Shown here: positions 1 through 64,000 of the stretch, one piece after another
Layout: each line of letters opens with the position of its first letter
How positions within the stretch are numbered: position 1 is the stretch's first letter
DNA from: an uncultured Ignavibacteriales bacterium
GTDB lineage: Bacteria; Zixibacteria; MSB-5A5; GN15; FEB-12
Length of the DNA: 64,000 nucleotides
Assembly: GCA_964571235.1 (NCBI GenBank)
Contig: CAZNAI010000003.1
Coordinates: forward strand, 656,700-720,699
Direction of reading: 5' to 3'
The notes under the pieces: generated by a model
What the model saw: the letters and a program-made list of their open reading frames with translations, nothing else
Database searches by the model: none
What the model was told of the DNA's origin: nothing
Made by a program: the position numbers and the translations under genes

Positions 1-22
1 CCAGTTGATGAGATGCCACACT

Positions 23-739
23 ATGTTTTCGGTTCTGGCTTTCTTGTACATCTGGTGCGCCGGGGTTCAAGCACAATCGGCAAAGGGAATAGGCCTGAAC
101 GTTGTTGTACCGGTCACGAATCTTGATTGCTCACGGCTACGAATGGTCTATGAAAGCCACTTTCAAAAACCATATCCAGAAGTGGTCGCTCAGAGCACTG
201 CGAGAATAGCGCCAAAAGTAGGGGTGCAGGTAACTGTTGCGACGGGCTGGTTGTACCTTGAATCGGACTGGCTTGAAGGCCGGTACCGATCAGACACCAG
301 TAGCGTACGAATCGAATGGATGAGTTGGGCGCTGGGTGTCAGGCAACGATTCTTAGGTGGCGCTGTCCGGGCGGCACTGGGGCAATCCCGCTTGTCGGTT
401 ACCTATCAGGGTCTCAACCGAAGTCTCTTTGCTGATCATGTCCAGAGCAATTTCATGCTTCGACCGGGTGTGGGGTCACTTCCTGGCGCCGGATTTCGCT
501 ACAATCTTGAGCTGGGCCTTCCTGTCGACCTGATTCTGCATCTGTTCAAAGAAGGGTATATGAGAAACAACGGCGGGCTGGCAGATTTTCAAATCACGCT
601 GGGGATGCGGCTACCACACTCGCACATCTTTTGGGACGCCGGGTACGCTCACTGGCTTGGCGCCAATCCACAACCGGGAGGGCACTGGCTGGAGACATTC
701 CGGTACGGACTGCTCGTGAAAGCTGGGCTGGAGTGGTAG
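23..739 (+). CDS. hypothetical secreted protein, possible small outer-membrane beta-barrel
   Basis: ORF 5..739. The internal ATG at 23 gives a signal-peptide-like N-terminus, MFSVLAFLYIWCAGVQAQS. Gly/aromatic-rich, ends ...KAGLEW. No family recognised. Confidence 0.45.
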   Translation: MFSVLAFLYIWCAGVQAQSAKGIGLNVVVPVTNLDCSRLRMVYESHFQKPYPEVVAQSTARIAPKVGVQVTVATGWLYLESDWLEGRYRSDTSSVRIEWMSWALGVRQRFLGGAVRAALGQSRLSVTYQGLNRSLFADHVQSNFMLRPGVGSLPGAGFRYNLELGLPVDLILHLFKEGYMRNNGGLADFQITLGMRLPHSHIFWDAGYAHWLGANPQPGGHWLETFRYGLLVKAGLEW

Positions 740-785
740 TGCACGCCAAGGACTTGCGCTCGGCGCTCGATGTCCAATTTAGTGG

Positions 786-808
786 GCGGCAGACATCCTG
801 TCTGACCC
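786..808. repeat. degenerate copy of the hairpin that flanks the RAYT gene
   Basis: gcggcagacatcctgtctgacc resembles ggcggacattcctgtctgcc at 15710-15728. The stem is CAGACA/TGTCTG. Confidence 0.5.
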
Positions 809-828
809 GTTTAGGCAGAATACAAAGT

Positions 829-896
829 GGCGTCATGCGTCTCGCGTGACGCGTTTCGTATTGGGCAAAGAGTGTCAGGCGGGGACGCCTGACACC
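829..896. repeat. composite hairpin repeat (module B then module A)
   Basis: Module B is ggcgtcatgcgtctcgcgtgacgcgtttcg. Module A is gtgtcaggcggggacgcctgacac. The same two-module order recurs at 44933-45000. Confidence 0.75.
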
Positions 897-930
897 ACGC
901 TGTAATCAGCTCAATAAAGACCAATTGGGC

Positions 931-959
931 TTGATTGCCCGAAGTTCGTCTGCTATATT
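931..959 (+). promoter_or_regulatory. sigma70-like promoter candidate
   Basis: TTGATT (931-936), 17-nt spacer, TATATT (954-959). It lies upstream of the CDS starting at 1000. Confidence 0.45.
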
Positions 960-999
960 GGATTGATCTATCCATTCGATGTGTCTACGGGAGGAATTC

Positions 1000-1509
1000 A
1001 TGAAGTCAGCTTGGTCATTTTTCAAAGTTCTTTTTGCAATGACTCTGAGTGTGATATTGGCCAGCGACGTAAGTGCGGGCGATGAGTTTTACGAAGAAGG
1101 GAAAGAGCCGGCGAATCAGATCGGCACAGTCGCTCTCACGCTCGGCACACCGGCCGGGATTAATCTGACTTTGGCTGGCGGAACCGGTCCAAAGTGGGGG
1201 CCGTACATTTCAGGGATGTATTGGGACGGCGAAGATCAGGCGGTTCACGGGATTCAGGGGGGCGTTATGAAACTGTTCAAGACGCATCCGAATCATTTTC
1301 AAGGGTGGCTGTTGTCGGGCGGGTATTTTTATATCAAGGATTGTTGGGAGATTCACGAATTCACTTTCGGCGGTATCGGGCATATCTGGAAGTGGAAGGC
1401 GCTTTATACGCAAGTTGACTTTTTGATCGGTTCCGGCGACGACGCCGTGACGCAACTGGGACTTCAGTTGGGGGTGAACCTTACGACAGTGAGAGAGAAG
1501 AAGAAGTAG
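1000..1509 (+). CDS. hypothetical secreted protein
   Basis: ORF 979..1509. The ATG at 1000 is preceded by GGGAGG. Signal peptide MKSAWSFFKVLFAMTLSVILASDVSA. Gly-rich beta-like sequence. Confidence 0.55.
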   Translation: MKSAWSFFKVLFAMTLSVILASDVSAGDEFYEEGKEPANQIGTVALTLGTPAGINLTLAGGTGPKWGPYISGMYWDGEDQAVHGIQGGVMKLFKTHPNHFQGWLLSGGYFYIKDCWEIHEFTFGGIGHIWKWKALYTQVDFLIGSGDDAVTQLGLQLGVNLTTVREKKK

Positions 1510-1580
1510 GGGGGACACCGTAAATGGTAGGTTTCGGGTAATTGTTGATGCTAACAACGGCGAATAGCACCGCAACATCG

Positions 1581-1608
1581 TTGACAGAACTGACCACGAC
1601 ATTATATT
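1581..1608 (+). promoter_or_regulatory. sigma70-like promoter, apparently leaderless
   Basis: TTGACA (1581-1586), 16-nt spacer, TATATT (1603-1608). The ATG of the next CDS is at 1614 with no Shine-Dalgarno sequence. Confidence 0.45.
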
Positions 1609-1613
1609 AGAGT

Positions 1614-2423
1614 ATGAAACGTATTCTGAGGGTAGCGGTTATTGCGGGGCTGTGTTGTCTTTTCGCGTGCAATTCGCCGGATTACTCCACAGGATCTGAT
1701 TTACCAGTCGATAGCCTCCAACGTGCTCAAATTGCGAAGAACTCGATCGAAATGGCGCTCTTCTATTCCGGTGAATATCAAGCACCTGAAAGACTAGTGA
1801 CTCAGATCGAAATCGAATTGTCGAAAATATTCCATCGATACCAGTTGAATGAGACATTTCGACCGCCGTGGTATGACCACGGAGTATATTTGCAATTTGA
1901 CAGTGCGACCGAAGCACAGACGCTGGCAGGGGAGAACATTGAATGGAATCAACTACTCAAAAAGTATAACCTGACGATTAGAACTTATCGTGTCAGCGAC
2001 ACGAGCTTTCGGTGGCCTACGACATTCTCACTTACAGCCAGAGAATTGGTTCACCCGACTCTACTCGCTGAGCGAGTCAAAGGTGAGAACTTGTCGGGAT
2101 TGACAAGTATGTGGTTGCACGGCATGATCTATCCCATACCTGGAAACGTGGCGCGGCTGAGCACTACTGCATCGAGCAAATATTTCTTCATGCGGGTAAC
2201 TTGCCCGGATATCTGGTTCTCTTATCGATATGTAGAGATTAGAGACATGTTTGTGATTGACCACGGATATTTTAATGAATGTGCACCAGACTCTCTCGAA
2301 ATTTGGAAACTTCCGTACGCTGAAGTTCAAAGAATTCTTGACAGTATCGAGGCGAGTCGCCCCGCCTGGGTTGATACCGCTAGAATTGAGTTGAGAAAAC
2401 TCGAAAGGCCCTTGACCTACTAG
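1614..2423 (+). CDS. hypothetical lipoprotein
   Basis: 269-aa ORF with lipobox-like N-terminus MKRILRVAVIAGLCCLFAC. No family recognised. Confidence 0.6.
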   Translation: MKRILRVAVIAGLCCLFACNSPDYSTGSDLPVDSLQRAQIAKNSIEMALFYSGEYQAPERLVTQIEIELSKIFHRYQLNETFRPPWYDHGVYLQFDSATEAQTLAGENIEWNQLLKKYNLTIRTYRVSDTSFRWPTTFSLTARELVHPTLLAERVKGENLSGLTSMWLHGMIYPIPGNVARLSTTASSKYFFMRVTCPDIWFSYRYVEIRDMFVIDHGYFNECAPDSLEIWKLPYAEVQRILDSIEASRPAWVDTARIELRKLERPLTY

Positions 2424-2595
2424 TTTGGGCACCGTTAATCATATCACACTTAGTAGTATGCTTTTCTAGTTTCCGAGCATACCGTCCTGCCACACTGGAG
2501 TTCAAGTTAACTCCCCGATACTTGAACCATCGCGTTGGTCAGCCGCCCCCCCAAAAATTCCTTGACAAAACGACCCATGACCATACTTTTGCCAC

Positions 2596-2636
2596 TTGAC
2601 AGTTTGTGAAAAACGTCACAAATTGTCCGATATAAA
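2596..2636 (+). promoter_or_regulatory. nuo promoter region with a CRP/FNR-type palindrome
   Basis: TTGACA at 2596-2601. Perfect TGTGA-aaaacg-TCACA at 2605-2620. TATAAA at 2631-2636. nuoA starts with GTG at 2658 after GGAG. Confidence 0.45.
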
Positions 2637-2657
2637 TGACGGCAGGATGGAGAAACC

Positions 2658-3011
2658 GTGAGTAACTACTTGGCAGTTCTAATCTTTCTCGGAGTAGGGA
2701 CCGGAATTGTCCTGTTTACCTTCTTCCTCTCCAAGCTCCTGCGCCCCTCCAATCCGTACCCCGAAAAAACGATCAATTACGAGTGCGGCGAACTGCCGGT
2801 TGGGACATCGTGGATTCAGTTCAACCCCCGTTTTTACATATTCGCGCTCATCTTTGTGATCTTCGATGTCGAGGCGATTTTCCTTTTTCCGTGGGCGGTG
2901 GCGTTCGGCCAGCTCGGGCTGTATGCGCTGATTGAGATGATCGTGTTCATTTTGATTTTGTTCTTCGGGTATTTTTATGCGTGGAAGAAGGGGGCGATGA
3001 AGTGGGTGTAG
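2658..3011 (+). CDS. nuoA: NADH-quinone oxidoreductase subunit A
   Basis: 117 aa, 3 TM segments. Contains YECGE...FDVE, typical of NuoA/ND3. First gene of the nuo cluster. Confidence 0.9.
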
Positions 3012-3018
3012 CCAGCCG

Positions 3019-3087
3019 GAAGATGTCGAAACCTCGCCCGTCGGGCGATCACGCCTTCGTCGTGACAAGGGATTTCGACCTACAGAA
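3019..3087 (-). repeat. GTAG-type REP-like element (family D, long form) inside the nuo operon
   Basis: The minus strand reads GTAGGTCGAAATCCCTTG ... GGTTTCGACATCTTC around two inner hairpins. The same termini occur at 41880-41942. Confidence 0.75.
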
Positions 3088-3102
3088 GCCGGGGAGTCGC
3101 GC

Positions 3103-3609
3103 ATGAAGCCGATACCTGTATACGCCGAACAGATGCCCGGAGGGGGGATTATTGCCACCTCGCTTGAGACGATCCTCTATCAGGGTCAGGCGAAATCGCT
3201 TTGGTATCTGCTTTTCGGCACCGCTTGCTGTGCGATTGAACTGATGGCGACTGGCGCCAGTCGGTACGACTTTGACCGATTAGGGATGATCTTTCGCGCC
3301 TCGCCGCGCCAGGCCGATTTGATTATTGCCGCCGGAACGATCACCAAGAAAATGGCGCCGCGACTGCGCCGTCTGTATGATCAGATGGCCGAGCCACGGT
3401 ATGTGATCGCGATGGGCGGATGCACTATTAAAGGCGGGCCGTTCTATTACGATTCGTACGCGGTCGAAAAAGGGATCGACCATATTGTGCCGGTCGACAT
3501 TTATATCCCCGGTTGTCCGCCACGGCCCGAATCGCTCCTTGAGGGGTGCATACACCTTCAGGAAAAAATCAAGAAACAGAAACTTGCCGAGAAGTGGCCG
3601 AAGAAATGA
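3103..3609 (+). CDS. nuoB: NADH-quinone oxidoreductase subunit B
   Basis: Contains the CCAIE, GGC and PGCPPRPE motifs that ligate cluster N2. Confidence 0.92.
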
Positions 3610-4082
3610 CCCGCGACGACCTCAAGGCATATATAGCCGCAAATTTCGGCGACAAAATGACTCTCTTGGAGAGCGGTAAGTTTGATCCGTTCTATAAGAT
3701 CGAAGCGAATGACTTAGTCACTTTGAGTAAGTCACTTCGTGATGATCCAAGTCTTAAGTTCGACTATCTCTGCAATCTAGGTGGGACCGATACCGGCACG
3801 AACTTTGAAGTTGTTTACTCACTGGCGTCGATTGCGCTGTCGCACCGTATCGATTTCAAGATAATCATGCCGTACGAAAATGCGGCGGTTGACTCGGTTC
3901 AGACGATCTGGCCCGCGGCCAATTGGTATGAACGGGAGATGTGGGAACTGTACGGAATCGACATACGAAATCATGGCAATTTGAAACGATTCTTACTCCC
4001 CGACGACTGGGATCAGGGGCATCCTCTGCGCAAGAATTGGACCGCGCCAGATTTCATCAAACTCCCCGAGGTGCTGACATGA
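3606..4082 (+). CDS. nuoC: NADH-quinone oxidoreductase subunit C
   Basis: The ATG at 3606 overlaps the nuoB stop (ATGA). NuoC-like sequence ...[17 protein letters not shown]... Confidence 0.88.
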
Positions 4083-5182
4083 GCGCGCTCCGCACCGAAG
4101 AGTTTGTGGTCAATATGGGGCCGCACCATCCGTCGACGCACGGTGTCTGCCGCCTCCTACTGACCATGGATGGCGAGCGGGTTCTGCATATCGAGCCGTA
4201 TATCGGATATCTGCACCGCTCGATTGAAAAGATTTGCGAGAACAGAACGTACGCGCAGTGTATTCCGATTTTGGATCGGTTTGAGTATGTGACCGCGATG
4301 TCGTGCAATCATACTTTTGCGCTGGCGGTTGAAAAGTTAGCAGGTATTCAAGTTCCGGAGCGGGCGGAATATTTGCGGGTGATCATGCTCGAGTTGAACC
4401 GTATCAGTTCGCATCTGCTCTGGTATGGAACGACTGCGCTTGATTTGGGCGCGATCACGCCGTTTCTGTATGGATTCCGCGAGCGGGAACTGATCATGGA
4501 TTTGTTCGAGATGACCTGCGGCCAGCGGTTGACCTACAATTATATACGAGTCGGCGGCGTGTCGAGAGATATCCCCGAGCAGTTTGTGCCGAAATGCCGC
4601 GAGGCGGTCAAGACTATCACTGAAAAGATGGCGGACTACGAAGGTCTGCTCAATGAAAATCCGATCTGGGTAGCACGCAATAAGGGAGTGGGGGTACTCA
4701 GTTCGGAAATGGCGATAGCGTGGGGCGTTTCCGGCCCCGCGCTCCGCGCCTCCGGTGTGAAATACGACATTCGCAAGAATGATCCGTACGGGTACTACCC
4801 GAAATTCGATTTCGATATTCCGACCCGCCAAAATGGCGATTGCTACGACCGATATATTTTGCGGCTCGAAGAAATTAAGCAGTCGCTCAAGATTGTTTCG
4901 CAGGCGCTTGACGGATTACCGGCCGGAGATTTCAAAGCCAAGACACCGGGAGTGTTCAAACCGGCGGCGGGGGAAGTGTATAGCCGGATTGAAAACTCGC
5001 GGGGCGAGCTGGGTGTGTACATTTTGTCTGACGGCACCACCAAACCGGTGCGGGTAAAAACGCGCGGCGGCAGTTATAATCAACTTCAGGTTCTGCCGGA
5101 AATCGGCAAAGGTCTGCTTATCGCTGATATCGTCGCGATTATGGCCTCGATGGACATCATCATGCCGGAGGTTGACCGGTGA
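4079..5182 (+). CDS. nuoD: NADH-quinone oxidoreductase subunit D
   Basis: The ATG at 4079 overlaps the nuoC stop. Begins [23 protein letters not shown] and ends ...DIIMPEVDR. Confidence 0.93.
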   Translation: MSALRTEEFVVNMGPHHPSTHGVCRLLLTMDGERVLHIEPYIGYLHRSIEKICENRTYAQCIPILDRFEYVTAMSCNHTFALAVEKLAGIQVPERAEYLRVIMLELNRISSHLLWYGTTALDLGAITPFLYGFRERELIMDLFEMTCGQRLTYNYIRVGGVSRDIPEQFVPKCREAVKTITEKMADYEGLLNENPIWVARNKGVGVLSSEMAIAWGVSGPALRASGVKYDIRKNDPYGYYPKFDFDIPTRQNGDCYDRYILRLEEIKQSLKIVSQALDGLPAGDFKAKTPGVFKPAAGEVYSRIENSRGELGVYILSDGTTKPVRVKTRGGSYNQLQVLPEIGKGLLIADIVAIMASMDIIMPEVDR

Positions 5183-6243
5183 TTCTTCCACTGTCATTTG
5201 AACTGAGCGCCGTTTTTGATTGGCTCGGCGAGCTACTGGCGTCGCTGGGACTCCCACCGATCTGGCAGACAATCGTTTCGTATGTCCTGCTCGGCGCAAT
5301 GATGTTCGGGGTGCTGGCGCTACTTGCGCTCTTTTTGGTTTGGTGGGAGAGAAAAATCTCGGCACATATTCAGCAGAGATTCGGGCCGATGCGCCACGGC
5401 TGGCACGGTTGGTATCAGACGATTATGGATGCGATCAAGTTGTTGCAGAAAGAAGATATTCTCGTTGTCACGCGCGACCGGGTGGTCTTTTTCTGGGCGC
5501 CGGTGCTCTGCTTTGTGGCGGCGTTTTTGGCCTATGTCGCGATGCCGTTCGGGAACGGACTGATTGTCGCGGATTTGAATGTCGGCATACTGTACATAAT
5601 CGCGGTGACAACGTTTACCATTATCTCACTACTCATGGCCGGGTGGGGATCGAATAATAAGTATGCGTTACTCGGCGGGATTCGTTCGGCGGCACAGGTG
5701 GTATCGTACGAAGTTCCAATGGTGGCTTCTATCCTGACCGCTGTGCTTTTTGCCGGGTCGCTTTCGATGGTGGAGATTATCAAGTCGCAGGAAGGGCACG
5801 GGATTTTCAACTGGCTGATATTCAGGCCGCCGTTTGGGATGATCGCCTTTGTGACGTATATCATTGCGGCGACAGCGGAGGCCAACCGGACGCCGTTTGA
5901 TATTCCCGAAGCCGAGCAGGAATTGGTTGCCGGATACAATGTCGAATATTCCGGGATGAAGTTCGCGATGTTTTTCCTGGCTGAATTTGTCAATATGTTC
6001 ACGGTGTCCGCGATTGCGACCACGCTCTTTTTGGGCGGCGGAAACGGACCGCTTCTGCCGTCGTGGATTTGGTTCATGGGCAAGACACTGGTAGTGATTT
6101 TTCTTCTAATGGTGATTCGCTGGACGATGCCGCGATTGCGGGTTGACCAATTGATGGAGTTCGCCTGGAAGTTCTTAGTGCCGGTCACCTTTGCGAATCT
6201 GATGATTGCCGGCATATTCAAATTTGCGGGATGGTACTGGTAA
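5179..6243 (+). CDS. nuoH: NADH-quinone oxidoreductase subunit H
   Basis: 354 aa, polytopic. ND1-like sequence WERKISAHIQQRFGP. It directly follows nuoD, so nuoE/F/G are not between them. Confidence 0.93.
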   Translation: MILPLSFELSAVFDWLGELLASLGLPPIWQTIVSYVLLGAMMFGVLALLALFLVWWERKISAHIQQRFGPMRHGWHGWYQTIMDAIKLLQKEDILVVTRDRVVFFWAPVLCFVAAFLAYVAMPFGNGLIVADLNVGILYIIAVTTFTIISLLMAGWGSNNKYALLGGIRSAAQVVSYEVPMVASILTAVLFAGSLSMVEIIKSQEGHGIFNWLIFRPPFGMIAFVTYIIAATAEANRTPFDIPEAEQELVAGYNVEYSGMKFAMFFLAEFVNMFTVSAIATTLFLGGGNGPLLPSWIWFMGKTLVVIFLLMVIRWTMPRLRVDQLMEFAWKFLVPVTFANLMIAGIFKFAGWYW

Positions 6244-6247
6244 GCCG

Positions 6248-6832
6248 ATGGGAATGTTTACAGACATCAAAAATCTCCTGATCGGGATGAAGATCACCAG
6301 TAAGCATCTGGGGAAACGTGCGATCACGCTCCAGTACCCCGAGCAGAAGATGCCGATGACCGAGCGTTCGCGCGGAATAGTGGTCCTTCTTTCAGATAAA
6401 GAGACGGGTGAGCTCAATTGCACAGGGTGTATGCTCTGCGCCAAAGCTTGTCCGACCGGGGCGATATTTGTCGATGCGCCGCGCGATGAGAACAAGAAAC
6501 GACATCTTAAGAGCTTTGTTGTCGATCACGGGCTGTGTTGTTTCTGTGGACTGTGCGAGGAGGCCTGCAATTTCTGTGCGATCAAGATGACGCCCAAATA
6601 CGAATTTTCCGATCTGACCAAAGAGGGATTGGTCTGGGATATGGGCAAGTTGCAGGAGATGGGGCGCGACGCGGCATATGTCGATACGCGCAAGAAGAAA
6701 GTCGCGCCGGCCGCAAAACCAGCCGCTCCGGCGGCGGAAGTTGCCACTGCGCCTGCACCACCGTCACCTGATCCGACACCTGCGACAGAGCCGAAACCAG
6801 CTGTTAGCGATAGCGGAGCGGAGGGAGCATGA
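6248..6832 (+). CDS. nuoI: NADH-quinone oxidoreductase subunit I with Ala/Pro-rich C-terminal tail
   Basis: Two 4Fe-4S motifs, CTGCMLCAKACP and CCFCGLCEEACN. About 50 aa of low-complexity A/P tail. Confidence 0.9.
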   Translation: MGMFTDIKNLLIGMKITSKHLGKRAITLQYPEQKMPMTERSRGIVVLLSDKETGELNCTGCMLCAKACPTGAIFVDAPRDENKKRHLKSFVVDHGLCCFCGLCEEACNFCAIKMTPKYEFSDLTKEGLVWDMGKLQEMGRDAAYVDTRKKKVAPAAKPAAPAAEVATAPAPPSPDPTPATEPKPAVSDSGAEGA

Positions 6833-7341
6833 TAGAATCTATCAGCGGCAGTGATGTGGTGTTCACTATTTTGGCGGTGGTGATCGTTATCGCAGGGCTG
6901 ATGGTGGTTAGTCTGCGAAATATATTCCATTGCGCGCTGGCACTGATCGTTTGCTTGTCGGCGGTAGCGGGAATCTTCATCCTGCTGGACGCCGAGTTTT
7001 TGGCCGCGGCGCAGATTCTGATTTATGTAGGAGCGGTTTCGATCCTGATGATTTTTGCGATCATGCTAACCTCGCGCCTCGGAACGCAAAAGATTGCTCA
7101 AACGAATGAGAATGTTGCCGTGGCGGTGGTAGCGGCGCTGTTTTTCTTCGGGTTCGCCTGGTTTACCATCGATGCCACCGATGTCTGGAATTTGACCGAT
7201 AAGCCCTTGCCGGCGAACAACACATTTGAAATTGGCCGGCTACTTATGAGTGATTTCATGGTGCCGTTTGAAGTGGTCTCGGTGCTTCTGGTTGCCGCAT
7301 TGATCGGCGCGATTATGCTGGCTCGCGAGGAGAGAAGCTGA
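6829..7341 (+). CDS. nuoJ: NADH-quinone oxidoreductase subunit J
   Basis: 170-aa membrane protein in the ND6 position of the operon. Confidence 0.88.
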   Translation: MIESISGSDVVFTILAVVIVIAGLMVVSLRNIFHCALALIVCLSAVAGIFILLDAEFLAAAQILIYVGAVSILMIFAIMLTSRLGTQKIAQTNENVAVAVVAALFFFGFAWFTIDATDVWNLTDKPLPANNTFEIGRLLMSDFMVPFEVVSVLLVAALIGAIMLAREERS

Positions 7342-7640
7342 TGACCCAGTATCTCATCCTTGCGGCGGCGCTCTTTTCAATCGGCCTGTTTGGGGTGATT
7401 ACCCGACGGAACACGATCGGCATCCTGATGTCGCTTGAACTGATGTTCAATGCCGCCAATATCAATCTCGTGGCGTTCAGCAAATTTATCAATGGCGCTG
7501 TGCTGTCGGGGCAGATATTTGCAATTTTCATCGTCGTGGTAGCGGCGGCTGAGGCGACTATCGGATTGGCGATCGTGCTACTTGTCTATCGCAACTGGCG
7601 CGGAATCGACACCGACAACTACAATGTGATGAAGTGGTAG
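7341..7640 (+). CDS. nuoK: NADH-quinone oxidoreductase subunit K
   Basis: 99 aa, 3 TM segments. ND4L-like sequence LMSLELMFNAANINLVAF. Confidence 0.92.
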   Translation: MTQYLILAAALFSIGLFGVITRRNTIGILMSLELMFNAANINLVAFSKFINGAVLSGQIFAIFIVVVAAAEATIGLAIVLLVYRNWRGIDTDNYNVMKW

Positions 7641-7647
7641 CGCGACT

Positions 7648-9756
7648 ATGTTAGAACTTGCCTGGATCATCCCATTTTTGCCCCTCTTGTCGTTTGTGAT
7701 GATCATCTTTTTCATCGGCGGCAAGGAAAAGCTGTCGTCGGGCTTCTCTATCTCAATGATCCTGATCGACTGGATTATCGCGGTGGTAGTGCTTTTCCAA
7801 ATGCTGGGTCGCCACGGCGAGCCGTACGAGGCGTACACCCTGCTGACATCGTTTAAGACATTCAATCTTGAGCTGGGAATATTGGTCGATTCGCTCACGG
7901 CAATTATGCTGGTGGTGGTGACGACTGTCGGGTCGTGCGTGCAGATCTATTCGCTGGGGTATATGAAAGACGACCCCCGCTTCACCCGGTTCTATGCGTA
8001 TCTCTCGCTCTTCTTGTTCTCGATGCTCGGCTTGGTGCTGGCGAACAATTTCTTCATGATCTTCATTTTCTGGGAGCTGGTCGGTCTGACCTCTTATCTC
8101 TTGATCGGATTCTGGTTTGAAAAAAAGTCGGCCGCGGACGCCGGCAAGAAAGCATTTATCACCACGCGAGTGGGCGATCTGGGATTTATCGTCGGGCTGA
8201 TGCTGATCGCCGCTTATTGCGGGACGTTTAATTACGGCGGCGTTTTTGAGAAGGCCGCATCGGGTACAGTTCCGGCCGGTGTGCTGACCGCCGCGGCGAT
8301 ATTCATTTTCTGCGGGGCGGTTGGAAAATCGGCGCAGTTCCCGCTCCATGTCTGGCTTCCCGATGCGATGGAAGGTCCGACACCGGTTTCAGCGCTCATT
8401 CATGCCGCGACTATGGTTGCCGCCGGTGTGTATCTGGTGGCGCGGTCGATGCCGCTGTATGTGACCTCAGCCGATGCCTCGATGGTTGTCGCCACAATTG
8501 GTGTGATTACGTCGTTTATCGCCGCCTCGATTGGCCTCGTACAAAATGATATAAAGAGAATTTTGGCGTATTCGACTGTCAGTCAACTTGGCTATATGAT
8601 CATGGCGCTTGGGCTGTATGGGTACGACACCGCGAGTGGCGGCCATTCGGCCGGGTATGTGGCTGGCACGCTACATCTGATGACCCACGCGTTTTTCAAA
8701 GGACTCCTGTTCTTAGGCGCCGGATCGGTAATCCACGCTGTGCACACCAACGACATTCAAGAGATGGGCGGCCTGCGAGTCAAACAACCCAAGACAGCGA
8801 TTACTTTTATGATCGCGTCGCTGGCAATCGCCGGAATTTTCCCGCTCTCGGGATTCTGGTCGAAAGATGAAATTGTCGCGACTACGTTGCATCACCCGGT
8901 CTTTTTCGTCCTGACCCTCACAATTGCGTTTATGACCGCCTTCTATATGTGGCGGCTATGCTTCCTGACATTCTTTGGAGCGCCGCGCAATCAACACCGG
9001 TACGATCACGCCCACGAATCACCGGGAGTGATGACCTCGCCGCTGTTGTTTCTCGCGGTACTTTCAATCGGCTCCGGGTGGGTAGCAATGCCGTGGCTGG
9101 AGCATGGATTTTCATCGTTTGTGTATCATGGCGAACCGCATCACGCCGAGCCGGAGTATCTGCTCATGTTGATCTCAACGGTCGTCTCTGTGTGCGGTAT
9201 CGGATTGGCCTGGTTGATATATTACAAGAAGGCGATTTCGGCTGACGTGATAGCGGCCCGGTTCAAACCGCTCCACACCCTCTTGTGGAACAAATATTAT
9301 TTCGACGAGCTGTATGATCTGATCATTGTCCGGCCAATTCTGGCGCTGGGGACGTTTCTGTGGAGCTTCGACGCGAAAATAGTCGACGGCGCGGTTAATG
9401 GCGCTGGCTGGCTGACAATTGTCTGGTCAGATGCCAAGCAGTGGTTTGATGTGTATGTCGTCGACGGCGCAGTTAATGGCGCCGGCTGGATAGTGCAAAA
9501 GACCGCTGGAGTTTTACGAAAACTGCAAAGCGGGGCGGTGCAGTTCTACGCGCTCTTTATTGTCGGAGTTATTGTCGCCCTCGGCATTTTCAAATATGAA
9601 GTGCTTTCAAATTCCGGGACGCCGGGATTGATCGCGATCGCCTTTGTACTTTTGTCGCTTGCCCTGGGATATGTGTCGCGCAATATCTGGAAACGTCCGG
9701 CCGCCGGGGCGGTCTTGGAACCTGAAGAAAAATCCGTGCCTGTGGAGGATAGATAG
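7648..9756 (+). CDS. nuoL: NADH-quinone oxidoreductase subunit L
   Basis: 702 aa, ND5-like antiporter subunit (...WLPDAMEGPTPVSALIHAATMV...). The VDGAVNGAGW segment is duplicated. Confidence 0.93.
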   Translation: MLELAWIIPFLPLLSFVMIIFFIGGKEKLSSGFSISMILIDWIIAVVVLFQMLGRHGEPYEAYTLLTSFKTFNLELGILVDSLTAIMLVVVTTVGSCVQIYSLGYMKDDPRFTRFYAYLSLFLFSMLGLVLANNFFMIFIFWELVGLTSYLLIGFWFEKKSAADAGKKAFITTRVGDLGFIVGLMLIAAYCGTFNYGGVFEKAASGTVPAGVLTAAAIFIFCGAVGKSAQFPLHVWLPDAMEGPTPVSALIHAATMVAAGVYLVARSMPLYVTSADASMVVATIGVITSFIAASIGLVQNDIKRILAYSTVSQLGYMIMALGLYGYDTASGGHSAGYVAGTLHLMTHAFFKGLLFLGAGSVIHAVHTNDIQEMGGLRVKQPKTAITFMIASLAIAGIFPLSGFWSKDEIVATTLHHPVFFVLTLTIAFMTAFYMWRLCFLTFFGAPRNQHRYDHAHESPGVMTSPLLFLAVLSIGSGWVAMPWLEHGFSSFVYHGEPHHAEPEYLLMLISTVVSVCGIGLAWLIYYKKAISADVIAARFKPLHTLLWNKYYFDELYDLIIVRPILALGTFLWSFDAKIVDGAVNGAGWLTIVWSDAKQWFDVYVVDGAVNGAGWIVQKTAGVLRKLQSGAVQFYALFIVGVIVALGIFKYEVLSNSGTPGLIAIAFVLLSLALGYVSRNIWKRPAAGAVLEPEEKSVPVEDR

Positions 9757-9761
9757 TCAAT

Positions 9762-11246
9762 ATGGGCCCGCTCAGTTACCTAATATACATTCCACTGTTT
9801 GGCATGGCGTTCGTGATGTGCATGCCGAAAGATGCAAAGAAAGCGATCAGGTGGACCTCGCTCGGATTCAGTATCCCGCCAATGCTGATCTCGTTCTGGC
9901 TGGTGTGGGATTTCTTTGTCAACCACGCAAGCTCGTCAGCGATGGCGTATGTTGAAGGTCCGCTGGAGTGGATTCCGTCGCTCAATGTGCAGTACTATCT
10001 CGGCGCGGATGGAATTTCGATTCCACTTCTTGCATTGACCGGACTACTCAGTACGATTTCGCTCTTGGCGTCGTTCGGAATTGAAAACCGGGTGAAAGAG
10101 TATTTCGCCTTTTTCCTGCTTCTTGAAGCTGGGATGATGGGAGTTTTCGCCGCCCTTGATTTCTTCCTGTTTTATGTCTTCTGGGAAATCATGCTGGTCC
10201 CGATGTATTTCCTGATCGGCATCTGGGGAGGCCCGCGCAAGGAATACGCCGCGATCAAGTTCTTCCTGTATACGCTTTTTGGTTCGATCTTCATGCTGGT
10301 GGCGATTTTGATTCTGTATTTCACTTCCACGCCCCACACGCTGAATATGATGACGTTGATTCAGAGCGGCTCGACCTTGCCCTATACACTTCAGATGGTC
10401 TGCTTTGTCTTTTTCTTCATCGCGTTTGCCATCAAAGTGCCGGTCTGGCCGTTCCATACCTGGTTGCCCGACGCGCATGTTGAGGCGCCGACGGCGGTAT
10501 CGGTCATTCTTGCCGGCGTTCTTTTGAAAATGGGCACGTACGGTATGCTCCGGGTAAGTTGGCCGATGTTCCCCGCCGCCCTTCGCGATTTGTCGTTCTG
10601 GATAGCGCTTCTTGGTGTGATTGCGATTATTTACGGCGCACTCGTTTCAATGGCGCAAAAGGATTTGAAAAAGTTGGTGGCGTATTCGTCGGTGTCGCAC
10701 ATGGGATATTGTATGCTCGCGCTGGCGGCTTTCAATTCTGAGCAGGCGATTGCCGGATGTATGTTCCAGATGATCTCACACGGCCTTTTGACGGGCGGGA
10801 TGTTCTTGATGGTGGGTGTGTTGTACGACCGGGCTCATACCCGCGAGATTGCGGCGTTCGGCGGACTTGGGACGAAGCTTCCGGTCTACTCGGCGATTAT
10901 GGCGTTTTTCGCCTTTGGATCACTCGGCCTGCCGGGGATATCCGGATTTGTTTCGGAGGTTATGGTCTTCCTGGGATCGTTTGCGGTGCTCAACAAAGTA
11001 CTGGTGGGTATTGCGGTGCTCGGAGTGGTACTCGGAGCGGCGTATATTTTGAGAATGGTCCAACGGGTGTTTCTCGGCGATTTCGATTTAGGTCGCTGGG
11101 GCAAGCTGACGGAAATAAACGGTCGCGAACTGGTGACTGTTGTGCCGCTGGTTGCGCTGTCTCTTTGGATCGGGATATATCCCAAGCCACTGGCCGATCT
11201 TATGAGCGCGACATTGTCAAACCTGATTGTCTTAATGCAACGGTAG
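9762..11246 (+). CDS. nuoM: NADH-quinone oxidoreductase subunit M
   Basis: 494 aa, ND4-like (...HTWLPDAHVEAPTAVSVILAGVLLK...). Confidence 0.93.
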   Translation: MGPLSYLIYIPLFGMAFVMCMPKDAKKAIRWTSLGFSIPPMLISFWLVWDFFVNHASSSAMAYVEGPLEWIPSLNVQYYLGADGISIPLLALTGLLSTISLLASFGIENRVKEYFAFFLLLEAGMMGVFAALDFFLFYVFWEIMLVPMYFLIGIWGGPRKEYAAIKFFLYTLFGSIFMLVAILILYFTSTPHTLNMMTLIQSGSTLPYTLQMVCFVFFFIAFAIKVPVWPFHTWLPDAHVEAPTAVSVILAGVLLKMGTYGMLRVSWPMFPAALRDLSFWIALLGVIAIIYGALVSMAQKDLKKLVAYSSVSHMGYCMLALAAFNSEQAIAGCMFQMISHGLLTGGMFLMVGVLYDRAHTREIAAFGGLGTKLPVYSAIMAFFAFGSLGLPGISGFVSEVMVFLGSFAVLNKVLVGIAVLGVVLGAAYILRMVQRVFLGDFDLGRWGKLTEINGRELVTVVPLVALSLWIGIYPKPLADLMSATLSNLIVLMQR

Positions 11247-11250
11247 GACC

Positions 11251-12777
11251 ATGAGCACGCCCGCGCCGATATTTAATCTGTCGTTGATGGCTCCGGAAAT
11301 ATGCCTGTTTCTGTGGGCCTGTCTGGTGTTCACCTACGATATCGTCACCAAACGTAAATCAGAAACGACGGTTGCCTGGCTGGCGATGGCCGGGCCGGTG
11401 GTGACTGGGCTATTGGCGCTTGGGATGTTCTATGCCGGATCGTACGGGTATGGCAAGGCGGCCGGGACAATGTTCCAGGTCGATCCGATGGCGCTCTTTT
11501 TCAAGATGATCTTTTTGGGGGCCGCATTTCTGGCTATCGGAAGTTCTTTTGGGTATCTCAAGGAGAGAATACAGAATCATCGCGGAGAGTTCTTCGGGTT
11601 GGTGCTGTTGTCGACAGTCGGCATGATGTTCCTGTCGGCCTCCAACGAAATGATCTCACTCTATATCGGGCTGGAGTTGACCACGATCCCACTGTTTGTT
11701 CTGGCGGCGTTTTTCAAAGATGACAAGCTATCGGTCGAAGCGGGGATCAAGTATTTGATTGTCGGCGCGTTTTCCTCGGCTTTGCTACTTTACGGCCTGT
11801 CATTCTTGTTTGGCCTGTCGGGAACCACCGACCTGCTTCAGATGAAGGTGAATATTGCCATCACCCAGCTAAAACTCGAATCGATCGGGGTGATTCTCAT
11901 TCTGGCGATTCTGACAATGCTCGCCGGGCTCGGATTCAAACTGGCTCTGCCCCCGTTTCATCAGTGGGCGCCGGATGTCTATCAAGGCGCCCCGACACCG
12001 GTGGCGGCCTTTTTATCAGTCGGTTCCAAAGCGGCCGGACTGGTGGCGTTTGCCAAGATCATGATTTATGGGTTGTCGGCCTTCTTTGAACCGATGATGC
12101 GTCCGAACGACTGGGGACAACTCACCGCACTGTTGGCCGCGGCGGCGATGATTGTCGGCAATGTGGTGGCGGTGCGGCAGACAAATTTCAAACGGATGCT
12201 GGCGTATTCGTCGATAGCCCAGGCCGGGTACATTATGGTCGGTATGCTGGCGATGAATCAGTACGGGCTTAGCTCGGTCGCCTACTACATGTTTGCGTAT
12301 ATGTTCGCCAACATGGGCGTGTTTGCGGTAGTGGCGATGGTGGAAAATAAGACCGGATCATGCGAAATCTCCAGTTATGCCGGCCTGTCGCGAACATCGC
12401 CATTTGCGGCGTTGGCGCTCACTATTTTTCTGCTGTCGCTGATCGGCATTCCGCCGTTGGCCGGATTCATGTCCAAATACTACGTTTTTGCCGCGGCCAT
12501 TGACATGGCCGGGACAGCCTCGTCGTTCGGGTGGATCTATTGGCTGGTCGGTGTCGGACTGGTGACTTCGGTAGTCGCACTGTACTACTATGCCAATGTG
12601 ATCAAGCAGATGTATTTCGCGCCGGAGCCGGCGTCGTATGCAGTGCCTCTAACGGTTCCAATGGCGATCGTGATCACCGCGGGTTTGGCCGGTGTGATTC
12701 TCTTTGGCCTATTCCCCGAATCGGTGCTCGCGTTTGCACGGAATATTCCGATGTCATACGGCTTTATCCCTAGGTAG
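11251..12777 (+). CDS. nuoN: NADH-quinone oxidoreductase subunit N
   Basis: 508 aa, ND2-like (...PPFHQWAPDVYQGAPTPVAAF...). Confidence 0.92.
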   Translation: MSTPAPIFNLSLMAPEICLFLWACLVFTYDIVTKRKSETTVAWLAMAGPVVTGLLALGMFYAGSYGYGKAAGTMFQVDPMALFFKMIFLGAAFLAIGSSFGYLKERIQNHRGEFFGLVLLSTVGMMFLSASNEMISLYIGLELTTIPLFVLAAFFKDDKLSVEAGIKYLIVGAFSSALLLYGLSFLFGLSGTTDLLQMKVNIAITQLKLESIGVILILAILTMLAGLGFKLALPPFHQWAPDVYQGAPTPVAAFLSVGSKAAGLVAFAKIMIYGLSAFFEPMMRPNDWGQLTALLAAAAMIVGNVVAVRQTNFKRMLAYSSIAQAGYIMVGMLAMNQYGLSSVAYYMFAYMFANMGVFAVVAMVENKTGSCEISSYAGLSRTSPFAALALTIFLLSLIGIPPLAGFMSKYYVFAAAIDMAGTASSFGWIYWLVGVGLVTSVVALYYYANVIKQMYFAPEPASYAVPLTVPMAIVITAGLAGVILFGLFPESVLAFARNIPMSYGFIPR

Positions 12778-12792
12778 TCTCTCCGGTTCAAA

Positions 12793-12822
12793 TTGACAGG
12801 GTGATACTTCCTGTCGTATACT
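12793..12822 (+). promoter_or_regulatory. sigma70-like promoter candidate with spacer palindrome
   Basis: TTGACA (12793-12798), 18-nt spacer, TATACT (12817-12822). The spacer holds GACAGG-N9-CCTGTC. Confidence 0.35.
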
Positions 12823-12856
12823 CCTCTCGCGAGAAGAGGATTCTAAACGTATATCC

Positions 12857-13507
12857 ATGTCTAAACCCAATGGCCTTTGGGGCCCGATCAAGCGATATTT
12901 TCTGTCCGGTGTGTTGGTGGTCGTTCCGATCATTCTCACGTACCTGGTTCTACGGCTGTTGTTTAATGCGGTTGACAGTATTCTACAGCCGCTGATCTTC
13001 CAACTCATTGGTATCAATATTCCGGGGCTGGGTATTATCGCGACAATTCTACTGATTTTTGTCGTCGGCATAATCACGCGCAATCTGATTGGTTCACAAC
13101 TGGTGGAGATCTGGGATGGGATCATGGAGAAGATGCCGGTGATCCGTCCGATCTACTCGGCCAGCAAGCAGTTGCTTGAGGCGATGACTTCCACCGGCGC
13201 GGCCAGTTTCAAGGAAGTAGTGTTGATCGAATACCCGCGCACCGGGTTGTATTCGCTGGGTTTTGTTGCGCAAAGAACACGAATCGCGTTTGACAAAGTT
13301 CCTCAAGAAATGGTGGCTGTTTTCTTTCCACATACACCAACCCCCGTCACCGGAACGGTCGTCTTTGTGCCGGAAAAAGATGTCATCTGGCTGGACATGA
13401 CAGTCGAAGAGGGGTTGTCGTTTGTGGTATCAGGGGGCGCGGCAATTTCGCAGGACCTCAAGACTCAGCTACCGAAGAAAAGATCGAGCGAGGGAGCCGA
13501 CGCGTGA
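12857..13507 (+). CDS. DUF502-family membrane protein
   Basis: 216 aa, N-terminal TM pair. Sequence ...PVIRPIYSASKQLLEA...VVLIEYPR...HTPTPVTG... fits my memory of DUF502. Confidence 0.65.
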   Translation: MSKPNGLWGPIKRYFLSGVLVVVPIILTYLVLRLLFNAVDSILQPLIFQLIGINIPGLGIIATILLIFVVGIITRNLIGSQLVEIWDGIMEKMPVIRPIYSASKQLLEAMTSTGAASFKEVVLIEYPRTGLYSLGFVAQRTRIAFDKVPQEMVAVFFPHTPTPVTGTVVFVPEKDVIWLDMTVEEGLSFVVSGGAAISQDLKTQLPKKRSSEGADA

Positions 13508-14409
13508 AACTTGCCAATCTCCTCTTGGAGCGGCGCATCAATATCGATCTGATGGCCACCACCAAAGATGAAGCGGTGCGTGAATTGCTCGGGATGATCA
13601 AGGCCGAAGGCGTGCAACTTGATTACGATGCGATTCTGCGCTCAGTTCGGGAGCGGGAAGAGATCGAAAATACGTCGTATGGTCACGGATTCGCATTTCC
13701 GCATGCCCGGACCGATGCGGTAAGAGAAATGTATATCATGATCGGCGTGTCAAAACGCGGATTTGGCGAAAAGACACCCGACGGCGTCCCGGTGCAGGTG
13801 ATTTGTCTTCTGCTGACGCCGTCGACGATTGCCAAACTGTACTTACAGACACTCTCCGGCCTCGCGATGTTTGCCCGCCGACCTGGTACGCTTCAAAAAG
13901 TCCTTGCCTCCTCGCAACCATCGGATATTGTCAAATTAATTTCGGATGCCAATGTGACGGTTGACAAGGATTTGATGGTCAAAGATGTCATGCGGCATCA
14001 TATCGCCTCGGTGACACCGGACGATACACTGAAGAATGTGGCAAACGAGATGTTTCGCAATCGCCTGTCGGCGCTGGCGGTGATCGACCGAGACGGCAAA
14101 CTGCTCGGCATAATCAACGACCGCGACCTGATCAAGTATGCTATTCCCGATTACGAAGCAATGATGGCTGATCCCGGGTATTCGATGGATACCGAGCCGT
14201 TTGAGGAACTACTCAAGCATGAAGATCAAATCAAAGTAGCCCAGTTGTACCGAACTGATTATGATGTGACGACCCCCGAGACGAGAATTGTCGATGTCGC
14301 GGCAATGATGATTTTCAAAGATGTTCGCCGCGTATTTGTGACCGACTCCGGCAAGCTGGTTGGAGTCATCCTGCGCAAAGACATTGTGAATATGGTAATT
14401 CGCGGATAA
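13504..14409 (+). CDS. PTS EIIA(Ntr/Fru)-like domain fused to a CBS pair
   Basis: The N-terminal domain has an HGFAFPHAR active-site-like His. The C-terminal half has two CBS-like repeats. Overlaps the upstream stop. Confidence 0.7.
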   Translation: MKLANLLLERRINIDLMATTKDEAVRELLGMIKAEGVQLDYDAILRSVREREEIENTSYGHGFAFPHARTDAVREMYIMIGVSKRGFGEKTPDGVPVQVICLLLTPSTIAKLYLQTLSGLAMFARRPGTLQKVLASSQPSDIVKLISDANVTVDKDLMVKDVMRHHIASVTPDDTLKNVANEMFRNRLSALAVIDRDGKLLGIINDRDLIKYAIPDYEAMMADPGYSMDTEPFEELLKHEDQIKVAQLYRTDYDVTTPETRIVDVAAMMIFKDVRRVFVTDSGKLVGVILRKDIVNMVIRG

Positions 14410-14444
14410 GCCGGACACCCCTCACCGAAAGCAACTATCAACGC

Positions 14445-15659
14445 ATGACCACTGAACGCCGCCATCACTATGATATCGATCCCTATTTGTGGGTGATCCT
14501 CATCATTGCATTCCTGACCACTTTGCCGGGCCTGATTCTCGGATTCACCCACCCTCACATTATGCCACAGGTAGGGGCGCTCCTTTTTGGAATCGCGATA
14601 TTCGGCGGGGCGTTTATCCTCTCATGGGCGGCCGAGGCGGCGGAAATGGATATGTCCAAGTCGCTGGCGGTGGCGATATTGGCGCTGATTGCCATTTTGC
14701 CTGAGTACGCAGTCGACTTTGTCTTTACCTGGAAAGCGGCCCATGATCCGTCGCAGGCGCATTACGCAATCGCCAATATGACCGGCGCGAATCGACTCTT
14801 GGTGGGGCTGGGCTGGCCGGTCGTGCTTCTCATTTACGTTCTCGCCAAGAAGAAGAAAGAGATTCTCCTTGATAAGAGCCAGCGGATTGAGATTTTCTAT
14901 TTGGCGATGGCGACGCTGTATTCCTTTACAATTCCACTTAAGGGAAGTCTGAATCTGATTGACACGGTAGTGCTGGTTGTGCTTTTCGGGTTGTATATGC
15001 GCCGGGCGGCCAAACAAGAGAGCGAAGAGCCGGAATTTGTCGGTCCGGTCAAAATACTGGCTAACATGAATGACTTGCCGCGGCGGCTCTGGACAGCATT
15101 CATGTTTTTGTATTCAGGGCTGGTCATCTTCGTAGTGGCCGAACCGTTCGCCGAATCGATGGTGGCTTCCGGCAAGGCATGGGGCGTTAATGAGTTTTTG
15201 CTGGTGCAGTGGATTGCGCCGATTGCGTCTGAGGCGCCGGAGTTTATTGTGGCGTGTACCTGGGCATTTCGCGGCTCGGCTGGATCGGCGCTCAAGGCGC
15301 TGATTTCGTCGAAAGTAAACCAATGGACTCTATTGGTGGGTACATTGCCGCTGGTCTTTTCTATTTCGAGTGGTTATGTCAGGCCGTTTGAGTTGGATAC
15401 GTTGCAGGATCACGAACTTTGGCTGACTGCGGCACAGTCGTTGTTTGCGGTGGCAGTGCTGGTGAATCTGCGCTTCGGCCGACTCGAGGGCTGGCTATTG
15501 TTTCTGATATTTCTGTTTCAGCTTGTATTTTCTGATACCCATCAATGGGTCACCTGGGTCTATATCGGGTTGGCGTTGGTTGCCCACTTGGTCCATCGCA
15601 AGCATCTGCTACCGACATTTCGAACGGGTATGGGGCTACGGCCGAAGCACGGGGATTGA
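14445..15659 (+). CDS. Ca2+/cation antiporter (CaCA) family membrane protein
   Basis: 404 aa, polytopic. Two alpha-repeat-like segments with conserved acidic residues, WAAEAAEMD and ASEAPEFIVA. Confidence 0.6.
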   Translation: MTTERRHHYDIDPYLWVILIIAFLTTLPGLILGFTHPHIMPQVGALLFGIAIFGGAFILSWAAEAAEMDMSKSLAVAILALIAILPEYAVDFVFTWKAAHDPSQAHYAIANMTGANRLLVGLGWPVVLLIYVLAKKKKEILLDKSQRIEIFYLAMATLYSFTIPLKGSLNLIDTVVLVVLFGLYMRRAAKQESEEPEFVGPVKILANMNDLPRRLWTAFMFLYSGLVIFVVAEPFAESMVASGKAWGVNEFLLVQWIAPIASEAPEFIVACTWAFRGSAGSALKALISSKVNQWTLLVGTLPLVFSISSGYVRPFELDTLQDHELWLTAAQSLFAVAVLVNLRFGRLEGWLLFLIFLFQLVFSDTHQWVTWVYIGLALVAHLVHRKHLLPTFRTGMGLRPKHGD

Positions 15660-15705
15660 GGGCGGGGACGTACAGGATCACCCTCCTTGCATTTCGTGTT
15701 TTGTG

Positions 15706-15731
15706 GTTGGCGGACATTCCTGTCTGCCAAC
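15706..15731. repeat. hairpin upstream of the RAYT gene (cognate REP, inverted orientation)
   Basis: gttggcggacattcctgtctgccaac forms an 11-bp stem with one G-U pair and loop ttcc. Its reverse complement shares 17 nt with the two downstream copies. Confidence 0.8.
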
Positions 15732-15785
15732 ACTTCTTCTGGATCCATCTTGACTCTTGCTTCTCTCAGAGCCTATTTTTGAAGG

Positions 15786-16310
15786 GTGGCTCAAAACCGA
15801 GTATCCCTAAAAGGACCTGCGGCGGTTTTTGTAACGACTACCGTTAACAAGTGGATTCCCCTATTCGCCGAGAGTCGAATCGCGGAAGTACTGCTGGTTC
15901 AGATGCGCGAAACCCTGAACCGCTATCAGATCGCGACGATTGCATATGTGCTTATGCCGTCACACCTGCATGCAATATTTGGCTTTCCCGAAATCGAGGG
16001 GCTTTCCGAAGTAAAGCAGAAACTAAAGGGCCATTCGGCTCACCAGATTCGGCCATTGCTCACTCCCGCTCAACTAATGCTATTCTCCGTCAATGGAAGA
16101 TTCGCTCTCTGGATGCGCCGGTTCGATGATTTGATTATTTGGTCAGATACTCAATTCAAAATCAAGGCGGAGTATATTCACAACAATCCGGTGAAGGCTG
16201 GCATTGTCAATTCCGCAACTGAGTATCAATATTCGAGCGCACAAGACTGGCTATTGGGCACACCGGGGATTTTCCCGATTGACAAGACTTGGAAATGGCA
16301 ATCCGAGTGA
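15786..16310 (+). mobile_element. REP-associated tyrosine transposase (IS200/IS605 TnpA-like Y1 HUH enzyme)
   Basis: 174 aa. HUH motif in MPSHLHAIF. Catalytic Tyr motif AEYIHNNPVKAG. No TnpB partner. Flanked by inverted hairpins. Confidence 0.8.
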
Positions 16311-16325
16311 AATCCAACGCAAGAG

Positions 16326-16429
16326 GGCAAATTGAGCGCGGCGGACAGGAATGTCCGCCACGCACAAATACTCCGATGGGTGATAGAGCGAAATTTGAGC
16401 GCGGCGGACAAGAATGTCCGCCTCGCACA
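16326..16429. repeat. two direct copies of the RAYT-cognate hairpin (63-nt period)
   Basis: aaattgagcgcggcggacaggaatgtccgccacgcaca at 16328-16366. aaatttgagcgcggcggacaagaatgtccgcctcgcaca at 16391-16429. Confidence 0.85.
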
Positions 16430-16592
16430 TGCAGTCCGCACTTTCTCATCCCGTCGCAGGCGGTGGGGCACCCGGCAGGATCGGTCGCAACCGCCAAATT
16501 CTGTTCAGCCGTTACACATACCCCAAGTCCAGTGGCGATACGGAGTTAGGGACGCGCCCGCTCGGACAGTTTCGCGCTTTGCATTTAAGGCG

Positions 16593-16620
16593 TTGACGCC
16601 CGCCCAATCCACTGTATATT
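16593..16620 (+). promoter_or_regulatory. sigma70-like promoter, near-leaderless
   Basis: TTGACG (16593-16598), 16-nt spacer, TATATT (16615-16620). The ATG is at 16631. Confidence 0.4.
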
Positions 16621-16630
16621 TGCCCCAGCT

Positions 16631-17080
16631 ATGTCTATCTCTCGACTCATTCGGCCGGTTCTTGTAGCGATCAAGGGGACGCTCGTCGGTCTATTGCTGA
16701 TTGCGCTTTGTGCCGCCGGGGCCGACGCCGCTCGTCGCGTCAATGCCGAATCCAAAATTGCGATCAAATCTCAAGTCCAACCGATTTGTGATTCTCCGCA
16801 GGTCGGGCCGCAACCTGCGCCCGAAACTCCGGGTGGAAGCATGACACCGAGCACCCGACCAACGACCGAACAGCAGGCAGTGCTGTCGGCTGTAACTGCG
16901 CCGGGCTCGCACAATCGGTTTGAAGAACGTTTATACGAATTGTCTTTTCTCTCCTTTGATGTTTCTGCTTACTCCCAATCAGTATGTAGCCGCGAGAGCA
17001 CTCTGACTTTGGCTGAGGCGACCCCTCGGTCCGCGTCGCTCTGTACATTGGTGGGAGCGGTACCTTCCGGGACAATGTAG
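16631..17080 (+). CDS. hypothetical membrane-anchored or secreted Pro-rich protein
   Basis: 149-aa ORF with an N-terminal hydrophobic segment and a good promoter. Composition is atypical and no family was recognised. Confidence 0.35.
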   Translation: MSISRLIRPVLVAIKGTLVGLLLIALCAAGADAARRVNAESKIAIKSQVQPICDSPQVGPQPAPETPGGSMTPSTRPTTEQQAVLSAVTAPGSHNRFEERLYELSFLSFDVSAYSQSVCSRESTLTLAEATPRSASLCTLVGAVPSGTM

Positions 17081-17171
17081 TCCCGCCTTCCCTCCGTTCT
17101 GCGCCCCATTCGGGCGGCGCACTGAATTCGCAATAGATTCATTAACGTCTTTCGTATTGAAAGGAATTCTT

Positions 17172-18899
17172 ATGTCCAGCCAAAAGTGGCGTATTGGACT
17201 CACCGCCGTACTGACCGTGCTGGCCTGCCTGGCTTTCTGGCATACCTTCCGGTTTTGGACGATGAGCGACGCCGACAAAGTAAAAATGCAGGAAGACAAG
17301 CCGGGTGAATACCTGGCCCTTCAACAAAAGGCAATCCGTCTCGGTCTTGATCTTCAGGGCGGTATCCACGTTGTCCTGCGGGTCAAGATGGAACAACTGA
17401 ATTCTGAAGAGCGCAAAGAAGCGGTCGACCGGGCGATATCGATTATCAGAAATCGTATCGACGGCCTCGGAGTTGCCGAGCCGATTATTCTCAAACAGGG
17501 TGAAGACCGGATTGTAATCGACTTGCCGGGATACACCGACGCCAACCGGGCGGAAGAACTAATCGGGCAGACGGCTATTCTTGAATTTAAGCTAATCGAG
17601 AACTACGACAACGCCACACTGGTGATCAACCGGCTGGACTCAGCGATACATGCGTATGAATCGTCACGGTCTGGCAAAACGCCCGATGCGGCGAATAAAA
17701 CGCCCGAACCGGCAAAACCTGCCGACACCAAGAGCGATACTTCAAAGAGCGAAGACCTCCTGACAAAGCTGACCAGCGATACGTCAGCGTCGGCGGCCGC
17801 GACAACGGGCGACTCAACTGAAGCAGAAGATCTGGCCTCAGACGACAAACCGTTGACCAACCGGTTGGAGCTTTGGCTGACCGGCAACGACAACAAGCCG
17901 TGGCCCGGTTGGGCGGTGGCAAAAACCGACAAGCCGATTATTGATCGCTGGCTTTCCACGCCGGAAATTTCGCGTGTCATTCCGCCCGATCTGCAACTGA
18001 GCTGGTCGACCCGGCTGGACCTTCGCAATCAGCGTGAGATTTATCAGATCTACATGGTGCGCAGAAAAGTCGAGCTTAAGGGAAATACGCTGGAAGGTAT
18101 TCATTTGAGCCGCGCCGATATGGGTGGACAAGCGGTCAGCTTTGCCCTTTCGGGAAACAATGCATCCAAATTCGCGCAGTTGACCGGCGCAAATATTCAC
18201 CGCCCTCTGGCGATTGTGATCGACGACAAAATTGAGTCGGCGCCGATTATCAACAGCAAGATCCGCAACTCAGGTCAGATCACGATGGGCGGAAGCGCGA
18301 CCATCAACGATGCCCGTGATCTGGAGATCGTGCTCAAAGCCGGTTCGCTTCCCGCTCCGGTGGAAATTATTGAGAAAAACGTGGTAGGCGCGACCCTCGG
18401 TGCTGACTCGATCAACAAAGGGTTGGTCTCTTCGGTGGTCGGGTTGTTGGCGGTCCTTCTGTATATCGGAATCTACTACCGTTTATCGGGCCTGATTGCC
18501 GATATCGGACTGCTGTTTAACATGTTCTTCTTACTGGCGATTCTGGCGGCGGTAAGCGCAACGCTGACCATGCCGGGTATCGCGGGAATTATTCTGACAA
18601 TCGGTATTTCGGTCGACTCGAACATTCTTATTTTCGAGCGTATCCGCGAGGAACTCCGCACCGGCAAGACTGTCCGGGCGGCGATCGACGCCGGATACGA
18701 ACGGGCCTTTACAACCATTCTTGACTCGCATGTCACCACCCTGATCACTGCGGCCGTACTGTTCTATGTCGGCTCCGGTCCGGTTCGTGGGTTTGCGGTC
18801 ACGCTGTTCTGGGGCGTGGCGTTGTCTCTGTACACCGCCTATGTGATCACCAAAGTGATCTTTGACTTCCGCAAAGGGTACAAATCCCTGAGCATATAA
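17172..18899 (+). CDS. secD: protein translocase subunit SecD
   Basis: The ATG at 17172 follows AAAGGA. Conserved LGLDLQGG and C-terminal SecD TM bundle. Long acidic/Ser-Thr-rich periplasmic insert. Confidence 0.9.
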   Translation: MSSQKWRIGLTAVLTVLACLAFWHTFRFWTMSDADKVKMQEDKPGEYLALQQKAIRLGLDLQGGIHVVLRVKMEQLNSEERKEAVDRAISIIRNRIDGLGVAEPIILKQGEDRIVIDLPGYTDANRAEELIGQTAILEFKLIENYDNATLVINRLDSAIHAYESSRSGKTPDAANKTPEPAKPADTKSDTSKSEDLLTKLTSDTSASAAATTGDSTEAEDLASDDKPLTNRLELWLTGNDNKPWPGWAVAKTDKPIIDRWLSTPEISRVIPPDLQLSWSTRLDLRNQREIYQIYMVRRKVELKGNTLEGIHLSRADMGGQAVSFALSGNNASKFAQLTGANIHRPLAIVIDDKIESAPIINSKIRNSGQITMGGSATINDARDLEIVLKAGSLPAPVEIIEKNVVGATLGADSINKGLVSSVVGLLAVLLYIGIYYRLSGLIADIGLLFNMFFLLAILAAVSATLTMPGIAGIILTIGISVDSNILIFERIREELRTGKTVRAAIDAGYERAFTTILDSHVTTLITAAVLFYVGSGPVRGFAVTLFWGVALSLYTAYVITKVIFDFRKGYKSLSI

Positions 18900-18910
18900 G
18901 TGAGGAACCC

Positions 18911-19837
18911 ATGCTGAATATCATAGGCAAAACCAATTTCGATTTTATTTCGATGCGCAAATATGCGTTTGTGCTTTCACTGGCAATGATTCTCGGTGGC
19001 GTTGTGTCGTTTTTCATGATTATGAGCGGCTCGGCCAATATGGGAATCGACTTTGCCGGAGGGGTGATGGTGCAGGGGCACTTTGAACAGCCGGTGAGTA
19101 TCGACCAATTGCGCCACGCCATCGGCACCCAATTCTCTGATGCTCAGATCAACGAGCTGAAGGATTTCGCCCAGCCGAACGCGTTTATCATTAAGACCAA
19201 ACGCCCGGCCGACGAAGCCGAAGCGAAGGCCCGTCTGGCGCAAATCACCAGTGTTATCGAAAAGAGCTTTCCGGGCAATACGTTTACCCGAGTGTCCGAA
19301 CATGTGATCGGTCCGGCGGTGGGCGAGAGCCTGCGCAAAGACGCTATTTGGGCTGTCCTCTTTTCTCTGATCGGCATTCTGGCGTACATCGCGGTGCGGT
19401 TTGATTTCCGTGCAGGAGTAGCGGCGACGATTGCCACTTTCCACGATGTGCTCGCGGTTATGGGGATCTTCTGGGTCCTCGGCCTTGAGTTCGATCTGTT
19501 GTTTGTGACCGCGCTGTTAACACTCGCCGGGTACTCGCTGACCGATACGGTGGTGGTCTACGACCGAATTCGCGAGAACCTGCGGAAATTCCGCGGACGA
19601 AACGAATTTGTGCCGGCGGTCAATCTGTCGATCAACGAAGTGCTATCGCGAACGATTAATACGTCGATGACTGTGCTCGTAGTGGTCGTCATTCTGTTCT
19701 TCTTCGGTGGCGAAGTGCTTCGCAATTTCTCACTGGCGATGATTATCGGAGTGCTGGTCGGGACATACTCGTCCTGGTTTGTCGCCTCGCCGATTATTGT
19801 CGAGTGGGAAGCCCGTTTCCCGAAACGGTTCAAATAG
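18911..19837 (+). CDS. secF: protein translocase subunit SecF
   Basis: 308 aa. Contains GIDFAGG and a SecF TM bundle. Immediately follows secD. Confidence 0.9.
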   Translation: MLNIIGKTNFDFISMRKYAFVLSLAMILGGVVSFFMIMSGSANMGIDFAGGVMVQGHFEQPVSIDQLRHAIGTQFSDAQINELKDFAQPNAFIIKTKRPADEAEAKARLAQITSVIEKSFPGNTFTRVSEHVIGPAVGESLRKDAIWAVLFSLIGILAYIAVRFDFRAGVAATIATFHDVLAVMGIFWVLGLEFDLLFVTALLTLAGYSLTDTVVVYDRIRENLRKFRGRNEFVPAVNLSINEVLSRTINTSMTVLVVVVILFFFGGEVLRNFSLAMIIGVLVGTYSSWFVASPIIVEWEARFPKRFK

Positions 19838-19897
19838 GCGCTCCTCTGCTGGGCGGGTTCGTCTTTGAGCTCGCTAAAGTGACATTAGATTGAAGTG

Positions 19898-19931
19898 CCG
19901 TCAGGCCTCCCGGCCTGACGGCTTTTTTTTG
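19898..19931 (+). terminator. rho-independent terminator after secF (family-A-like hairpin)
   Basis: gccgtcaggcc-tccc-ggcctgacggc followed by an 8-T run. Confidence 0.8.
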
Positions 19932-19961
19932 TAAATAATGCCGCTGTCAGGGCGGGTCTTG

Positions 19962-20090
19962 TAGGTCGGGTTCCGATGATCCGCCGCGACGCGTGCGGAT
20001 CGAGAAACCCGACATCTTTTTCCCCCTGTCCAAGATGTCGGGTTTCTCACTCGTCCGGTCAGGCCGGACTCGCTCAGAACCCGACCTACA
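19962..20090. repeat. REPIN-like inverted doublet of family C REPs
   Basis: Left unit GTAGGTCGGGTTC...GAAACCCGACATC (19962-20017). Right unit GATGTCGGGTTTC...GAACCCGACCTAC (20035-20090). Each unit encloses a different inner hairpin. Confidence 0.8.
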
Positions 20091-20168
20091 TTTCTTCTGC
20101 TGTCAGTGCCGGAGCACTGACAGCACGACATGCTCGGAATCTGCTGACCCGATGCCGATATTAGACTC

Positions 20169-21077
20169 ATGAGCGTTATCGAAGCCACCGAATCGAGTTA
20201 CACGTTATTCCGAACTGGCACCCATTGGGTGGCCAGCTTTCGTGCCATGGCGTCGCCCTGTGAGGTCCTTATCGCCTGCGAAAAGGCGACCGACGCCGAA
20301 AAACTCGCCTTGCTGGCGTATGTCGAGACAACCCGGATCGAGCGGAAGTTCAGCCGGTATCGCGATGACAGCGTGGTTGCGCAAATCAATCGGGGGAACG
20401 GCCAGCCGGTAGCGATTGACGACGAGACATTTCAACTTCTTACGTATGCCGGAGAGTGTCACGCCCTCACCGACGGACTGTTTGATATTACTTCCGGGAT
20501 TCTGCGAAGGGCGTGGACATTCGACGGCCGCGAAGTCAAACCCAATCAGGAACTGATCGACCGGTTGCTTGAATTAGTGGGTTGGGAGAAAGTCGAACTT
20601 ACTACCAGTGCGATAACTTTGTTGCCGGGGATGCAGATCGATTTGGGGGGAGTGGGCAAAGAGTATGCGGTCGACCGCGTGGCAAGTTTGCTGTACACTG
20701 TCCTGCCAGTGCCGTTGCTGGTCAACTTCGGCGGTGATTTGCGAGCCATTTGTCCACCGATGATTAATCACCGATGGGATATCGGTGTGGAAGCTACGGA
20801 CCAACCGAATCGACCGGTTGGGTTGATTGATTTGTCACACGGGGGAGTAGCGACCAGCGGGGTTTCCTATCGCTACTGTTTTGTGAAGGGAAAACGGCTC
20901 GGCCATATTCTAAATCCGCTCACCGGCTGGCCGGTGGAAAATGCTCCCAAGAGTGTCACGGTCTTGGCCGACACCTGCACCGAAGCCGGGCTACTCACCA
21001 CGACCGCCATGTTACATGGCGAAGGGGCGGAGGAGTTTCTTAAGGCGCAGGGAGTGGCATTTCACTGCTGTCGATAG
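20169..21077 (+). CDS. apbE: FAD:protein FMN transferase (ApbE family)
   Basis: 302 aa. ApbE-like core ...DLGGVGKEYAVD... and ...GVATSG... Confidence 0.8.
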   Translation: MSVIEATESSYTLFRTGTHWVASFRAMASPCEVLIACEKATDAEKLALLAYVETTRIERKFSRYRDDSVVAQINRGNGQPVAIDDETFQLLTYAGECHALTDGLFDITSGILRRAWTFDGREVKPNQELIDRLLELVGWEKVELTTSAITLLPGMQIDLGGVGKEYAVDRVASLLYTVLPVPLLVNFGGDLRAICPPMINHRWDIGVEATDQPNRPVGLIDLSHGGVATSGVSYRYCFVKGKRLGHILNPLTGWPVENAPKSVTVLADTCTEAGLLTTTAMLHGEGAEEFLKAQGVAFHCCR

Positions 21078-21135
21078 ATTGTAATGGCGTCACTATCCTA
21101 TTGCGAAATTCCCTGCACCCAAATAGCGACTTCGG

Positions 21136-21960
21136 GTGTATATTGTGTATATGAGGCGCGAACTGGTCTATGTTTCATTTCTGGCCCTGGCATTTGCCGG
21201 GCTTGGTTCGGTTCATGCCGCCGATCCGATGCCGAGTCCTTCGGTCAAGCCGACCACAATCGAACAACCAAGCGGCGATCTGCAGGAACTTCAGAATGTC
21301 ATTCGGCGGGTTCTCCCGGCCACCCAGCCGCGCGGGTATACCCCGCCTCAGGGGCACCCGAATCCGTCGGCAATCAAAGTGGCCCGCCTTCACTATTCCG
21401 GTGGGGGAGACTGGTACTGGGGGCCGTCGTCGGTGCCCAATTTACTGACCTATATCCGGCAGAATACCGATTTGCTGGTCGATACCATGGAGCGCCAGGT
21501 TACCCTGACCGACCCGGAGTTGTTCAGATATCCGTTCTTGTTTGCCACCGGCCATGGGACAATCACGTTTACCCCCGAAGAGAAAGAGCGCCTGCGAACA
21601 TATTTGACGGGCGGCGGCTTTTTATTCGTCAATGATTCGTACGGTATGTCCGAATCGTTCAGAAAAGAAATGGCGACGATCTTCCCCGAGCGGGAGGTGG
21701 TCGAACTGCCCTTTGAGCATCCGATCTATCACGCCGTGTTCGATTTCCCGAACGGCCCACCGAAAATTCACGAGCACGACAGCAAACCGCCGCGGGGGTA
21801 TGCAATCGTTGTAAGTGGACGGGTGGTGGTCTATTTTCTAGTCGAAGGGGATATCGGCGACGGTTGGGAGGACCCGCAGGTGCACAACGACCCGGAGGCA
21901 AAGCGGGAACTAGCCCTGAAGATGGGGACGAACTTAGTGGCCTACGCCCTGTTATATTAG
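21136..21960 (+). CDS. DUF4159 domain protein
   Basis: Signal peptide, then ...FRYPFLFATGHGTITFTPEEKERLRTYLTGGGFLFVNDSYG...HPIYH... This matches the DUF4159 pattern. The start may be 21151. Confidence 0.7.
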   Translation: MYIVYMRRELVYVSFLALAFAGLGSVHAADPMPSPSVKPTTIEQPSGDLQELQNVIRRVLPATQPRGYTPPQGHPNPSAIKVARLHYSGGGDWYWGPSSVPNLLTYIRQNTDLLVDTMERQVTLTDPELFRYPFLFATGHGTITFTPEEKERLRTYLTGGGFLFVNDSYGMSESFRKEMATIFPEREVVELPFEHPIYHAVFDFPNGPPKIHEHDSKPPRGYAIVVSGRVVVYFLVEGDIGDGWEDPQVHNDPEAKRELALKMGTNLVAYALLY

Positions 21961-22027
21961 CACGTACCTGCCTTTTGACGATCGGCAGTCGATAAGACAA
22001 TAATGTCCGCTTTACGAGGATGACACT

Positions 22028-25000
22028 ATGAGTCAGATGCAATCGAGTTCGACTTTGATAGCGCGGCTGAAGACGATATTACTTCGGCAACGTCTGGTGT
22101 CGTTTACCTCGGGAGTGGTCTTTACTGGAGCGTTGGTATTGGCAGTCGCCATAGTCCTTTCGCTGGTTGCCAACTGGTTTGTGATTCCTGTGGTCGTGAA
22201 AATCGGCCTCTTACTTGGGGCGGCAGTGGTGGCGGGGTACTTTTTTGCACGTCGTGCGCTTGCGCAGTTGTTTGTAGGCTCCGTTGATACGGTGGCGGTC
22301 GAGCTTGAAAACAAATATGTCGACCTAAAAGGGCGACTGATTGCCGCAGTGCAATTTGCCCGGATGACCGACGATCCCGGATTCTCGCGCGAACTGATCG
22401 AAGTGACCGAACAACAGGCGCTCGAGCGGGCCGGACTGATCAATTTCAACTCGGTCGTATCGTATTATCCGCTTTGGAAAACAGGGCGAATCCTGCTGGC
22501 GCCTGCGATTGTGGCAGTTGCTCTTCTTGTAATTTCACCGGGGTTATTCAGCTATTCGTACGAAGTCTGGTCCAACCCGACCTCGAAGGTCGCGCCGCCT
22601 ATTGCCTACTCGCTCACCGGGTATCCCGGATCGACCCAATGGGTGAAATACAAAGACCTCGCTATCGGAGGCGTTCTTACCGGACAGCGAATCCCGCAGA
22701 CTGCAACTATCCACTACCGCTTCACCGGCGGGAGCTGGCAGACGGTCAAATTGCCGCTGGCAGGAGCCCCGAGGACCTCGATGGGATCAGGTGATTCCCT
22801 CTTGTTCAGCACGACGCTCCGGCAGGTTAACAAGTCGCTGGACTACTTTGTCGAGGCCGGCGAGTTGAAAACTGAAATTCAGAATATCGACGTGGTCGAC
22901 CGTCCGAGAGTAACCAACATCACGCTGTCGGTTTTCTATCCAGATTATACCGGTCTTAAACCAACGACCCTCGACGAAAAATCCGGTTCGTTCTCAGCCG
23001 TCGTCGGAAGCCGCGCCACTATCAAAGTTGAGGCGAATTTGCCGATGCAAAAAGCCGAACTGGTTTGGGACGATTCCAGCAGGACTCCGCTGACCGTAAT
23101 CGGCAATTCGATTGAAGGCGCCCTGCAGGTCGATAAATCGCGGTCGTATTACATTCACCTTTCCGACAATTTGGGCGAGACCAACCCCGACCCGATTCAG
23201 TATTACATGACTGCGGTGCCTGATGAGTATCCGACAATCGACGTCCTTTATCCAGGGTACGACGCGAATCTGACCGACGAGATGCTGATTCCGTTCAAAC
23301 TCCATATCGGCGATGATTACGGGTTTACTTCACTTGTGCTCAAGTATCAGATCACTTCGCAAGGTGGAAAATCCAAGGAGAATGTGGCGGTGCTCCATTT
23401 CTCCGACCGGATCAAGACCGAAGGAGATATCGATTTCAACTGGGATATGTCGCCGCTCAACTTGTATCCCGGTGATTATGTCGCCTACCACTTTGAAGTT
23501 GCCGACAACGACAAGATCTCCGGCCCCAAAATTTCCCGTACGCGCGATTTTATCGCCCGGGTTCCTTCTGTTGATGAACTGGTGGCCGCGCTCGATCAGG
23601 ATAACAAGCAAAGGGTTTCAAGCACCGAGGACCTGGTCAAGACCGGTCGCGATTTAGTTCAGCGCCTGAAAAACGCGGCGCGCAAGATCGACGCTCAATC
23701 CAAAGACAACGCCGGCAAATCGGCTGACTGGCAACAGCAAAAGGAACTTGAAGGAATTTCTCAGAAAAACGAAGAACTTCTGCAGAAAGTCGACACCCTC
23801 GCGAACAAAATGAATGAATCGCTGGATAAGCTCAAAGAGAATGCGATTTTGAGCCGCGAGATCATGGAAAAGATGCAACAGATTCAGAAGCTGTTTGAGG
23901 AGGTCGCCACGCCGGAAATGCGCGAGGCTCAGCGCAAACTGCAGGAAGCGCTCAAGAGCATGGATCCCGAGCAGATCAAGAAAGCGATGGAGAAATTCCA
24001 GAACTCGCAAAAAGATATGATGGAGCGCCTTGAGCGGACACTCGCTTTGCTTAAGAAAATGCAACTTGAGCAGAAGATGGAAGCGATGGTGCGCAAGGCC
24101 GAGGATCTGGCCAAGCGGCAGGACGCGAATAATAAGAAGACCGATCAGGCCGAAAGCGCGGGACTTCCCAATATCGCCAAGCAGGAAGAGGAACTGACGC
24201 AGTCGCTCGAACAACTCAAAAAAGATGTCGAGGAAATGCAGAAAATCGCGCAAGAGGCCAAGCTCGACCAGAAACCTGAGGTACAAAAATTCGCCGAGGC
24301 GATCAAGAAGACCGACGCCGGCGAGAATATGCAAAAGATGTCCAACTCGCTCTCGCAACAGCAGAAGCAACCGGCCCAGAAAGAAGGGAAAGAGGCGCTT
24401 TCCAAGCTGATGCAGATGGTGGGCGAGATGCAGAGCCAGCAGAACGCGATGAAGAACGAGAATAATTCGCAGATGCAACAGGCGATGCGCCGGGCGCTTG
24501 AAGACGCCAACTTTCTGTCGAAGTCACAGGAAGAGATGATGAACCAGGCGGCGGCGATGGACCCGCGGTCGATGGTTATGCACGATATGGCGAAATCACA
24601 ACAGGATTTGGCCGCGGCCTGCAATGGTCTGAAGAACACAGTGGCGGAGATGAGCAAAGGTTCGCCATTTGTCGCCGCCGAGTTGACCAGTGTGCTCAAT
24701 GAGGCGACCGGCAAAATGGAAGCCGCGACCGGAGCATTCGATCAGAAAAACGGATTCTCCGGAATGAACAGCCAGCGCGACGCGATGGTGGGTCTCAATC
24801 GCGCCGCCACCCGGCTTATGGAATCGCTCGATCAGCAGAAGAGTTGCAACAAAGGCGGAAGTTGCGACAAGAACATGTCTCAGCTTGAATCGATGTGCGA
24901 CAAGCAGAGCAGTTTGAATCAACAGACCCAGAGTCAATGCAACAATCCGCAAAATCAGGGTCAAAGCGGCAAGCCCAATGCCGACCGTGAGGGATTGGCG

Positions 25001-25474
25001 CGGTTGGCCGCCGAGCAGGGGTCGATTCGCAAATCGATGGAACAGCTTGAAAAAGAATTCGGTGGATCGCGGCAAATCATGGGCCGCTTGTCCGATATCG
25101 CCGGCGAGATGAAAAAAGTGGAGGAAGAGTTGGCTGGGGGTGAGGCGGGACCGCAGACAGTCGAGCGCCAGCTCAAGATATTCTCGCGGATGCTTGAAGC
25201 GACCCGATCGCTCCAGCGCAAAGACTTCACCGACGAACGCAAATCGACCACCGCCACAACCAATGCAGTCATGATTCCGCAGGGAATTCCGGCCGGGCTG
25301 TTTGACGACCGTACTCCGATAGAAGACCGCCTGCGCGAATTTTTGGGTAAAGATTACCCGCCGCAATACGAGGAACAAATCAAAGCGTATTTCCGGGCGC
25401 TCCTCAAATCAGAATCGTCGCAGGGTGGTTCATCCCCGGTGACCGAGCCAACCCCCGCAACGCAGAATAAGTAG
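22028..25474 (+). CDS. large membrane-anchored coiled-coil protein (DUF4175-like?)
   Basis: 1148 aa. N-terminal TM helices, a beta-rich region, about 500 aa of K/E/Q/M-rich coiled coil, and C-terminal ...YPPQYEEQIKAYFRALL. Confidence 0.75.
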   Translation: MSQMQSSSTLIARLKTILLRQRLVSFTSGVVFTGALVLAVAIVLSLVANWFVIPVVVKIGLLLGAAVVAGYFFARRALAQLFVGSVDTVAVELENKYVDLKGRLIAAVQFARMTDDPGFSRELIEVTEQQALERAGLINFNSVVSYYPLWKTGRILLAPAIVAVALLVISPGLFSYSYEVWSNPTSKVAPPIAYSLTGYPGSTQWVKYKDLAIGGVLTGQRIPQTATIHYRFTGGSWQTVKLPLAGAPRTSMGSGDSLLFSTTLRQVNKSLDYFVEAGELKTEIQNIDVVDRPRVTNITLSVFYPDYTGLKPTTLDEKSGSFSAVVGSRATIKVEANLPMQKAELVWDDSSRTPLTVIGNSIEGALQVDKSRSYYIHLSDNLGETNPDPIQYYMTAVPDEYPTIDVLYPGYDANLTDEMLIPFKLHIGDDYGFTSLVLKYQITSQGGKSKENVAVLHFSDRIKTEGDIDFNWDMSPLNLYPGDYVAYHFEVADNDKISGPKISRTRDFIARVPSVDELVAALDQDNKQRVSSTEDLVKTGRDLVQRLKNAARKIDAQSKDNAGKSADWQQQKELEGISQKNEELLQKVDTLANKMNESLDKLKENAILSREIMEKMQQIQKLFEEVATPEMREAQRKLQEALKSMDPEQIKKAMEKFQNSQKDMMERLERTLALLKKMQLEQKMEAMVRKAEDLAKRQDANNKKTDQAESAGLPNIAKQEEELTQSLEQLKKDVEEMQKIAQEAKLDQKPEVQKFAEAIKKTDAGENMQKMSNSLSQQQKQPAQKEGKEALSKLMQMVGEMQSQQNAMKNENNSQMQQAMRRALEDANFLSKSQEEMMNQAAAMDPRSMVMHDMAKSQQDLAAACNGLKNTVAEMSKGSPFVAAELTSVLNEATGKMEAATGAFDQKNGFSGMNSQRDAMVGLNRAATRLMESLDQQKSCNKGGSCDKNMSQLESMCDKQSSLNQQTQSQCNNPQNQGQSGKPNADREGLARLAAEQGSIRKSMEQLEKEFGGSRQIMGRLSDIAGEMKKVEEELAGGEAGPQTVERQLKIFSRMLEATRSLQRKDFTDERKSTTATTNAVMIPQGIPAGLFDDRTPIEDRLREFLGKDYPPQYEEQIKAYFRALLKSESSQGGSSPVTEPTPATQNK

Positions 25475-27294
25475 TGGGGGAGATGCGTATCCGATCCTGT
25501 CGTTTTGTTCTCGGTTGTATTGCGATTGTCTTCTGGGCACAAGTGGTTTCGGCGGAACAACCGGCCGACGCGACCTACGAAGACAAGATCACAGCCGTCC
25601 GGCAATTGATTAAATCGAAAAATGTCGACGGCGCTATCGCCATGCTCGAAGTGATGTTCGAGTCACGCGCCGACGATCAGCTTGTAGTCAATCTCCTTCG
25701 CAATTGTTACGAAGATACGCGAAACTGGGGGAAAGCCGAACTACTGGCGCGGCGACTGGTTGAGCGCGATCCCGGCAATTACAACTGGCGGCTCTATCTG
25801 GCCGAGTCTCTGGCCAAAGAAAATCTGGTAGATTCAGCGGTGCGGGCATACAAAGAGACCTTTGCCATGACGCCGGCATCCGATTCGGGGCGGTATTACG
25901 CAATCTTACACAGCATGATGGCGTTCGGCGCTCATAGCGGCGCACTTGAAATTGTAGATTCAGTACGGGCTCGATCAGGCAATACACGTGCGTTCGGGCT
26001 TCAGCGCGGTCAGCTCCTGCAAATGGAACGTCGGTTCGCCGAGGCGACAGAAGAGATGTTCACAGTGCTGGCCACTGACACCGGATACGCGGCAGGCGAC
26101 GCCGAGGCACAGCTATTGAGCCTACTGGCCTACCCCGAAGCCACTGCTGAGGCCGAGAGAGTGCTGAGTTCAATTTCAAGCGAAGTCAACAGCGGCAGGG
26201 CGCTGAGGCTGTTGATGACTCACGCTATCAAGTCGGGACAATACGATCGGGCGCTGGCGTTTGCCATTCGCCAGGACACGATTCAAAAAGGCGAGGGCCA
26301 GCCGCTGGCAGACTTTGTCCGCCAGTGTTTTGACCGAAGGGCGTATGATCCAGTGGTTAAAGGCGCCGATTACACTCTGGCCCGCTACAAAAACGGCTCG
26401 TTCATGTCGGAACTGCGCTTTGACCGGGCGGAGGCGCTTGCAATTCTGGGCCATCATGACGCGGCCTTGTCGGCGTACCGCGAGATAGCTTCCGCCGCAC
26501 CCACGCCGGCCGATTTGTCCGAGGCCTACTGCGGCATCGCGATTTTGTATCTCGACCAGTTGAACGATCCAACCAGTGCACGGACCTACTTTGACAGTGT
26601 AAAAGCACAGTCCGGGCGTGGACTGCCGTATCTCAGAGCAGTTCGACTGGCGCCGCTGTGCGATATTCGCGGAGGCGACTACGCATCGGCGAGAATCACA
26701 CTGAACCGAATTATCGAGCAGAGATTTTCCGATGACATCATGGAAGAGGCGGAGTACCGTCTGGCGATTTTGGATTTGTTCGAGCACAGGTTTGATTCCA
26801 CCAAAGCGGCCCTTAAGAAACTGACTGTCGATCATCCGCGGGGGTTGTATGTCAACGACGCCATGCAACTGATGATTGATATGGATCCGGTACTTCCCGA
26901 TACGACTTTGCTGGTTCTGTATGCGCGGGGTGTCGAATGCGAGATGAGGCGAATGACTGATTCGGCGCGTCGGGCACTGGGTAAGTTAATCGACGCCACC
27001 GATCAGAAGTTGGCCGATGTGGCGCTCTATCGTTTGGCCAAAATGGAGCTTGAACAAAGCGACACAACCGCCACCTTGCGGGCGCTGGATCATCTCACCG
27101 AGAATTTCGCAGAGTCATTTTACCGGCCGTATGGATTGAAACTGAAAGCCGACCTGATTGTTGACCGACCGGGTGAGCGGGACAAGGCGCGACTGATCTA
27201 CCGCGAACTTCTGGAAAAGTACCCGAACTCGCCGTTTGCTTCTGATGCCCGCACGCGCTTACGGGCGCTTGAAAAAGAAGGGCGGGTCGGTTAG
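25474..27294 (+). CDS. TPR repeat protein
   Basis: 606 aa with a signal peptide and repeated TPR-like helical pairs. The start overlaps the upstream stop; an alternative ATG is at 25483. Confidence 0.75.
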   Translation: MGEMRIRSCRFVLGCIAIVFWAQVVSAEQPADATYEDKITAVRQLIKSKNVDGAIAMLEVMFESRADDQLVVNLLRNCYEDTRNWGKAELLARRLVERDPGNYNWRLYLAESLAKENLVDSAVRAYKETFAMTPASDSGRYYAILHSMMAFGAHSGALEIVDSVRARSGNTRAFGLQRGQLLQMERRFAEATEEMFTVLATDTGYAAGDAEAQLLSLLAYPEATAEAERVLSSISSEVNSGRALRLLMTHAIKSGQYDRALAFAIRQDTIQKGEGQPLADFVRQCFDRRAYDPVVKGADYTLARYKNGSFMSELRFDRAEALAILGHHDAALSAYREIASAAPTPADLSEAYCGIAILYLDQLNDPTSARTYFDSVKAQSGRGLPYLRAVRLAPLCDIRGGDYASARITLNRIIEQRFSDDIMEEAEYRLAILDLFEHRFDSTKAALKKLTVDHPRGLYVNDAMQLMIDMDPVLPDTTLLVLYARGVECEMRRMTDSARRALGKLIDATDQKLADVALYRLAKMELEQSDTTATLRALDHLTENFAESFYRPYGLKLKADLIVDRPGERDKARLIYRELLEKYPNSPFASDARTRLRALEKEGRVG

Positions 27295-27551
27295 TAATCC
27301 GAGAGCGCCTTCTGGGTCGATTTCATTTCGGAAATCTGACGTTCCAGATCGAAAATTCTCGCCTGCACGCTTTCGAACTTGTGTTCTTTGCGCTTGGCGG
27401 TCGTGCGAACCAACAGGCCCATCGAAATCAGCATAAACAGAATCGAGTTGATGGTGCGAAAAATATCGCCCATGTTGAAAATAGTGTCGAGAAACGCCGC
27501 GATTCCCAGACAGAACAGAATTGAACACCAGAGATACATAGTTGCCTCCAA
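27291..27551 (-). CDS. small two-TM protein with C-terminal amphipathic/coiled-coil helix
   Basis: 86 aa. GGAGG lies 7 nt upstream of the ATG. Two hydrophobic helices, then ...ARIFDLERQISEMKSTQKALSDY. Confidence 0.6.
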   Translation of the reverse strand: MEATMYLWCSILFCLGIAAFLDTIFNMGDIFRTINSILFMLISMGLLVRTTAKRKEHKFESVQARIFDLERQISEMKSTQKALSDY

Positions 27552-27687
27552 ATTTGTCAGGACACCCTGCGCCTGATTTTGATTTTGACTTGGGCGGGTA
27601 CATTCCGTATCCTACCGCCCGCGTGCGCTCGGGTCCTATTATATTATCGGCAAACGACTTCCAAGGTTTAGAGGAGACTTCTGCACA

Positions 27688-30432
27688 ATGACACAACGGC
27701 CGGCTGACCGGATGTACTGGGGAGGGGCGATCTTTGTTTGGCTGGGGTCGTTCATTGTCTACTGGCTGACTGTACAGCGCTCAATACCGTTCTGGGATTG
27801 CGGCGAGTTTATCGCCGCCGCGGCGTCCCTGGGAATTCCTCATCCGCCCGGAACTCCGCTCTTCATGTTGATAGGACGTGTCTTTTCAATCCTGCCAATT
27901 GTCGACGACATTTCTTTTCGCATCAATCTAATCTCGATCATTTCGTCGGCAACTACGGCAATGCTGGCTTACCTGATTACGTCGCGGATTATCCGGTACT
28001 TCTTTGCTGATCCGGACGAACTGCCGAACCGCATTGTGACTCTGGCCGGCGCCGTTGCCGGCGGGTTTTTTGTCGCCTTTGGCGCCACCAATTGGAGCAA
28101 CTCGGTCGAAGCCGAAGTGTATGGCATAGCCATGGCGCTTTCCATGCTGATTCTCTTGCTTTCGCTGAAGTATTACGAAGAACGGGGGAGCCAGAACAGG
28201 GTCAAGTATATGGTTCTGGCGATGTATCTGGCGATGCTCGGGGTAGGCATTCATATGACGGTCTTTCTGGTCGTTCCGACCTGTGCGCTGGTGTTCATGC
28301 TCAACGATGACGCTCCTCGCCGCGACTGGGTGGTAGTGAGCCTGTTCATGATCGCCGAACTGCTGTTGATCTTGCTCTTCTCGAATACGCAACCGGGAGT
28401 CAAGGGATTCTACACGGTTTCGTTTGTCCTTGGTCTGGCCGTGCTGGCGCTGATCTACCGGTCGATAAACTGGGGGAGAGCGATAGCGATTGTTTCTATC
28501 TGTACGGTGATGGTTGGATTTTCCGAGTTCATAACACTTGCCCTGCCGGTCGGCACGGGTATCCTGCTGTTGTTCGGGTATCTTTCGCGAACGGGGAAGA
28601 TCCAATTCGAGTGGCGTTCCGGAATAGCGATCATCCTTTTGGCGGTTATCGGATTCTCTGTTCATTTGTACATGCCGATTAGATCGTCACAAAACCCCCG
28701 TATAGATGAAAACATGACCTCGCGAGGGTACCGTCAGTTTGTCTATGCGCTTGACCGCAAGCAATACGGTCAGGTGTCGATGGTCGACCGGATGTTCCAG
28801 CGGCGCGGTGAGTGGGAAAATCAATTCGGCCGGCACGCCCACATGGGATTCTGGTCGTACTTCGAAGAACAGTATTCCGGGGCCGGATGGAAATTCGCGC
28901 CTTTTCTCGCTTTGGGATTACTGGGGCTTGGCGTGACGGCTCGCCGCAAAATGGAAATTGGATTGCCGCTGTTGACCTTGTTCTTGCTCAGCTCGGCGGG
29001 CCTGGTGCTATATATGAATTTCGCCGACGGCACCCGCTACAACTTTGACACTGGTGACGCGTATCTTGAAGTCCGCGACCGCGATTATTTCTTTACCCCG
29101 GCCTTTGTCGTATTCGGGATCGCCATCGGACTCGGAATTTCCGCGGCGCTGGCTTGGCTTTCGGAGCGATTGGGTCGCGACTCCGATTTGAAAAAGCGAA
29201 TCGCCTATGCCGGAATGGCGCTGGCGATATTGCCGTCGATTGCACTGGCCGACAACTGGAATGAAAACAACCGGCGCGACAACACGCTGGCGTACAACTA
29301 TGCCAAGAACCTTTTGGATTCATGTGACAAGGACGCCATTTTGTTTACGTCGGGGGATAACGACACCTTTCCGGTCTGGGCGCTCCAGGAGGCGTACGGC
29401 TACCGCAAGGATGTCAGAGTTGTCAATCTGTCGCTACTGAACACCGACTGGTATGTCGAGCAGATGAAATTCACATATAACGTCCCGATCTCGTTGACGC
29501 GCGAACAGATCCGCCATACCGTGTTCATGGAACAAAACGGCGAGGAGTATTCGCGTCCGGCGGAGAAATTCGTTGACCGGGCGCGCGGCCGCACGGCCTA
29601 CATGGTGCCGGTTGGGTATGACAATCGTATCCTGACGATTGCCAATATGCTGATGGACGATATCGTGCTGGAGAACCGCTGGAAACACCCGATATGTTTC
29701 AGTTCGCCGCCCTATGCCGAGTCGCCGCTTAGGTTACAGGAGCGGACTATCCAGACCGGCGTCGCTTATCGCCTTGATCGCGATACGTCGATGAACGCAA
29801 TCGATCTGGAGAAATCGGATTCGCTGTATCGGTCAGTGTATTCGTTCGGCCAATTGAACAGTTCAAGGGTCTATCGCGAAGAAAACGCCACCGGGCTTTT
29901 TATGGCCAGTGGGATGTTTTCCTCGCGGGTGTGCGATGGCTTTCTAGCCACCGGCGACACTGCTCGCGCAGTCCGATTGAATGACCATATGCGAAAAGTA
30001 TATCCGGAATATTGGCAGTCGTATCTGCAAATGGCGGAGATCTACACTGCCCAGGGGGACACCACTAAGATTACGCCTTTGTACAAGACGCTGTTGGACA
30101 CGTTGTCGGCCAATCTTAAAACTAATCCCAAGAACACTTACTATCTTCAGGATCGCGGGATGATTTCAATTGAGATTTTCAAACGGACAAAGGACTCGGC
30201 GCTCCTCAAATCCGGGACCGCCGACCTGATCGCCGCATTCGAAGAAAATCCCAACAGTGCCTATGCATTTCGCAAACTGGTGACTTCGCTGGGACAAGTG
30301 GGAAACTTTACCGCCATCCGATCAGCGGCCGAGCAGTACAGCCGGTACGGCGTGAATCTGGGTGATCCTCTACTAAATCAGATACTGGGGCGAAATCAGT
30401 CCTCTGCGCCCCAGCCGCGTCAGGAAATGTAG
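27688..30432 (+). CDS. DUF2723 (TMEM260-like, GT-C fold glycosyltransferase-like) membrane protein with C-terminal TPR
   Basis: 914 aa. N-terminal ...FWDCGEFIAAAASLGIPHPPGTPLF..., typical of DUF2723. About 11 TM segments, then a soluble helical C-terminus. Confidence 0.75.
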   Translation: MTQRPADRMYWGGAIFVWLGSFIVYWLTVQRSIPFWDCGEFIAAAASLGIPHPPGTPLFMLIGRVFSILPIVDDISFRINLISIISSATTAMLAYLITSRIIRYFFADPDELPNRIVTLAGAVAGGFFVAFGATNWSNSVEAEVYGIAMALSMLILLLSLKYYEERGSQNRVKYMVLAMYLAMLGVGIHMTVFLVVPTCALVFMLNDDAPRRDWVVVSLFMIAELLLILLFSNTQPGVKGFYTVSFVLGLAVLALIYRSINWGRAIAIVSICTVMVGFSEFITLALPVGTGILLLFGYLSRTGKIQFEWRSGIAIILLAVIGFSVHLYMPIRSSQNPRIDENMTSRGYRQFVYALDRKQYGQVSMVDRMFQRRGEWENQFGRHAHMGFWSYFEEQYSGAGWKFAPFLALGLLGLGVTARRKMEIGLPLLTLFLLSSAGLVLYMNFADGTRYNFDTGDAYLEVRDRDYFFTPAFVVFGIAIGLGISAALAWLSERLGRDSDLKKRIAYAGMALAILPSIALADNWNENNRRDNTLAYNYAKNLLDSCDKDAILFTSGDNDTFPVWALQEAYGYRKDVRVVNLSLLNTDWYVEQMKFTYNVPISLTREQIRHTVFMEQNGEEYSRPAEKFVDRARGRTAYMVPVGYDNRILTIANMLMDDIVLENRWKHPICFSSPPYAESPLRLQERTIQTGVAYRLDRDTSMNAIDLEKSDSLYRSVYSFGQLNSSRVYREENATGLFMASGMFSSRVCDGFLATGDTARAVRLNDHMRKVYPEYWQSYLQMAEIYTAQGDTTKITPLYKTLLDTLSANLKTNPKNTYYLQDRGMISIEIFKRTKDSALLKSGTADLIAAFEENPNSAYAFRKLVTSLGQVGNFTAIRSAAEQYSRYGVNLGDPLLNQILGRNQSSAPQPRQEM

Positions 30433-30443
30433 CTGAGGCCGGC

Positions 30444-30893
30444 CTATCCGATCAGCTTGTAGTCGGGGCGACGGCGGTATTGGCCGTTGACTCGCTCCAT
30501 CATCTGCTCGTCGACAAACTGAAGTCGTATCTGGCGGGAGTCGGCGTGAAAACGATTGATGATCCGGTCGACTTCGGCTTCTGAGTATGTTCGCTGAGGT
30601 TCAAACTGAGCGAGGATATAGTCGAGCAGGTCTTTTCGGCCGGCCCGACCGGCGATGATCTGCTCGGCCTGAGCGGTGACAGTCGCCAGTTTCTTGGCGC
30701 GAATGCTCCGATTTGAATTCTTCTCAAGCCACTGCGAGACCGCCTTTTCAGGGATTCGCCACTCTTTGCCGATTTTGTATGCCTCGATTTCACCCGCCTG
30801 GACTTTGCGGGTGAGAACCTGAACGTTCATCTTGAGTTTCTGGGCCAGTTCGGTGGTAGTAAAGAACTCAGTTTCCCTGATCATGTTTGTCAA
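30444..30893 (-). CDS. excisionase-family HTH plus DUF2087 domain protein
   Basis: N-terminal TTELAQKLKMNVQVLTRKVQAGEIEAYKIGKEWRI. C-terminal ...YSEAEVDRIINRFHADSRQIRLQFVDEQMMER... Confidence 0.65.
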   Translation of the reverse strand: MTNMIRETEFFTTTELAQKLKMNVQVLTRKVQAGEIEAYKIGKEWRIPEKAVSQWLEKNSNRSIRAKKLATVTAQAEQIIAGRAGRKDLLDYILAQFEPQRTYSEAEVDRIINRFHADSRQIRLQFVDEQMMERVNGQYRRRPDYKLIG

Positions 30894-31058
30894 TTCCTTG
30901 TGCCGGTATAGGATTCAAGTTCATCGGTGACGTCTGCCTATATATGCCCCTTACGAAAGTGATTCAACAAAATGTTTTCACAGAATTAATTTTCTTGGTC
31001 GACCGACAGGCGGGCAATACCTTGGAACCAGGCCGACCTGTGAAGGAGAAACGGAACC

Positions 31059-31952
31059 GTGACTATCTTTGTCTATATCGTCCTGTGTTTGATTTGGGGA
31101 TCGACCTGGATGGCGATCAAGCTTGGGCTTTCCGACGCCCCTCCGTTTTGGTCGGCGTCCGTGCGTTTCATGCTGGCAATTGCGATTCTGCTTGTGATCT
31201 TGCGCGTGCGGGGGACACGCCTATCCGCCCAAAAATCCGATTGGCTGGTCCACACCGGGCCGGGACTACTGATGTACGGCGTCAGCTACGGCTCTGTCTA
31301 TCTGGCGGAACAATTTATCAGTTCGTCACTGACCGCCGTGCTTTTCAGTACATTCCCTATATTCGTTGCGCTGATGTCACACTGGATTCTGCCGAGCGAT
31401 CGGTTGCGAGGATTGGCCTGGCCGGGAATGGTTATTGGTCTGGCCGGGGTGGTTGTCATATCGTGGCATTCGCTGGAGCTATCGGGTGATCTGTTTGCGG
31501 GGGCAATGCTTGGTGTGCTGGCGTCTTTGGCGTCGGCGACCGGTGTGGTCCTGCACCGACGGCACGCAGTGAAAGTCGACATTGTCGCCGCGGCGACGAT
31601 GCAAATGTCGCTCGGAATCCTGCTCTTGTTGGGCGGTGCACTCACTACCGAATCGATTGCCGATATGCGTTGGACTGCGGTATCGATTGGCTCGATTGTC
31701 TATCTGGCGGTCCTGGGAACAGTGATCGGATTTTTGGGATACTACTGGCTGATGACCCATATTAGCGTTGTGTCGGCGGCGATGATTGCTTTTGTCACGC
31801 CGCTGGTGGCGTCGCTGATCGGCGTGTTCTTCTTTGATGAATCATTTAGCGCACCGACAGCGGTCGGTGGCGCGATGATTCTCTTTTCGGTCGCTTTGGT
31901 TACCTGGTCACGCCGCACAGTCGCGCCGCCGCTCGTAGTCGCGGAGCCCTAA
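31059..31952 (+). CDS. EamA/DMT family transporter
   Basis: 297 aa, 10 TM segments. N-terminal IWGSTWMAIK is typical of EamA repeats. Confidence 0.8.
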   Translation: MTIFVYIVLCLIWGSTWMAIKLGLSDAPPFWSASVRFMLAIAILLVILRVRGTRLSAQKSDWLVHTGPGLLMYGVSYGSVYLAEQFISSSLTAVLFSTFPIFVALMSHWILPSDRLRGLAWPGMVIGLAGVVVISWHSLELSGDLFAGAMLGVLASLASATGVVLHRRHAVKVDIVAAATMQMSLGILLLLGGALTTESIADMRWTAVSIGSIVYLAVLGTVIGFLGYYWLMTHISVVSAAMIAFVTPLVASLIGVFFFDESFSAPTAVGGAMILFSVALVTWSRRTVAPPLVVAEP

Positions 31953-33883
31953 CGATCGATTCCAATGCCAATCTCGAATGGGTCGGGATTCTCCGGATGA
32001 TTCTTCGGACCTATCCAGCGTGTGGAATTAGAGGCATACTGTTCGTTATACGTGTCGTTCCCACCGCCGTCGATAAACAGACCGAAACAGTCGAGCAATG
32101 AACGCGGTCCCTGGTCACTCCCGTTGGCCCGGCCCAATGTTGTGCCGCTCTTAGAAATGTAGAGGTCATCGCCAATATGATCGTGGAAAATTCCCATCCC
32201 GTTGGCATTACCCCCGCCAAGCGAGAGATTGGGAACCGTGTACGAATCGTTGCCGGTGCGCTCATTGAGATAGCCGATACTGAAGTCATGCCCGGCTCCA
32301 TTCGCCATGTTCATCGTCGAAACATAGCTGTCGTTCCCGTCGAAATCGTCAAGATACCCAATAGCAAAATGCGCGGCCGATCCCTGCACATACCAGACGC
32401 CGTTGTAGGTGTCGTCTCCGGACAAATCATACAGCGATCCCACCGCAAACCAGTATCCGCACCCTTGCGCGAAAAGACCCGCTGAATACGAGTCGTTACC
32501 AGCAAGATCGGCGAGAATGCCTACTCCGCCCGCCCAACTGTGGCCGTCGATAAAGTCGGCGCGGCGTCCGAACCCGCACCCTTGCGCGAGTGAAGAATTG
32601 TGGTCTTTGGTTTGCGACGACGGGCTGAATAACTTGATGTCCTCGGCGACATATTTGTCATCGCCGGAGGCATTAACAAGCAAGCCGCATCCACGGGTGT
32701 AGCCGAATCCCTGAGCACTTGACCAGCAGTAAAGCGAGTCGTTGCCAGAGCTGTCGATCAACATCCCAATGCCGAAGACCCCGCACCCCTGGGTGAAATG
32801 CTTGCCGACATAGAGGTCCTTTCCGGCATGGTCCATTAAAATACCGGCGCCGAAAATCCCGCACCCGAGCGAGGCGTTGGCGGTTTGGTAGATGTCATCG
32901 CCTGATTTATCAATCAGAATATTAATTCCGATCACTCCGCCGGCGAACCCCTGAGTGGTGGAGTCCTCGTTGAGGTACTGGTCGTTGCCGGCGGCGTCAA
33001 CAATGATCGCATACGGCGAAGGGCCGAATCCGGTCGGGAACTTGTACAGGTCGTCCCCGCCGCCGTCCAGGATGAGCAGAGGGGCCTCAAGATACTCGTA
33101 CTTGTCGTTCCCCTTGGTCCCCACGACAATGAGTCCATGACGGGTCTTGATTTCAATCTTGTCGGTAGGGAACTGGCAGAGTGAAATAGAGTCGGCGGCG
33201 CGACGGGCGGCTTCGACGACATCTTCAATCCCGGCAGTCATCGCGCCAAAGTCAACCTGAGCGGCGAGCTGTTCGACAAACTCGCGGTCATCTTCTTTTT
33301 CAGTTAAGAAAAACTCCATGAGCCGACTTCTATTTTTTCCCTTTTCGATCTTGTCGACCGCTTTGGCAAAAGCAAAATCTTTATCATTAGCAATTTCCCA
33401 AATCAAATCAATTTTCCTGCGCAAGGCGGCATATTGGTCGCTGGTGAGCAAGTTTCGGGAGGTAGCCAGATCGACATGGCGGGCGGTATCCGAAAATTTT
33501 GTGTATTTCTCCAGCGGATCGCCGATCAAACCGCGCCGAACCGGCTGATCAATTTTGCGGGCGCAAAATGCAGTTAGCGCGGTGATATTGGAAATATCAG
33601 TTTCGATTTGAGTGACATTAAGGTCGGCGTATTTGGGGAGCTTGAAGGGGTTTTTGTGGAGCATAGTGAAGTACGAAAGTCGCCATGCGTCGCCCCCCCA
33701 TCCGGCCATTTCGTCCTGGTCGAATCTGAATTGGTCGCGAGTCATGCCGACCTGCGAAAGAGCCGAATCGATCAGTTCGGCTTGCTGTAGACCGTCCTCG
33801 CGAGCCGGTATCGATTGTCCCTCTGCCGAGGTAACCAAAGCCAGCAGAGTAGTTAAGCAAAGAGCGTATCGCAACACCGTCAC
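31949..33883 (-). CDS. secreted protein with about 12 tandem G-[ND]-D-x-Y repeats (predicted solenoid)
   Basis: 644 aa with a signal peptide. The C-terminal ~360 aa show a 22-25-aa period, for example GGGDDLYKF, AGNDQYLN, SGDDIYQT, AGKDLYVG and SGDDKYVA. Confidence 0.75.
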   Translation of the reverse strand: MTVLRYALCLTTLLALVTSAEGQSIPAREDGLQQAELIDSALSQVGMTRDQFRFDQDEMAGWGGDAWRLSYFTMLHKNPFKLPKYADLNVTQIETDISNITALTAFCARKIDQPVRRGLIGDPLEKYTKFSDTARHVDLATSRNLLTSDQYAALRRKIDLIWEIANDKDFAFAKAVDKIEKGKNRSRLMEFFLTEKEDDREFVEQLAAQVDFGAMTAGIEDVVEAARRAADSISLCQFPTDKIEIKTRHGLIVVGTKGNDKYEYLEAPLLILDGGGDDLYKFPTGFGPSPYAIIVDAAGNDQYLNEDSTTQGFAGGVIGINILIDKSGDDIYQTANASLGCGIFGAGILMDHAGKDLYVGKHFTQGCGVFGIGMLIDSSGNDSLYCWSSAQGFGYTRGCGLLVNASGDDKYVAEDIKLFSPSSQTKDHNSSLAQGCGFGRRADFIDGHSWAGGVGILADLAGNDSYSAGLFAQGCGYWFAVGSLYDLSGDDTYNGVWYVQGSAAHFAIGYLDDFDGNDSYVSTMNMANGAGHDFSIGYLNERTGNDSYTVPNLSLGGGNANGMGIFHDHIGDDLYISKSGTTLGRANGSDQGPRSLLDCFGLFIDGGGNDTYNEQYASNSTRWIGPKNHPENPDPFEIGIGIDR

Positions 33884-34395
33884 TTATCCTCCTTGTATTC
33901 GCTTTCCAGAAGCGAATAGCACAACAAGTCCACAAATTCGCCATTGATCACCAAAGACTCCCGCATGGTCCCTTCGTGCCGGAAGTTCATCCCGCCGACC
34001 AGTTTCTCCGACCTGAGATTGCCGCGACAAACGGCGACAAACACACGGTGCATCTTGAGCACTTTGAAGGCGTGCTGTAGCATCTCGTTGAGCACAGCGC
34101 GGCCGACCCCTGTGCCCCAAAGACCGGGGACGCCGACCACCACCGCCAATTCGCATTTGCGGTTTTTCTCGTCGATCGATTCGATAGCGGCGTACCCAAC
34201 CGATACATCATTTGCCAGGATCAGCTTGAGCCACGTTTTGGGGTTTTCACGCAGACGCTCAAACCACGCGGTGATCTCAGGTTTGGTTTTCAGACGATTG
34301 GACAGGTATTCATTGACGATTGGGCTATTGCGCCACATCAGGACAAGGTCAAGATCGTCAGCCACCAGATCGCGTAGAGATACCATAGATACCAC
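33880..34395 (-). CDS. GNAT family N-acetyltransferase
   Basis: 171 aa. Acetyl-CoA-binding-like sequence VVVGVPGLWGTGVGRAVL. Translationally coupled to the upstream repeat protein. Confidence 0.8.
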   Translation of the reverse strand: MVSMVSLRDLVADDLDLVLMWRNSPIVNEYLSNRLKTKPEITAWFERLRENPKTWLKLILANDVSVGYAAIESIDEKNRKCELAVVVGVPGLWGTGVGRAVLNEMLQHAFKVLKMHRVFVAVCRGNLRSEKLVGGMNFRHEGTMRESLVINGEFVDLLCYSLLESEYKEDK

Positions 34396-34448
34396 ATAAG
34401 ATAGTTAGACGGGAACGTCAGGACAGCTAAAAGTGAGGCATCTTACAG

Positions 34449-34494
34449 TTGCACCGATAGCAGAAACAGGATATATTATGTGAAATTTGTCACA
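34449..34494 (+). promoter_or_regulatory. glnA promoter candidate with a CRP/FNR-type palindrome over the predicted start site
   Basis: TTGCAC (34449-34454), 17-nt spacer, TATATT (34472-34477). Perfect TGTGA-aatttg-TCACA at 34479-34494. Confidence 0.45.
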
Positions 34495-34521
34495 AGATAG
34501 TCAGTTGAGAAGGAGTGACCG

Positions 34522-35934
34522 GTGAATCTGGACAAAGTGGCTCAGTTGAGTAAACAGATTTCCGCTGAGTTTATCGATCTGAAATTTTCCGACCTGATCG
34601 GATTTTGGCACCACATCACAATTCCGGCGAGTGCGCTTGGTCCTGAACTATTCGAAAACGGGGTTGGTATCGACGGTTCTTCTTTGCCCGGCTACTCATC
34701 AATCGAGCGCGGCGACATGATCTTACGCCCCGATCCTGAGACTGCGTTTGTCGATCCGTTCTTGGATCGCCCGACAATCTCAATGCTCGGCGATATTATG
34801 GAAAGCCACGACACCGTGGCTCCGTACTCGCGCAACCCGCGCCGCGTGGCGGCTGATGCCGAGCGGGCGCTGGCCAAGCTGGTCCCCAACTCGACAGCAA
34901 TCCTTGGCCCCGAATTCGAATTCTACGTCTTTGACAAAGTGAATTATTTTCAGGGACCGCAGGCGGCATTCTATCAACTCGAATCAGCCGAGGCGGCCTG
35001 GGACCCCTCGCACGACGACGAGAATCTCGGCTACAAAATTCCATATAAGGGCGGCTACCATGCCGCGCCACCGCGCGACCGTTCGGCCAATCTTCGGTCG
35101 CAAATTTCAGCAATGCTGGCCGAGGTTGGCGTTGGGCTCAAGTACCATCACCACGAAGTGGGCGGCGCCGGACAGCACGAAATCGAAATCAAATTTCAGA
35201 CACTACTCAAAGTCGCCGATCAGGCGATGTTGGTCAAATACTTTGTCAAAAACCAGTGCCTGCGCGCGGGGAAAACCGCCACTTTTATGCCGAAGCCGCT
35301 TTTTAACGAGCCGGGATCGGGATTACATGTACACCAGTATCTGGCCGATAAGAACGGTTCGCTTTTTTGGGATCCAAAAGGACCCGGCCGAATGTCGCAA
35401 CTGGGGCTTTGGTACATCGGCGGCATACTCAAACATGTCGATGCAATCCTGGCCTTTAGTAATCCGTCGACCAATTCATTTAAGCGATTAGTCCCGGGAT
35501 TTGAAGCGCCGGTAGCGGGGACATACTCAGTTGCCAATCGCACCGCCTGCATTCGCATTCCGGGGTATCAGCGCGACCCGAAGACAATGCGCTTTGAATT
35601 CCGTCCCGGCGATGCCACGATGAATCCGTATTTGGGAATGGCGGCGATGCTGATGGCTGGGCTTGACGGTATCGCCAATAAGATCGATCCGGGACTCCCG
35701 CTCGATCGCAATTTGGATGATCTGTCGCCTTCAGAATTGGCTGGCATTCACCAATTGCCGCCGTCGCTGAATCGCGCCCTCGACGCCCTCGAAATCGACC
35801 ACGCCTTTTTACTGCGCGACGGTGTTTTCACTGAGGACCTGCTCGAAAACTGGATAAAGATCAAACGAAAAGAAGTGGCCGAGATTCGCGTCCGCCCTAC
35901 CCCGTACGAATTTGAGATGTATTACGATATGTGA
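34522..35934 (+). CDS. glnA: glutamine synthetase, type I
   Basis: 470 aa. GTG start after GAAGGAG. GS-I hallmarks ...HHHEVGGAGQHEI... and ...NPYLGMAAMLMAGLDGI... Confidence 0.92.
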   Translation: MNLDKVAQLSKQISAEFIDLKFSDLIGFWHHITIPASALGPELFENGVGIDGSSLPGYSSIERGDMILRPDPETAFVDPFLDRPTISMLGDIMESHDTVAPYSRNPRRVAADAERALAKLVPNSTAILGPEFEFYVFDKVNYFQGPQAAFYQLESAEAAWDPSHDDENLGYKIPYKGGYHAAPPRDRSANLRSQISAMLAEVGVGLKYHHHEVGGAGQHEIEIKFQTLLKVADQAMLVKYFVKNQCLRAGKTATFMPKPLFNEPGSGLHVHQYLADKNGSLFWDPKGPGRMSQLGLWYIGGILKHVDAILAFSNPSTNSFKRLVPGFEAPVAGTYSVANRTACIRIPGYQRDPKTMRFEFRPGDATMNPYLGMAAMLMAGLDGIANKIDPGLPLDRNLDDLSPSELAGIHQLPPSLNRALDALEIDHAFLLRDGVFTEDLLENWIKIKRKEVAEIRVRPTPYEFEMYYDM

Positions 35935-36039
35935 GGATTTGGTGGCCCACTGCTTGGGATGGGTTTTGCCTAATATGATCGGAAGTGCGCTGATCGCTGA
36001 TCCCAAAGCAAGGGGCTTGTTAAAAACGTCCCACGCGCC

Positions 36040-36160
36040 ATCGTTGGGAGGAGCGACGTCGTCGGCGCGACAAAGCAATCTCGTGTGATTGTTTTGACTT
36101 TGCCGGAAGAAGAGATCGCCTCGCTCCGCTCGCAACGACAGAGAGGCGGGTTTCTCATCT
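36040..36160. repeat. interspersed repeat modules (reverse orientation of modules also seen inside pth)
   Basis: ggcgcgacaaagcaatc is close to the reverse complement of ggattgcttcgtcgcgcc at 45219. cgcctcgctccgctcgcaacgacagagaggcg is close to ggcgctcctcgcaacgacagag at 61405. Confidence 0.65.
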
Positions 36161-36232
36161 ATCCCCAAGCTATCGCGTAAGAGACTTCGTGGCGCCGATC
36201 TATGACCCCACAGATATGGATTGCTCGGAAAG

Positions 36233-36679
36233 TCACTTCGGTTTTACTATCGGTGAATTGAGCGGGGCTCCCACGGCTATGTCACACCGATGGTTTGGCT
36301 GTCCGTGCGGTGGATTCATCCCCGGAGCAGTCGTGGTATTGGCCGTCTGGGCAGGGATATTCTGTTGCGGCGAATTTGGTAGCGCTTGTACAGTCCCCGG
36401 CGGTGAACTGAGCGGCGCTCCCACGGCTATATCACAACGATGGTTTGGCTGTCCGTGCGGTGGATTCATGCCCGGCGCGGTAGCTGATTCGACGGCAGTT
36501 TCATAAGGATTCATCACAGGGGAGGGCTGAACCGCAAGTGACTCAGACGATGCGGGGGCAGACTGTGTCATGCCGGCGTCGGACTCTGAACCCTTGCTCG
36601 CAGGGGTATCCGATGATTCCTTGCAGGCCATCGCAAAGACCATTAAGAGAATGAGAATCGTCAGGCTCATGCGCTTCAC
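36233..36679 (-). CDS. lipoprotein with duplicated NPPHGQPNHRCDIAVGAPL motif
   Basis: The GTG at 36679 lies 6 nt after AGGAGG. Lipobox in MKRMSLTILILLMVFAMAC. Two near-identical ~74-nt segments at 36252-36325 and 36402-36475. Confidence 0.7.
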   Translation of the reverse strand: MKRMSLTILILLMVFAMACKESSDTPASKGSESDAGMTQSAPASSESLAVQPSPVMNPYETAVESATAPGMNPPHGQPNHRCDIAVGAPLSSPPGTVQALPNSPQQNIPAQTANTTTAPGMNPPHGQPNHRCDIAVGAPLNSPIVKPK

Positions 36680-36895
36680 AAAAAACCTCCTGCTTTTGAT
36701 GGGTACACTTTTTGGGGGTCTCGAATCAAGGTAGGTGCAGTCGGCGGTTAAGTCAATCCAATGCTCTTTATTTATTCCCGAGGGGTCGTTCCCTCTTCTC
36801 ACTTTCGGGGTAATGCACCATTCGATGCGCAAAATGCAATCTCTCGACCCGAAAGTATCACTCCATTCGCTACCACTACTGCACTGCCAACGGAC

Positions 36896-37657
36896 TCACC
36901 CCTTCCGGTGCACCACCATTGCGCCGCCCTGATTGGTGGCGAGGATCGTCATCTGCGCGATCTGAACATGATCGGGACGGGAGGCGGCCCAGACAATAGC
37001 GTCGGCGACATCGTCACCCGATAGCGCCGTGATCCCCTGATAGACTTTGTCGGCTCGCTCCTTGTCGCCGGAAAAGCGGACGACTGAAAATTCAGTCTCG
37101 GCCAAACCCGGATCGATGGAAGTCACTCTAATTGGCGTGTCGACCAAATCCATCAGCATTCCGCGATTGAGGGCGTTGACCGCAAACTTAGAGGCGCAGT
37201 AGACATTCCCCATCGGATAGAGCTCGTGGCCGGCAATCGAGCCGATATTAATAATGTGGCCGCGGCCACGCTTGATCATCCCCGGCAGAATCGCGCGAGT
37301 CATCCAGAGAAGCCCCTTCACATTGGTATCGATCATCTCGCTCCAGGCAACGTGGTCGCCGTCCTGAATCTTTTCAAGCCCCCTCGCCAAGCCGGCGTTG
37401 TTGACTAAAATATCTACCGCCTGCCACTCGTCGGGGAGATGTTCGGCAACTCGGTTGACATCTTCCCGCTCGCGAACATCCAATCTCCGAACCAGACACG
37501 GGGTGTCGAGACGTTCGGCCAGTTTGTGCAGACGGTCCTCGCGGCGGGCGGTCAGGATCAGGCGGGCGCCCTCGCGGGCGAACCGCTCGGCGGTAGCCAT
37601 GCCGAACCCGGACGAAGCGCCGGTGATCAGAACGATCTTATCTTTGAAAGCAGTCAT
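36896..37657 (-). CDS. SDR family NAD(P)-dependent oxidoreductase
   Basis: 253 aa. TGASSGFG cofactor motif and YCASKFAV catalytic motif. Confidence 0.88.
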   Translation of the reverse strand: MTAFKDKIVLITGASSGFGMATAERFAREGARLILTARREDRLHKLAERLDTPCLVRRLDVREREDVNRVAEHLPDEWQAVDILVNNAGLARGLEKIQDGDHVAWSEMIDTNVKGLLWMTRAILPGMIKRGRGHIINIGSIAGHELYPMGNVYCASKFAVNALNRGMLMDLVDTPIRVTSIDPGLAETEFSVVRFSGDKERADKVYQGITALSGDDVADAIVWAASRPDHVQIAQMTILATNQGGAMVVHRKG

Positions 37658-37819
37658 CGTGTCTCCAGATTGGGGTCAGGTTCAGTTGGGCCAATCTATG
37701 GCCTCAAAGAACTTAGGTCAAACGGCGTCAGAATCGGGGCAGGAAGGAAGCCTACAGCCCACCGTGGCAGGGCCACGGCCGAGGGTCTTCGGCGCTTTGA
37801 AACGAGAGTCCGCCCATGT

Positions 37820-37993
37820 GCCACGATTTTCAAAAAGACAGTGTCCGGCGGCAAAATCCGTCAAACTCCGCTTTTGCGTATGAATAGTCCACAAACATGC
37901 GGACTGACGTTTTGTAAAAGTGCGGCTTCGTCTTGAATCCGCCGTCTCGGCTTTGTGAGTGGTGGTCGTCCTCAGCCACGACGATGATGGTGT
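37820..37993 (-). CDS. possible small ORF (57 aa), unverified
   Basis: ATG at 37993 preceded by TAAGGT. Translation: MLKYTIIVVAEDDHHSQSRDGGFKTKPHFYKTSVRMFVDYSYAKAEFDGFCRRTLSF. Below the ORF-track cutoff. Confidence 0.2.
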
Positions 37994-38364
37994 ACTTCAA
38001 CATGGCAAACCTTAAAGGGGACCGGAAGGAAGCTCGCCGCCCACAAAAACCAACTTGGTTGGCCCCTGTCTTTTAGTTCGACTGTTGAACTCTCCTGCGT
38101 ATATGATGTGCAATCCCCATATCTGGCCAACGGCCCAAAAACAGATGGCGTGCCCGATGAAACCCAAGAAATCCGCATAACTTATTGTCCTGCTAATTCT
38201 TAGCGTTGAAATGCCCTATTTTGTGCCTGAGATATTTATTTTGGCATCCGGTATGCAATTGTTACAGTCTGTAGCAAAGAACCACTGCGCCAGTCCCGAT
38301 ATAATAGGGTAGAGACCATACCCGACCTTTCCGGGATCGGACAGTTCGACCGAAGGAGATTGGT

Positions 38365-38505
38365 ATGGCCGACGAAAAGAGGAAGAAGGCATTGTTGCCA
38401 AAGAAGACGTATTGGCACTTGTACAGCCTGCAGAATCTGGAGTCGAGCAAACTGATTCAGGTGGTCAACAAGGTTCTCAAGCGCGAATACGTCCTCATCA
38501 AGTAA
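38365..38505 (+). CDS. small basic protein (46 aa), hypothetical
   Basis: The ATG lies 6 nt after GAAGGAG. Translation: MADEKRKKALLPKKTYWHLYSLQNLESSKLIQVVNKVLKREYVLIK. Below the ORF-track cutoff. Confidence 0.4.
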   Translation: MADEKRKKALLPKKTYWHLYSLQNLESSKLIQVVNKVLKREYVLIK

Positions 38506-38624
38506 AAACATTTTCACTTGACAGCCACAACCCCCCGGACTACCTTCGGGACTTGACCTGCCTGCCACGGGCGAGGGAATGCCGGAGCTATGCTCCATGT
38601 GTTTGTGGTTCAGGGATTTGAAGT

Positions 38625-39530
38625 ATGTTTAAGAAAAAAATTACCTTTTTAGTCATTCCGGATTCATCGGGAGTTTCCCGTCAACTACGGATCCCGGTGG
38701 CATTCTTTTACATAGCCGCCAGTATTGTGCTGTTCCTGGTTGTTTCCAGTTTGTTCTTTGGCGCCGAGTTCCTAAGCGCTCGGGTGTCGGATCTGGCACT
38801 GGCCCAGTACAAGCTTGAAAACGCCCGGTTACATGACAAGTTTGACCAATTCAGTGTTCGTCTAAATGAAGCGGAAACCCGGTACCGGAATCTGGTCCAA
38901 AAAGAAGTCGCGATCCGCAACCTGTTCAATCTTCCCGAAATCTCCACCGAAGAACGCCAGCTTGGTATCGGCGGTCCGGGGGGGTACGGACCGGTATTAT
39001 TGACCGAGTCCGACCGGCAGACCTTTTTGACCGAGGTCCAGCTCGACCAGCTATTGCGGCTTTCGGAATTCGAGGCTGAGCAGTTTGTCGAAGTCGAACG
39101 ATCAGTATCCAAGGTCAAAGAGAAACTCGACCATACGCCGTCGATCTGGCCGACCCAGGGATGGCTCTCTCGCGGATTCGGGCGGCAGTTTGATCCGTTT
39201 ACCGGCGAAGAAGAAATGCATTGCGGCCTGGATATCGCCAACCGCACCGGTACGCAAATCTATGCGCCGGCCGGTGGTCGGATAGTTGGCGCGGGACCGA
39301 TTATCGCCGGAATGGGGAATGCTATTGTTGTCGATCACGGATATGGACTCCAGACCCGCTACGGACACTTGTCCAAGGTGCTCGTGAAATCGGGCCAGCG
39401 AGTCAGTCGCGGCGATTTGCTGGGACTCATGGGTTCAACCGGCCACTCGACCGGCCCTCATCTGCACTACGAGGTATTCAAAGACGGTCGCGCGGTCGAC
39501 CCCAAGCAGTACATCCTAAACAAGATGTGA
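38625..39530 (+). CDS. M23 family metallopeptidase
   Basis: N-terminal TM and coiled coil. Catalytic HCGLDIA ... GSTGHSTGPHLHYEV. Confidence 0.88.
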   Translation: MFKKKITFLVIPDSSGVSRQLRIPVAFFYIAASIVLFLVVSSLFFGAEFLSARVSDLALAQYKLENARLHDKFDQFSVRLNEAETRYRNLVQKEVAIRNLFNLPEISTEERQLGIGGPGGYGPVLLTESDRQTFLTEVQLDQLLRLSEFEAEQFVEVERSVSKVKEKLDHTPSIWPTQGWLSRGFGRQFDPFTGEEEMHCGLDIANRTGTQIYAPAGGRIVGAGPIIAGMGNAIVVDHGYGLQTRYGHLSKVLVKSGQRVSRGDLLGLMGSTGHSTGPHLHYEVFKDGRAVDPKQYILNKM

Positions 39531-39536
39531 AATCCA

Positions 39537-39563
39537 AACCCCGCTTTCAGCGGGGTTTTTTTT
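39537..39563 (+). terminator. rho-independent terminator
   Basis: aaccccgc-tttca-gcggggtt followed by a T run. Confidence 0.85.
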
Positions 39564-39651
39564 CGCTGTTACTCTCCTCTTAATCAGTGAATATTCGAGT
39601 CTGAATTGTCCGAGAACCCTCAGGCTGGTTTCGGCGTTCTTTTGACTTACC

Positions 39652-41859
39652 ATGAGTAAAGAGACAACTGCCACTATTAAAGTCGACGGCATGCACTGCG
39701 CGTCGTGTGTCGGATCGGTCGAGCGCGGCGTGAGCGCACTGAATGGTGTGGCTCGTACCTCTGTCAATCTGGCGACCGGAACCGCGGCGGTGACTTTTGA
39801 TTCGACAGTTGTCTCAGGCGAGCGAATCATGGAGAAGATTCGCGAGATCGGATACGGCGCTCGTCCTGGGCGACCGGATTTGTTGGCGGCGTCGGCCGAA
39901 GAGACAAAGACAGCCGCACGACGAATGTGGTTGGGAATGTCACTGGCTTTGCCGCTGATGGTCATCGCAATGTGGCCGATGTTGGGCGGGGGGCATCAAC
40001 ACATTTTCAGTCCGACAATTGACGCTTTGGTTCAGGCGATGCTTGCGGCGGTAATTCTTATCGTAGCAGGAAAAGAAATCTTCGCCGATGCCGCCTTGCA
40101 GACCCGCCATCTGCGGGCCAACATGAATTCACTGATCGCCATGGGGACACTCGCCGCGTTTGGCTGGAGTGTTTACGCGATGGCGGCGCTTTCTGGCGGT
40201 CATGCGGAACTGTACTTTGATTCGGCGGGAATGATCGTTGCGCTGATTCTGGTTGGCAGATATTTGGAAGCGCGCTCAAAAGGAAGAGCAGGCGAGGCAA
40301 TCAGCGCGCTGATAAAATTGCAACCGTCAAAAGCAACTGCGCTCATCAACGGAGTTGAGATCGAAATTGATTCAGTGGCCTTGAGGCCGGGAATGCAGAT
40401 GCTTGTCCGGCCGGGAGAACGGATTCCGGCCGATGGAAAAATTGTCGACGGTGAGCCGGCTGTCGATGAATCAATGCTGACCGGTGAGTCTCTGCCGGTA
40501 GATAAAAAAGTTGGCCAGCAGGTTTTGGGAGGATCAATCAACGGCAACAGTGCCTTCCGGGCCGAAGTTACGGCGGTCGGTGAGGCAAGTTTTCTGGCGC
40601 ATGTGATTCGTCTGGTCACCGACGCCCAGTCGCGCAAAGCACCGGTGCAGAAATTGGCCGACAGGGTGGCGTCGGTGTTTGTCCCGGGGGTCATTGCAAT
40701 CGCAGGACTGACTTTAGTCGCGTGGCTCTGGCTGGCGCCGGGGAATCCGATGGCGATCAAGTCGGTGGTGGCTGTACTTATTATCGCCTGTCCCTGTGCG
40801 CTGGGTCTGGCGACTCCGACAGCGGTTCTGGCCGGAACGGGGCGAGCGGCAAAAGAAGGGATCGTTGTTCGCGGCGGCGATGTTCTCGAAAAACTGGCTG
40901 GTGTGACAGCAGTATTATTTGACAAGACCGGCACGCTTACGCAAGGCCGACCACAAGTAATTTCGGTGATATCCGCGAATGAACATTCACAAGACAAGTT
41001 GCTGCAAATCGCCGGATCGGCCGAGAGTCAATCCGAACATCCGATCGCGTTGGCGATCACGGCGGAAATGAAACGCCGGGGATTGCAGTCGATCGAAATC
41101 AACAGCGTCATCGCGCGACCGGGTCTTGGTTTGACTGCGCGATTCTCAGGTGGAGCGCTGACCATCGGATCGGAATCGTATTTACAATCAAAGGGCATCG
41201 ATCTGTCGATTCTGGCATCTGAAATCGCGAGAGAGAAATCTTTCGGGCATACTATGGTCGCTGTCGCTGTAGAAAACAGACTCATTGGTGTGATTGCGGT
41301 TGCCGATGCGATCAGGCCGGAATCAAGAAGTGTGATCAGTCGGCTGAGCCAGCAGTCATTCAAAGTTGTGATGGTGACAGGCGATAACGCGGGTACAGCG
41401 GGGCAGATTTCTAAATCGCTGGGTATTGAGAAAGTGGAATCCGACGTCAAGCCGGCGGAGAAACAAGAAATCGTAAACAAATATCGAGCAGACCGACATA
41501 TTGTCGCGATGGTCGGTGACGGGATCAACGACGCCCCGGCGCTGGCGGCCGCCGATGTCGGGATTGCGATGGGGTCGGGAACAGATGTCGCGATTGAGTC
41601 GGCCGACGCAGTCTTGATCGCGCCGAATCTGGAACGGTTGGTTACACTCTTTGCGCTGTCCAAACGGACACTGAGAGTCATCCGCCAAAATCTGTTCTGG
41701 GCGTTTGCGTATAACGTGATTGCCATTCCCGTTGCCGCCGGTGCTCTGTATCCGGCCTTTGGCGTTACGCTCTCGCCGATGATCGCGGCACTGGCTATGA
41801 GTTTGAGTTCGGTCTTTGTGGTGACCAACGCGCTCAGGTTGAACCGGGTGAAGTTGTGA
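39652..41859 (+). CDS. copA: copper-translocating P1B-type ATPase
   Basis: 735 aa. N-terminal HMA domain [13 protein letters not shown] motif, DKTGTLT and GDGINDAP. Confidence 0.9.
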
Positions 41860-41879
41860 AGAGGATATTGAGCTCTGTT

Positions 41880-41942
41880 GTAGGTCGAAATCCCTTGCCG
41901 CGACAGCGGTCCCGCCAACGGCGGGATGTTTCGACATCTTCC
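41880..41942 (+). repeat. GTAG-type REP-like element (family D, long form)
   Basis: GTAGGTCGAAATCCCTTG ... TGTTTCGACATCTTC. Its termini match the element at 3019-3087, but the inner hairpins differ. Confidence 0.75.
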
Positions 41943-41948
41943 TCAATT

Positions 41949-41998
41949 TCAAATTGACTTCATGTCCAAACTGACTTCATGTCAAAATTGACTTCAGG
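41949..41998 (+). repeat. 17-nt tandem repeat x3
   Basis: tcaaattgacttcatg / tccaaactgacttcatg / tcaaaattgacttcagg. Confidence 0.8.
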
Positions 41999-42017
41999 CT
42001 GAGCCTGTCGAAGCCAC

Positions 42018-42320
42018 GTAGGTCGGGTTGCCAGCCCCGTTTACGGGGCGCAGCTACCCGACAATGTCGCGAGGCAAAGCATAGTAGGTCGGGTTGGCAA
42101 GTTACCCGCGTGAGCGGGGAACGCAGGCTACCCGACACTTTCTAAAACCGCAGATGTCGGGTAGACAAATCGTGTCGTCTCCGACGATTCGATTTGCCAA
42201 CCCGACCAACGAAGACTCGTCGTGGTGTCGGGCGTCCTCACCCGACACCGATTGCGGTCAGGTGGGGACGCCTGACCGCACGATATCGAATACGGCAGGA
42301 GCACAGGGCTCCTGCCCTAC
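42018..42320. repeat. BIME-like cluster of at least six REP-type hairpin units
   Basis: Family C units at 42018-42063, 42084-42137 and 42153-42210 (inverted). Short hairpin at 42224-42249. Family A hairpin at 42255-42279. GTAGGGCAGGAGCC hairpin at 42294-42320 (minus strand). Confidence 0.8.
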
Positions 42321-42370
42321 GTCAATCTTTGTAGCTTGCGCTATGACCGGCCTTCGCAAGATATTCTCCC

Positions 42371-43348
42371 ATGCCGCATAAGCTCTCTTCGCGCAAAGCG
42401 CTCTACCTATTCACGTTTCTGGTGATCTTTCTTTTGGCCGAAGCAGTCTGGTGGGTGATTTTTATGGCCCAACTGGTTGGCGAAAAAGAGCGGATGGCCC
42501 AGGAGCTGAAGGCCACGCCCGAATATGTCGAGCAAATGCACAAAGAGGAAATTCGCCGGCAAATAATGGTCGGATTCGAGGGGTCGTTTTTCATTTTGGT
42601 TTTCGCCGCGGGGGTCTGGCTGATGTACCGGGCAGTCGTTCGCACCGAAGAACTCAAATATCACCAGCAGAATTTCCTGATGGCGGTCACACACGAGCTG
42701 AAAACTCCCTTGGCCTCAATGCGCATCTATATGGACACGCTCCAATCGCCCAAGATTCCACCCGAGAAAAAGGCCGAGATTATTCCGCGCCTGAAAGAAG
42801 ATGCCGCACGGCTTGAAAAACTGGTGCAGAATATTCTGGAGGCGGGAAAATTCGAGCGGCATGGGTATCATCTGAATATCGAAGAGACCGATTTGAGCAA
42901 GCTGGTTCGTGAGCGGGCGATTGTGCTCGACCGGATACCGACTGAAATCCCCAAGAAAGTAACATCGCAGATTGCCGAGGGAATTTCTATTCAGGCGGAC
43001 GCCTCCGCGCTCGGTCGAGCGATTGATACCATACTCGAAAACTCACTCCAGTACCACGACGGAAAGCAGATCGTAGTAGATGTCAAACTGGAACGTGACG
43101 GCGCCAAGGCGCGGCTTGAGATTTCCGATCAGGGAATTGGCGTAGAGAAGAAGGAAATTGGAAAAATATTCGACCGGTTCTACCGCGTTGGCGATGAAAT
43201 GACACACAAGACCTCGGGGACAGGTCTCGGCCTCTATTTGTGTCGCGAGATCATTCAGGCCCACGGCGGCAAGGTGACCGCGCATTCGGGTGGAGCGGGG
43301 AAGGGAACCAAATTTGTAGTGACGATGAAAGTGAATGGGAACGGATGA
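42371..43348 (+). CDS. sensor histidine kinase
   Basis: 325 aa, 2 TM segments. H-box FLMAVTHELKTPL. ATPase G-boxes DQGIGV and GTGLGL. Confidence 0.88.
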   Translation: MPHKLSSRKALYLFTFLVIFLLAEAVWWVIFMAQLVGEKERMAQELKATPEYVEQMHKEEIRRQIMVGFEGSFFILVFAAGVWLMYRAVVRTEELKYHQQNFLMAVTHELKTPLASMRIYMDTLQSPKIPPEKKAEIIPRLKEDAARLEKLVQNILEAGKFERHGYHLNIEETDLSKLVRERAIVLDRIPTEIPKKVTSQIAEGISIQADASALGRAIDTILENSLQYHDGKQIVVDVKLERDGAKARLEISDQGIGVEKKEIGKIFDRFYRVGDEMTHKTSGTGLGLYLCREIIQAHGGKVTAHSGGAGKGTKFVVTMKVNGNG

Positions 43349-44052
43349 AGACAGTATTGTTGGTTGAAGATGATAAGAACTTGGCGCAGGGACTGGTCAT
43401 GAATCTTGAGGCCGAGGGGTATCAGGTGGTGCATGTCGCCGACGGCCTCTTGGCATTCGATACCTGCCGCAAAGGGAATTTCGATATGGTCCTTTTGGAT
43501 ATCCAACTCCCCGGCAAGGACGGCCTCACCATTTGCAAAGAGCTTCGCCAGCATGGATACACTCTCCCTATTCTATTTTTGACCGCGCGTGATGAGACCG
43601 AGCAAAAAGTCGAAGGGCTCTTGGCCGGCGGCGATGATTATATCACCAAGCCGTTTGATATGCAGGAATTGCTGGCGCGGATGCAGGGCGTCTTTCGCCG
43701 CGCGGCCTGGCTGGCAACTGATGAAACGCTTAGCGGATCGTATGAATGGGCGGGGCGGAAGATCGATTTTAGGACATTTCAGGCGACCGGCCCCGAGGGG
43801 ACATTTGAACTGACGCGCAAAGAGTGTATGGTGGTCAAGTATCTGGTCGAGCGGGAGGGAGAAGTGGTTAGCCGCGACCAACTGCTCGACGCAGTCTGGG
43901 GGTATCATATTTATCCGACCAACCGGACAATCGACAATTTCATTTTGCGCCTTCGCAAGATTTTCGAGGACGACCAGAAAAATCCAAAGTACTTCGAGAC
44001 AATCAGGGGCGTGGGGTATCGTTTTTCCGCGGAGGGCAAGGCGAGAGAGTGA
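43345..44052 (+). CDS. OmpR/PhoB-family response regulator
   Basis: The ATG at 43345 overlaps the kinase stop (ATGA). Receiver domain MKTVLLVEDD...DMVLLDIQLPG. Winged-helix C-terminus ...IRGVGYRF. Confidence 0.9.
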   Translation: MKTVLLVEDDKNLAQGLVMNLEAEGYQVVHVADGLLAFDTCRKGNFDMVLLDIQLPGKDGLTICKELRQHGYTLPILFLTARDETEQKVEGLLAGGDDYITKPFDMQELLARMQGVFRRAAWLATDETLSGSYEWAGRKIDFRTFQATGPEGTFELTRKECMVVKYLVEREGEVVSRDQLLDAVWGYHIYPTNRTIDNFILRLRKIFEDDQKNPKYFETIRGVGYRFSAEGKARE

Positions 44053-44098
44053 CAATTCGTGCCGTCGGGTGCCCTCACCTGGCGGCTTGTTTCTCTTC

Positions 44099-44127
44099 GT
44101 AGGTCAATCTCGTCTTCGAGGTTGACG
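44099..44127 (+). repeat. GTAG-plus-palindrome REP-like hairpin between convergent genes
   Basis: GTAGGTCAAtCTCGtcttCGAGgTTGACg. Confidence 0.55.
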
Positions 44128-44131
44128 ATAG

Positions 44132-44869
44132 TCAGGTAATCCTCGACCAATAAACTGCGAAGAGCGTCAGGAGGGCGGCGGCGATGACGGTAAACCAGAT
44201 GAAGAACTCAGTCAACCGGCGGATATGGCCCGGGCCTTTGTACATGAGTGTGCGGAAGCCAAGAACACCGTCGAGAAGCATGTATGCCCCGAGCGCTAAC
44301 AGCACCGGAAGCGGGTTGAGGGTGCGGCAAGTGACATAGACAAGCCCTCGCGTGCCGATGTGGGTTGCCAAAGCGGCGATTCGCTCAATGATGCCCGATA
44401 TCCCCTCCCAGAAAAATCGCTGACCGCCCGGAAGTGTAGCAATAGTCGCCTCCAATGCGTTCGCCCCTTCCTCGAGTACCGTCCCCTTCAGAAGATTTGG
44501 CGTGGTTGCGACTACCCAGGCCTCAATCGCGCCGATGCCAGTGCCGAATGCGATCAATTGCCAGAGTGTCAGATCACGCAGAAAGATAAAGAAGACAACC
44601 GCCAATCCTAACTCGGTGATGCCGGAGATCAGGCCGTTTAACAAGGCGGATTTTTGTGTTGCGAGGGTTTCTCTTGGGAGGCGTTTCATCACGAGGGTGT
44701 GAAGGAGCATCTTGAGCATCACGCCGAATCCCCAGGAGCCGGAGCCCAGAATAAAATATTTCAGACGGACGTCGTGGGCGAAGTAGACGTACGCAACCGC
44801 GGCGGCACCGACCGCGATGCACCCGGCCTTGGCAATCGTCTCGTTGCGCTTGGTTATGGCATCGGACAT
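44132..44869 (-). CDS. polytopic membrane protein (possibly YhfC-like)
   Basis: ORF 44132..44929; the likely start is MSDAITK at 44869. About 7 TM segments. IIERIAALATH resembles intramembrane protease E/H motifs, but the family call is weak. Confidence 0.55.
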   Translation of the reverse strand: MSDAITKRNETIAKAGCIAVGAAAVAYVYFAHDVRLKYFILGSGSWGFGVMLKMLLHTLVMKRLPRETLATQKSALLNGLISGITELGLAVVFFIFLRDLTLWQLIAFGTGIGAIEAWVVATTPNLLKGTVLEEGANALEATIATLPGGQRFFWEGISGIIERIAALATHIGTRGLVYVTCRTLNPLPVLLALGAYMLLDGVLGFRTLMYKGPGHIRRLTEFFIWFTVIAAALLTLFAVYWSRIT

Positions 44870-44932
44870 GATGTGGATAGGATAGGGGATTATTTGAGAT
44901 CGGGCAAGGGGCAGAGAGTCCCGATACAAGGT

Positions 44933-45000
44933 GGCGTCCTGCGTCTCGCGTGACGCGCTTTGCAGGATACAAACGTGTCAGCCGGGGCGTCTGACGCGAC
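44933..45000. repeat. composite hairpin repeat (module B then an A-like module)
   Basis: ggcgtcctgcgtctcgcgtgacgcgctttgc then gtgtcagccggggcgtctgacgcgac. Paralogous to 829-896. Confidence 0.75.
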
Positions 45001-45044
45001 GTTGGAACTTTGCGTCATCTCCTCATGAGACGTATCTTCCCCCC

Positions 45045-45740
45045 ATGCTCACGCTCATCCTCGGCCTTGGCAATATCGGTAAGAAGTACGACAAGACGCG
45101 GCACAATCTCGGGTTTGAGGTTGTCGATCGGGTGGTGGAGAAGTTGGGGGCAGTGCGGCAGGAGGATGGGGAGTGTTATCAGTGGTGGAAGGGGGAGGTG
45201 GAGAGCCAAGACGAGGAGGGATTGCTTCGTCGCGCCGTCCTTCGACAGGCTCAGGATGACGGCGCTCCTCGCAATGACCAGCCAGATGGCTGGACCGAGG
45301 GGCTTCGCCGCTCACGATCTGTCTACTTTGCAAAACCCACCACCTATATGAATGGGTCGGGGGAGGCGGCGAAAGAGCTCATGGAGCAGTTGGGAATCAC
45401 GCCCGCTGAAATACTTGTGATCGTCGACGACTTTCAGATCCCGCTTGGCGCTGTCAGGTTTCGGCCGAATGGCTCGGATGGTGGCCACAATGGCCTCGTG
45501 TCGGTCATCGAAGAGCTTGGGACGCAAGCGTTTCCACGACTTCGGCTGGGGATCGGATTACCCCAAGACAAGGCCCAGGTAATCGATTATGTCCTCACTA
45601 AGTTCAACGCTGACGAAAAGCCCACCGTCGAGAAGATGCTTGCCATTGCCGGCGAAGGAGTTATATTTGCCCTCCAACATCGCCTGGAAAAGGTGATGTC
45701 GAAATACAACTTTAACCCTGCTCCACCGGACCTCGCTTGA
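45045..45740 (+). CDS. pth: peptidyl-tRNA hydrolase carrying an in-frame repeat-derived insertion
   Basis: MLTLILGLGNIGKKYDKTRHNLGF ... KPTTYMNGSGEA ... DGGHNGL. About 32 extra codons at 45219-45312 match the intergenic repeat modules. Confidence 0.85.
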   Translation: MLTLILGLGNIGKKYDKTRHNLGFEVVDRVVEKLGAVRQEDGECYQWWKGEVESQDEEGLLRRAVLRQAQDDGAPRNDQPDGWTEGLRRSRSVYFAKPTTYMNGSGEAAKELMEQLGITPAEILVIVDDFQIPLGAVRFRPNGSDGGHNGLVSVIEELGTQAFPRLRLGIGLPQDKAQVIDYVLTKFNADEKPTVEKMLAIAGEGVIFALQHRLEKVMSKYNFNPAPPDLA

Positions 45741-45827
45741 GGTGTGCGGTGGGGCCGTTAACCGGGTGAAGAGGTGACATTGTCACCCTCGCACCTATAA
45801 CCGTAACGTCCGTAGGGAGGAAGTGCA

Positions 45828-46313
45828 GTGAAACTGTACGAGACCTGCTTTATTGTCAATCCCCAGACCGACGAGTCCGCTATCGAGAAAACCGTCAAGT
45901 CGGTGGTCGATCTGATCACCAATCGCGGCGGGAAGATCGTGGTCGACGACCGCATGGGAACCCGTCGCATGATGTACCCAGTCGACGGTCTCACTCAGGG
46001 GTACTACACCAGTTTGATTTACGAAGCTCCGCCGACAGTGAACTCCGAACTTGAGCGTCACTATCGACTGGACGAATCGTTCATCCGGCACATCACTATT
46101 CTGTATGAAGGTGATCCGGAACAAGTACGCGCGGCGCGTGAACTTCTGCAACAGTCGATGGATCGTGCCGATCAGGCGGCGGCGGAAGCGCGTCGTGAAG
46201 CACGCGAAAATCGTGACGGCGGCGGTGGATTCCGTGGCGGTCGCGGTGGCGGAAGATTCCGCGACGACGATGATTATCGTCCGCGCGGGGGTGGAAGAGG
46301 CAGACACGACTAG
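45828..46313 (+). CDS. rpsF: 30S ribosomal protein S6 with RGG-rich C-terminal tail
   Basis: GTG start. MKLYETCFIVNPQ... is S6-like. The tail reads ...RDGGGGFRGGRGGGRFRDDDDYRPRGGGRGRHD. Confidence 0.88.
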   Translation: MKLYETCFIVNPQTDESAIEKTVKSVVDLITNRGGKIVVDDRMGTRRMMYPVDGLTQGYYTSLIYEAPPTVNSELERHYRLDESFIRHITILYEGDPEQVRAARELLQQSMDRADQAAAEARREARENRDGGGGFRGGRGGGRFRDDDDYRPRGGGRGRHD

Positions 46314-46372
46314 TTCGTTGAATCGCGTCTCGACTACGCTCGACGCGTCGCACCCATGATGGTGTATGGAAT

Positions 46373-46410
46373 GAAGATGTCGAAACCGCAGGGGTTTCGA
46401 CCTACAGAAG
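46373..46410 (-). repeat. family D REP (short form)
   Basis: gaagatgtcgaaaccgcaggggtttcgacctacagaag. Further copies at 57966 and 58442. Confidence 0.75.
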
Positions 46411-46423
46411 ACAAAGAGTGAAA

Positions 46424-46545
46424 GTAGGTCGGGTTCTGAGAGAGTTCGCCGTGGCGAACGAGCGAAAAACCCGACATCGATGTGATTGAAAAATTAGTGT
46501 CGGGTTTCTTGTCCCGCCAAAGCGGGACGACGGAACCCGACCTAC
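46424..46545. repeat. REPIN-like inverted doublet of family C REPs
   Basis: GTAGGTCGGGTTC...AAAACCCGACATC followed by GTGTCGGGTTTC...GGAACCCGACCTAC. Confidence 0.8.
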
Positions 46546-46570
46546 GAAGAGAGAAAATCAGGAGTTTGAA

Positions 46571-46807
46571 ATGGCTGAGTTCATAGAGAAGAAACGGCGC
46601 AAACTGTGCCGCTTTTGCGAAAATAAGATCCAATATCTCGATTTCAAGGATGAGCGCTTACTGCGTCGGTTTATGACCGAGCGCGGCAAAATTGTGCCGC
46701 GTCGCATTTCCGGCAACTGCGCGACCCATCAGCGGAAACTGACTGCGGCGATTAAGCGGGGACGTCATATGGCGATCCTGCCGTTTGCGTCGGAGTCGTT
46801 CCGGTAA
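46571..46807 (+). CDS. rpsR: 30S ribosomal protein S18
   Basis: 78 aa: ...[45 protein letters not shown]... Confidence 0.92.
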
Positions 46808-46822
46808 CAATCCCGATGGAGT

Positions 46823-46868
46823 GGCGTCAGGTCACGCCCGGCTGTCGCCGGGACTAAGACCTGACGCA
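46823..46868. repeat. family-A-like nested hairpin
   Basis: ggcgtcaggtc ... gacctgacgc enclosing cccggc-tgtc-gccggg. Confidence 0.65.
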
Positions 46869-46902
46869 ACGAAGAAGTGCTTCGATTCCACTCTGATACA
46901 GG

Positions 46903-47889
46903 ATGAGAGACCGATGGTTGTTTCAATACGGTGTGCCGATCGCGCTGGTGCTGTACGGCCTGTTTGCCTTCGGGTTCGGGCAACTTCGCGAAGTGCCGAT
47001 GATGGCGCTTGTGCTGTCGGCCGCGACCTATGTTACGATAGTCTTCCTGTTTGCAGGGATTCCGTCGCTGGTTTTTCACGGCCAGACGAAACTTCTGATC
47101 GCTGGAATGGTGCTTGGAGTCGGTGTATCAGCGATCTTACAGCAGGGATCAATGCCTGTAGTTATGTGGACGCTGACCTGGCTGATGTTGATCGGATCGA
47201 CAGTAACAACAGGGATGCTGGCTCGGAAAGGTCGGCCGTTTGCAGTGGTATATCCGGTCGGATTGGTGATTGTAATGGTGCTCAGCTTGGCGCAATATCT
47301 ACCGCTGTACGAGGTGACAACCGAGATCGCGCGAAACGGCATTGATGGAATTGTGGGAAACGCGAGAATGCAGATGACAGTGGCTGGATACACGCCTGAT
47401 CAAGTCGACGAAATCGCCGGTGCCTTTACCGCGGTGCTCAATGCGATGATTCGTTTGATGCCGGTTGGGTTTGTCCTCGGCGCCGGAGTGCAGTACTCGC
47501 TCGGGTATCTTTGGTTTAGTCACCGTGCGTTGGCGCCAAGCGGAAGTCCCTCGGTTGTACCACCGTTTGCGACCTGGAAAGCGCCGTTTGGATTGGCGAT
47601 TATCGTGCTGGTTGGATCAGCAATGCGATTGTTGGGCGGCGAGAGCATGAAGATTGTCGCGGACAATCTGCTCATTGGTGTCGGTGTGATCTATCTGATT
47701 ATGGGGATGGCGCTGATCGAGAGTTTCATGCGCCGTACACATTTTGGGTGGGTTGGGCGATTATTCGTCTATGTCGCGCTGTTTTTGGCGCAGATTATCG
47801 GCTTGTTAGTAGTGGCCCTGCTTGGGTTTATCGACAGCTATGTTGACTGGCGGGCTCGGCCGCAAAGATCGATTGATGAGACAGTATGA
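46903..47889 (+). CDS. DUF2232 (YybS-like) membrane protein
   Basis: 328 aa, polytopic. Its position between rpsR and rplI mirrors the yybS synteny known from Firmicutes. Confidence 0.55.
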   Translation: MRDRWLFQYGVPIALVLYGLFAFGFGQLREVPMMALVLSAATYVTIVFLFAGIPSLVFHGQTKLLIAGMVLGVGVSAILQQGSMPVVMWTLTWLMLIGSTVTTGMLARKGRPFAVVYPVGLVIVMVLSLAQYLPLYEVTTEIARNGIDGIVGNARMQMTVAGYTPDQVDEIAGAFTAVLNAMIRLMPVGFVLGAGVQYSLGYLWFSHRALAPSGSPSVVPPFATWKAPFGLAIIVLVGSAMRLLGGESMKIVADNLLIGVGVIYLIMGMALIESFMRRTHFGWVGRLFVYVALFLAQIIGLLVVALLGFIDSYVDWRARPQRSIDETV

Positions 47890-47920
47890 GTTGTTATATA
47901 TTTGAAAAAGAGGTGTTACG

Positions 47921-48367
47921 ATGAAAGTGATTCTTCGGGAAGATGTGGCCGATCTCGGTACTGCCGGGCAAACGGTCGAAGTAAAGTCCGGATACGGGCG
48001 GAATTTTCTTTTGCCGCGTAATCTGGCAATTGCGGCGACAAGCGCCAATCTGAAATCGATCGGCGAGATCGAGAAACAAAAACTGGTCCGCAACCGCAAA
48101 CGCCGCAAAGCGGCCGAGCTGGTGAAAGACCGGATCGAGAAGCTGTCGCTGTCTCGCGAAGTGCTGGTTGGTGAAGAAGACAAAATGTTCGGTTCGGTGA
48201 CCTCCGGTGACCTGAGCGAAATGCTCGAAAAAGAAGGGATCATCGTCGACAAGCGGGCAATCGAACTTGAAGAGCCGATCAAAGCGCTCGGAGTTTACAC
48301 CGTGCCGGTGAAGTGCGACCGCGAGGTAACAGCAAATCTTCGCTTGTGGGTGATCAAGAAAAGCTGA
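47921..48367 (+). CDS. rplI: 50S ribosomal protein L9
   Basis: MKVILREDVADLGTAGQTVEVKSGYGRNFLLPRNLA... Confidence 0.92.
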   Translation: MKVILREDVADLGTAGQTVEVKSGYGRNFLLPRNLAIAATSANLKSIGEIEKQKLVRNRKRRKAAELVKDRIEKLSLSREVLVGEEDKMFGSVTSGDLSEMLEKEGIIVDKRAIELEEPIKALGVYTVPVKCDREVTANLRLWVIKKS

Positions 48368-48368
48368 A

Positions 48369-48863
48369 ATGAATTTTCTTGAAGTAAAGCTCGAAGGGCT
48401 GGCGCTTGATATGACCACCAATACACCGGTGGTGATATTGACTCCCGACGGGCTGGACAAAGTGCTCCCGATCTGGATCGGTCACGCCGAGGCGTGGGCG
48501 ATTGCGATGGAGCTTTCGGGGGTGGGGGCCAAACGACCGCTGACCCACGACCTACTCAAGAATGTCATTGAAGGACTGCATACCCGGGTCGACCGGGTTG
48601 AAATCACCGAGATCAAAGAGCAGACGTTTTACGCGTTGATTTACCTGCGTACAAACGGGACTCTGACCAAGATCGACGCGCGGCCGTCCGATTCAATCGC
48701 GCTGGCTCTCAAAACGGGAGCGTCGATTTTTGTTAACGAAGATCTCTTCAACGCCCGAACCGACAGTTCGACCGACAAGCCGCCCATTCCGACCGACCGC
48801 GAATCATTGCGCGATCGGCTGAAGAATATCAACCCCGAGGATTTTGGCAAATACTCACTATAA
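48369..48863 (+). CDS. bifunctional nuclease (DUF151/BFN) domain protein
   Basis: ...PIWIGHAEAWAIAMELSGVGAKRPLTHDLL... matches the BFN pattern. Confidence 0.75.
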   Translation: MNFLEVKLEGLALDMTTNTPVVILTPDGLDKVLPIWIGHAEAWAIAMELSGVGAKRPLTHDLLKNVIEGLHTRVDRVEITEIKEQTFYALIYLRTNGTLTKIDARPSDSIALALKTGASIFVNEDLFNARTDSSTDKPPIPTDRESLRDRLKNINPEDFGKYSL

Positions 48864-50648
48864 ATGATCGCGCGTCTCTTCACCTTGGCGGCATTCCTCG
48901 GAATGCTCTTATTGCCAGCAGGGGTGGTGCGGGCGGTTGATAAGATCGATGATATCAAAGAAGCCGCCGACGCCTTCGACGCCGGCATGGCGCTCCTTCG
49001 AAAGTCGGACTTCGCGGGGGCATCGGGCGCATTTCGCGACCTGATCGCACGCTATCCCCAGTCCAAGAATCTCGACATTTTTCTGTATAACGCCGGCAAG
49101 GCGGATTACCAGCGCCGTGAATATGCCGACGCCGCCGCGGCATTCGGCAAGCTGATCGATCAGTTCCCGGAGAGCGACCTCAAGCCGTTCGCGGAATATT
49201 TTCTCGGGGGGGCTCGATACGGACTGGGGGATGTTAACGGCGCTCTATTGGATTGGATTGCGGCTTGGCGCGACGCGAGAGACGAGCGACTACAGAAACT
49301 GATTGTCGGGTCGCTGTCAGGCTCGGTTAACGCGGCCTCGGACGTGACGCTCAACCGCACAATATTCGACGCCCTGACCGCCGATCAGCGATGTGAGTTG
49401 TCGCGACGGATACTAGCGGGAGTTCCGGGTGAAAAGAGCAGTCTGCGCACGCAACTCGAAGGATTGTGCGGCGAGCCGTCGCCGCCGACTACATCGGTGA
49501 CAAAGCCGGCACCCAGTGTTAAAACGAGTTATCAAGTGGCGGTACTGTTGCCATTCAGCGGAGAGTTTCAGTCGTTTGGCCAGCAAATTATGCAAGGGGC
49601 TACGCTGGCCGGCGAAGAGTCGGCGACCAAAAATGGAATCGGGATTACGTTGACGCCGTATGATACCAAAGGCGATCCAATCACCGCGGCGCGACTGCTC
49701 CGGCCGATTGATTCATCCGGCGCAGTTGCAGTGGTCGGACCGCTGACATCTGACGAAGCGGCGGTGGTATCGGCATCACTTGCCAGTTTGCCTTTACCAA
49801 CGATGATCCCGGCGGCTACTGACGCCGGCCTGACCACACTCAGCGGAAGCTCATTTCAGCTATCGGCGAATGTCGAACTGCAGGGGACAGCGATGGCCGA
49901 CTATGCGAAATTGATTTTGAAAGCTGACTCTGCGGCAATATTTACAACTGGTGAATCGGCGGCCAATGCGATGATCGAGGCGTTTGGGCGCCGCTTTGAA
50001 AATTTGGGCGGCAAAATGGTAGCGACCGAGGTGTATCGCACCCGCGATCGCGATTTTGGGCCGTACTTTGCAGACCTGAAAGCGCAGATACTTGGGTATC
50101 AAGCCGACTCGATCTGGTATATCAACGCCAAAGGAGACACGCTCGATCCGGAAGGGGTGCCGGTGCATGTCGACTGTCTGTTCATGCCGGGGGGAGCGAC
50201 TCAATTGCGGCAGATACTCCCACAACTGCGGTTTTTCGGAGTCGACGCCGAACTGCTCGGATCTGACGGCTGGGGGGATTCACTCGTTCTGGCCTTGGGC
50301 GACGACGTAACCCGGAAAGCGGTGTTCCCGTCTCCGTTTATTATTCATGAAAATACTGAACAGTACGCGACATTTGGGGCCGCGTATCTCAAACGGTACG
50401 GCGCCAAGCCGACGCGACTGGCCTGCCTGGGGTATGACGCGGTGTCGCTGGTTGCCGAGGCGCTTGCAAAAGGCGCTGTCACACGAGAAGGATTGGTCAA
50501 ACACCTGGCGCTCCGCGGCGACTATGACGGTACGGCGGGGACAGTCAGTTTTGGCAATAACCGCGAGAATGTCGCCATGCCGCTCTACCGGATTTCCGGG
50601 GGCAAGGCGGTGCCTTTGCAGACTTCAGTTTCTCCCTCGACCCGCTAA
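48864..50648 (+). CDS. TPR plus type-1 periplasmic-binding-fold protein (LpoA/LppC-like architecture)
   Basis: Signal peptide and an N-terminal TPR-like region. The C-terminal ~370 aa is LivK-like (YQVAVLLPFSGEFQSFG...). Confidence 0.65.
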   Translation: MIARLFTLAAFLGMLLLPAGVVRAVDKIDDIKEAADAFDAGMALLRKSDFAGASGAFRDLIARYPQSKNLDIFLYNAGKADYQRREYADAAAAFGKLIDQFPESDLKPFAEYFLGGARYGLGDVNGALLDWIAAWRDARDERLQKLIVGSLSGSVNAASDVTLNRTIFDALTADQRCELSRRILAGVPGEKSSLRTQLEGLCGEPSPPTTSVTKPAPSVKTSYQVAVLLPFSGEFQSFGQQIMQGATLAGEESATKNGIGITLTPYDTKGDPITAARLLRPIDSSGAVAVVGPLTSDEAAVVSASLASLPLPTMIPAATDAGLTTLSGSSFQLSANVELQGTAMADYAKLILKADSAAIFTTGESAANAMIEAFGRRFENLGGKMVATEVYRTRDRDFGPYFADLKAQILGYQADSIWYINAKGDTLDPEGVPVHVDCLFMPGGATQLRQILPQLRFFGVDAELLGSDGWGDSLVLALGDDVTRKAVFPSPFIIHENTEQYATFGAAYLKRYGAKPTRLACLGYDAVSLVAEALAKGAVTREGLVKHLALRGDYDGTAGTVSFGNNRENVAMPLYRISGGKAVPLQTSVSPSTR

Positions 50649-50720
50649 CTCGCCCCTGTCGAGCGGGGCAATTCTGCCGTATATTACCTGCCGACCTGTG
50701 GCACCGAAAGGACCGGCCGA

Positions 50721-50930
50721 GTGGCTGAAAACAAAGTTGCATTGAAAATGGTTGTCGACGGCAAAGAGCGGGACGTCACCTTTGAGGAACTCGCGTTGTC
50801 GAACAATCTTGCCCAAGAGGCGCTGGTGCGTCTCTTGATCGAAAAGAAGTTGATAAGCGCAAAAGAACTGCTTGAGTGGATTGAAAAGGTCAAGCAGGAG
50901 CGCTATCGCGAACTTCCCGGAAAGGGATGA
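50721..50930 (+). CDS. small hypothetical protein
   Basis: 69 aa, GTG start, helical and charged. Tightly packed with the next two ORFs. Confidence 0.45.
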   Translation: MAENKVALKMVVDGKERDVTFEELALSNNLAQEALVRLLIEKKLISAKELLEWIEKVKQERYRELPGKG

Positions 50931-50933
50931 GCA

Positions 50934-51419
50934 GTGACCGCCGCACCGGAGCACACCCGTAGAGATTCAGCAGAGGTTGCGCCGCACGATTACGACGGAC
51001 CCTCGCTTGAGTGGACGGTGCATCCGGTCAAACGCAGGCCGTGGGTGTCGGTGGCAGTCAGTATGTTTATCGTCGTTGTGGTTGTATTGGTTCGGATCAC
51101 CACCGAGTCGCAGGCGTTTGCGGTGCTGGCTATGATTGTCATGGCCGCTTCACTGGCGAAATTCTATTTTCCGACGAAGTATCGCCTGGACTGCAAGGGG
51201 GTGACGGTGAAAACAACAACCCAGACACTTGTCAAAGAATGGAAATTGTACCGGAGTTGTTATCCCGACAAGAACGGCATATTGCTCTCGCCGTTTGCGG
51301 GCACATCGCGGCTTGAGAATTTTCGCGGGATCTACCTGATGTTTCAGGATAATAGTGAGGCGGTCACGGCGTACTGCAAAGAGCGTATTGCGGCCAATCC
51401 GCAAGGCGGGGCGGCATGA
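50934..51419 (+). CDS. hypothetical two-TM protein (possible bacterial PH-like domain)
   Basis: 161 aa. A TM hairpin, then a beta-rich soluble domain. Confidence 0.5.
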   Translation: MTAAPEHTRRDSAEVAPHDYDGPSLEWTVHPVKRRPWVSVAVSMFIVVVVVLVRITTESQAFAVLAMIVMAASLAKFYFPTKYRLDCKGVTVKTTTQTLVKEWKLYRSCYPDKNGILLSPFAGTSRLENFRGIYLMFQDNSEAVTAYCKERIAANPQGGAA

Positions 51420-51874
51420 GCATTTTTCGCGACGCCATGAAGCTCCCCGAACAAGGGCCGCTTCCCGAAGAAGAACAGGTGGTGCTTGAGAAAGTGGCGA
51501 AGAAAGTGGTCGAGAAATCGATGACGGTGCCGGCGATCGTCTTTTTGGAGTCGGTCAAGCCGCTGAACTTTGTCGGGTCACAGGCGATGGTCTTTTTCGA
51601 GCCGATTGTTCAGTCGCTCTTCAATTTGAAAGACTACGACACGTTTCGCTCAGCTTTGGAAAAGCGTCAGACACTTGAGATTTTGATTCAAAAGATCGAA
51701 GCGATGGACGCCGTGTCGCAGGAGCGAGAAAAGCGGGTGAAGGCGTTTATGAAGGAAGAAAAGAAGAAGTGGAAATGGTACCAGCGGTATCTGGGCGTTT
51801 TCTTGCCGAAGGTGACTATTCCTGATGATGTGCTGAATGGTCCCAAGCCAGCCGAGCCGAAGGGCGACATGTAA
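51416..51874 (+). CDS. hypothetical protein
   Basis: 152 aa. The start overlaps the upstream stop. Lys/Glu-rich C-terminus. Confidence 0.5.
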   Translation: MSIFRDAMKLPEQGPLPEEEQVVLEKVAKKVVEKSMTVPAIVFLESVKPLNFVGSQAMVFFEPIVQSLFNLKDYDTFRSALEKRQTLEILIQKIEAMDAVSQEREKRVKAFMKEEKKKWKWYQRYLGVFLPKVTIPDDVLNGPKPAEPKGDM

Positions 51875-51903
51875 ACGATTCGGATTATCGAGAGGGTGTA
51901 GCG

Positions 51904-52884
51904 ATGCGCGCGCATTACGAAATCAAAGACGGAGCGGTGGTAGAGTGCAGTCCCGAACGCGGCAATATTGATGTCTTTTCGGCGCCCGATGAAATCGAAA
52001 AGTCGTATCTGGTAGAGACGCTCGGATTGGATCGCCACGATCTTGAGTCGGCTCTCGACCCCGACGAAATCTCCCGCGTCGAGTTTATCCCCGAACATAC
52101 ATATATCGTCTGGAAGCGGCCGGACAATGTCACCACCGACCAGCAGGTCAGGTTCGGCGTTTCAACCGTCGGATTTGTTCTGCGCGAGAATAAGCTGACG
52201 ATCATTCTTGGCTCGGGTGGGATTCCATTCAGTGACCGTGAGTTTCAGAAGGTATCGACTCTCAACGGCGTCATCCTGCGCTTCTTTTTGAATATTGTCC
52301 GGCATTACTTCGGCCACCTGAAGGCGATCAAGATGATCAACGTCGATCTTCAGGCCAAGCTGAGCACGTCGATGGAGAACAAGTACTTTCTCCAGATGTT
52401 CGCCCTTTCCGAGAGCCTGATCTATTATCTCAACGCGGTTGAAGAAAATGCCTCGGTGCTCAGCAAGATACGTTCCAACTCAGCCAAACTTGGGTTGACT
52501 GAAGAGCAGATCGAAATGCTCGATGATATCATCATCGAACACACGCAGTGCCTGCGTCAGACACAGATTTTCAGCTCGGTGCTTTCAGGACTCATGGATG
52601 CGCGCGGCAATTTGATCAATAATAACATGAACGTCCTTTTGAAGAATTTGACGCTGATCAACGTTGTATTCCTGCCCCTGAATCTCCTGGCCAGTATCGG
52701 GGGAATGTCCGAGTATAGCGCCCTCACCCAGGCGTTTGATTGGCGAATTTCCTATTCACTATTTGTGCTGGCGATGATTGTCATCGGTTGGATGACCTGG
52801 TATGGGTTGACACGCCGAATTGACCGGACGCAGGTTCCGCGGCGCCGTCGACCGCGCTGGGCGCCTAAACTGCGAAAAGGGTAA
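51904..52884 (+). CDS. CorA-family divalent cation channel with a variant GMS signature
   Basis: 326 aa. CorA-like topology with two C-terminal TM segments. The loop reads IGGMSEY (52702-52716) where the canonical motif is YGMNF. Confidence 0.7.
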   Translation: MRAHYEIKDGAVVECSPERGNIDVFSAPDEIEKSYLVETLGLDRHDLESALDPDEISRVEFIPEHTYIVWKRPDNVTTDQQVRFGVSTVGFVLRENKLTIILGSGGIPFSDREFQKVSTLNGVILRFFLNIVRHYFGHLKAIKMINVDLQAKLSTSMENKYFLQMFALSESLIYYLNAVEENASVLSKIRSNSAKLGLTEEQIEMLDDIIIEHTQCLRQTQIFSSVLSGLMDARGNLINNNMNVLLKNLTLINVVFLPLNLLASIGGMSEYSALTQAFDWRISYSLFVLAMIVIGWMTWYGLTRRIDRTQVPRRRRPRWAPKLRKG

Positions 52885-52888
52885 CCGG

Positions 52889-53473
52889 CTATTTATCGCC
52901 GGACTTAGCGGCTTTGTCTATTTCGGCGAGTTTGAATAACTCGATTGAGAGAGCGAGTTGTTCAGCGAACGGCGATTTCATCCCCTTCAAATACACCAGT
53001 TCACCCTCGGCCTTGGCAAGTTCGCCTAAGGCCAAATATGTTTCCGCGCGATACTCCCGGGCCTGCGCGAAGTTAGAATCCAGTGTTAGTGCGCGGCTGT
53101 ACGCGGCCAGTGATTCGTCGAGTTTGCCCAATTTGCGATAGCAGTACCCGAGGTTGTTGTGAGCTTCCTTCATCTCGGGATTGAGCTCAATCGCCTTCAG
53201 AAGATCTTTGACCGCCTTTTCGTATTCTTTGCGGACTTTCGCATCCGATGTCGCGCGATAGTTGTACGCAAAGGCCGAGTCACCCTTTAGCGCTATATCT
53301 TTGGAGTGTTGGATACGTTTGACGGCGCTGTTGTAATGGTCGGTGGCTTTTGCTGAATTTTCGGTCGCTTGTTCTTCGGGCGTTTTTTCATTTGAGCCGA
53401 TGGCAAAAATGGATGATGGTAAGAAGAGACCAAGGGCTATCAATAATCCGGTCATATTCAGAAGCCGTTTCAT
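52889..53473 (-). CDS. TPR repeat secreted protein
   Basis: 194 aa with a signal peptide and about 3 TPR motifs (...AHNNLGYCYRKLGKLDESLAAYSRAL...). Confidence 0.75.
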   Translation of the reverse strand: MKRLLNMTGLLIALGLFLPSSIFAIGSNEKTPEEQATENSAKATDHYNSAVKRIQHSKDIALKGDSAFAYNYRATSDAKVRKEYEKAVKDLLKAIELNPEMKEAHNNLGYCYRKLGKLDESLAAYSRALTLDSNFAQAREYRAETYLALGELAKAEGELVYLKGMKSPFAEQLALSIELFKLAEIDKAAKSGDK

Positions 53474-53563
53474 AGGGACTCCGCTCTAAAGTGTTGATAT
53501 CATCTTAACACCAGCAAGTAGCAATTGTTTCGAAGGTGGTAAGGTCGATAGTCTAACTAAGAA

Positions 53564-53767
53564 ACGCCCTTCGACTCCGCTCAGGGCGACGTTCCGATCA
53601 GCGCAACATCAGGTTGGTATGCGAGTACGCTTTGGCAACCATGTTTTTCTCGTGTGCTGGGAAACTGAATAGTGTCAAACAGCACATTCGATGGGCGCGT
53701 TAGCGTCGGGCTGAGCGGAGTCGAAGCCCGTTCTCATTGGCGTCAGGCCAGGAGGCCTGACGCCACG
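53564..53767. repeat. MITE-like element (family E) plus family A hairpin
   Basis: Left arm 53564-53602 and right arm 53687-53735 contain a 16-bp perfect inverted repeat, cttcgactccgctcag/ctgagcggagtcgaag. Hairpin ggcgtcaggccaggaggcctgacgcc lies at 53738-53767. Confidence 0.8.
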
Positions 53768-53772
53768 TGATT

Positions 53773-56065
<2,293 letters not shown>

Positions 56066-56290
56066 TACATATGTAAGGTACCAACGGGGGGTGGTATTTG
56101 CAAGCAAAAAACTCGATCTATGCCGTTGGGGGACAGCCATTTGCGGCGATGTGATCGGGGTGTTTTTGGGGTATTTTGCGATAGGCGAAATCGCTACGCG
56201 AGAAAGTCATTCCGGTTTGAAAAAGAGAGGGAATAGTGGATATTGGGGGAGAGGATGTGGAATGAAAACGAAAGCTGGAAAAATGCTCTT

Positions 56291-57049
56291 ATGAAATATT
56301 CAGCGGCAATAGCTCTCTGCCTTTGTGGCGCTTTGATTGCGATTTCGCCGGGGTCAATTCGAGCTGCGGATCGCTCTAGGTTAGAGTTCATTAAACCAAA
56401 CGTTGTCGATTCAGCGTGGCTCTGGAGCCATGTGTACTACACACAGAGTCCACTCCAAAAGGGAAAATATCAGATACTAGTGCGGAACTACGAAGAATCG
56501 AAAAGGTTTCTTCCGATTTGGGAGGAGTCCTTTATGCGTCTGAATCTATGGTCTCAATCTTATTTCGATAAACACATTCGCATCCTAACCGCCGGGATTG
56601 ACACCGCTAAGTGGGAAGGTCGAAACGAGCTACGATTCACTATAAGCTACGATTATGTCTTTGATTGGGTAAGACTTCGTTGTGTGGATCGGTTTGTTGT
56701 AGGCGTTGACTCTGCACTAACTACCTTGAAGGTTGAGGACATTGTTAATTCGTCAGGGCCAGGCATGCTAGTTGATGCCAACTTCAGTCGGCCCGTACTT
56801 ATCACTCGCGTACGACCATCAACAACGATTGCGTCTCGCAAGGCAATAGAAGGTGCACTCAAGCGAAATTGCTCGAATGAGAAAACAACTTTCAAAGCTA
56901 CGCTGTCGATTCTTCAAGATGGGTCGGACATAGTTGCGAGCATGAGGTCGGACGATTCCATTAAACCACTATGTGCTGAGTACCTGCTTTTCGACAAAAA
57001 ATATTCAGGTTTGAGCGAATGCCCTGAGGAAACAGTCATCTTTGAATAA
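56291..57049 (+). CDS. hypothetical secreted protein
   Basis: ORF 56243..57049. The ATG at 56291 gives signal peptide MKYSAAIALCLCGALIAISPGSIRA. No family recognised. Confidence 0.5.
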   Translation: MKYSAAIALCLCGALIAISPGSIRAADRSRLEFIKPNVVDSAWLWSHVYYTQSPLQKGKYQILVRNYEESKRFLPIWEESFMRLNLWSQSYFDKHIRILTAGIDTAKWEGRNELRFTISYDYVFDWVRLRCVDRFVVGVDSALTTLKVEDIVNSSGPGMLVDANFSRPVLITRVRPSTTIASRKAIEGALKRNCSNEKTTFKATLSILQDGSDIVASMRSDDSIKPLCAEYLLFDKKYSGLSECPEETVIFE

Positions 57050-57056
57050 GAATACT

Positions 57057-57164
57057 TGGGACGGGCGCGATGATCAGGGGCGCGAGGTGGCCAGCGGGGT
57101 GTATCTGTATCGCCTGACCGCAGGCGGCGTGACGCAAGAGAAGAAGATGGTGTTGGTGCGGTAG
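57057..57164 (+). pseudogene. orphan C-terminal FlgD-Ig/T9SS-type sorting-domain fragment
   Basis: Translates to WDGRDDQGREVASGVYLYRLTAGGVTQEKKMVLVR then a stop. An in-frame stop lies immediately upstream and there is no start codon. Confidence 0.6.
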
Positions 57165-57201
57165 CCAGCCATATGGCTGGACCTTGGGGCTTCGCCGCTT
57201 T
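57161..57201 (+). repeat. GTAG plus 16-nt perfect palindrome (family H)
   Basis: GTAGCCAGCCATATGGCTGGaccttggggcttcgccgct. A near-identical module sits inside pth at 45278-45312. Confidence 0.75.
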
Positions 57202-57408
57202 GTATTCAGAGTAAGTGCGTCATTGGATACGGGTTGATGATCCAAGGCGTCGTGTCTCGTCTCCGCTCGACACGACGGTGGAGGGGGAGACGATTGGTAG
57301 ACGGTTGCCATACGCTGTATTCGCTCGGATACTGAAAGATGATTTTCCTCTTAACAATGTCAAACCCATGTTGAGATTGATCGCTTGGTCACTAATCGAA
57401 ACGGCCTT

Positions 57409-57491
57409 CTTCGTCGCCTCGAGCGGAGTCGAGAGGAGACGCGGTGGATATCAGTCAGACACGCCGTGTCTCGTCTCCGCTCGACACGACG
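57409..57491 (+). repeat. family F repeat, left copy flanking the GIY-YIG gene
   Basis: ttcgtcgcctcgagcggagtcgagagg...cgtgtctcgtctccgctcgacacgacg. A partial third copy lies at 57246-57280. Confidence 0.85.
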
Positions 57492-57546
57492 AATAAACGG
57501 AATGTGATTTAATCAACAGCGCCCTAGACACTATGTTTATGACCTC

Positions 57547-57849
57547 GTGAACCCATGCGTTTACACACTCCGTTGTGCTGATAACAGTCTGTACACAGGC
57601 GCAACGAGCAAATTGGATCGCCGACTTGTGCAACATGCGTCAGGCGAGGTAAAGGGATTTACTTCTTCTCGACTCCCCATCGTTCTTGTGTTCATGGCGC
57701 ACTTCCCGACCATGTATGAGGCTGGTGTCGCGGAAAAAAAAGTGAAACGCTGGTCACGAGCGAAGAAGGAAGCACTGATTCGCGGCGACGAGAAGGCATT
57801 ACACGAACTTGCTTCGTGCAAAAACTCATCGCATTTCTCGAAAAAGTAG
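57547..57849 (+). CDS. GIY-YIG nuclease family protein (UPF0213-like)
   Basis: 100 aa: VYTLRCADNSLYTGATSKLDRRLVQHASG ... EKKVKRWSRAKKEALI. Confidence 0.85.
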   Translation: MNPCVYTLRCADNSLYTGATSKLDRRLVQHASGEVKGFTSSRLPIVLVFMAHFPTMYEAGVAEKKVKRWSRAKKEALIRGDEKALHELASCKNSSHFSKK

Positions 57850-57866
57850 AATCTCATGGCCCGCTT

Positions 57867-57948
57867 TTCGTCGCCTCGAGCGGAGTCGAGAGGTGACGCG
57901 CCGGATATCAGTCAAACACGCTGTGTCTCGTCTCCGCTCGACACGACG
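57867..57948 (+). repeat. family F repeat, right copy flanking the GIY-YIG gene
   Basis: Same orientation as 57409-57491, with about five mismatches by eye over ~82 nt. Confidence 0.85.
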
Positions 57949-57965
57949 GTGAACGAGCAACAGAG

Positions 57966-57999
57966 CATGTCGAACCCGCAGGGGTTTCGATTTACAAAG
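57966..57999 (-). repeat. family D REP (short form)
   Basis: catgtcgaacccgcaggggtttcgatttacaaag. Confidence 0.7.
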
Positions 58000-58441
58000 A
58001 CTGGTCTCTGAACCGGGACAATGGAAGTGGTCGAATTGTGGATGGTACGAGGGAAGAAGAGATGGACCACGGGAAATTGACGCGATTGAGATTTGAGGGT
58101 AGCGGTCGGATTAAGGGATCCCACAGCAAGCTGTGGGGCACCGAAGAGAACCAATGCGCGAATGCCTATCAATTTTCATACAAATCTCATGTAGTCAACG
58201 AATCGGCAAGTTCTGGTATGAAGACCTCGATACACAACTCGCCTATGTTACGAAATCCTGCCGTGCAATTTTACTACAAGATCTATGCGACGACGTCACA
58301 ATCCCGAAAATACCCGAATCATCACAACCGCCACTGCAATAACCAATTGCGATCAAAGAAAACAATTCGTGAAATGCAAAAGTGTACAAACGAAGCCAAA
58401 AAGAAACCCACCATAATTGGTGATCCACATAGAAAAAGAAA

Positions 58442-58475
58442 AGTGTCGAAACCGCAGGGGTATAGACCTACAAAG
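58442..58475 (-). repeat. family D REP (short form, degenerate)
   Basis: agtgtcgaaaccgcaggggtatagacctacaaag. Confidence 0.7.
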
Positions 58476-58496
58476 GAGAGCTACACAAACAAAGAG

Positions 58497-58751
58497 ACGC
58501 CCTTCGACTCCGCTCAGGGCGACGTTCCGATCAGCTCGACCGTGGTTAGCGCGTGGGTGCAGTTCTGCTACTCTTCGTTCGGTAGTAGCATCGACGAAAG
58601 GCCTTCGTCAAATCAAGAATTGGATGAGCGCGTCAGCGTCGGGCTGAGCGGAGTCGAAGCCCGTTTCTCTTGATCATCATGTTACAAAAAAAGCGTCAGG
58701 TGGGGGCACCTGACGCCACGTATACGACCCTTCGACAGGCTCAGGGTGAAG
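58497..58751. repeat. MITE-like element (family E), family A hairpin and G module
   Basis: Left arm 58497-58535 (38-39 nt identical to 53564-53602). Right arm 58620-58669. Hairpin gcgtcaggtgggggcacctgacgc at 58693-58720. cccttcgacaggctcagggtgaag at 58728-58751. Confidence 0.8.
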
Positions 58752-58772
58752 TCAAATTTGTTCGACGCGTTA

Positions 58773-59582
58773 TTACGATTTACGCGTGATGCGGCCGTGG
58801 CCGGAGACACTGCGGTTGACATCGGCCGGGCTACCCCAATAGCGGATATCGCCGGAGCCGCTGACCGAACCGTCGATGGAATTCTCTGCCCAGCAGTCGA
58901 CATTTCCGGAGCCACTTATGTCGGCAATGACATCTTTGCATTTCAGTTCGCGGGCGTCGACATACCCCGAGCCGGGGATCTCAACCGACATCTCGCCGCA
59001 TGTGCCGGCAAGGGTAATGTCGCCGGAGCCGGAGACTTCAAGATCAACTCGCTCGGCCGCCAATCCGGTGAACTCGGCGTCGCCGGAACCGCCGACTGTC
59101 ACGCGCAAGTCGCGCACCGAGCCGTCACACCTAACATCAGCCGAGCCGGAGATATCCAATGTGAAATCTTCGCCGGTGAGTTTAGACAGTATGATGCTAC
59201 CGGAACCGTCGATGGCCAGTTCGGTCAGTTTTGGAACTGTCATTACGATTTTGACATCTTGGTGAGTGGAAAATGATCCTTTGGTATCGATCTCAAGCGT
59301 TCGGCCGCGCACGCGGGTGGAAATCAAATCGACCAGATTGTCATCGCAAGTGAGCGATAGTTTGTAGGTCGGGCCGACCGTGATATCCAGATCGGCGCCG
59401 ATGGAGAGCTCGATCCGGTCGAAACCGACGACCTGGCGATCGATTGTAGTAGGTACGCCGGAGCCACGCACTCCGCGCGAGTTGCCAAAGAATGACCAGC
59501 GGTCTTTAGCGACCGACGATGTAACTCCGCTAAGCACCAAAATGGCGGCGATAGCGATTGTGCCGAATAGTAAGCGGCGCAT
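58773..59582 (-). CDS. DUF2807 (head-GIN/adhesin-head-like beta-helix) protein
   Basis: 269 aa with a signal peptide. Repeated GSG[DN][IV] rungs, for example GSGSIIL, GSADVRC, GSGDAEF, GSGDITL, GSGYVDA and GSGNVDC. Confidence 0.75.
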   Translation of the reverse strand: MRRLLFGTIAIAAILVLSGVTSSVAKDRWSFFGNSRGVRGSGVPTTIDRQVVGFDRIELSIGADLDITVGPTYKLSLTCDDNLVDLISTRVRGRTLEIDTKGSFSTHQDVKIVMTVPKLTELAIDGSGSIILSKLTGEDFTLDISGSADVRCDGSVRDLRVTVGGSGDAEFTGLAAERVDLEVSGSGDITLAGTCGEMSVEIPGSGYVDARELKCKDVIADISGSGNVDCWAENSIDGSVSGSGDIRYWGSPADVNRSVSGHGRITRKS

Positions 59583-59653
59583 ACTCCCTCCAAAGAGTTG
59601 GAATTGTTGTCTGATGGTATGTACGAAAGGAGGGGGAGGGAGGTTGCGGGGAA

Positions 59654-60700
59654 TTATTCCAGCCGGAAATCGTCGAAATAGAGGGCGGTTGGCTCTTTCG
59701 GTTCGATCAGAAAGATGATCAGGCCGGCGGTATGATCGAGATTCATCTCACGGCCGGACGAAGTCAACTTGAGTGTATCGATGGGCAGATCGATTCGGGT
59801 CAGGCCGGGCGGTATCGCAAATACATTGTTGTACCGGTCGGGGTAACAGCCACTAGAACCGGCGTCGTAGATGCGAAACGACATGTCAATCGTTGAGTCG
59901 TTATCAGAAAAGACATCAAACTTGAGTGATGTGTATCCCTCCAAGTGAGGGTAGAGATAGGTGAAAAGCAAACTTGGATAGGTCGCGGGGAAAAAGGTCA
60001 CTTTGCCGACCTCGGCATGCGTGGCATTCCAGCCACTCGGAGGTGGAACAGCCTGGAGTTCGGCGTCGCGGACGACAAAGAGTTTGCGCTCAAGCTTGGA
60101 ATCGAACGCCGCAAGGCGCGGGAAGATCATGTTACGATGCACAACAACTGCCAGCCAGAAGATCGCGGGGATGTAGACAATGACAATCAATACAGCCGAG
60201 ATCGAGCGGATCGTCCATTTGATCTTGGGAGATATCTGTCTGACAGCTCTCACTGCTTTATCAATAGTCCAGAAGACGGCAAGAAAAGCAAAGGCGCCCG
60301 CCATATCGGCGAGGACATCGCGAATCTCTGCGTCGCGTTGGTTGAAATACTGCCAAATCTCCGAGCCGATACCCATTGCCGAGGTAAGACCGAAGGCAAT
60401 GAGGTATTGTGTCCATGGGCGAGCGAGAGCTTTGAGTCCGATTGTGCGAATAATCCCAAGGACGATCAACGCGGCAAATCCAAAGAGCGGAGCGTGGCCG
60501 CCGTTTTCAAATTCGCGCCAGAAAGCGGTGTTGGAGGGCATCTTGCCGAATACAAAGATCAGCCCTAAAAAGACAATGGCCGCAAGCGCCAACAGTAGGC
60601 GGGCTGATTTGTGACTGAGCATGGTTACAATGATATCCTGTCGACGAGGGGCCGTCCAGTCAGATGTTACACGCGAAGGAGTCGATAGTTGCGAACTCAT
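59654..60700 (-). CDS. VanZ-like membrane domain fused to a C-terminal beta-rich domain
   Basis: 348 aa. The N-terminal ~190 aa has 5-6 TM segments with ...EIWQYFNQRDAEIRDVLADMAG... (VanZ-like). The C-terminal ~150 aa is soluble. Confidence 0.6.
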   Translation of the reverse strand: MSSQLSTPSRVTSDWTAPRRQDIIVTMLSHKSARLLLALAAIVFLGLIFVFGKMPSNTAFWREFENGGHAPLFGFAALIVLGIIRTIGLKALARPWTQYLIAFGLTSAMGIGSEIWQYFNQRDAEIRDVLADMAGAFAFLAVFWTIDKAVRAVRQISPKIKWTIRSISAVLIVIVYIPAIFWLAVVVHRNMIFPRLAAFDSKLERKLFVVRDAELQAVPPPSGWNATHAEVGKVTFFPATYPSLLFTYLYPHLEGYTSLKFDVFSDNDSTIDMSFRIYDAGSSGCYPDRYNNVFAIPPGLTRIDLPIDTLKLTSSGREMNLDHTAGLIIFLIEPKEPTALYFDDFRLE

Positions 60701-61161
60701 TTCGCGGGAATAGACAAGTTTGACTTAAGAGTGGGCGAAACGGAACGCAACTTGGTACGGTTGGGGAATTTCGACGATGGGATACAAAAATCAGGGCCCT
60801 CGGGCCGACGAAGACGAACGGTGTAATCCTGACAGGCCTGACAGCGGCGGATTTTTCCGAGCGCCTCCTTTTTGATCAGGCGCTTTTTGGTGTGAGTCGG
60901 GGCGAATACTTGATGATCGACAATCTCAAATCCTTTGGTCGAATCGTTGTCGTCGTGGAATTTCACACCCGCGACAATTGTATCGGTACCGGGTTGATAC
61001 GTAGTCGCTCCGGGGCACTCGATGAAGAGGTGACCGTCTTCGAGTGGGCCGTCGAAAATGGAAAGCGTTTCATCGAGCTGACTGCTATTGCACGTAGGGC
61101 AGAGCCAGGCTTTGCCAGATTCGATGAGCGAATGTCCGCAACTGATACAAGATCGTTCCAT
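60697..61161 (-). CDS. zinc-ribbon protein, hypothetical
   Basis: ORF 60697..61311; the likely start is MERSCISCGH at 61161. CxxC...CxxC plus a later CQAC. The stop overlaps the downstream ATG (ATGA). Confidence 0.5.
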   Translation of the reverse strand: MERSCISCGHSLIESGKAWLCPTCNSSQLDETLSIFDGPLEDGHLFIECPGATTYQPGTDTIVAGVKFHDDNDSTKGFEIVDHQVFAPTHTKKRLIKKEALGKIRRCQACQDYTVRLRRPEGPDFCIPSSKFPNRTKLRSVSPTLKSNLSIPAK

Positions 61162-61428
61162 CACGTTTACCTCTGTGAAGTGTTCCACCTTTTGAGATGC
61201 AAAGAGGTTGCCGAGATGGAGGGGATTGTAGGCCGTTGCGAGAGAAGAGGATGCAAGCGGCACGGGGGCGTTGCCACGAAATTCACGTTGGCAAGTGTTG
61301 GAGGGTTCCAAGAGATCGGTGGGGAAAAGTACCCCACGATAAATCGTGGGCCACCAGAACTAAGATGAATCAGAAAGCAGAGATTGCGTCGTCGCGCCGA
61401 GGACGGCGCTCCTCGCAACGACAGAGAA

Positions 61429-61764
61429 TCAGGCTTTGAAGATCAGGAAGATTGAGCAGAGAACGGCTGTTACCGGCAGGGCGGCGGCAAATGAGACCGG
61501 TAGCAATAGAGTTGCAAGAAAGGCCAGCGCTATTGCAGGAAGCACGAGATACTTGATGGTAGCGATAGCCAGGCGAACGAGTTGAGTAAGTAGATAGAAA
61601 ACGAGCACGCCGCCGATAATCAGCCCGGCGATCAGGCCGTTATTACCGAAATGATCGATAATCCAGCTTTTGAGCGACAGGAGCGGTCCGGCGCCCAAGT
61701 CGAAGAACTGACTACACCACTGGCCAATACTTGAAAATGTTGAACTCAGATCAGAAAGGGGCAT
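61429..61764 (-). CDS. hypothetical membrane protein
   Basis: 111 aa. GGAGGA lies upstream of the ATG. 2-3 TM helices. Confidence 0.5.
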   Translation of the reverse strand: MPLSDLSSTFSSIGQWCSQFFDLGAGPLLSLKSWIIDHFGNNGLIAGLIIGGVLVFYLLTQLVRLAIATIKYLVLPAIALAFLATLLLPVSFAAALPVTAVLCSIFLIFKA

Positions 61765-61984
61765 CGGTGTCTTCCTCCAGCGGTTCGATAGTCAGCGACG
61801 ACTCTCCGACCCGCGAGAGGCCAACCATTCGGCGGGTGAGAAAGTTTTGCGTGGTGATCCAGCGATGGGAGACCTCCATGATTTCCTGCTGGTCGACATC
61901 GGAGACCCAGTCGAGAATCACCTGATCGATTGTCCGGTCGTGTAAAACGACATCATCCATCGTGAGCACAAATTTCACTTTCAT
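61751..61984 (-). CDS. hypothetical small acidic protein
   Basis: 77 aa. Overlaps the next ORF by 14 nt. Promoter-like TTGCTG-N18-TATAGT at 62054-62083 (minus strand). Confidence 0.45.
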   Translation of the reverse strand: MKVKFVLTMDDVVLHDRTIDQVILDWVSDVDQQEIMEVSHRWITTQNFLTRRMVGLSRVGESSLTIEPLEEDTDAPF

Positions 61985-62214
61985 GACACCTGTCCCGCCT
62001 TCTGCGGTTTCGTTGTTTCACCACAGAAAGTGCAACGGGGGTGCCGCTATGAGACTATACCACTGGGCGTCGAGAGCCAGCAAGGTAAGTCGTGAATTAC
62101 CAAGGGGGATTTCCACAATCTGTTCAGCGCGCGAGCAGACGATGAATTCACGCTGTTTCAGAGTGAATCGAAATCGACAGAAGAGTATTGGAAATCGCCG
62201 TTAGGTGGTAGGCG

Positions 62215-62248
62215 AAAATCAAAACCCGGCGGTGGCAGGCCGCCGGGT
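62215..62248 (-). terminator. rho-independent terminator
   Basis: The minus strand reads acccggcgg-cctgcca-ccgccgggt followed by ttttgatttt. Confidence 0.6.
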
Positions 62249-62605
62249 GTGTCGTATTGCGTATTGATCACGGGTCTTTCGACCCGGACCCCCATTTGCG
62301 GCTGATACCGAAATCGGATCCCCTCAATCCGACAACGAGACGTCGGTATCAGCCAAATCTCGCGCAAGATTGCCTGGCTTGCGCGGTCTTCCTGTCGGGT
62401 CAAGTTCCCGCCCGTTATCGCCGTTGCGATCTCGGGCGAGTTTCTCCCATAGTGATCCCTCCCTGGCTAACAGGTTTACGCCCACGACAGGCAGTAAGAG
62501 ATTCGCAAGATGGGGGGATGCTTGCACCTACAGCACAACACTAAATCGCGCTGTTCAAGTGAGGATGAATCTTGTCTTCAGATAATTGAAATGCAGTCTG
62601 GCTGA
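62215..62605 (-). ncRNA. candidate structured RNA of about 390 nt (unclassified)
   Basis: Bounded by a sigma70-like promoter and an intrinsic terminator. Contains 12-bp (ggctgataccga/tcggtatcagcc), 7-bp (gcgcaag/cttgcgc), nested cgcccg/cgggcg and GNRA-capped (gggtc-gaaa-gaccc) stems. No ORF with a credible start. Confidence 0.35.
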
Positions 62606-62609
62606 GCGT

Positions 62610-62638
62610 ACCATACGCAATCTACTGTGTGATGTCAA
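62610..62638 (-). promoter_or_regulatory. sigma70-like promoter
   Basis: The minus strand reads TTGACA (62633-62638), 17-nt spacer, TATGGT (62610-62615). Confidence 0.5.
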
Positions 62639-62680
62639 GCGAAATATGAGAGGGTGCGACAGTCAATTGCGACAACATCT

Positions 62681-63193
62681 TCATTTCACTTTTCGATAGC
62701 CATATCCGATTCGCTTGGTAGATCCGTTCATGGGCCCTTCAATCCAGGCAAAAAGGGAGTCGACGCTGATCGGTTGGTAACAGACTTTGGTGGGGAAATC
62801 ATGGGTGGGATTTTCAAAGAGAAATCCGGCGCTATCAGCCACTGTCAGCTTGAAGAAGACTTTTGACTTGTTGTGTGGGACATCGGCGACGAAAAATAGC
62901 CCGCTGTCAGTCTGTAACAATTGTGCGCACTCGGTGATAATGGTGTCGCTGGCCGTTACTTTGAAGGCGATACCATCCAGTGTGAGAGAGTCTTTGGCCG
63001 TCCAGTGCTCTCCGATTACACTTTTCTTGCCTGCGCCGGTCCATTTCCCCAGTAGCCAATTCAAAGACTTCAAATTAGCGCCGGGCGTTTCGGCGGTAGT
63101 GGCGGCGCCGAGTGACACAATGACAGCGGTGAGGAAGATAGTGGCAGTTTTCTTCGTTTTCATATGCTCCTTTGAGACGGCCTGGTCGGCCAA
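62681..63193 (-). CDS. secreted lipocalin-like protein (DUF6265-like?)
   Basis: 170 aa with a signal peptide. ...LLGKWTG... and ...FENPTHDFPTKVCYQ... resemble that family as I remember it. Confidence 0.55.
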   Translation of the reverse strand: MADQAVSKEHMKTKKTATIFLTAVIVSLGAATTAETPGANLKSLNWLLGKWTGAGKKSVIGEHWTAKDSLTLDGIAFKVTASDTIITECAQLLQTDSGLFFVADVPHNKSKVFFKLTVADSAGFLFENPTHDFPTKVCYQPISVDSLFAWIEGPMNGSTKRIGYGYRKVK

Positions 63194-63229
63194 ACTTGTT
63201 TTGCTTTGATGCTATGCGATCTATAGACG

Positions 63230-64000
63230 TCAGAAGTTGAGTCCTGCTGAAAAATACCAGCGTTCTCCGCCATGATTGGTTCTGCCGTACCCAAGTTCGA
63301 ACGGGCCTATCGGCGTATCAAGCGAGAGTGCGCCGCCGAATCCCTGTCGGACATTCTTGAGCTTGAGGTTTTCAAATCGAACCGCGATATCGCCGGCGTC
63401 CCACCGGCCGGTGGCATAGAATCCAAGTGGCAGTCTGGCGCGAATTTCCTGATTGACCAGAGTGTATTTGTCGCCGAAAAGGGATTCACCGCGATACCCG
63501 TTGAGCGAAGTCGCCCCGCCGAGATAGAACTTTTCAGACAACGGAAGTGCATCGGCTGACAAGCCGACTGAAAGTTTGAAGTGATAGGTGAAATTCCCGG
63601 CAATGGTGTAGTACGATTCGACTATTGAGTTGAATCGTGTGAAATTCCGGTCGCTCGCCAGGAATTTGGGCGACAGGCGAAGTTGAAACAAGTACCGATT
63701 GCCCGTACTCGGAAATGCGACCCGATCGAATGTCTCAACGTGCGACTCGAAATTGAGCGTGCTGAGGGTGAATTCCTCTTTCGGCACGGCTTTGTCGCGG
63801 TGGTGAACCCGCTCGATGGCGATGCCGCCGGTGATTGTACCGAGCCGTCCGATCTGCTGTCCGGCGTTGAAAGTGGCTCCCCAGCGCGACTCGGTGCGGA
63901 TTCCGAACGGATTTCCAAGGGTGTCATAGGTTGTCCGATCGATTTCCGACCAGCCGGTGCGCACTTGCCCGGTGAGGTAGGTCGACAGGATTCGATTGGC
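63230..64000 (-). CDS. Omp85/BamA-family outer-membrane beta-barrel, C-terminal part (5' end outside the window)
   Basis: The reading frame is open to the window edge. Ends ...GGERWYFSAGLNF with the typical terminal Phe. Alternating beta-strand pattern. Confidence 0.65.
   Translation of the reverse strand, partial: ANRILSTYLTGQVRTGWSEIDRTTYDTLGNPFGIRTESRWGATFNAGQQIGRLGTITGGIAIERVHHRDKAVPKEEFTLSTLNFESHVETFDRVAFPSTGNRYLFQLRLSPKFLASDRNFTRFNSIVESYYTIAGNFTYHFKLSVGLSADALPLSEKFYLGGATSLNGYRGESLFGDKYTLVNQEIRARLPLGFYATGRWDAGDIAVRFENLKLKNVRQGFGGALSLDTPIGPFELGYGRTNHGGERWYFSAGLNF

Follow-up and report, generated by a model that had tools for sequence, protein, structure and literature searches.

Intergenic repeat units in a Zixibacteria genome as probable GTAG-tagged REPs of two co-resident systems

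The twelve repeat units dispersed over the window, as we call the whole 64-kb stretch of DNA analysed here, are very probably GTAG-tagged REPs of a Zixibacteria genome, present singly and as REPIN-like doublets, with the two stem types C and D presumably belonging to two co-resident systems. The observation of the units as a whole is confirmed, since all twelve that the original prediction had listed are present, offset by 0-6 nt from their predicted starts. Its reading of them as REP elements of the REP/RAYT kind also holds: the units have a 5' GTAG followed by a palindrome, they are intergenic, several form inverted doublets, and the same units are found around RAYTs elsewhere.

Results

The units occupy five intergenic regions over a span of 55 kb within the 64 kb examined. 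All twelve are extragenic, lying between nuoA and nuoB, between secF and apbE, between the genes for a Cu-ATPase and a histidine kinase, between rpsF and rpsR, or in the non-coding stretch 57850-58750. They are listed here with the RAYT-family gene of the window and the hairpins at its sides.

3022-3083, minus strand: D-long unit in the nuoA-nuoB spacer, GTAGGTCGAAAT...GGTTTCGACATC plus two inner hairpins
15700-15728, minus strand: hairpin or terminal inverted repeat on the upstream side of the RAYT gene, inverted with respect to the two downstream copies
15786-16310, plus strand: RAYT-family gene, the only one in the window; Y1_Tnp (Pfam) 27.7 bits
16333-16429, plus strand: RAYT-flanking hairpin in two tandem copies, GAGCGCGGCGGACA(G/A)GAATGTCCGCC(A/T)CGCAC
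19961-20016, plus strand: C unit, left doublet half with GTAG outermost; secF terminator upstream
20034-20089, minus strand: C unit, right doublet half (with 19961-20016); inner hairpin unlike that of its partner
41880-41938, plus strand: D-long unit holding two inner hairpins, 21 nt past the stop codon of the Cu P-type ATPase gene
42018-42065, plus strand: C2 unit, GTAGGTCGGGTTGCCAG...GCTACCCGACAAT
42084-42139, plus strand: C2 unit, left doublet half (partner 42153-42210)
42153-42210, minus strand: C2 unit, right doublet half; head mutated to GTTG
46376-46405, minus strand: D-short unit in the rpsF-rpsR spacer, GTAGGTCGAAACCCCTGCGGTTTCGACATC
46424-46478, plus strand: C unit, left doublet half; the doublet is missing from locus L129
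46496-46545, minus strand: C unit, right doublet half; the rpsR start codon follows 25 nt after its end
57966-57995, minus strand: degenerate D-short unit, GTAAATCGAAACCCCTGCGGGTTCGACATG
58442-58471, minus strand: degenerate D-short unit with a broken stem, GTAGGTCTATACCCCTGCGGTTTCGACACT

In outline, a unit consists of a 5' GTAG left unpaired, a basal stem GTCG/CGAC that never varies, at least four further covarying pairs, an interior and a 3' ATC(T). An unpaired GTAG stands at one end of ten of the twelve units, the exceptions carrying GTTG and GTAA, and the dinucleotide CT often directly precedes GTAG and is common inside the 3' ATCT too. Both strands of the window together contain 13 occurrences of GTAGGTCG, where 1.0 would be expected (13-fold; at most 4 in 100 shuffles), and nine of these occurrences head true units. 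The other four, at 25578 and 48555 on the minus strand and at 59364 and 63977 on the plus strand, lie within ORFs without a closing stem and are not units. The claim that every unit runs from GTAGGTCG to CGAC(A/C)TC goes too far. The exact form GTAGGTCG...CGACATC is found in six of the twelve, while the remaining six deviate by 1-3 bases, ending in CGACACT (three units), CGACAAT, CGACATG or, after the GTTG head, CGACATC; three units have altered heads, namely GTTGGTCG, GTAAATCG and GTAGGTCT.

The two mutually compensating outer stems proposed for families C and D are real. Type C has the base GTCGGGTT/AACCCGAC and type D the base GTCGAAAY/RTTTCGAC, and a third sub-type, C2, with the base GTCGGGT(T)GSCA.../...GC(T)ACCCGAC, is represented by the three units at 42018-42210. 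An outer stem of 5-9 bp can be folded in 11 of the 12 units, one degenerate unit being without a fold. Across genomes, we left stem positions 5-8 free in the search pattern and compared their pairing with that of partner shuffles: the positions were fully Watson-Crick in 70 of 88 distinct matches (28 expected; shuffle maximum 41), with GGTT/AACC in 38, GATT/AATC in 24, GGTC/GACC in 3 and AAAC/GTTT in 2. In the D-short unit, the stem pair 13/19 changes from C-G both to T-A and to G-C.

The interior may be as short as a 5-nt loop or contain one or two GC-rich hairpins. Folded as single-stranded DNA, all nine interiors were better than their own shuffles (z -1.8 to -5.7), and for eight of the nine at most 3.3% of the shuffles folded better. 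Pairwise identity among the nine, under forced global alignment, is 39-73%, and a search across the window for further copies of them gave none. The three inverted doublets, each with GTAG outermost (19961/20089, 42084/42210 and 46424/46545), also fold as single-stranded DNA, with z-scores of -8.5 to -10 (-9.6 for 19961-20089 and -10.0 for 42084-42210).

Copies extend beyond the window, related units being abundant in more than 200 loci of other genomes and metagenomes among the matches listed. The 30-mer GTAGGTCGAAACCCCTGCGGTTTCGACATC of unit 46376-46405 is shared with Ignavibacteriaceae and with unclassified MAGs. Its 28-nt core ranks first among D sequences in the metagenome matches listed, where one or two master sequences, surrounded by mutational neighbours, dominate the D-short population. 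Identical units are present in independent assemblies of several projects.

Close strains differ by gain or loss of units and by replacement of inner hairpins. Population-level presence/absence polymorphism is seen in the rpsF-rpsR spacer, which exists in three states: a D unit plus a C doublet (the window, L130 and L134), the D unit only (L129), and no units (L127, L128, L132, L133 and L135, with flanks 96-98.8% identical to the window). Relative to the closest strains, the whole spacer is replaced, with no clean REP insertion. In nuoA-nuoB orthologues of the D-long unit from ~97%-identical strains, the base and one inner hairpin are kept and the other hairpin is replaced.

In other genomes canonical RAYTs, which pass the NCBIfam model REP_Tyr_transpos, have the units at both ends in inverted orientation. 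C units stand at both sides of RAYTs in four lineages (L095, L158, L159-163 and L164/165) and D units in five (L178, L214, L238, L281 and L286), and a 30-33-nt proteobacterial-type version stands at the sides of RAYTs in L049, L088 and L125. Four of these loci (L158, L159, L164 and L286) were found by protein homology alone, and each has the matching unit type. The one RAYT compared with PDB sequences, the C-type protein P0022, matches TnpAREP 4er8 (E = 8e-18). RAYTs with C units form a clade of 159 aa and those with D units a clade of 165-171 aa, with identities of 52-63% among C, 51-63% among D and 38-52% between C and D. RAYT clade and repeat type go together, and the separation of C-flanked from D-flanked RAYTs speaks for several co-resident REP-RAYT systems rather than for a single enzyme reading the termini alone.

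Names in both clades are mostly Zixibacteria, in which both are widespread, and a protein named candidate division Zixibacteria belongs to the 90% cluster of the window's S18. Neither a C- nor a D-type RAYT was found in the 64-kb window, and the best 120 homologues of each of two protein searches include none on the window's 887-kb source contig. We infer that the source genome carries cognate RAYTs, presumably as single-copy C and D genes outside the 64-kb window.

The window's own RAYT gene, 15786-16310, is not of the cognate enzyme type for families C or D. Its product scores 100.2 bits against NCBIfam REP_Tyr_transpos (NF047646; cutoff 80), contains PSHLHAIF and EYIHNNPV with an HUH motif and the catalytic Tyr, and has TnpAREP 4er8 as its best PDB match (E = 2e-4); its identity to C-, D- and P-type RAYTs is 24-28%. 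As had been noted, this gene has a different hairpin at its sides, GGCGGACAGGAATGTCCGCC, with neither GTAG nor the GTCG base. The hairpin at 15700-15728, which is invariant across 98-100%-identical contigs, is inverted relative to 16340-16368 and 90% complementary to it over 29 nt, and scanning the 64 kb for the motif gave three sites, all adjoining the gene. This RAYT and its own inverted hairpins may constitute a third system. Contigs L003 and L006 of other assemblies end inside these hairpins, a hint of repetition elsewhere.

Discussion

For GTAG REPs, stem covariation, loops that pair with themselves, families sharing one genome and dimers had all been described in 2013. In that superfamily (Di Nocera, De Gregorio & Rocco 2013, BMC Genomics 14:522; PMC3733652), which our units resemble in the unpaired terminal GTAG, stems measure 6-13 bp and sub-families have alternative complementary stem residues, loops can pair with themselves (in Bradyrhizobium over as much as 27 bp), and genomes hold several families with a preference for HH dimers, GTAG outside. 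Our units likewise show alternative complementary stems, loops able to pair with themselves, several families side by side and HH dimers. However, the host, Zixibacteria with relatives in Ignavibacteria, is outside the eight phyla listed there, and the interiors here are one or two separate hairpins, exceeding 100 nt in L158. The strings GTAGGTCGG(G/A)TT and GTAGGTCGAAA are absent from the text and supplements of that paper, which gives its 24 family consensus sequences in a figure.

As in the REPIN-RAYT system (Bertels & Rainey 2011, PLoS Genet 7:e1002132; PMC3116915), two inverted REPs make up one foldable element, the same repeats flank a RAYT, presence or absence varies between strains, and D-short is dominated by master sequences among the matches listed. 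In contrast to REPINs, the doublet halves here differ in their inner hairpins, so that the fold is branched rather than one long hairpin, and no two of the nine interior-bearing units in the 64 kb are identical. The E. coli REP/BIME-TnpAREP 'REPtron' (Messing 2012, PDB 4ER8, PMC3479197; Corneloup 2021, PMC8266576) is similar in the match of our RAYTs to 4er8, in the GTAG 5' of the hairpin foot, in the CT near GTAG and, apparently, in a modular logic of specific base and structural upper half (PMC8266576). Nevertheless, the sequences differ, C and D units have no obvious conserved bulge, and the RAYTs here share little identity with E. coli TnpAREP (C type, E = 8e-18; window gene, E = 2e-4). 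IS200/IS605 elements share with the units a link to HUH/Y1 enzymes acting on folded single strands and a tetranucleotide 5' of the subterminal hairpin, at the guide-sequence position. The units here, however, are dispersed alone or as doublets instead of being ends that move with a transposase, and the NCBIfam IS200 transposase scores are ~20 bits against a cutoff of 55.

The termini GTAGGTCG...CGACATC are common to all families, and the upper hairpin half is not specifically read in E. coli. Both points would suit a single RAYT, the window's or one elsewhere, that reads GTAG and the GTCG/CGAC base and moves units of all three types, C, C2 and D. Mixed neighbourhoods would suit it as well, for the pairing of RAYT and REP is not strictly one-to-one: a D unit lies 200 nt away from the C-type RAYT of L159, and downstream of the C-type RAYT of L164 there is a different unit (GTAGGTCAAATCTCT...) of a third stem type. 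We nevertheless consider a single RAYT unlikely, given that each RAYT examined is directly flanked by one unit type, that the sequence clades match this type, and that the window RAYT is distant from the C and D clades and has hairpins of another make.

It is about equally doubtful that the units are orphan relics, their cognate RAYTs lost from the lineage and the copies left to decay or recombine. The 64 kb without a cognate RAYT could be read in this way, but it is a small sample for a typically single-copy gene, and both RAYT clades are widespread in Zixibacteria. Decay is visible in the two degenerate D units, one with a broken stem, and in the C2 unit with GTTG for GTAG, a change that left the S. 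maltophilia enzyme unable to cleave; against this, stems are intact in ten of the twelve units and termini perfect in six, and the presence/absence and hairpin-replacement polymorphism is recent, among strains 94-98% identical.

Less probable still is that the units are mainly RNA elements, for example intrinsic terminators, hairpins that stabilise mRNA or small RNAs, with their spread being secondary. They do lie inside operons or at their ends (nuoA-nuoB, rpsF-rpsR, after secF and after the Cu-ATPase gene), E. coli REPs stabilise upstream mRNA (background in PMC3733652), and the D-short unit is terminator-like by score on the minus strand. However, five units are on the plus strand and seven on the minus strand while the surrounding transcription units are all plus-strand, canonical terminators, each a GC hairpin followed by a T-run, stand beside the units as separate elements at 19897-19922, directly upstream of the C doublet, and at 44061-44086, and an Rfam search of the units gave no family match. 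Neither the conserved unpaired GTAG nor the flanking of RAYTs is explained at the RNA level. Chance GC-rich palindromes or an assembly artefact can practically be dismissed in view of the excess of GTAGGTCG, the identical units in independent assemblies and the related units in more than 200 loci.

In the reading that we prefer, families C and D would represent two co-resident REP-RAYT systems (REPtrons). By analogy with the TnpAREP enzymes of E. coli, S. maltophilia and Marinomonas, a RAYT would bind the folded single strand bearing GTAG, read GTAG together with the lower stem and its irregularities, and cut at a nearby CT. In the E. coli REP, GTAG, the lower stem and the bulge are the specific determinants, the upper half is 'non-specific structural', and the cleavage site is CT (PMC8266576). 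If the distal part of the hairpin is likewise needed as structure alone, the interior could drift freely, undergo correction of one arm against the other and be swapped among copies.

Twelve units with a common base

Counting both strands, the window has 13 copies of the octamer GTAGGTCG, whereas 1.0 would be expected and none of 100 shuffles had more than 4. When each site was read and folded, all 12 units of the original prediction proved to be real, with starts that had been off by 0-6 nt. Octamer matches at 25578, 48555, 59364 and 63977 were rejected as units, being located inside ORFs and having no closing stem.

Table. Units of the window, each site read and folded
3022-3083, minus strand, D-long unit
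19961-20016, plus strand, C unit
20034-20089, minus strand, C unit
41880-41938, plus strand, D-long unit
42018-42065, plus strand, C2 unit (a third sub-type)
42084-42139, plus strand, C2 unit
42153-42210, minus strand, C2 unit
46376-46405, minus strand, D-short unit
46424-46478, plus strand, C unit
46496-46545, minus strand, C unit
57966-57995, minus strand, degenerate D-short unit
58442-58471, minus strand, degenerate D-short unit

The two mutually compensating outer stems are as predicted, GTCGGGTT/AACCCGAC and GTCGAAAY/RTTTCGAC. The idea that all units have fixed termini stands only in part: six carry exactly GTAGGTCG...CGACATC, and the others deviate by 1-3 bases, with heads GTTG, GTAAATCG or GTAGGTCT and tails CGACACT, CGACAAT or CGACATG. 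All nine interiors, meaning the parts enclosed by the outer stem, fold better than their own shuffles as single-stranded DNA (z -1.8 to -5.7), and their pairwise identity is 39-73% under forced global alignment. The inner hairpins were rejected as independent repeats, given that none recurs outside its own unit within the window.

According to the gene calls of the window, all 12 units are intergenic. They occupy the nuoA-nuoB, secF-apbE and rpsF-rpsR gaps, the gap separating a copper P-type ATPase gene from a histidine-kinase gene, and a stretch of about 900 nt without a convincing gene, downstream of a small GIY-YIG gene; in the nuoA-nuoB and rpsF-rpsR gaps they are located within essential operons. 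Both orientations relative to transcription are represented. Three pairs form inverted doublets with GTAG outermost, which as single strands adopt branched folds (z -8.5 to -10) where the base segments (outer and inner) of both halves pair mutually and the two unlike inner hairpins become side arms. At gathering thresholds, Rfam found no family anywhere in the window.

The units are unlikely to be terminators themselves, as separate canonical terminators (GC hairpin plus T-run) adjoin them. Two textbook intrinsic terminators, with 11-bp GC-rich stems followed by T-runs, are found after secF (19897-19922) and after a response-regulator gene (44061-44086). The former is located 39 nt upstream of the C doublet, indicating that REPs adjoin terminators and do not replace them.

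Several features near the units deserve mention. In the gap that separates the D unit at 41880 from the C2 unit at 42018, with the Cu-ATPase gene upstream and a two-component system downstream, a 17-nt sequence, CAAATTGACTTCATGTC, is repeated in 2.8 tandem copies with 90% matches (41950-41996); these look like reiterated binding sites of a putative regulator. Three further GC-rich hairpins without a GTAG head occupy 42226-42330, a region folding at z = -6.8. The first of them, GTGTCGGGCGTCCTCACCCGACAC, combines GTGGT with a following family C base (GTCGGG/CCCGAC) and is perhaps one more degenerate unit. The GIY-YIG gene (57547-57849) just upstream of the two degenerate D units (57966-58471) is intact; at a D-type RAYT locus on another contig (L286, 2721-3537), a GIY-YIG gene is truncated after 43 codons by a D unit of that locus. 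The region 57850-58750 was rejected as a decayed RAYT, because tblastn returned only noise (best E = 0.07-0.1) with matches that were not colinear.

Related units in other genomes

The units are not confined to the window. Scanning one genome per species with the pattern GTAGGTCG-RRWY-N(7-37)-RWYY-CGACATC returned at least 119 loci. Among the matches listed, the four degenerate stem positions form only Watson-Crick pairs in 70 of 88 distinct matches, against a mean of 28 and a maximum of 41 when partners were shuffled, so that the stems do covary as had been proposed. A strand bias of G-T wobbles was dropped as an argument for DNA-level selection, since G-T and A-C are about equally frequent.

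Among the matches listed, a 30-39-nt form such as GTAGGTCGGGTTAGCGCAGCGTAACCCGACATC predominates in Beta- and Gammaproteobacteria, Nitrospirota, Binatia, Verrucomicrobia and Terriglobia. Zixibacteria, Ignavibacteria and one Thermodesulfobacteriota MAG have, in the same listing, C-like units whose inner hairpins vary, and the exact D-short 30-mer of the window is also present in Ignavibacteriaceae and unclassified MAGs. A metagenome scan for family D gave at least 120 loci; those listed are dominated by GTAGGTCGAAACCCCTG(C/T)GGTTTCGACA, and in their long forms the CCCTG of the short form is followed by one or two inserted small hairpins, most of them with GAA loops. The GTAGGTCG head and covarying stem are common to RAYT-flanking repeats of Betaproteobacteria, Terriglobia, Ignavibacteriales and Zixibacteria, and the same pattern is also found in Nitrospirota, Binatia and Verrucomicrobia.

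RAYT clades largely follow the unit type

The window has one Y1-transposase gene (15786-16310), which scores 100 bits against the NCBIfam model of REP-associated tyrosine transposases (cutoff 80) and has TnpAREP (4er8) as its top PDB match. As originally noticed, it is flanked by a different hairpin, inverted copies of GGCGGACAGGAATGTCCGCC, found nowhere else in the window. Some RAYTs are known to be bordered by TIR-like repeats and not by REPs (Di Nocera et al. 2013, PMC3733652), and the RAYT of the window fits that pattern. The gene and its flanking hairpins (15700-16429) are invariant in contigs that are 98-100% identical to the window, with 1-2% differences elsewhere. Two contigs from other assemblies (L003 and L006) terminate within the hairpins downstream of the gene, which suggests further copies of this hairpin at other sites in the genome.

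Canonical RAYTs (WQxR[FY]W[ED]H...DYIHYNPVKHG) of other genomes are bordered directly by inverted copies of the units. In Zoogloea, Accumulibacter and one Terriglobia MAG, RAYTs are flanked by the short proteobacterial-type form; C-type units flank a 159-aa RAYT (loci L095, L158, L159-163 and L164/165), and D-type units flank one of 165-171 aa (L178, L214, L238, L281 and L286). At the four loci found by protein homology alone (L158, L159, L164 and L286), the unit type matched in every case. C-flanked RAYTs are 52-63% identical among themselves and D-flanked RAYTs 51-63%, compared with 38-52% between the two groups, 30-44% to the proteobacterial/Terriglobia type and 24-28% to the gene of the window. 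The two clades, whose named members are mainly Zixibacteria, can also be told apart by the N-terminus, by an indel and by WQN versus WQY.

The original prediction had offered two explanations for the families, several co-resident REP systems or one enzyme that reads only the termini. A RAYT clade that tracks the unit type is what co-evolving pairs of enzyme and repeat would predict (Corneloup et al. 2021, PMC8266576). The pattern favors several co-resident REP-RAYT systems, with a pairing that is not absolute: in L159 a D unit lies 200 nt from a C-type RAYT. Downstream of the C-type RAYT of L164 (about 860-920) is a doublet with another base, GTAGGTCAAATCTCTCCAGAGATTTGAC / GTCAAGCCTCGAAGAGGCTTGACCTAC, so that a single RAYT can have unlike REP types as borders. 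L158, a 668-kb metagenome-assembled contig (ENA/NCBI), has a C-type doublet on each side of its RAYT (3735-3973 and 4485-4723), with unit interiors of about 110 nt, far above any in the window.

No C- or D-type RAYT was found within the 64-kb window, and RAYT protein searches (best 120 homologues each) gave no match on its 887-kb source contig. Nor was a cognate RAYT found from the population of the window; the proteins P0022, P0015, P0039 and P0218 trace to other samples or genomes.

Reasoning from the TnpAREP enzymes that have been characterised, we infer that units would be bound and cleaved by a RAYT, which would bind the folded GTAG strand, require the GTAG, the lower stem and irregularities, and cleave at a CT. 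The invariant parts of the units (GTAG, GTCG/CGAC and the 3' ATC(T)) fit the TnpAREP model, C is enriched directly 5' of GTAG, and CT often occurs on either side. On the GTAG strand, many loops are GAA, GAC or GCA with a C-G closing pair, and such loops favor DNA hairpins, as in d(GCGAAGC)-type mini-hairpins. The upper half of the E. coli REP serves as structure and is not read specifically (PMC8266576). With a specific base and a non-specific structural upper half, the variable interior would be expected to be free to change.

Gain, loss and hairpin replacement among strains

Contigs near-identical to the window are present in several ENA and Logan metagenome assemblies. Strain contigs for the rpsF-rpsR comparison were retrieved at several distances through the S18 protein of the window, whose 90% cluster includes a protein named for candidate division Zixibacteria. 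The 257-nt spacer with the D-short unit and the C doublet is present in the window, L130 (94.6% identical) and L134. L129 has the D-short unit only, with an indel of about 140 nt covering the C doublet, and L127, L128, L132, L133 and L135 have an unrelated 84-nt spacer without units, both flanks being 96-98.8% identical. This swap, compared with window positions 46314-46570, is entire, running from stop codon to ribosome-binding site and extending beyond the REPs alone. For the 19961 and 41880 clusters, queries with ApbE, the histidine kinase and the response regulator retrieved only contigs 99.98-100% identical.

The D-long unit between nuoA and nuoB is present in all strains compared. Its hairpin 1, at the GTAG end, is TCACGACGAAGGCGTGA in the window, TCACGCCGAAAGCGTGA in L136 and L145, and CCGCGAAGCGG in L137, L138, L140, L142 and L143, with the second hairpin and both ends kept across these strains of about 97% identity. 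Relative to the window, the CCGCGAAGCGG variant aligns with six single-base gaps, which take out both partners of two A-T pairs; it resembles hairpin 1 of the other D-long unit of the window (41880), CCGCGACAGCGG. Independent point deletions are an unlikely source of such a symmetric change, and arm-against-arm correction, or a swap with another copy, would be the more plausible route. Among the metagenomic D-long units listed, the module TCCGCCGAAGGCGGA occupies either the first or the second position, and TCGCGAAGCGA has two different partners. On the strength of these three observations we would only tentatively suggest, as a rather doubtful possibility, that inner hairpins are exchangeable modules re-assorted among REP copies with a common conserved base. 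Candidate routes would be gene conversion, hairpin template switching or RAYT strand transfer between copies.

In one related strain, the region upstream of nuoA holds an opposite-strand gene for a 355-aa PIN_12/PIN_8 protein (L136, 1624-2691), and the window (1614-2423) and other strains have in the same place a 269-aa gene of unknown function. This region is a small strain-variable island adjoining the nuo operon.

A known kind of element in a new host

Described features of the GTAG superfamily are sub-families whose stems have alternative complementary residues, loops whose inner part can be self-complementary (up to 27 bp), several families coexisting per genome, and a preference for HH dimers (Di Nocera et al. 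2013, PMC3733652). Given that all these features are on record, the units are known biology in a new host, and not a new kind of element; their anatomy is clearly modular, and there is some evidence that modules are exchanged. The eight phyla of that survey do not include Zixibacteria, and its supplements do not contain the unit strings. Literature searches found no paper linking REPs with Zixibacteria, and for the exact head sequences returned only unrelated primers and similar matches.

GTAG-REP/RAYT systems are thereby extended to Zixibacteria, with close relatives in Ignavibacteria. In practice, short-read assemblies of such genomes are broken at these repeats. Two sister RAYT clades whose repeats are alike in GTAG and the four basal pairs and unlike in the upper stems, together with interiors ranging from 5 to more than 100 nt, make a natural test case for what the transposase reads in a REP. 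If modules do re-assort, REP populations would evolve combinatorially, besides evolving by point mutation.

Follow-up and report, generated by a model that had tools for sequence, protein, structure and literature searches.

The gene for peptidyl-tRNA hydrolase (pth) in the 64-kb window, by which we mean the whole stretch of DNA that was analysed, carries an in-frame insert of about 37 residues at its predicted β2-β3 turn, and this insert is composed of hairpin repeats that also occur between genes. We consider it very probable that selfish hairpin repeats colonised this turn in frame, that they are tolerated and translated there, and that the site keeps turning over; the insert itself would be neutral or nearly so. 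The positions of the gene and of its insert are as follows.

45045..45740, + strand: pth (peptidyl-tRNA hydrolase) coding sequence, intact, 231 aa (ORF list and Pfam PF01195)
45204..45314, + strand: in-frame repeat-derived insert at the predicted β2-β3 turn, residues ~54-90 (SQDEEGLLRRAVLRQAQDDGAPRNDQPDGWTEGLRRS), delimited by its absence from the relatives L011 and L012 and by the AlphaFold flanks

A Pfam profile search placed PF01195 (Pept_tRNA_hydro) on residues 4-222 of the protein (E 7e-56). The original prediction, made from the sequence alone, was therefore right in naming the gene pth and in starting codon 59 at 45219; residues G59-R89 read GLLRRAVLRQAQDDGAPRNDQPDGWTEGLRR, as it had written. 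In an alignment of 83 sequences, N10, H20, N103, D128/D129 and H148/N149 of the window Pth were invariant or nearly so. We take N10, H20, N103, D128/129 and N149 to be the equivalents of the catalytic set N10, H20, N68, D93 and N114 of E. coli Pth. Comparison of the pth core with all eleven relatives by the Nei-Gojobori method, with the insert part left out, gave dN/dS values of 0.08-0.19, indicating that purifying selection acts on the core.

The AlphaFold2 model of the window Pth had a mean pLDDT of 91 and placed strands at residues 45-53 and 90-98, on either side of the insert at 54-89, which was modelled as a helix (57-71, pLDDT ~80) followed by coil (72-89, pLDDT ~70). Foldseek comparison of the model with solved Pth structures gave TM scores of 0.92 when target-normalised and 0.75 when query-normalised, the outcome expected from an intact core with about 36 extra residues. 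By sequence, the solved structures aligned to the window Pth as two blocks with a gap around residues 42-90. The Pth fold is predicted to be kept, with the insert at a β-hairpin turn that, judging from how E. coli Pth is folded, probably lies remote from the active site. A position in a surface hairpin, an open frame and a probably functional gene had all been foreseen: the modelled strands and the two-block matches point to the β2-β3 turn, and the dN/dS values, the conserved catalytic residues and the target-normalised TM score argue for function.

The original prediction had also raised the possibility that this copy is a pseudogene. That pth is a pseudogene or is decaying in this genome, with Pth function supplied by another gene, is extremely improbable. 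The ORF is intact and the catalytic residues are kept, all lineages that bear the insert have dN/dS values within 0.08-0.19, the operon order with rpsF and rpsR has been preserved, and the fold is predicted confidently; the objection fails so far as this copy is not decaying. An exact-sequence look-up of the window Pth returned no record. Translation of the insert is presumed from the integrity of the ORF. Another forward frame likewise runs open through the insert (ORF list), so that openness alone is weak evidence for translation.

The length of the insert is a multiple of three, it contains zero stop codons, and by its sequence it is made of three elements: A, B nested in A, and C'.

45219..45278, + strand: element A, hairpin with constant arms GGATTGCTTCG...CTCGCAATGAC, encoding GLLRRAVLRQAQDDGAPRND (arms match 61381-61422; hairpin fold)
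45237..45260, + strand: element B (GTCCTTCGACAGGCTCAGGATGAC), 24 nt, in the apical loop of A, encoding VLRQAQDD (copies at 58729-58750, + strand, and 41983-42020, - strand)
45278..45312, + strand: element C', palindrome CCAGCCAGATGGCTGG (16 nt) with tail ACCGAGGGGCTTCGCCGCT, encoding QPDGWTEGLRR (91% copy at 57165-57199)

In its un-nested form element A is 42 nt long; in the window pth it measures 60 nt, the extra length coming from the nested element, as the six-base loop of the intergenic A is swapped for the 24-nt element B. All the elements of the insert are palindromic and hairpin-forming with perfect stems, and their hairpin energies gave modest z-scores in DNA and RNA folding (-1.2 to -3.2, with -3.2 for the DNA hairpin of C'). 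Four repeat modules had originally been distinguished. All four do have copies elsewhere, but modules 1 and 3 belong together as the two arms of a single 42-nt hairpin, within which module 2 is nested, and module 4 is the third element. No target-site duplications were seen around the insert. An intein or self-splicing intron was considered and rejected, since Pfam returned only Pept_tRNA_hydro, no Rfam match was found in the window, and the insert has just ~37 aa. A search with the 42-aa insert peptide gave zero candidates in a word-indexed set of 5.8 billion proteins and nothing by phmmer against 1.8 billion cluster representatives. The exact module combination of the window insert is private to the lineage; taken singly, the modules lack the length that a protein search needs.

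Each of the four modules had copies elsewhere in the window at three or fewer mismatches, against 0.00-0.06 expected from dinucleotide shuffles. Module 1 (GGATTGCTTCGTCGCGCC) recurs at 36064-36081 (- strand) and 61381-61398 (+ strand), module 2 (CCTTCGACAGGCTCAGGATGAC) at 58729-58750 and, inverted, at 41983-42020, module 3 (GGCGCTCCTCGCAATGAC) at 61405-61422, and module 4, a 35-mer, at 57165-57199. The existence of these copies had been predicted correctly, but the coordinates given were 1-10 nt off, and the copy placed at 36119 is only a looser relative (GAGATCGC...CTCGCAACGAC) at 36112-36139. The intergenic elements are listed here.

61381..61422, + strand: un-nested 42-nt element A, intergenic, between an ORF ending at 61311 and an ORF starting at 61429
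36041..36139, both strands: intergenic A-type pair in opposite orientation, 36041-36081 (-) and A-like 36112-36139 (+), in a 298-nt gap after glnA
58723..58760, + strand: element B with flanks, intergenic; inverted partner at 41983-42020; 97% to a module in the pth of L005
57165..57199, + strand: element C', intergenic, 91% identical to the pth copy

The sequence of 61381-61422 is AGATTGCGTCGTCGCGCC-GAGGAC-GGCGCTCCTCGCAACGAC. All comparator copies sit in gaps between confident genes. When all intergenic mosaics were compared with the window by reciprocal blastn, the pth insert was the sole coding sequence matched; the spacer just upstream of pth was matched as well. The mismatch searches with shuffles and the blastn comparison bear out the central point of the original prediction, namely that the insert is repeat-derived and that its modules also occur intergenically.

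Three other accounts of the segment, as an ancestral loop, as a chance or compositional resemblance, or as an assembly chimera, together deserve almost no credence. The short length (18-35 nt) and high G+C content of the modules would fit a chance resemblance, but the shuffles yield practically none of the observed matches, and the pth of the relative L001 carries at the same place an un-nested 42-nt element A, 41 nt of which are 97.6% identical to the intergenic copy at 61382-61422 of the window. The ancestral loop is contradicted by orthologues that have no insert, and the chimera by related inserts in independent NCBI, ENA, JGI and Logan assemblies.

Homologues of the window Pth come from candidate division Zixibacteria. 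The gene order HisKA kinase-response regulator-(variable)-pth-rpsF-rpsR-DUF2232-rplI is common to eleven relatives, indicating that their pth genes are true orthologues. We compared the twelve syntenic loci (the window and the eleven relatives) between the WW and (L/F)AKP anchors. The number of residues between these anchors was 10 in L012, 14 in L011, 33 in L010, 42 in L008, 43 in L003, 46 in the window, 54 in L001, 55 in L002, 80 in both L005 and L009, 99 in L006 and 104 in L007. Orthologues lacking the insert, for which the original prediction had asked as a check against an ancestral loop, were thus found by alignment: the proteins P0012-P0015, which are encoded at syntenic loci and share 62-65% identity with the window Pth, have a length of 195-217 aa, with 10-14 residues at the site against 46 in the window, and as repeat-poor orthologues without the segment they remove that objection.

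In every insert-bearing relative, the extra DNA was a string of hairpin modules. These modules matched intergenic mosaics of the window with 90-100% identity, for example at 58115-58144, 58726-58756, 53565-53588, 61382-61422, 16400-16428 and 19890-19922. The pth of L007 has a B-in-A-like nested arrangement. The nearest allele, L005 (dS 0.16), has elements A and B in common with the window and a different downstream part, in which an extra spacer, the palindrome CCCACAGCAAGCTGTGGG, a further B-type element and more sequence stand instead of C'. At the C' part, both L005 and L006 have the palindrome CCCACAGCAAGCTGTGGG followed by ACCGAGG, the same ACCGAGG as in the C' copy. The anchor segment was 39 aa long in 46 of the 68 homologues that were parsed (out of 120), and more distant homologues showed further independent-looking expansions, including P0039 with a THSKLWGT module. 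A metagenome scan for near pth alleles returned relatives at 30-39% identity only and no insert-free allele of the same population. Comparison of the loci indicates that the pth turn is a recurrent, still changing insertion site shared by the whole clade, not the scene of a single private event.

Element A was present in eight pth orthologues, in one reading frame, and its five un-nested copies there were exactly 42 nt long. The apical stems of these five copies (GCGCC/GGCGC, GTCGCCC/GGGCGAC, TCCGGCG/CGCCGGA, TCACGCG/CGCGTGA and ATGACCC/GGGTCAT) were all perfectly complementary, although they differed from one another. In L003, L006 and L009, the three copies in the same register (the other pth copies of A lie in different registers), 3 of 7 stem pairs had changed on both sides and none on a single side; the peptides they encode varied (RSPEAGDS, RSGDAPET and RSREARDT). 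Both-sided stem changes together with a drifting peptide suggest that the insert evolves as a hairpin and not as a peptide, either because the structure of the DNA or RNA is selected or because copies elsewhere in the genome replace it.

The both-sided changes keep the apical stems complementary as if an RNA or DNA hairpin were under selection, and in this respect they favour a different reading, in which the insert has been co-opted. It might serve as extra Pth surface, for example as an arginine-rich helix contacting tRNA or the ribosome, or its hairpins might act on mRNA stability, pausing or attenuation and in this way control the pth-rpsF-rpsR transcript. The insert has been kept in frame in at least ten lineages, over dS values above 1, and the helix that AlphaFold predicts at residues 57-71, with a pLDDT of about 80, would also fit such a role. 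We nevertheless regard co-option as unlikely. Length (33-104 aa), modules and peptide all vary among close orthologues and sister lineages are insert-free; in addition, the element occurs in unrelated enzymes and in intergenic DNA, and no homologue of the 42-aa peptide was detected elsewhere.

A candidate mobilising enzyme is encoded in the window together with hairpins of its own.

15786..16310, + strand: RAYT (REP-associated tyrosine transposase, HUH/Y1 family; NCBIfam NF047646 and Pfam Y1_Tnp)
15702..16429, both strands: inverted REP hairpins GGCGGACAGGAATGTCCGCC with a GCACA-type tail beside RAYT, at 15702-15728 (-), 16340-16366 (+) and 16403-16429 (+)

The RAYT scored 100.2 bits with the equivalog NF047646 (cut-off 80) and 27.7 bits with Y1_Tnp, and it has an HLH (HUH) motif. 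The pattern of the flanking hairpins gave 5 matches against 0.01 expected; at three or fewer mismatches, the family in the window consisted of the three copies beside the gene only. By this arrangement, a RAYT flanked by inverted REPs, the region 15702-16429 is a REPtron. The pth inserts of L003, L006 and L010 contained members of the RAYT REP family, and those of L007 and L008 more degenerate, tail-bearing copies. In the window's own pth insert, the RAYT-flanking REP had no match at three or fewer mismatches. Comparison with L003 gives a faint hint of a possible REP tail remnant, CAAGACGAGGAG, at 45207-45218. The RAYT is a candidate for the enzyme that would mobilise one of the hairpin families, and no dedicated enzyme for elements A, B and C' was evident.

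Colonisation by selfish hairpins, the reading we prefer, could have proceeded as follows. REP/RPE-like hairpin repeats of several families, which normally accumulate as intergenic mosaics in this Zixibacteria lineage, would have colonised the DNA coding for the β2-β3 hairpin turn of Pth as well. The window insert combines an element A of 42 nt, whose arms are constant and whose apical stem varies, with B nested in its apical loop and C' as the third part. As a multiple of three without stops, at a solvent-exposed and remote turn, the insert could be translated and tolerated and the enzyme remain functional. The occupied site would then keep changing: orthologues have 33-104 residues there, in varied combinations of one repertoire, which suggests that hairpins attract further insertion, nesting, replacement or deletion. 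This turnover may be driven by RAYT-type single-strand transposition or by recombination between copies.

On this interpretation, selfish hairpin repeats can reshape even a small, essential, single-domain enzyme, and the orthologues, which range from no extra residues to 94 at a single turn, form a natural experiment on the amount of foreign peptide that a loop can take. A peptide that drifts while its stems stay paired would place the constraint on the insert at the level of the nucleic acid, not of the protein. Such inserts also inflate and mislead protein alignments and the annotation of metagenome-assembled genomes.

The distribution of element A was examined with the pattern GATTGCKTCG-N(8-38)-CTCGCAAYGAC in a 596-Gb collection with one genome per species. 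The scan gave at least 120 loci; by our calculation, about 34 chance matches are expected in the whole 596 Gb. Among the matches listed, the hosts included Alpha- and Gammaproteobacteria, with many Bradyrhizobium and with complete isolate genomes, as well as Bacteroidota, Cyanobacteria, Chloroflexota, Planctomycetota, Patescibacteria, Omnitrophota, Ignavibacteriota, Zixibacteria, Helicobacter, a Rickettsiaceae endosymbiont and others. Viral contigs also matched the pattern, and there were many of them among the matches listed. The arms of 10-11 nt were essentially invariant over more than 15 phyla, whereas the apical stem varied freely: the 152 copies among the matches listed had 122 different apical sequences. 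An apical stem of at least 4 bp closed in 22% of the listed copies versus 2% after shuffling. The base before GTC, in the GTCATTGCGAG orientation, was C or T in 140 of the 152 listed copies, giving CGTC or TGTC, and a CCA-like tail (CCAG, CCAT or CCAC) was present in 55 of them. A B-like sequence nested in A was also found in an Anaerolineae genome (L032) and in a Patescibacteria genome (L090).

Several unrelated enzymes from other phyla carried element A in frame with Pfam matches on both sides. GMP synthase GuaA (L063) had two in-frame copies in its GATase domain, and in-frame elements were also found in FGAM synthase PurL (L105), 16S rRNA dimethyltransferase KsgA (L118) and an ATP-dependent DNA ligase (L109). 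ORF clustering at 120 of the listed loci yielded no gene family travelling with A, only generic families (ABC transporter, response regulator, short-chain dehydrogenase and GGDEF protein), each at 10 loci or fewer. Candidate partner genes on the viral contigs were rejected, as the top cluster was the translated repeat and the other large clusters examined were ordinary phage structural proteins, such as the portal, from one related phage group. Separately, a phage portal protein appeared as a possible further in-frame host of A. A joint superfamily of A and B (GTCAT-NNN-GAG...GAA-N'N'N'-AT) is unsupported, because the search returned almost only A-type copies, at loci pre-selected for A. Rfam gave no gathering-level match within the window, and an Rfam E-value search with a Chloroflexus array of A gave chance-level microRNA matches only.

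It is possible, though doubtful, that element A (GTCATTGCGAG-free apical hairpin-CGAAGCAATC) is an uncatalogued, pan-bacterial and partly virus-borne hairpin element. If so, A would be kept by a conserved trans-acting machinery or by frequent horizontal transfer and would supply proteins quite generally with new loops, and the pth turn of Zixibacteria would be a natural "landing pad" on which the dynamics of A can be read. An element found across phyla would also offer a handle on what mobilises the "orphan" CGTC-type repeats.

In-frame palindromic inserts in housekeeping genes are known from the RPEs of Rickettsia (Ogata 2000, 2002, via PMC10969869). Di Nocera 2013 (PMC3733652) extended this to other bacteria: REPs split into GTAG- and CGTC-tagged superfamilies, intragenic REPs occur in many species, with clusters coding for 43-82 aa among them, and CGTC repeats are without a dedicated transposase. 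In-frame repeats of these kinds come as singles, dimers and clusters, have dnaE, uvrA/B, aminoacyl-tRNA synthetases, truB and ksgA among their hosts, were judged compatible with the fold of the host protein and are absent from orthologues (PMC3733652; PMC10969869). The pth insert resembles RPEs and intragenic REPs in that it belongs to a dispersed family with extragenic copies, is palindromic, leaves the ORF open and is missing from some orthologues, and its predicted surface position and compatibility with the fold add to the likeness. It is unlike them in its phylum, Zixibacteria, and in its host gene; pth is not one of the hosts listed in PMC3733652, and the word "peptidyl" is absent from its supplementary tables. 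It also departs from them in combining three or more unrelated families, partly nested, into one mosaic, at one site that is filled differently in each of about ten orthologues.

Element A shares several traits with the CGTC superfamily: a stem that starts with A-T (ATTGC/GCAAT), a frequent CCA-like tail, the head-to-head pair at 36041-36139, abundance in Bradyrhizobium and other Alphaproteobacteria, and no dedicated transposase adjoining it at 120 of the listed loci. The tag may be a further common trait: it is CGTC or TGTC in most of the listed copies (140 of 152) and CGTC in the L001 pth, but GGTC in the window pth. The differences concern structure and peptides. The CGTC families are described in PMC3733652 as having a continuous stem of 8-9 bp and a loop of 4-5 nt, whereas in element A a basal stem of 5 bp is followed by a conserved internal loop and by an apical stem free in sequence and length, the inner part measuring 8-38 nt. 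The CGTC-1, -3 and -4 peptides given there (VIPAKAGI, DSRFRGND, VIAGLDPAIH and VIPWLDHGI) differ from that of element A, and the RPE-4 and RPE-6 (CGTC-4 and CGTC-1) peptides in its supplement differ from those of A, B and C'. Element A may still be identical to CGTC-2.

In REPtrons and REPINs, the REPs are moved by RAYT, a HUH tyrosine transposase resembling those of IS200/IS605 (Bertels & Rainey 2011, PMC3116915; PMC3733652). The REPtron of the window is like these in having a RAYT equivalog flanked by its own inverted hairpins, and differs from them in the tag beside the palindrome, which is GTGG or TTGG and not GTAG. As for nesting, Elhai and co-workers reportedly described in 2008 (Genome Research) that Nostoc small dispersed repeats (SDRs) of 21-27 nt insert into the hairpins of other repeats and so produce nested arrangements. 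The elements of the window resemble the SDRs in this nesting, and the SDRs are cyanobacterial families of different sequence. Literature searches by peptide signatures and by DNA strings returned irrelevant matches only. As far as checked, the phylum and host gene, the nested mosaic of several families, a site filled differently in about ten orthologues and the wide distribution of A are undescribed. In-frame insertion of REPs and RPEs is itself already known, and the pth of the window adds a further case to it, for which both phylum and gene are new.

The arms of element A (GATTGCTTCG...CTCGCAATGAC) were found again, around an apical hairpin that varies, in genomes from many phyla (at least 120 loci, L013-L132) and on IMG/VR viral contigs (at least 120 matches, L172 onwards). 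In Chloroflexus, the element formed tandem arrays with a period of approximately 51 nt (L018:1350-1870). Element A also occurred in frame within four other coding sequences, hosted by unrelated bacteria:

L063:4073-5743, GMP synthase, two in-frame copies, both in the GATase domain
L105:2352-6242, FGAM synthase, in-frame element A
L118:867-1808, RsmA/KsgA, in-frame element A
L109:1184-3091, ATP-dependent DNA ligase, in-frame element A

The inserts of the FGAM synthase and the ligase contained further familiar repeat-derived peptides (RLRQAQ, GADLQSVPT and RSPRGVYTEFVERARGD). Among the viral contigs, an SPP1-type phage portal protein (L212:7921-9507, minus strand) carried a stretch of about 60 residues resembling translated hairpin repeats (VIASPSPSVILSPSPPVILTLNEVKGKDL...GIATSPRFSGASRND), which precedes the Pfam-matching part of the protein.

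The window itself contained a complete REPtron, in which inverted hairpins lie on either side of a gene for a REP-associated tyrosine transposase (RAYT), and the right-hand hairpin unit was present twice with a spacing of 63 nt (repeat D9):

15702-16429, complete REPtron
15786-16310, RAYT gene
15702-15728, 16340-16366 and 16403-16429, inverted hairpins GGCGGACAGGAATGTCCGCC flanking the RAYT gene

Larger repeats were also observed, including two composite repeats that consist of the CCCTTCGACTCCGCTCAGGGCG hairpin and its inverse:

57410-57491 and 57867-57948, composite repeat of 82 nt, 94% identity
53555-53732 and 58488-58665, composite repeat with 53-nt and 47-nt blocks, 92-94% identity, 4933 nt apart

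Pfam matched none of the ORFs called over these composite-repeat regions (e.g., 58038-58673), which are probably spurious. An 81-nt direct repeat 3' of glnA (36251-36331 and 36401-36481; 91% identity, 150 nt apart) had no Rfam match, and it overlaps an unannotated minus-strand ORF (36233-36832) that had no Pfam match.

The palindrome-plus-tail element C' begins directly after the stop codon of a short open stretch (57000-57164, ending in ...GVYLYRLTAGGVTQEKKMVLVR*), which looks to us like the final part of a C-terminal secretion-sorting domain. Stop codons precede this stretch, and its frame differs from that of the ORF at 56243-57049, so it may represent a gene that has been frameshifted or has decayed.

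The stretch immediately 5' of pth differed between the Zixibacteria relatives:

L012:2237-2524, GIY-YIG domain ORF, immediately 5' of pth
L009:2208-3976, AAA_15/AAA_21 ATPase and a partner gene, immediately 5' of pth
Window 44132-44929, strand opposite to pth, membrane-like ORF without a Pfam match, 5' of pth

Downstream, the rpsF-rpsR spacer of the window (46314-46570) spanned 257 nt and was packed with GTAG-type hairpins (TGTAGGTCGAAACCCCTGCGGTTTCGACA, GTAGGTCGGGTTC...), whereas the same spacer measured only 3-15 nt in the relatives L009, L011 and L012, indicating that the repeat load is strongly unequal among relatives.

Follow-up and report, generated by a model that had tools for sequence, protein, structure and literature searches.

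Introduction

The described system closest in kind to the locus reported here is that of SsnA of Neisseria, a 94-aa single-domain GIY-YIG protein of the CDD family cd10448 (Chenal et al., Nat Commun 2025, PMC11893778). SsnA binds the NTS hairpin repeat (CGTCATTCCCGCGMAVGCGGGAATCYRG) as ssDNA only and cuts a few nucleotides upstream of it, and cutting requires three nucleotides 5' of the palindrome. The stem of NTS is conserved and its loop sequence is dispensable for SsnA. SsnA restricts transformation by DNA that is flanked with NTS, and it neither interacts with RNA nor acts on it (PMC11893778). The characterised Ssn proteins do not cut dsDNA, and a Wolbachia homologue has been characterised as well. 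Ssn homologues in many phyla are bracketed by "Ssn-related motifs" (SRM), with the published consensus HGTCWYN(0-2)YYVSBRHN(0-5)WNVSBRGN(0-2)RNCYNB. According to the same authors, the NTS-ssnA-NTS layout is IS-like and parallel to REP/RAYT (PMC11893778).

Here we describe a small GIY-YIG gene between hairpin repeats in a 64-kb stretch of bacterial DNA, referred to as the window. We suggest that this locus is probably an Ssn-type pair of a nuclease and its cognate repeats. Such a system was already published in 2025. The present locus is a distinct variant of it, which we did not find described in the literature searched: queries that combined GIY-YIG with REP, RAYT or hairpin repeats, or that used the loop sequences, returned nothing relevant but PMC11893778.

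Results

A GIY-YIG gene with hairpin repeats on both sides

The gene and the repeat units beside it are as follows.

57547-57849, + strand: GIY-YIG nuclease gene, 100 aa, GTG start, single-domain, ORF intact
57410-57491, + strand: upstream F unit, an inward-facing doublet of a (+) hairpin at 57417-57436 and a (-) hairpin at 57465-57488
57867-57948, + strand: downstream F unit, a 94% copy of the upstream one, with a (+) hairpin at 57874-57893 and a (-) hairpin at 57923-57944
57248-57277, - strand: solo hairpin (within the half copy 57241-57280), core as in the F right arm, 9-bp stem

The protein matches the Pfam family GIY-YIG (PF01541) with an E value of 1.2e-14, over profile positions 2-76 of 78 and residues 3-74. 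Across 14 homologues, Y6, Y16, G18, H30 and E63 are invariant and R26 is nearly so. The AF2 model (pLDDT 87) predicts a GIY-YIG fold with confidence. Foldseek ranks the UPF0213 structures 1zg2 and 1ywl as the top two matches to this model and the Slx1 nuclease domain next, while the structural similarity to 1ln0 is weak (E > 1). In a phmmer search of solved structures, 1zg2 (BH0048, 46% identity) was found with E 1.4e-13 and 1ywl (EF2693) with E 5e-9. Both are UPF0213 proteins, and they are the sole solved sequence relatives of the window protein. Searches of NCBIfam, PADLOC and PHROGs with the window protein assigned no family. The subfamily to which it belongs carries the signature GFTSxRLP ... 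KRWSRAKKEALIRGD, whose KRWSRAKKEALIRGD motif is common to the close homologues and marks the subfamily. Clustered at 50% identity, the core of the subfamily counts about 151 clusters (E <= 1e-30), within about 7,700 related ones (E <= 1e-10).

The surroundings of the gene are chromosomal and intergenic, beside gyrB and dciA. The public (NCBI-derived) gene call for 57547-57849, P0002, is 99% identical to the window protein, has 73 aa from an internal GTG start and does not include the GIY motif. Among the homologues whose DNA could be retrieved, the closest (L081/P0001, 72% protein identity) has an ATG at the exact position of the GTG at 57547. Thus, the longer 100-aa reading is supported over the 73-aa call.

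An earlier note on this DNA had described direct repeats of about 82 nt with some five differences around the gene, at distances of 55 and 17 nt. This description is accurate: the two F copies are 82 nt long and 94% identical with five mismatches, and they lie 55 nt from the gene on the upstream side and 17 nt on the downstream side. All five mismatches fall in the spacer that separates the two hairpin cores. Each F unit is an imperfect inverted repeat with arms CGTCGCCTCGAGCGGAGTCGAGA and TCTCGTCTCCGCTCGACACGACG, which are 86-87% complementary and 34 nt apart, and it folds with -49.6 kcal/mol (z = -5.7 against shuffles). The two hairpin modules that had been proposed for each repeat are seen as an inverted pair of small hairpins, and the half copy that the note had placed at 57246-57280 is present at 57241-57280. 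The order of hairpins around the gene is (-), then (+)(-), gene, (+)(-), and the outermost bracket pair is inward-facing. Hairpin-forming inverted repeats of 20-50 nt, by which Ssn/SRM-type loci are judged, are present on both sides of the gene. At the F units, a promoter and terminator scan gave no signal, with no U-tract or terminator call. Rfam gave nothing meaningful for the whole window at gathering thresholds or for 57000-58800 under permissive settings, where the matches were miRNA-like noise with E > 4.

One hairpin design with a conserved loop and a free stem

All arms are covered by one design, which reads on the GAGC strand as a 5' box, a stem and a conserved loop. The box is short and unpaired, CGTCG in this genome and (G/T)TC(G/A) generally. 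The loop is GAGC-N2-4-G(T/A)CGA, 11-12 nt long. The stem has 4-8 bp in general and 4-9 bp in the window, where its sequence varies by copy (CCTC/GAGG, CGTGTC/GACACG, CGCCCT/AGGGCG, CGGGCT/AGCCCG, CGCGTC/GACGCG). There are 13 hairpins of this design in the 64 kb, at five separate sites, and none in the reversed-sequence control. Five of the 13 surround the GIY-YIG gene, and the rest are mostly in intergenic gaps. In addition to those given above, they are:

58498-58521, - strand: family E hairpin, CGTCG box, stem CGCCCT, loop GAGCGGAGTCGA
58640-58663, + strand: family E hairpin, partner of 58498-58521; 118-nt spacer unconserved, arms conserved
58727-58747, - strand: hairpin of the same design, loop GAGCCTGTCGA, 11 nt
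53565-53588, - strand: dispersed family E hairpin, intergenic, 3' of gyrB
53707-53730, + strand: dispersed family E hairpin, partner of 53565-53588
46324-46347, - strand: dispersed solo hairpin, stem CGCGTC, loop GAGCGTAGTCGA
45238-45256, - strand: dispersed solo hairpin, loop GAGCCTGTCGA; overlaps long mechanical ORFs, so that its intergenic status is uncertain
41997-42015, + strand: dispersed solo hairpin, loop GAGCCTGTCGA, intergenic

The octamer GAGCGGAG, which the earlier note had taken for the core of the family E arms, is indeed the core of all four (53565-53588, 53707-53730, 58498-58521 and 58640-58663). The window has 14 copies of it where 2.3 are expected, and not one of 100 shuffles had as many.

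The region 57.05-58.77 kb is a mosaic of several repeat families. A separate hairpin family, TGTCGAAACCGCAGGGGTTTCGACCTACA, is found at 46378-46411, 57968-58001, 58444-58477, 3059-3097 and 41879-41904. Its copies tend to stand 45-55 nt from a GAGC-loop hairpin, and this spacing suggests composite, BIME-like mosaic units. The repeat GTCAGGCGGGGACGCCTGAC(G/A)CCACG occurs at 874-899, 42257-42282, 53742-53767 and 58695-58720. Since one copy of it (58717-58692, - strand) has a T-run and is scored as an intrinsic terminator, this family may be shared terminators. The stretch 57042-57164 encodes a 40-aa fragment that is similar to a C-terminal sorting domain of type IX secretion (weak CHU_C and FlgD_ig matches) and is not in frame with the upstream ORF 56243-57049. 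Next, at 57165-57199, comes a palindrome beginning CCAGCCATATGGCTGG, which recurs at 45278-45312 with 91% identity. The stretch 57042-57199 could be a frameshifted gene end or a 3' module common to paralogous secreted proteins. Two further pairs of direct repeats, 36251-36331 / 36401-36481 (81 nt, 91% identity) and 16322-16375 / 16385-16438 (54 nt, 83% identity), are unrelated to the hairpin family.

Association of the gene with the hairpin across homologues

A scan of GTDB with one genome per species gave 542 relatives, and the best 80 of the 542 loci were fetched. The best match to the window protein among the GTDB representatives has 61% identity. The best 80 loci come from Alpha- and Betaproteobacteria, Bacteroidota, Ignavibacteria, Chloroflexota, Planctomycetota, Zixibacteriota, KSB1, Marinimicrobiota and CPR Peribacteria, with at least eight phyla represented. 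Per kb, these loci have 2.52 hairpins in the 250 nt next to the gene and 0.053 in their remaining sequence, a 47-fold enrichment. A hairpin stands near the gene in 43 of the 80, on both sides in 23. When long-loop forms are counted too, the number rises to 51, so that 29 to 37 of the best 80 loci are without a detectable hairpin near the gene. The earlier note had named paralogues without flanking F repeats, together with F repeats spread independently of the genes, as evidence against a link. The homologues do not bear this out, since roughly half of them carry the repeats, and solo repeats at other places are expected in such a system.

Matches to the loop alone that lie near the gene are enclosed by a stem of at least 4 bp in 80% of cases, against 1.6% in a reversed-sequence control. 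Thus, the stem is genuine and covarying and does not result from the way of searching. When 147 hairpins are anchored on the loop, a conserved 5' box emerges, with T at position -7 in 83% of them, C at -6 in 84% and G or A at -5 in 91%; most often, positions -6 to -8 are unpaired. In the best 80 loci the motif is found in either orientation both upstream (29 (+) and 19 (-)) and downstream (23 (+) and 28 (-)) of the gene. In Chloroflexi and Planctomycetes there are long-loop hairpins, in which 20-60 nt, often with an inner stem, lie between GAGCG and AGTCGA; the order is an outer stem of 5-9 bp, GAGCG, the insert, AGTCGA and the closing stem. Such forms are found within 250 nt of the gene in seven loci (L001, L005, L010, L021, L028, L031 and L050). 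They show that the conserved bases sit at the junction of stem and loop.

The association can also be approached from the repeat. A metagenome search with an 18-mer of the F right arm gave 57 loci, and nine of the 57 have a GIY-YIG gene of the window subfamily within 400 nt; many of the 57 lie within coding sequence and match by chance. No exact copy of the 26-nt F right arm was found in the metagenomes. In L081, F arms are present on both sides of the gene and are identical to those of the window at 32/32 and 28/29 nt, while the coding sequence and the F spacer have diverged. The copies of family E likewise keep their arms and not their spacers. Solo hairpins are more numerous than gene-linked ones and contain no gene remnants. 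Within a genome, solo and gene-proximal hairpins share their loop in 20 of 33 cases, where permutation predicts 5.1.

In Sphingopyxis and relatives (P0011, P0014, P0027, P0035), and also in P0068, the C-terminal tails of the annotated proteins are translated downstream hairpin repeats (SSEVE...VSTSLDTNG; TPRSSHGVT), and the protein lengths are inflated by read-through or mis-called stops. For annotation this means that read-through into hairpin repeats explains spurious ORFs and C-terminal "tails".

Pairing of each subfamily with its own hairpin

The published SRM consensus (PMC11893778) matches neither the window nor any sequence up to 200 nt from the gene in the best 80 loci. At 26 Ssn-type loci from IMG/VR it matches 25 times at up to 250 nt from the gene and six times elsewhere. 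These matches are often the exact Neisseria NTS, and hairpins of the window design are absent from the 26 loci. Thus, with SRM only at Ssn-type genes and the GAGC-loop hairpin only at window-type genes, the pairing is subfamily-specific in both directions.

The window protein and an SRM-flanked Ssn-type protein share about 33% identity. With their own HMM, window-type proteins reach 223 bits, and with the Ssn-type HMM 44 bits; on the window-type HMM, BH0048 scores 89, EF2693 70 and YhbQ 49 bits, and Ssn-type proteins score 58 on average. Taking identity and HMM scores as proxies, we place the window protein probably outside cd10448. An alphaproteobacterial locus (L058) carries an Ssn-type gene at 2766-3050 (-) and a window-type gene at 5001-5258 (+), 2 kb apart. 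The Ssn-type gene has flanking hairpins, one of which matches the SRM consensus. The two subfamilies can thus coexist. The family of the Ssn-type gene of L058, to which the 26 IMG/VR loci belong, has 6412 matches, a Wolbachia protein included.

Discussion

A functional link between the nuclease and the repeats, which the earlier note had raised as a possibility, is well supported by these sequence comparisons. It draws on the 47-fold enrichment, on the 43 of the best 80 loci with a hairpin near the gene, on the nine of 57 repeat-seeded hits, on the conservation of the arms and on the Ssn precedent. We suggest a resident GIY-YIG gene that is bracketed by inward-facing copies of an intergenically dispersed hairpin. 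By analogy with SsnA and NTS, the protein likely binds the hairpin in single-stranded DNA, which arises in replication, repair, transformation or conjugation. It would then cleave the motif-bearing strand a few nucleotides 5' of the hairpin, as SsnA does. The GTC box and the GAGC/GTCGA loop or junction would determine specificity, and not the sequence of the stem; the logic of recognition appears to be inverted relative to NTS. As a consequence, incoming or replicating ssDNA could be restricted or modulated, and the repeats could possibly be maintained or spread as in REPIN-RAYT. For the window subfamily we infer the ssDNA specificity, the cut position and the biological consequence from the Ssn analogy. 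Since the identity to Ssn-type proteins is about 33% and UPF0213 is closer, the activity could differ, for example as structure-specific cleavage in the manner of Slx1.

The earlier note had also raised the idea of a mobile cassette and of homing. In such a model, the nuclease would cut empty F sites, F-gene-F would be copied in by repair with the F repeats as homology arms, and the gene would hop between repeat copies. The 82-nt direct repeats could act as such arms and the outer hairpins form an inverted, TIR-like bracket, an IS-like architecture of the sort noted by the Ssn authors (PMC11893778). The occurrence of the subfamily in at least eight phyla at a flat 50-60% identity is likewise compatible with (occasional) horizontal transfer. 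However, the copy number speaks against it. The note had called small GIY-YIG proteins often multicopy, but the 64-kb window holds no second GIY-YIG gene and just one genome gives two loci among the best 80 of 542. Furthermore, ten Sphingomonadales loci from several genera occupy the same yqeY-dnaG gap. One of the genes at this gap is yqeY-like, the neighbouring genes have diverged to about 70% identity, and the fixed gap despite this divergence points to a long residence of the cassette, which looks like a resident, vertically inherited gene. Solo hairpins without gene remnants outnumber the gene-linked ones, and the protein has just one domain, of 100 aa, and none of the DNA-binding domains that homing endonucleases have. 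Relatives of the window type are absent from the viral contigs of IMG/VR and from PHROGs, and the characterised Ssn relatives do not cut dsDNA (PMC11893778). We therefore regard homing as unlikely, and the mobile cassette of the earlier note is not supported.

If the hairpins acted at the RNA level, be it as terminators, attenuators, processing sites or an sRNA regulating the GIY-YIG gene, one would expect the units to fold stably as RNA and to lie in the gene's 5' and 3' untranslated regions, and both are seen. Against this, the motif is found in both orientations on both sides of the gene, so that the transcript would often carry the complement of the conserved loop. The lack of a U-tract or terminator call at the F units, the lack of an Rfam family match and the inactivity of SsnA towards RNA (PMC11893778) point the same way and, with the two orientations, argue for a role at the level of DNA rather than RNA. 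An RNA-level role is thus quite improbable. Even less probable is a mere coincidence, in which REP-like elements were inserted around a small gene in a repeat-rich intergenic region with no functional relation to it. Such a reading could appeal to the multi-family mosaic at 57.05-58.77 kb and to the hairpins of the window design that lie far from the gene, but it does not account for the enrichment across the best 80 independent loci or for the near-perfect arms beside a diverged gene in L081. Reciprocal recovery of the gene in a repeat-only search, the 47-fold enrichment and the subfamily-specific pairing practically refute it.

If the pairing of nuclease and hairpin is functional, the Ssn concept would be widened beyond one clade and one consensus, with small GIY-YIG nucleases each having a hairpin of their own. 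There would be a candidate function for part of the uncharacterised UPF0213-like proteins, and a hypothesis for the origin or maintenance of a hairpin family found from Alphaproteobacteria to Chloroflexi and CPR bacteria. The loop-reading, stem-free specificity would be new for an ssDNA nuclease, with a possible use in programmable ssDNA cutting. More tentatively, at odds that we put slightly short of even, the window-type proteins and the hairpins with the GAGC-N-GTCGA loop may form a second, undescribed nuclease-repeat pair parallel to Ssn-SRM, with a conserved loop or junction and a free stem, in at least eight phyla including CPR bacteria. If this is true, one of the most widespread bacterial families of intergenic hairpins would be accounted for. 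It would also suggest that hairpin-directed ssDNA cleavage is ancestral in the small UPF0213/Ssn/Slx1-like GIY-YIG nucleases.

Comparison with known systems

Homing endonucleases of the I-TevI type share the GIY-YIG catalytic core with the window protein, but the latter has no DNA-binding domain, no intron or phage context and no PHROG match, and it resembles them weakly in structure (1ln0, E > 1). In sequence and fold, the closest relatives are UPF0213/YhbQ (COG2827) and eukaryotic Slx1. Slx1 cleaves branched and hairpin DNA in a structure-selective way. The window subfamily differs from UPF0213 in having its own signature. In addition, E. coli yhbQ is packed tightly between yhbP and yhbS, and this packing leaves no room for flanking repeat units.

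The likeness to REP/REPIN-RAYT systems is in the organisation. In both there is a nuclease gene, usually single-copy and vertically inherited, flanked by hairpin repeats that populate the genome, and the repeats often form inverted doublets and mosaic clusters with a short oriented box 5' of the hairpin. The enzymes are different: RAYT is an HUH/Y1 protein like the TnpA of IS200/IS605, whereas the window enzyme is a GIY-YIG hydrolytic nuclease. Since it is not an HUH/Y1 transposase, covalent strand-transfer chemistry is not expected.

With Ssn/SRM the locus shares a single-domain GIY-YIG protein of about 95-100 aa that is found in many phyla, and a hairpin bracket that is (+) upstream and (-) downstream. 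It also shares repeats that are dispersed in intergenic DNA, and a GTC-containing box 5' of the hairpin that gives it an orientation. The differences are that the window protein is nearer to UPF0213/Slx1, that the published SRM consensus has no match here and that the hairpin is built the other way round. NTS has a conserved stem and a dispensable loop, whereas the window hairpin has a free stem and a conserved loop of 11-12 nt.

Follow-up and report, generated by a model that had tools for sequence, protein, structure and literature searches.

The minus strand of the window, as we call the whole 64,000-nucleotide stretch of DNA analysed here, very probably carries a real gene for a structured noncoding RNA (ncRNA), predicted to be transcribed as a molecule of ~389 nt (62215-62603), and the family to which this RNA belongs is previously undescribed. 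The RNA contains what looks like a ribosome-binding site, a Shine-Dalgarno-like (SD) GGAGG followed by an AUG, which is invariant although the reading frame behind it appears to be thrown away, a combination that makes it most likely that the RNA is a ribosome-coupled riboregulator. As a whole, the locus is best explained as a stand-alone ncRNA gene whose product acts as a ribosome-engaging riboregulator, a reading to which we assign a rough probability of 0.55. To our knowledge, the Zixibacteria are an uncultured phylum for which no RNA biology has been described, and a search of the accessible literature returned no earlier description of this RNA, nor of any ncRNA from Zixibacteria. With coordinates and motifs in place, together with two covariance models and some 40 members, the definition of the family is sufficient for submission to Rfam.

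A transcription unit beside a sigma-54 operon

The gene order on the minus strand, on which all features described below are located, runs from a patatin-Omp85 gene and a DUF6265 gene (62681-63163) through the candidate RNA to the gene of an acidic 77-aa protein (61751-61984), the first gene of an operon, after which come genes for a 111-aa membrane protein, a zinc-ribbon-like protein and a VanZ-like protein. A preliminary description had read the interval before the 77-aa gene as a promoter-to-terminator unit, and both of its ends are recovered by consensus scanning: a sigma-70-type promoter, TTGACA-N17-TATGGT, occupies 62610-62638 with 10 of 12 positions matched, and ~390 nt past it stands an intrinsic terminator (62215-62248), ACCCGGCGG-CCUGCCA-CCGCCGGGU followed by UUUGAUUUU, which the scan reports as a 9-bp, 8-GC hairpin at 62248-62224 plus its tail, with TTTGATTTTC. 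Transcription would begin at A62603, which lies 7 nt 3' of the -10 hexamer, and would end in the U-tract; among the clade-A relatives, sequence conservation starts at this predicted +1 (AGCCAGACUGCA). Homologous units measure 378-522 nt from promoter to terminator, and each of them is closed by a GC-rich hairpin with a U-tract. A promoter of the form TTGAC(A)-N16-20-TAnnnT is found 147-249 nt 5' of the GGAGG in 37 of 41 distinct loci, and five further close relatives have the promoter as well. The retention of consensus promoter and terminator in about 40 lineages supports the claim that the unit stands alone, and, judged from its sequence, the RNA gene is an independent transcription unit with a near-consensus sigma-70 promoter and an intrinsic terminator.

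The promoter earlier assigned to the downstream operon fared differently: that sigma-70 promoter (62054-62083) fails the scan and is not conserved, and the promoter that is conserved is GGCAC-N5-TTGCA at 62031-62045. The pattern GGCAY-N5-TTGCA, which we take to be the sigma-54 -24/-12 consensus, lies 55-75 nt before the ATG of the 77-aa gene in nearly all loci, including those that have no RNA, and it falls within the ~230 nt that separate the RNA from the 77-aa gene. The 77-aa protein itself is ultra-conserved; it has 700 homologues, the best 120 of which are 73-100% identical, and the named homologues among those listed are labelled Zixibacteria. Searches of the protein against Pfam and NCBIfam gave no matches, and a PDB fold search with its predicted structure (pLDDT 77) gave no significant one. 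Because the protein is acidic, it is unlikely to be an RNA-binding partner of the RNA or the protein component of a ribonucleoprotein with it. Pairing of the RNA with the 5' region of the 77-aa mRNA was at chance level (mean z of 0.02 with duplexfold), by a crude and little informative measure in which whole-length duplexes are forced.

With the 77-aa protein as an anchor, 80 metagenomic loci were fetched, and the ~600-700 nt upstream of the gene could be aligned in 64 of them by iterative nhmmer. An RNA unit lies upstream of the 77-aa gene in about 40 distinct lineages of Zixibacteria, always on the same strand. An exact DNA-pattern scan of the JGI metagenomes with AGGGAGGGATCNCTATGGGAGA had returned no matches, since this version of the motif is specific to the window's clade, and it was the protein-anchored scan that worked instead. 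Contigs near-identical to the window are present in several metagenomes. In a strain that is 95% identical, the ~388 nt of the RNA body carry 7 substitutions and the ~100 nt immediately 3' of the terminator about 25, which points to purifying selection on the RNA body; both of the substitutions that fall within stems give G-U pairs. A species-level genome scan yielded one relative, L014 (75% protein identity), in whose RNA multiple compensatory changes maintain the terminator as well as the 12-bp and nested stems. The unit is likewise present in an AT-rich lineage (L058) and in a lineage (L081) where RNA and operon, both intact, are set apart by a repeat element of ~430 nt that has a duplicated terminator.

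The genes upstream of the RNA vary by lineage (patatin-Omp85, DUF6265 and others), patatin-Omp85 being immediately adjacent in at least seven lineages and unrelated genes elsewhere, and the RNA still adjoins the 77-aa operon. Since the upstream genes change and the operon stays constant, the linkage of the RNA is to the operon and not to the upstream gene. In about a dozen of the lineages for which sufficient upstream DNA is available, the sigma-54 operon is present and no RNA is recognisable, so the RNA is not strictly needed by the operon. As far as sampled, the RNA appears to be confined to the Zixibacteria.

The preliminary description could place the RNA in no known family, and a scan of Rfam 15 agrees with it: none of the 4227 covariance models, a set that includes RNase P, SRP, 6S, riboswitches, OLE, GOLLD, ROOL and raiA, reached its gathering threshold, whether the window or 20 homologous loci were scanned; in E-value mode the region 61900-62750 gave only terminator-like chance matches (E 0.3-5). 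ARAGORN found no tRNA or tmRNA in the window. A tmRNA was considered and rejected on that result together with the intrinsic terminator at the end of the RNA and the lack of conservation in the ORF after the AUG. The several REP-like palindromic repeat families of the window had raised a further concern, namely that the region is a REP or mobile-element remnant, or a set of functionless and fortuitous GC-rich hairpins. The region has no similarity to those families, no repeat family of the window covers 62215-62640, and the RNA is single-copy in the 64-kb window by both covariance models (CMs). Moreover, it occupies one syntenic position, with covariation, in lineages that share no more than 60-95% identity in the flanking protein. 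The comparative data have already refuted this explanation, and we leave it a negligible weight.

Helices and covariation

The 401 nt between promoter and terminator fold with a minimum free energy of -158.7 kcal/mol, as against -132.7 +/- 6.4 kcal/mol for dinucleotide shuffles (z = -4.09), and none of 100 shuffles folds as well as the window RNA. The structure was analysed by sub-domain, with no single full-length consensus. One covariance model of the 3' domain, R1, was built from four clade-D members and matched 24 loci; a second, R2, was derived from the 3' half of the RNA in the window and gave the alignment A10. Because both alignments are fitted to their models and contain some weak matches (E up to 1), their figures lean towards structure: 94.6% of cells are paired in the R1 alignment (73% in shuffles), with 22 of 25 pairs altered on both sides, and 94.7% in the R2 alignment (68% in shuffles), with 28 of 33 pairs altered on both sides. 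When the partners are slid by 1-3 columns, pairing in the R1 alignment falls to 30-51%, and such controls over both CM alignments give 27-51%. As an unfitted control, the helices of the window were projected on A7, in which nine close relatives were aligned with plain MAFFT.

All of the stems listed in the preliminary description (the 12-bp stem, gcgcaag/cttgcgc, the nested cgcccg stem and gggtc-gaaa-gaccc) are present where it had placed them, and the covariation analysis that it had called for shows helices that covary strongly in the CM alignments and, in the case of the outer nested helix, on the unfitted alignment also. This nested stem, H1 (CUCGCCCG(AUCGC-AACG-GCGAU)CGGGCGGG, 62407-62440), lies directly 3' of the AUG; on A7 its outer helix is 90.5% paired, with 5 of 7 pairs altered on both sides, and its inner hairpin (atcgc/gcgat), at 61%, is clade-specific and not conserved. 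Projection on A7 also gives the 7-8-bp hairpin H2 (CGCGCAAG / CUUGCGCG, 62361-62385), which is 87% paired among the 9 close relatives with two pairs altered on both sides, and in one of the lineages (L009) an A->G change leaves a G-U pair. The 12-bp stem, H3 (GGCUGAUACCGA / UCGGUAUCAGCC, spanning 62300-62354, 62354-62343 with 62311-62300), has every one of its 12 pairs altered on both sides in A10, and in L014, where its strands read GACCGGCGCCGG / CCGGCGUCGGUC, all 12 pairs are intact. The hairpin that H3 encloses, UCGGAU-UGAGGGG-AUCCGA (62332-62314), occurs in only four rows and is for that reason taken to be clade-specific. Further 3', the hairpin Pb (CGGGUC-GAAA-GACCCG, 62271-62286) is found in both CM alignments with all of its pairs altered on both sides (6/6 in A10, 8/8 in the R1 alignment), the GAAA loop itself not being conserved, and the terminator is 97% paired in A10 with 9 of 9 pairs altered on both sides.

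The helices of the R1 alignment are a short closing helix P_M, a CCCC/GGGG hairpin Pa, the hairpin Pb and the terminator. Most clades other than the window's have a GGGG equivalent of its G run which, with an adjacent CCCC, forms the local hairpin Pa (4/4 pairs altered on both sides). In the window, the G run (AUGGGGG, 62289-62295, with the five G at 62293-62289) has a distant C run as its sole partner. A pairing of these runs had been put forward earlier, and the six C (62517-62512) and five G are indeed there, but the pairing is weakly supported: it is 70% paired on A7, 2 of 7 pairs are altered on both sides, and one relative is without the G run. Overall, the 3' domain is by comparative prediction a multi-helix domain, comprising H2, H3 and Pb in the window and P_M, Pa and Pb in most clades.

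The SD-AUG and the frame behind it

The conserved sequence motifs begin in the 5' domain with CCUCAC (62559-62564), which forms invariant columns in A7, occurs in most loci at -545 to -670 from the ATG of the 77-aa gene and may pair at long range with GUGAGG. It is followed by the pyrimidine block AUCCCCCCAUCU (62508-62519), which includes the run of six C and is conserved over 59 distinct rows, and by AUCUCU (62497-62502), GGAGG (62458-62462) and UAUGG (62451-62447). The most conserved 3' motif, CGCAAUACGA (62252-62261), is invariant in A7 and abuts the terminator; in most members CCGYARUACGA is found at a distance of 51-58 nt from the 3' end.

The GGAGG is invariant in the family alignment, and GGAGG-N6-8-AUG, with its AUG within the 5-9 nt after an SD that formally define a ribosome-binding site, is present in all members extracted, ~140 nt inside the ncRNA; AT-rich L058 retains AAGGAG-N10-AUG. 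The GGAGG matches the anti-SD of 16S rRNA in its canonical sequence. Thermodynamic models pair the SD with the upstream pyrimidine blocks in most members, and RNAalifold pairs AUCUCU, a candidate anti-SD strand, with AGGGAU of the SD region, a helix that is 68% paired on A7 with no pair altered on both sides. The predicted state of the SD is mostly paired (probability 0.78), which counts against easy access for the ribosome, though this value is barely above the 0.72 obtained with shuffled flanks (p = 0.02), and the AUG is paired with a probability of 0.52 as against 0.54. Similarly, composition-matched shuffles of the upstream strand form duplexes with the SD-AUG region that are just as stable (mean z = +0.1). 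Since pairing is barely above that of shuffles and duplex energies are at their level, we make no claim of specific SD sequestration; as a selected feature, the masking of SD or AUG was considered and set aside, neither pairing probability nor duplex energy supporting it beyond base composition.

The frame that the AUG opens in the window runs to a UAA (62415-62450) and encodes MGETRPRSQRR; the AUG is invariant and the peptide is not conserved. Across the loci, the ORF after the invariant AUG varies from 1 to 43 codons with unrelated peptides, and a stop, UGA or UAA, comes at most two codons later in 22 of the 41 loci, well above our own estimate of the chance frequency. It is from this spread of lengths that we conclude that the peptide is not conserved, and no similarity between mini-ORF peptides was found across clades. 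What is conserved after the AUG, GUGAG/UGA, could have a structural role instead of serving as a stop codon.

The three ORFs that had been inventoried in the preliminary description, of 67 aa (GTG start), 81 aa (TTG start) and 11 aa (SD-preceded), all exist, and it is plausible to ask whether the transcript is simply an mRNA for a small protein, either the 11-aa Arg-rich peptide, whose ORF is preceded by a perfect SD-AUG, or the 67-aa or 81-aa product. Beyond the variable length and unrelated sequences of the post-AUG ORF, the longer ORFs have matches within clades only, as nucleotide similarity alone predicts, and differ in frame, start and position, such that no ORF keeps its position, frame or length from clade to clade. 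A Pfam search gave no matches, none of the sources annotates a gene in the ~700-nt gap, and indels whose length is not a multiple of three occur throughout the RNA region. Protein-like conservation, which had been named beforehand as the sign of a coding function, is absent, and the small-protein explanation, already largely refuted, strikes us as very improbable.

Function and comparison with known systems

The GGAGG, the AUG and their spacing never vary while the paired parts around them covary, which suggests that they are read by something external and itself invariant. The reader would most simply be the ribosome, through the anti-SD of its 16S rRNA and the initiator tRNA, and such engagement at the SD-AUG, a proposal drawn from sequence comparison, has in our estimate somewhat less than an even chance of being correct. 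On this proposal the RNA would be a stand-alone riboregulator, the docking of 30S or 70S ribosomes on a pseudo-mRNA site would be coupled to its fold, and the frame behind the SD-AUG would be a throw-away mini-ORF, of at most two codons in about half of the lineages. The RNA may, in addition, be functionally linked to the neighbouring sigma-54 operon, a link that we hold just as tentatively. A more ambitious version, which we think rather improbable as stated, is that of a phylum-wide, abundantly transcribed pseudo-mRNA whose conserved task would be to dock the ribosome on the SD-AUG, ahead of a throw-away frame of 1-2 codons, and which by its fold reports translational capacity to a sigma-54 envelope operon; the fold might report or modulate translational capacity, or else release-factor or recycling status. 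If true, the pseudo-mRNA would constitute a ribosome-sensing class of ncRNA, for which we know of no precedent. Large multi-domain ncRNAs that are phylum-wide are rare, and those that have been characterised had unusual biochemistry. The present one has an unusual hallmark as well, in that its ribosome-binding site and start codon never vary and yet precede no conserved peptide, and it is tied to a sigma-54 operon that opens with the gene of the ultra-conserved 77-aa protein.

The main rival to a stand-alone riboregulator is a cis-acting leader of the 77-aa operon, similar to a riboswitch or attenuator, which we judge unlikely. The leader would be transcribed from a strong, constitutive sigma-70 promoter, and its 3' domain with CGCAAUACGA would respond to a ligand, to a protein or to the mini-ORF being translated, thereby setting termination versus read-through into the operon in parallel to the sigma-54 promoter. 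In about 40 lineages strand and spacing to the operon stay constant irrespective of the gene upstream, and the terminator (62248-62215) lies directly 3' of CGCAAUACGA and the multi-helix domain, as in an attenuator; the highly conserved unpaired junction nucleotides that immediately precede it are typical of the arrangement of riboswitches. However, no antiterminator is conserved: with the 3' strand of the terminator removed, the partners of its 5' strand scatter over non-homologous positions. A leader is also at odds with the conserved sigma-54 promoter and conserved spacer between terminator and gene, with the retention of that promoter by the operon in RNA-less lineages, and with L081, whose repeat and duplicated terminator split the RNA from the operon and leave both intact; nor is there a match to an Rfam riboswitch.

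It is less probable again, in our view, that the RNA acts in trans as a base-pairing small RNA (sRNA) whose C/U-rich motifs (CCUCAC, CCCCAUCU, CCUCC-like) serve as anti-SD seeds aimed at the ribosome-binding sites of the mRNAs targeted, with the internal GGAGG-AUG as an intramolecular decoy that masks them. C-rich seeds directed against SD sequences are known from sRNAs of the RsaE type, and several conserved pyrimidine-rich blocks are present here, with which the SD is predicted to pair in most members. The 3' end of the predicted independent transcript is, as expected of an sRNA, a terminator hairpin with a U-tail, which comes after an A/U-rich conserved stretch. Yet the intramolecular pairing is no better than composition predicts, a decoy has no need of an invariant AUG at a fixed spacing, and the complement of CGCAAUACGA occurs only at chance frequency in the 64-kb window. 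With 380-520 nt and many covarying helices, the RNA is also far above the size of a typical seed-type sRNA.

The RNA shares features with several known systems. The large orphan ncRNAs OLE, GOLLD, ROOL, HEARO and the raiA motif are likewise several hundred nucleotides long, with many covarying helices, restricted to particular lineages and set in a conserved neighbourhood, and they too were found comparatively, their function not being evident from sequence. Rfam 15 gives no match of the Zixibacteria RNA to them; the latter lies beside a sigma-54 operon and is confined, as sampled, to the Zixibacteria, and none of the others is known to us to have an invariant SD-AUG. Leaders such as that of mgtA with mgtL, and start-stop or minimal upstream ORFs, are contiguous with the gene they regulate and depend on alternative terminator, antiterminator or Rho-site structures. 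They resemble the Zixibacteria RNA in combining a strong ribosome-binding site, a tiny ORF whose peptide is unimportant, a long structured RNA and a terminator, whereas in the present case an antiterminator is not detectable and a separate sigma-54 promoter intervenes. The mRNAs of hok-type type I toxins are also stand-alone folded transcripts of ~400 nt with an occluded ribosome-binding site and long-range pairings, both of which are predictions here, but in the Zixibacteria RNA no ORF for a hydrophobic toxin is conserved, and a gene for an antisense RNA was not seen. Finally, in the STAB-SD of the Bacillus cryIIIA mRNA, which sits near the 5' end of the mRNA and requires no start codon, an SD is conserved for 30S binding and not for protein output, as we infer for the Zixibacteria RNA; in the latter, by contrast, the motif lies ~140 nt inside an ncRNA, and both the AUG and its spacing are invariant.

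The downstream operon and its sigma-54 promoter

The gene that follows the predicted RNA gene encodes a 77-aa protein (61751-61984, minus strand), and it is preceded by a sigma-54-type (-24/-12) promoter, GGCAC-N5-TTGCA, at 62031-62045 on the minus strand and at the homologous position in loci L016-L095. In nearly all of the roughly 80 loci this promoter lies 55-75 nt 5′ of the ATG of the 77-aa gene, and it is carried even by loci that lack the RNA, so that the whole operon (77-aa protein, 111-aa membrane protein, Zn-ribbon-like, VanZ-like and DUF2807) appears to be RpoN-dependent.

The 77-aa protein itself is acidic and extraordinarily conserved, with 73-100% identity among the best 120 of 700 homologues; when 22 sequences are aligned, 37 columns are invariant. 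Pfam and NCBIfam contain no family for it. An AlphaFold model (pLDDT 77) is composed of a beta-hairpin, two helices and two strands, and a search of the PDB with this model returned no significant match.

Sequence following the RNA terminator

In many lineages the RNA terminator is directly followed by CCCAYAG-N-CTRTGGG, an imperfect palindrome, and then by CCCCATAC; in the window the corresponding stretch, on the minus strand, is at about 62180-62214. This element, of which the window's own copy is poorly preserved, precedes the sigma-54 promoter by ~150-170 bp, and the palindrome could be a site for an enhancer-binding protein.

Repeats elsewhere in the window and taxon labels of relatives

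REP-like palindromic repeats belonging to several families, among them GTGTCTCGTCTCCGCTCGACACGAC, TGTAGGTCGAAA(C/T)CC and GTCAGGCNNGGANGCCTGAC, are found at 57100-58770, 53555-53732, 46314-46545, 41874-42020 and 19895-20092; the ~1.7-kb stretch at 57.1-58.8 kb is composed almost wholly of them and holds no convincing ORF. There are also two local tandem duplications with structured-looking units, one at 36251-36481 (81-nt unit, 150-nt spacing, 91% identical) and one at 16322-16438 (54-nt unit, 63-nt spacing, 83% identical, with GGCGGACAGGAATGTCCGCC hairpins).

Two GTDB representative MAGs with close homologues of the RNA locus (L014, L015) are labelled 'uncultured Ignavibacteriales bacterium', while elsewhere this family of genes goes under the name Zixibacteria, which is probably an inconsistency of labelling or binning.

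Neighbouring genes and an insertion

In many lineages the gene that ancestrally lies upstream of the RNA gene encodes a patatin and Omp85 fusion protein of ~800-890 aa with a PlpD-like architecture (63230-64000 and beyond; L001:3547-5934), also present in L027, L030, L032, L078, L036, L053 and L024. In the window, a DUF6265 gene has been inserted between it and the RNA gene. On the downstream side, the RNA of L081 is separated from the operon by an insertion of ~430 nt that is rich in CCCACCCGTGGACGGG palindromes and extends from about -700 to -235, counted from the ATG of the 77-aa gene. A copy of the RNA terminator, CCGGCCGAGAATTCCGC[A/G]AGGGATTCTCGGCTTTTTTTG, stands on each side of it, the two copies being near-identical, so that it looks like an insertion of MITE type that duplicated its target.
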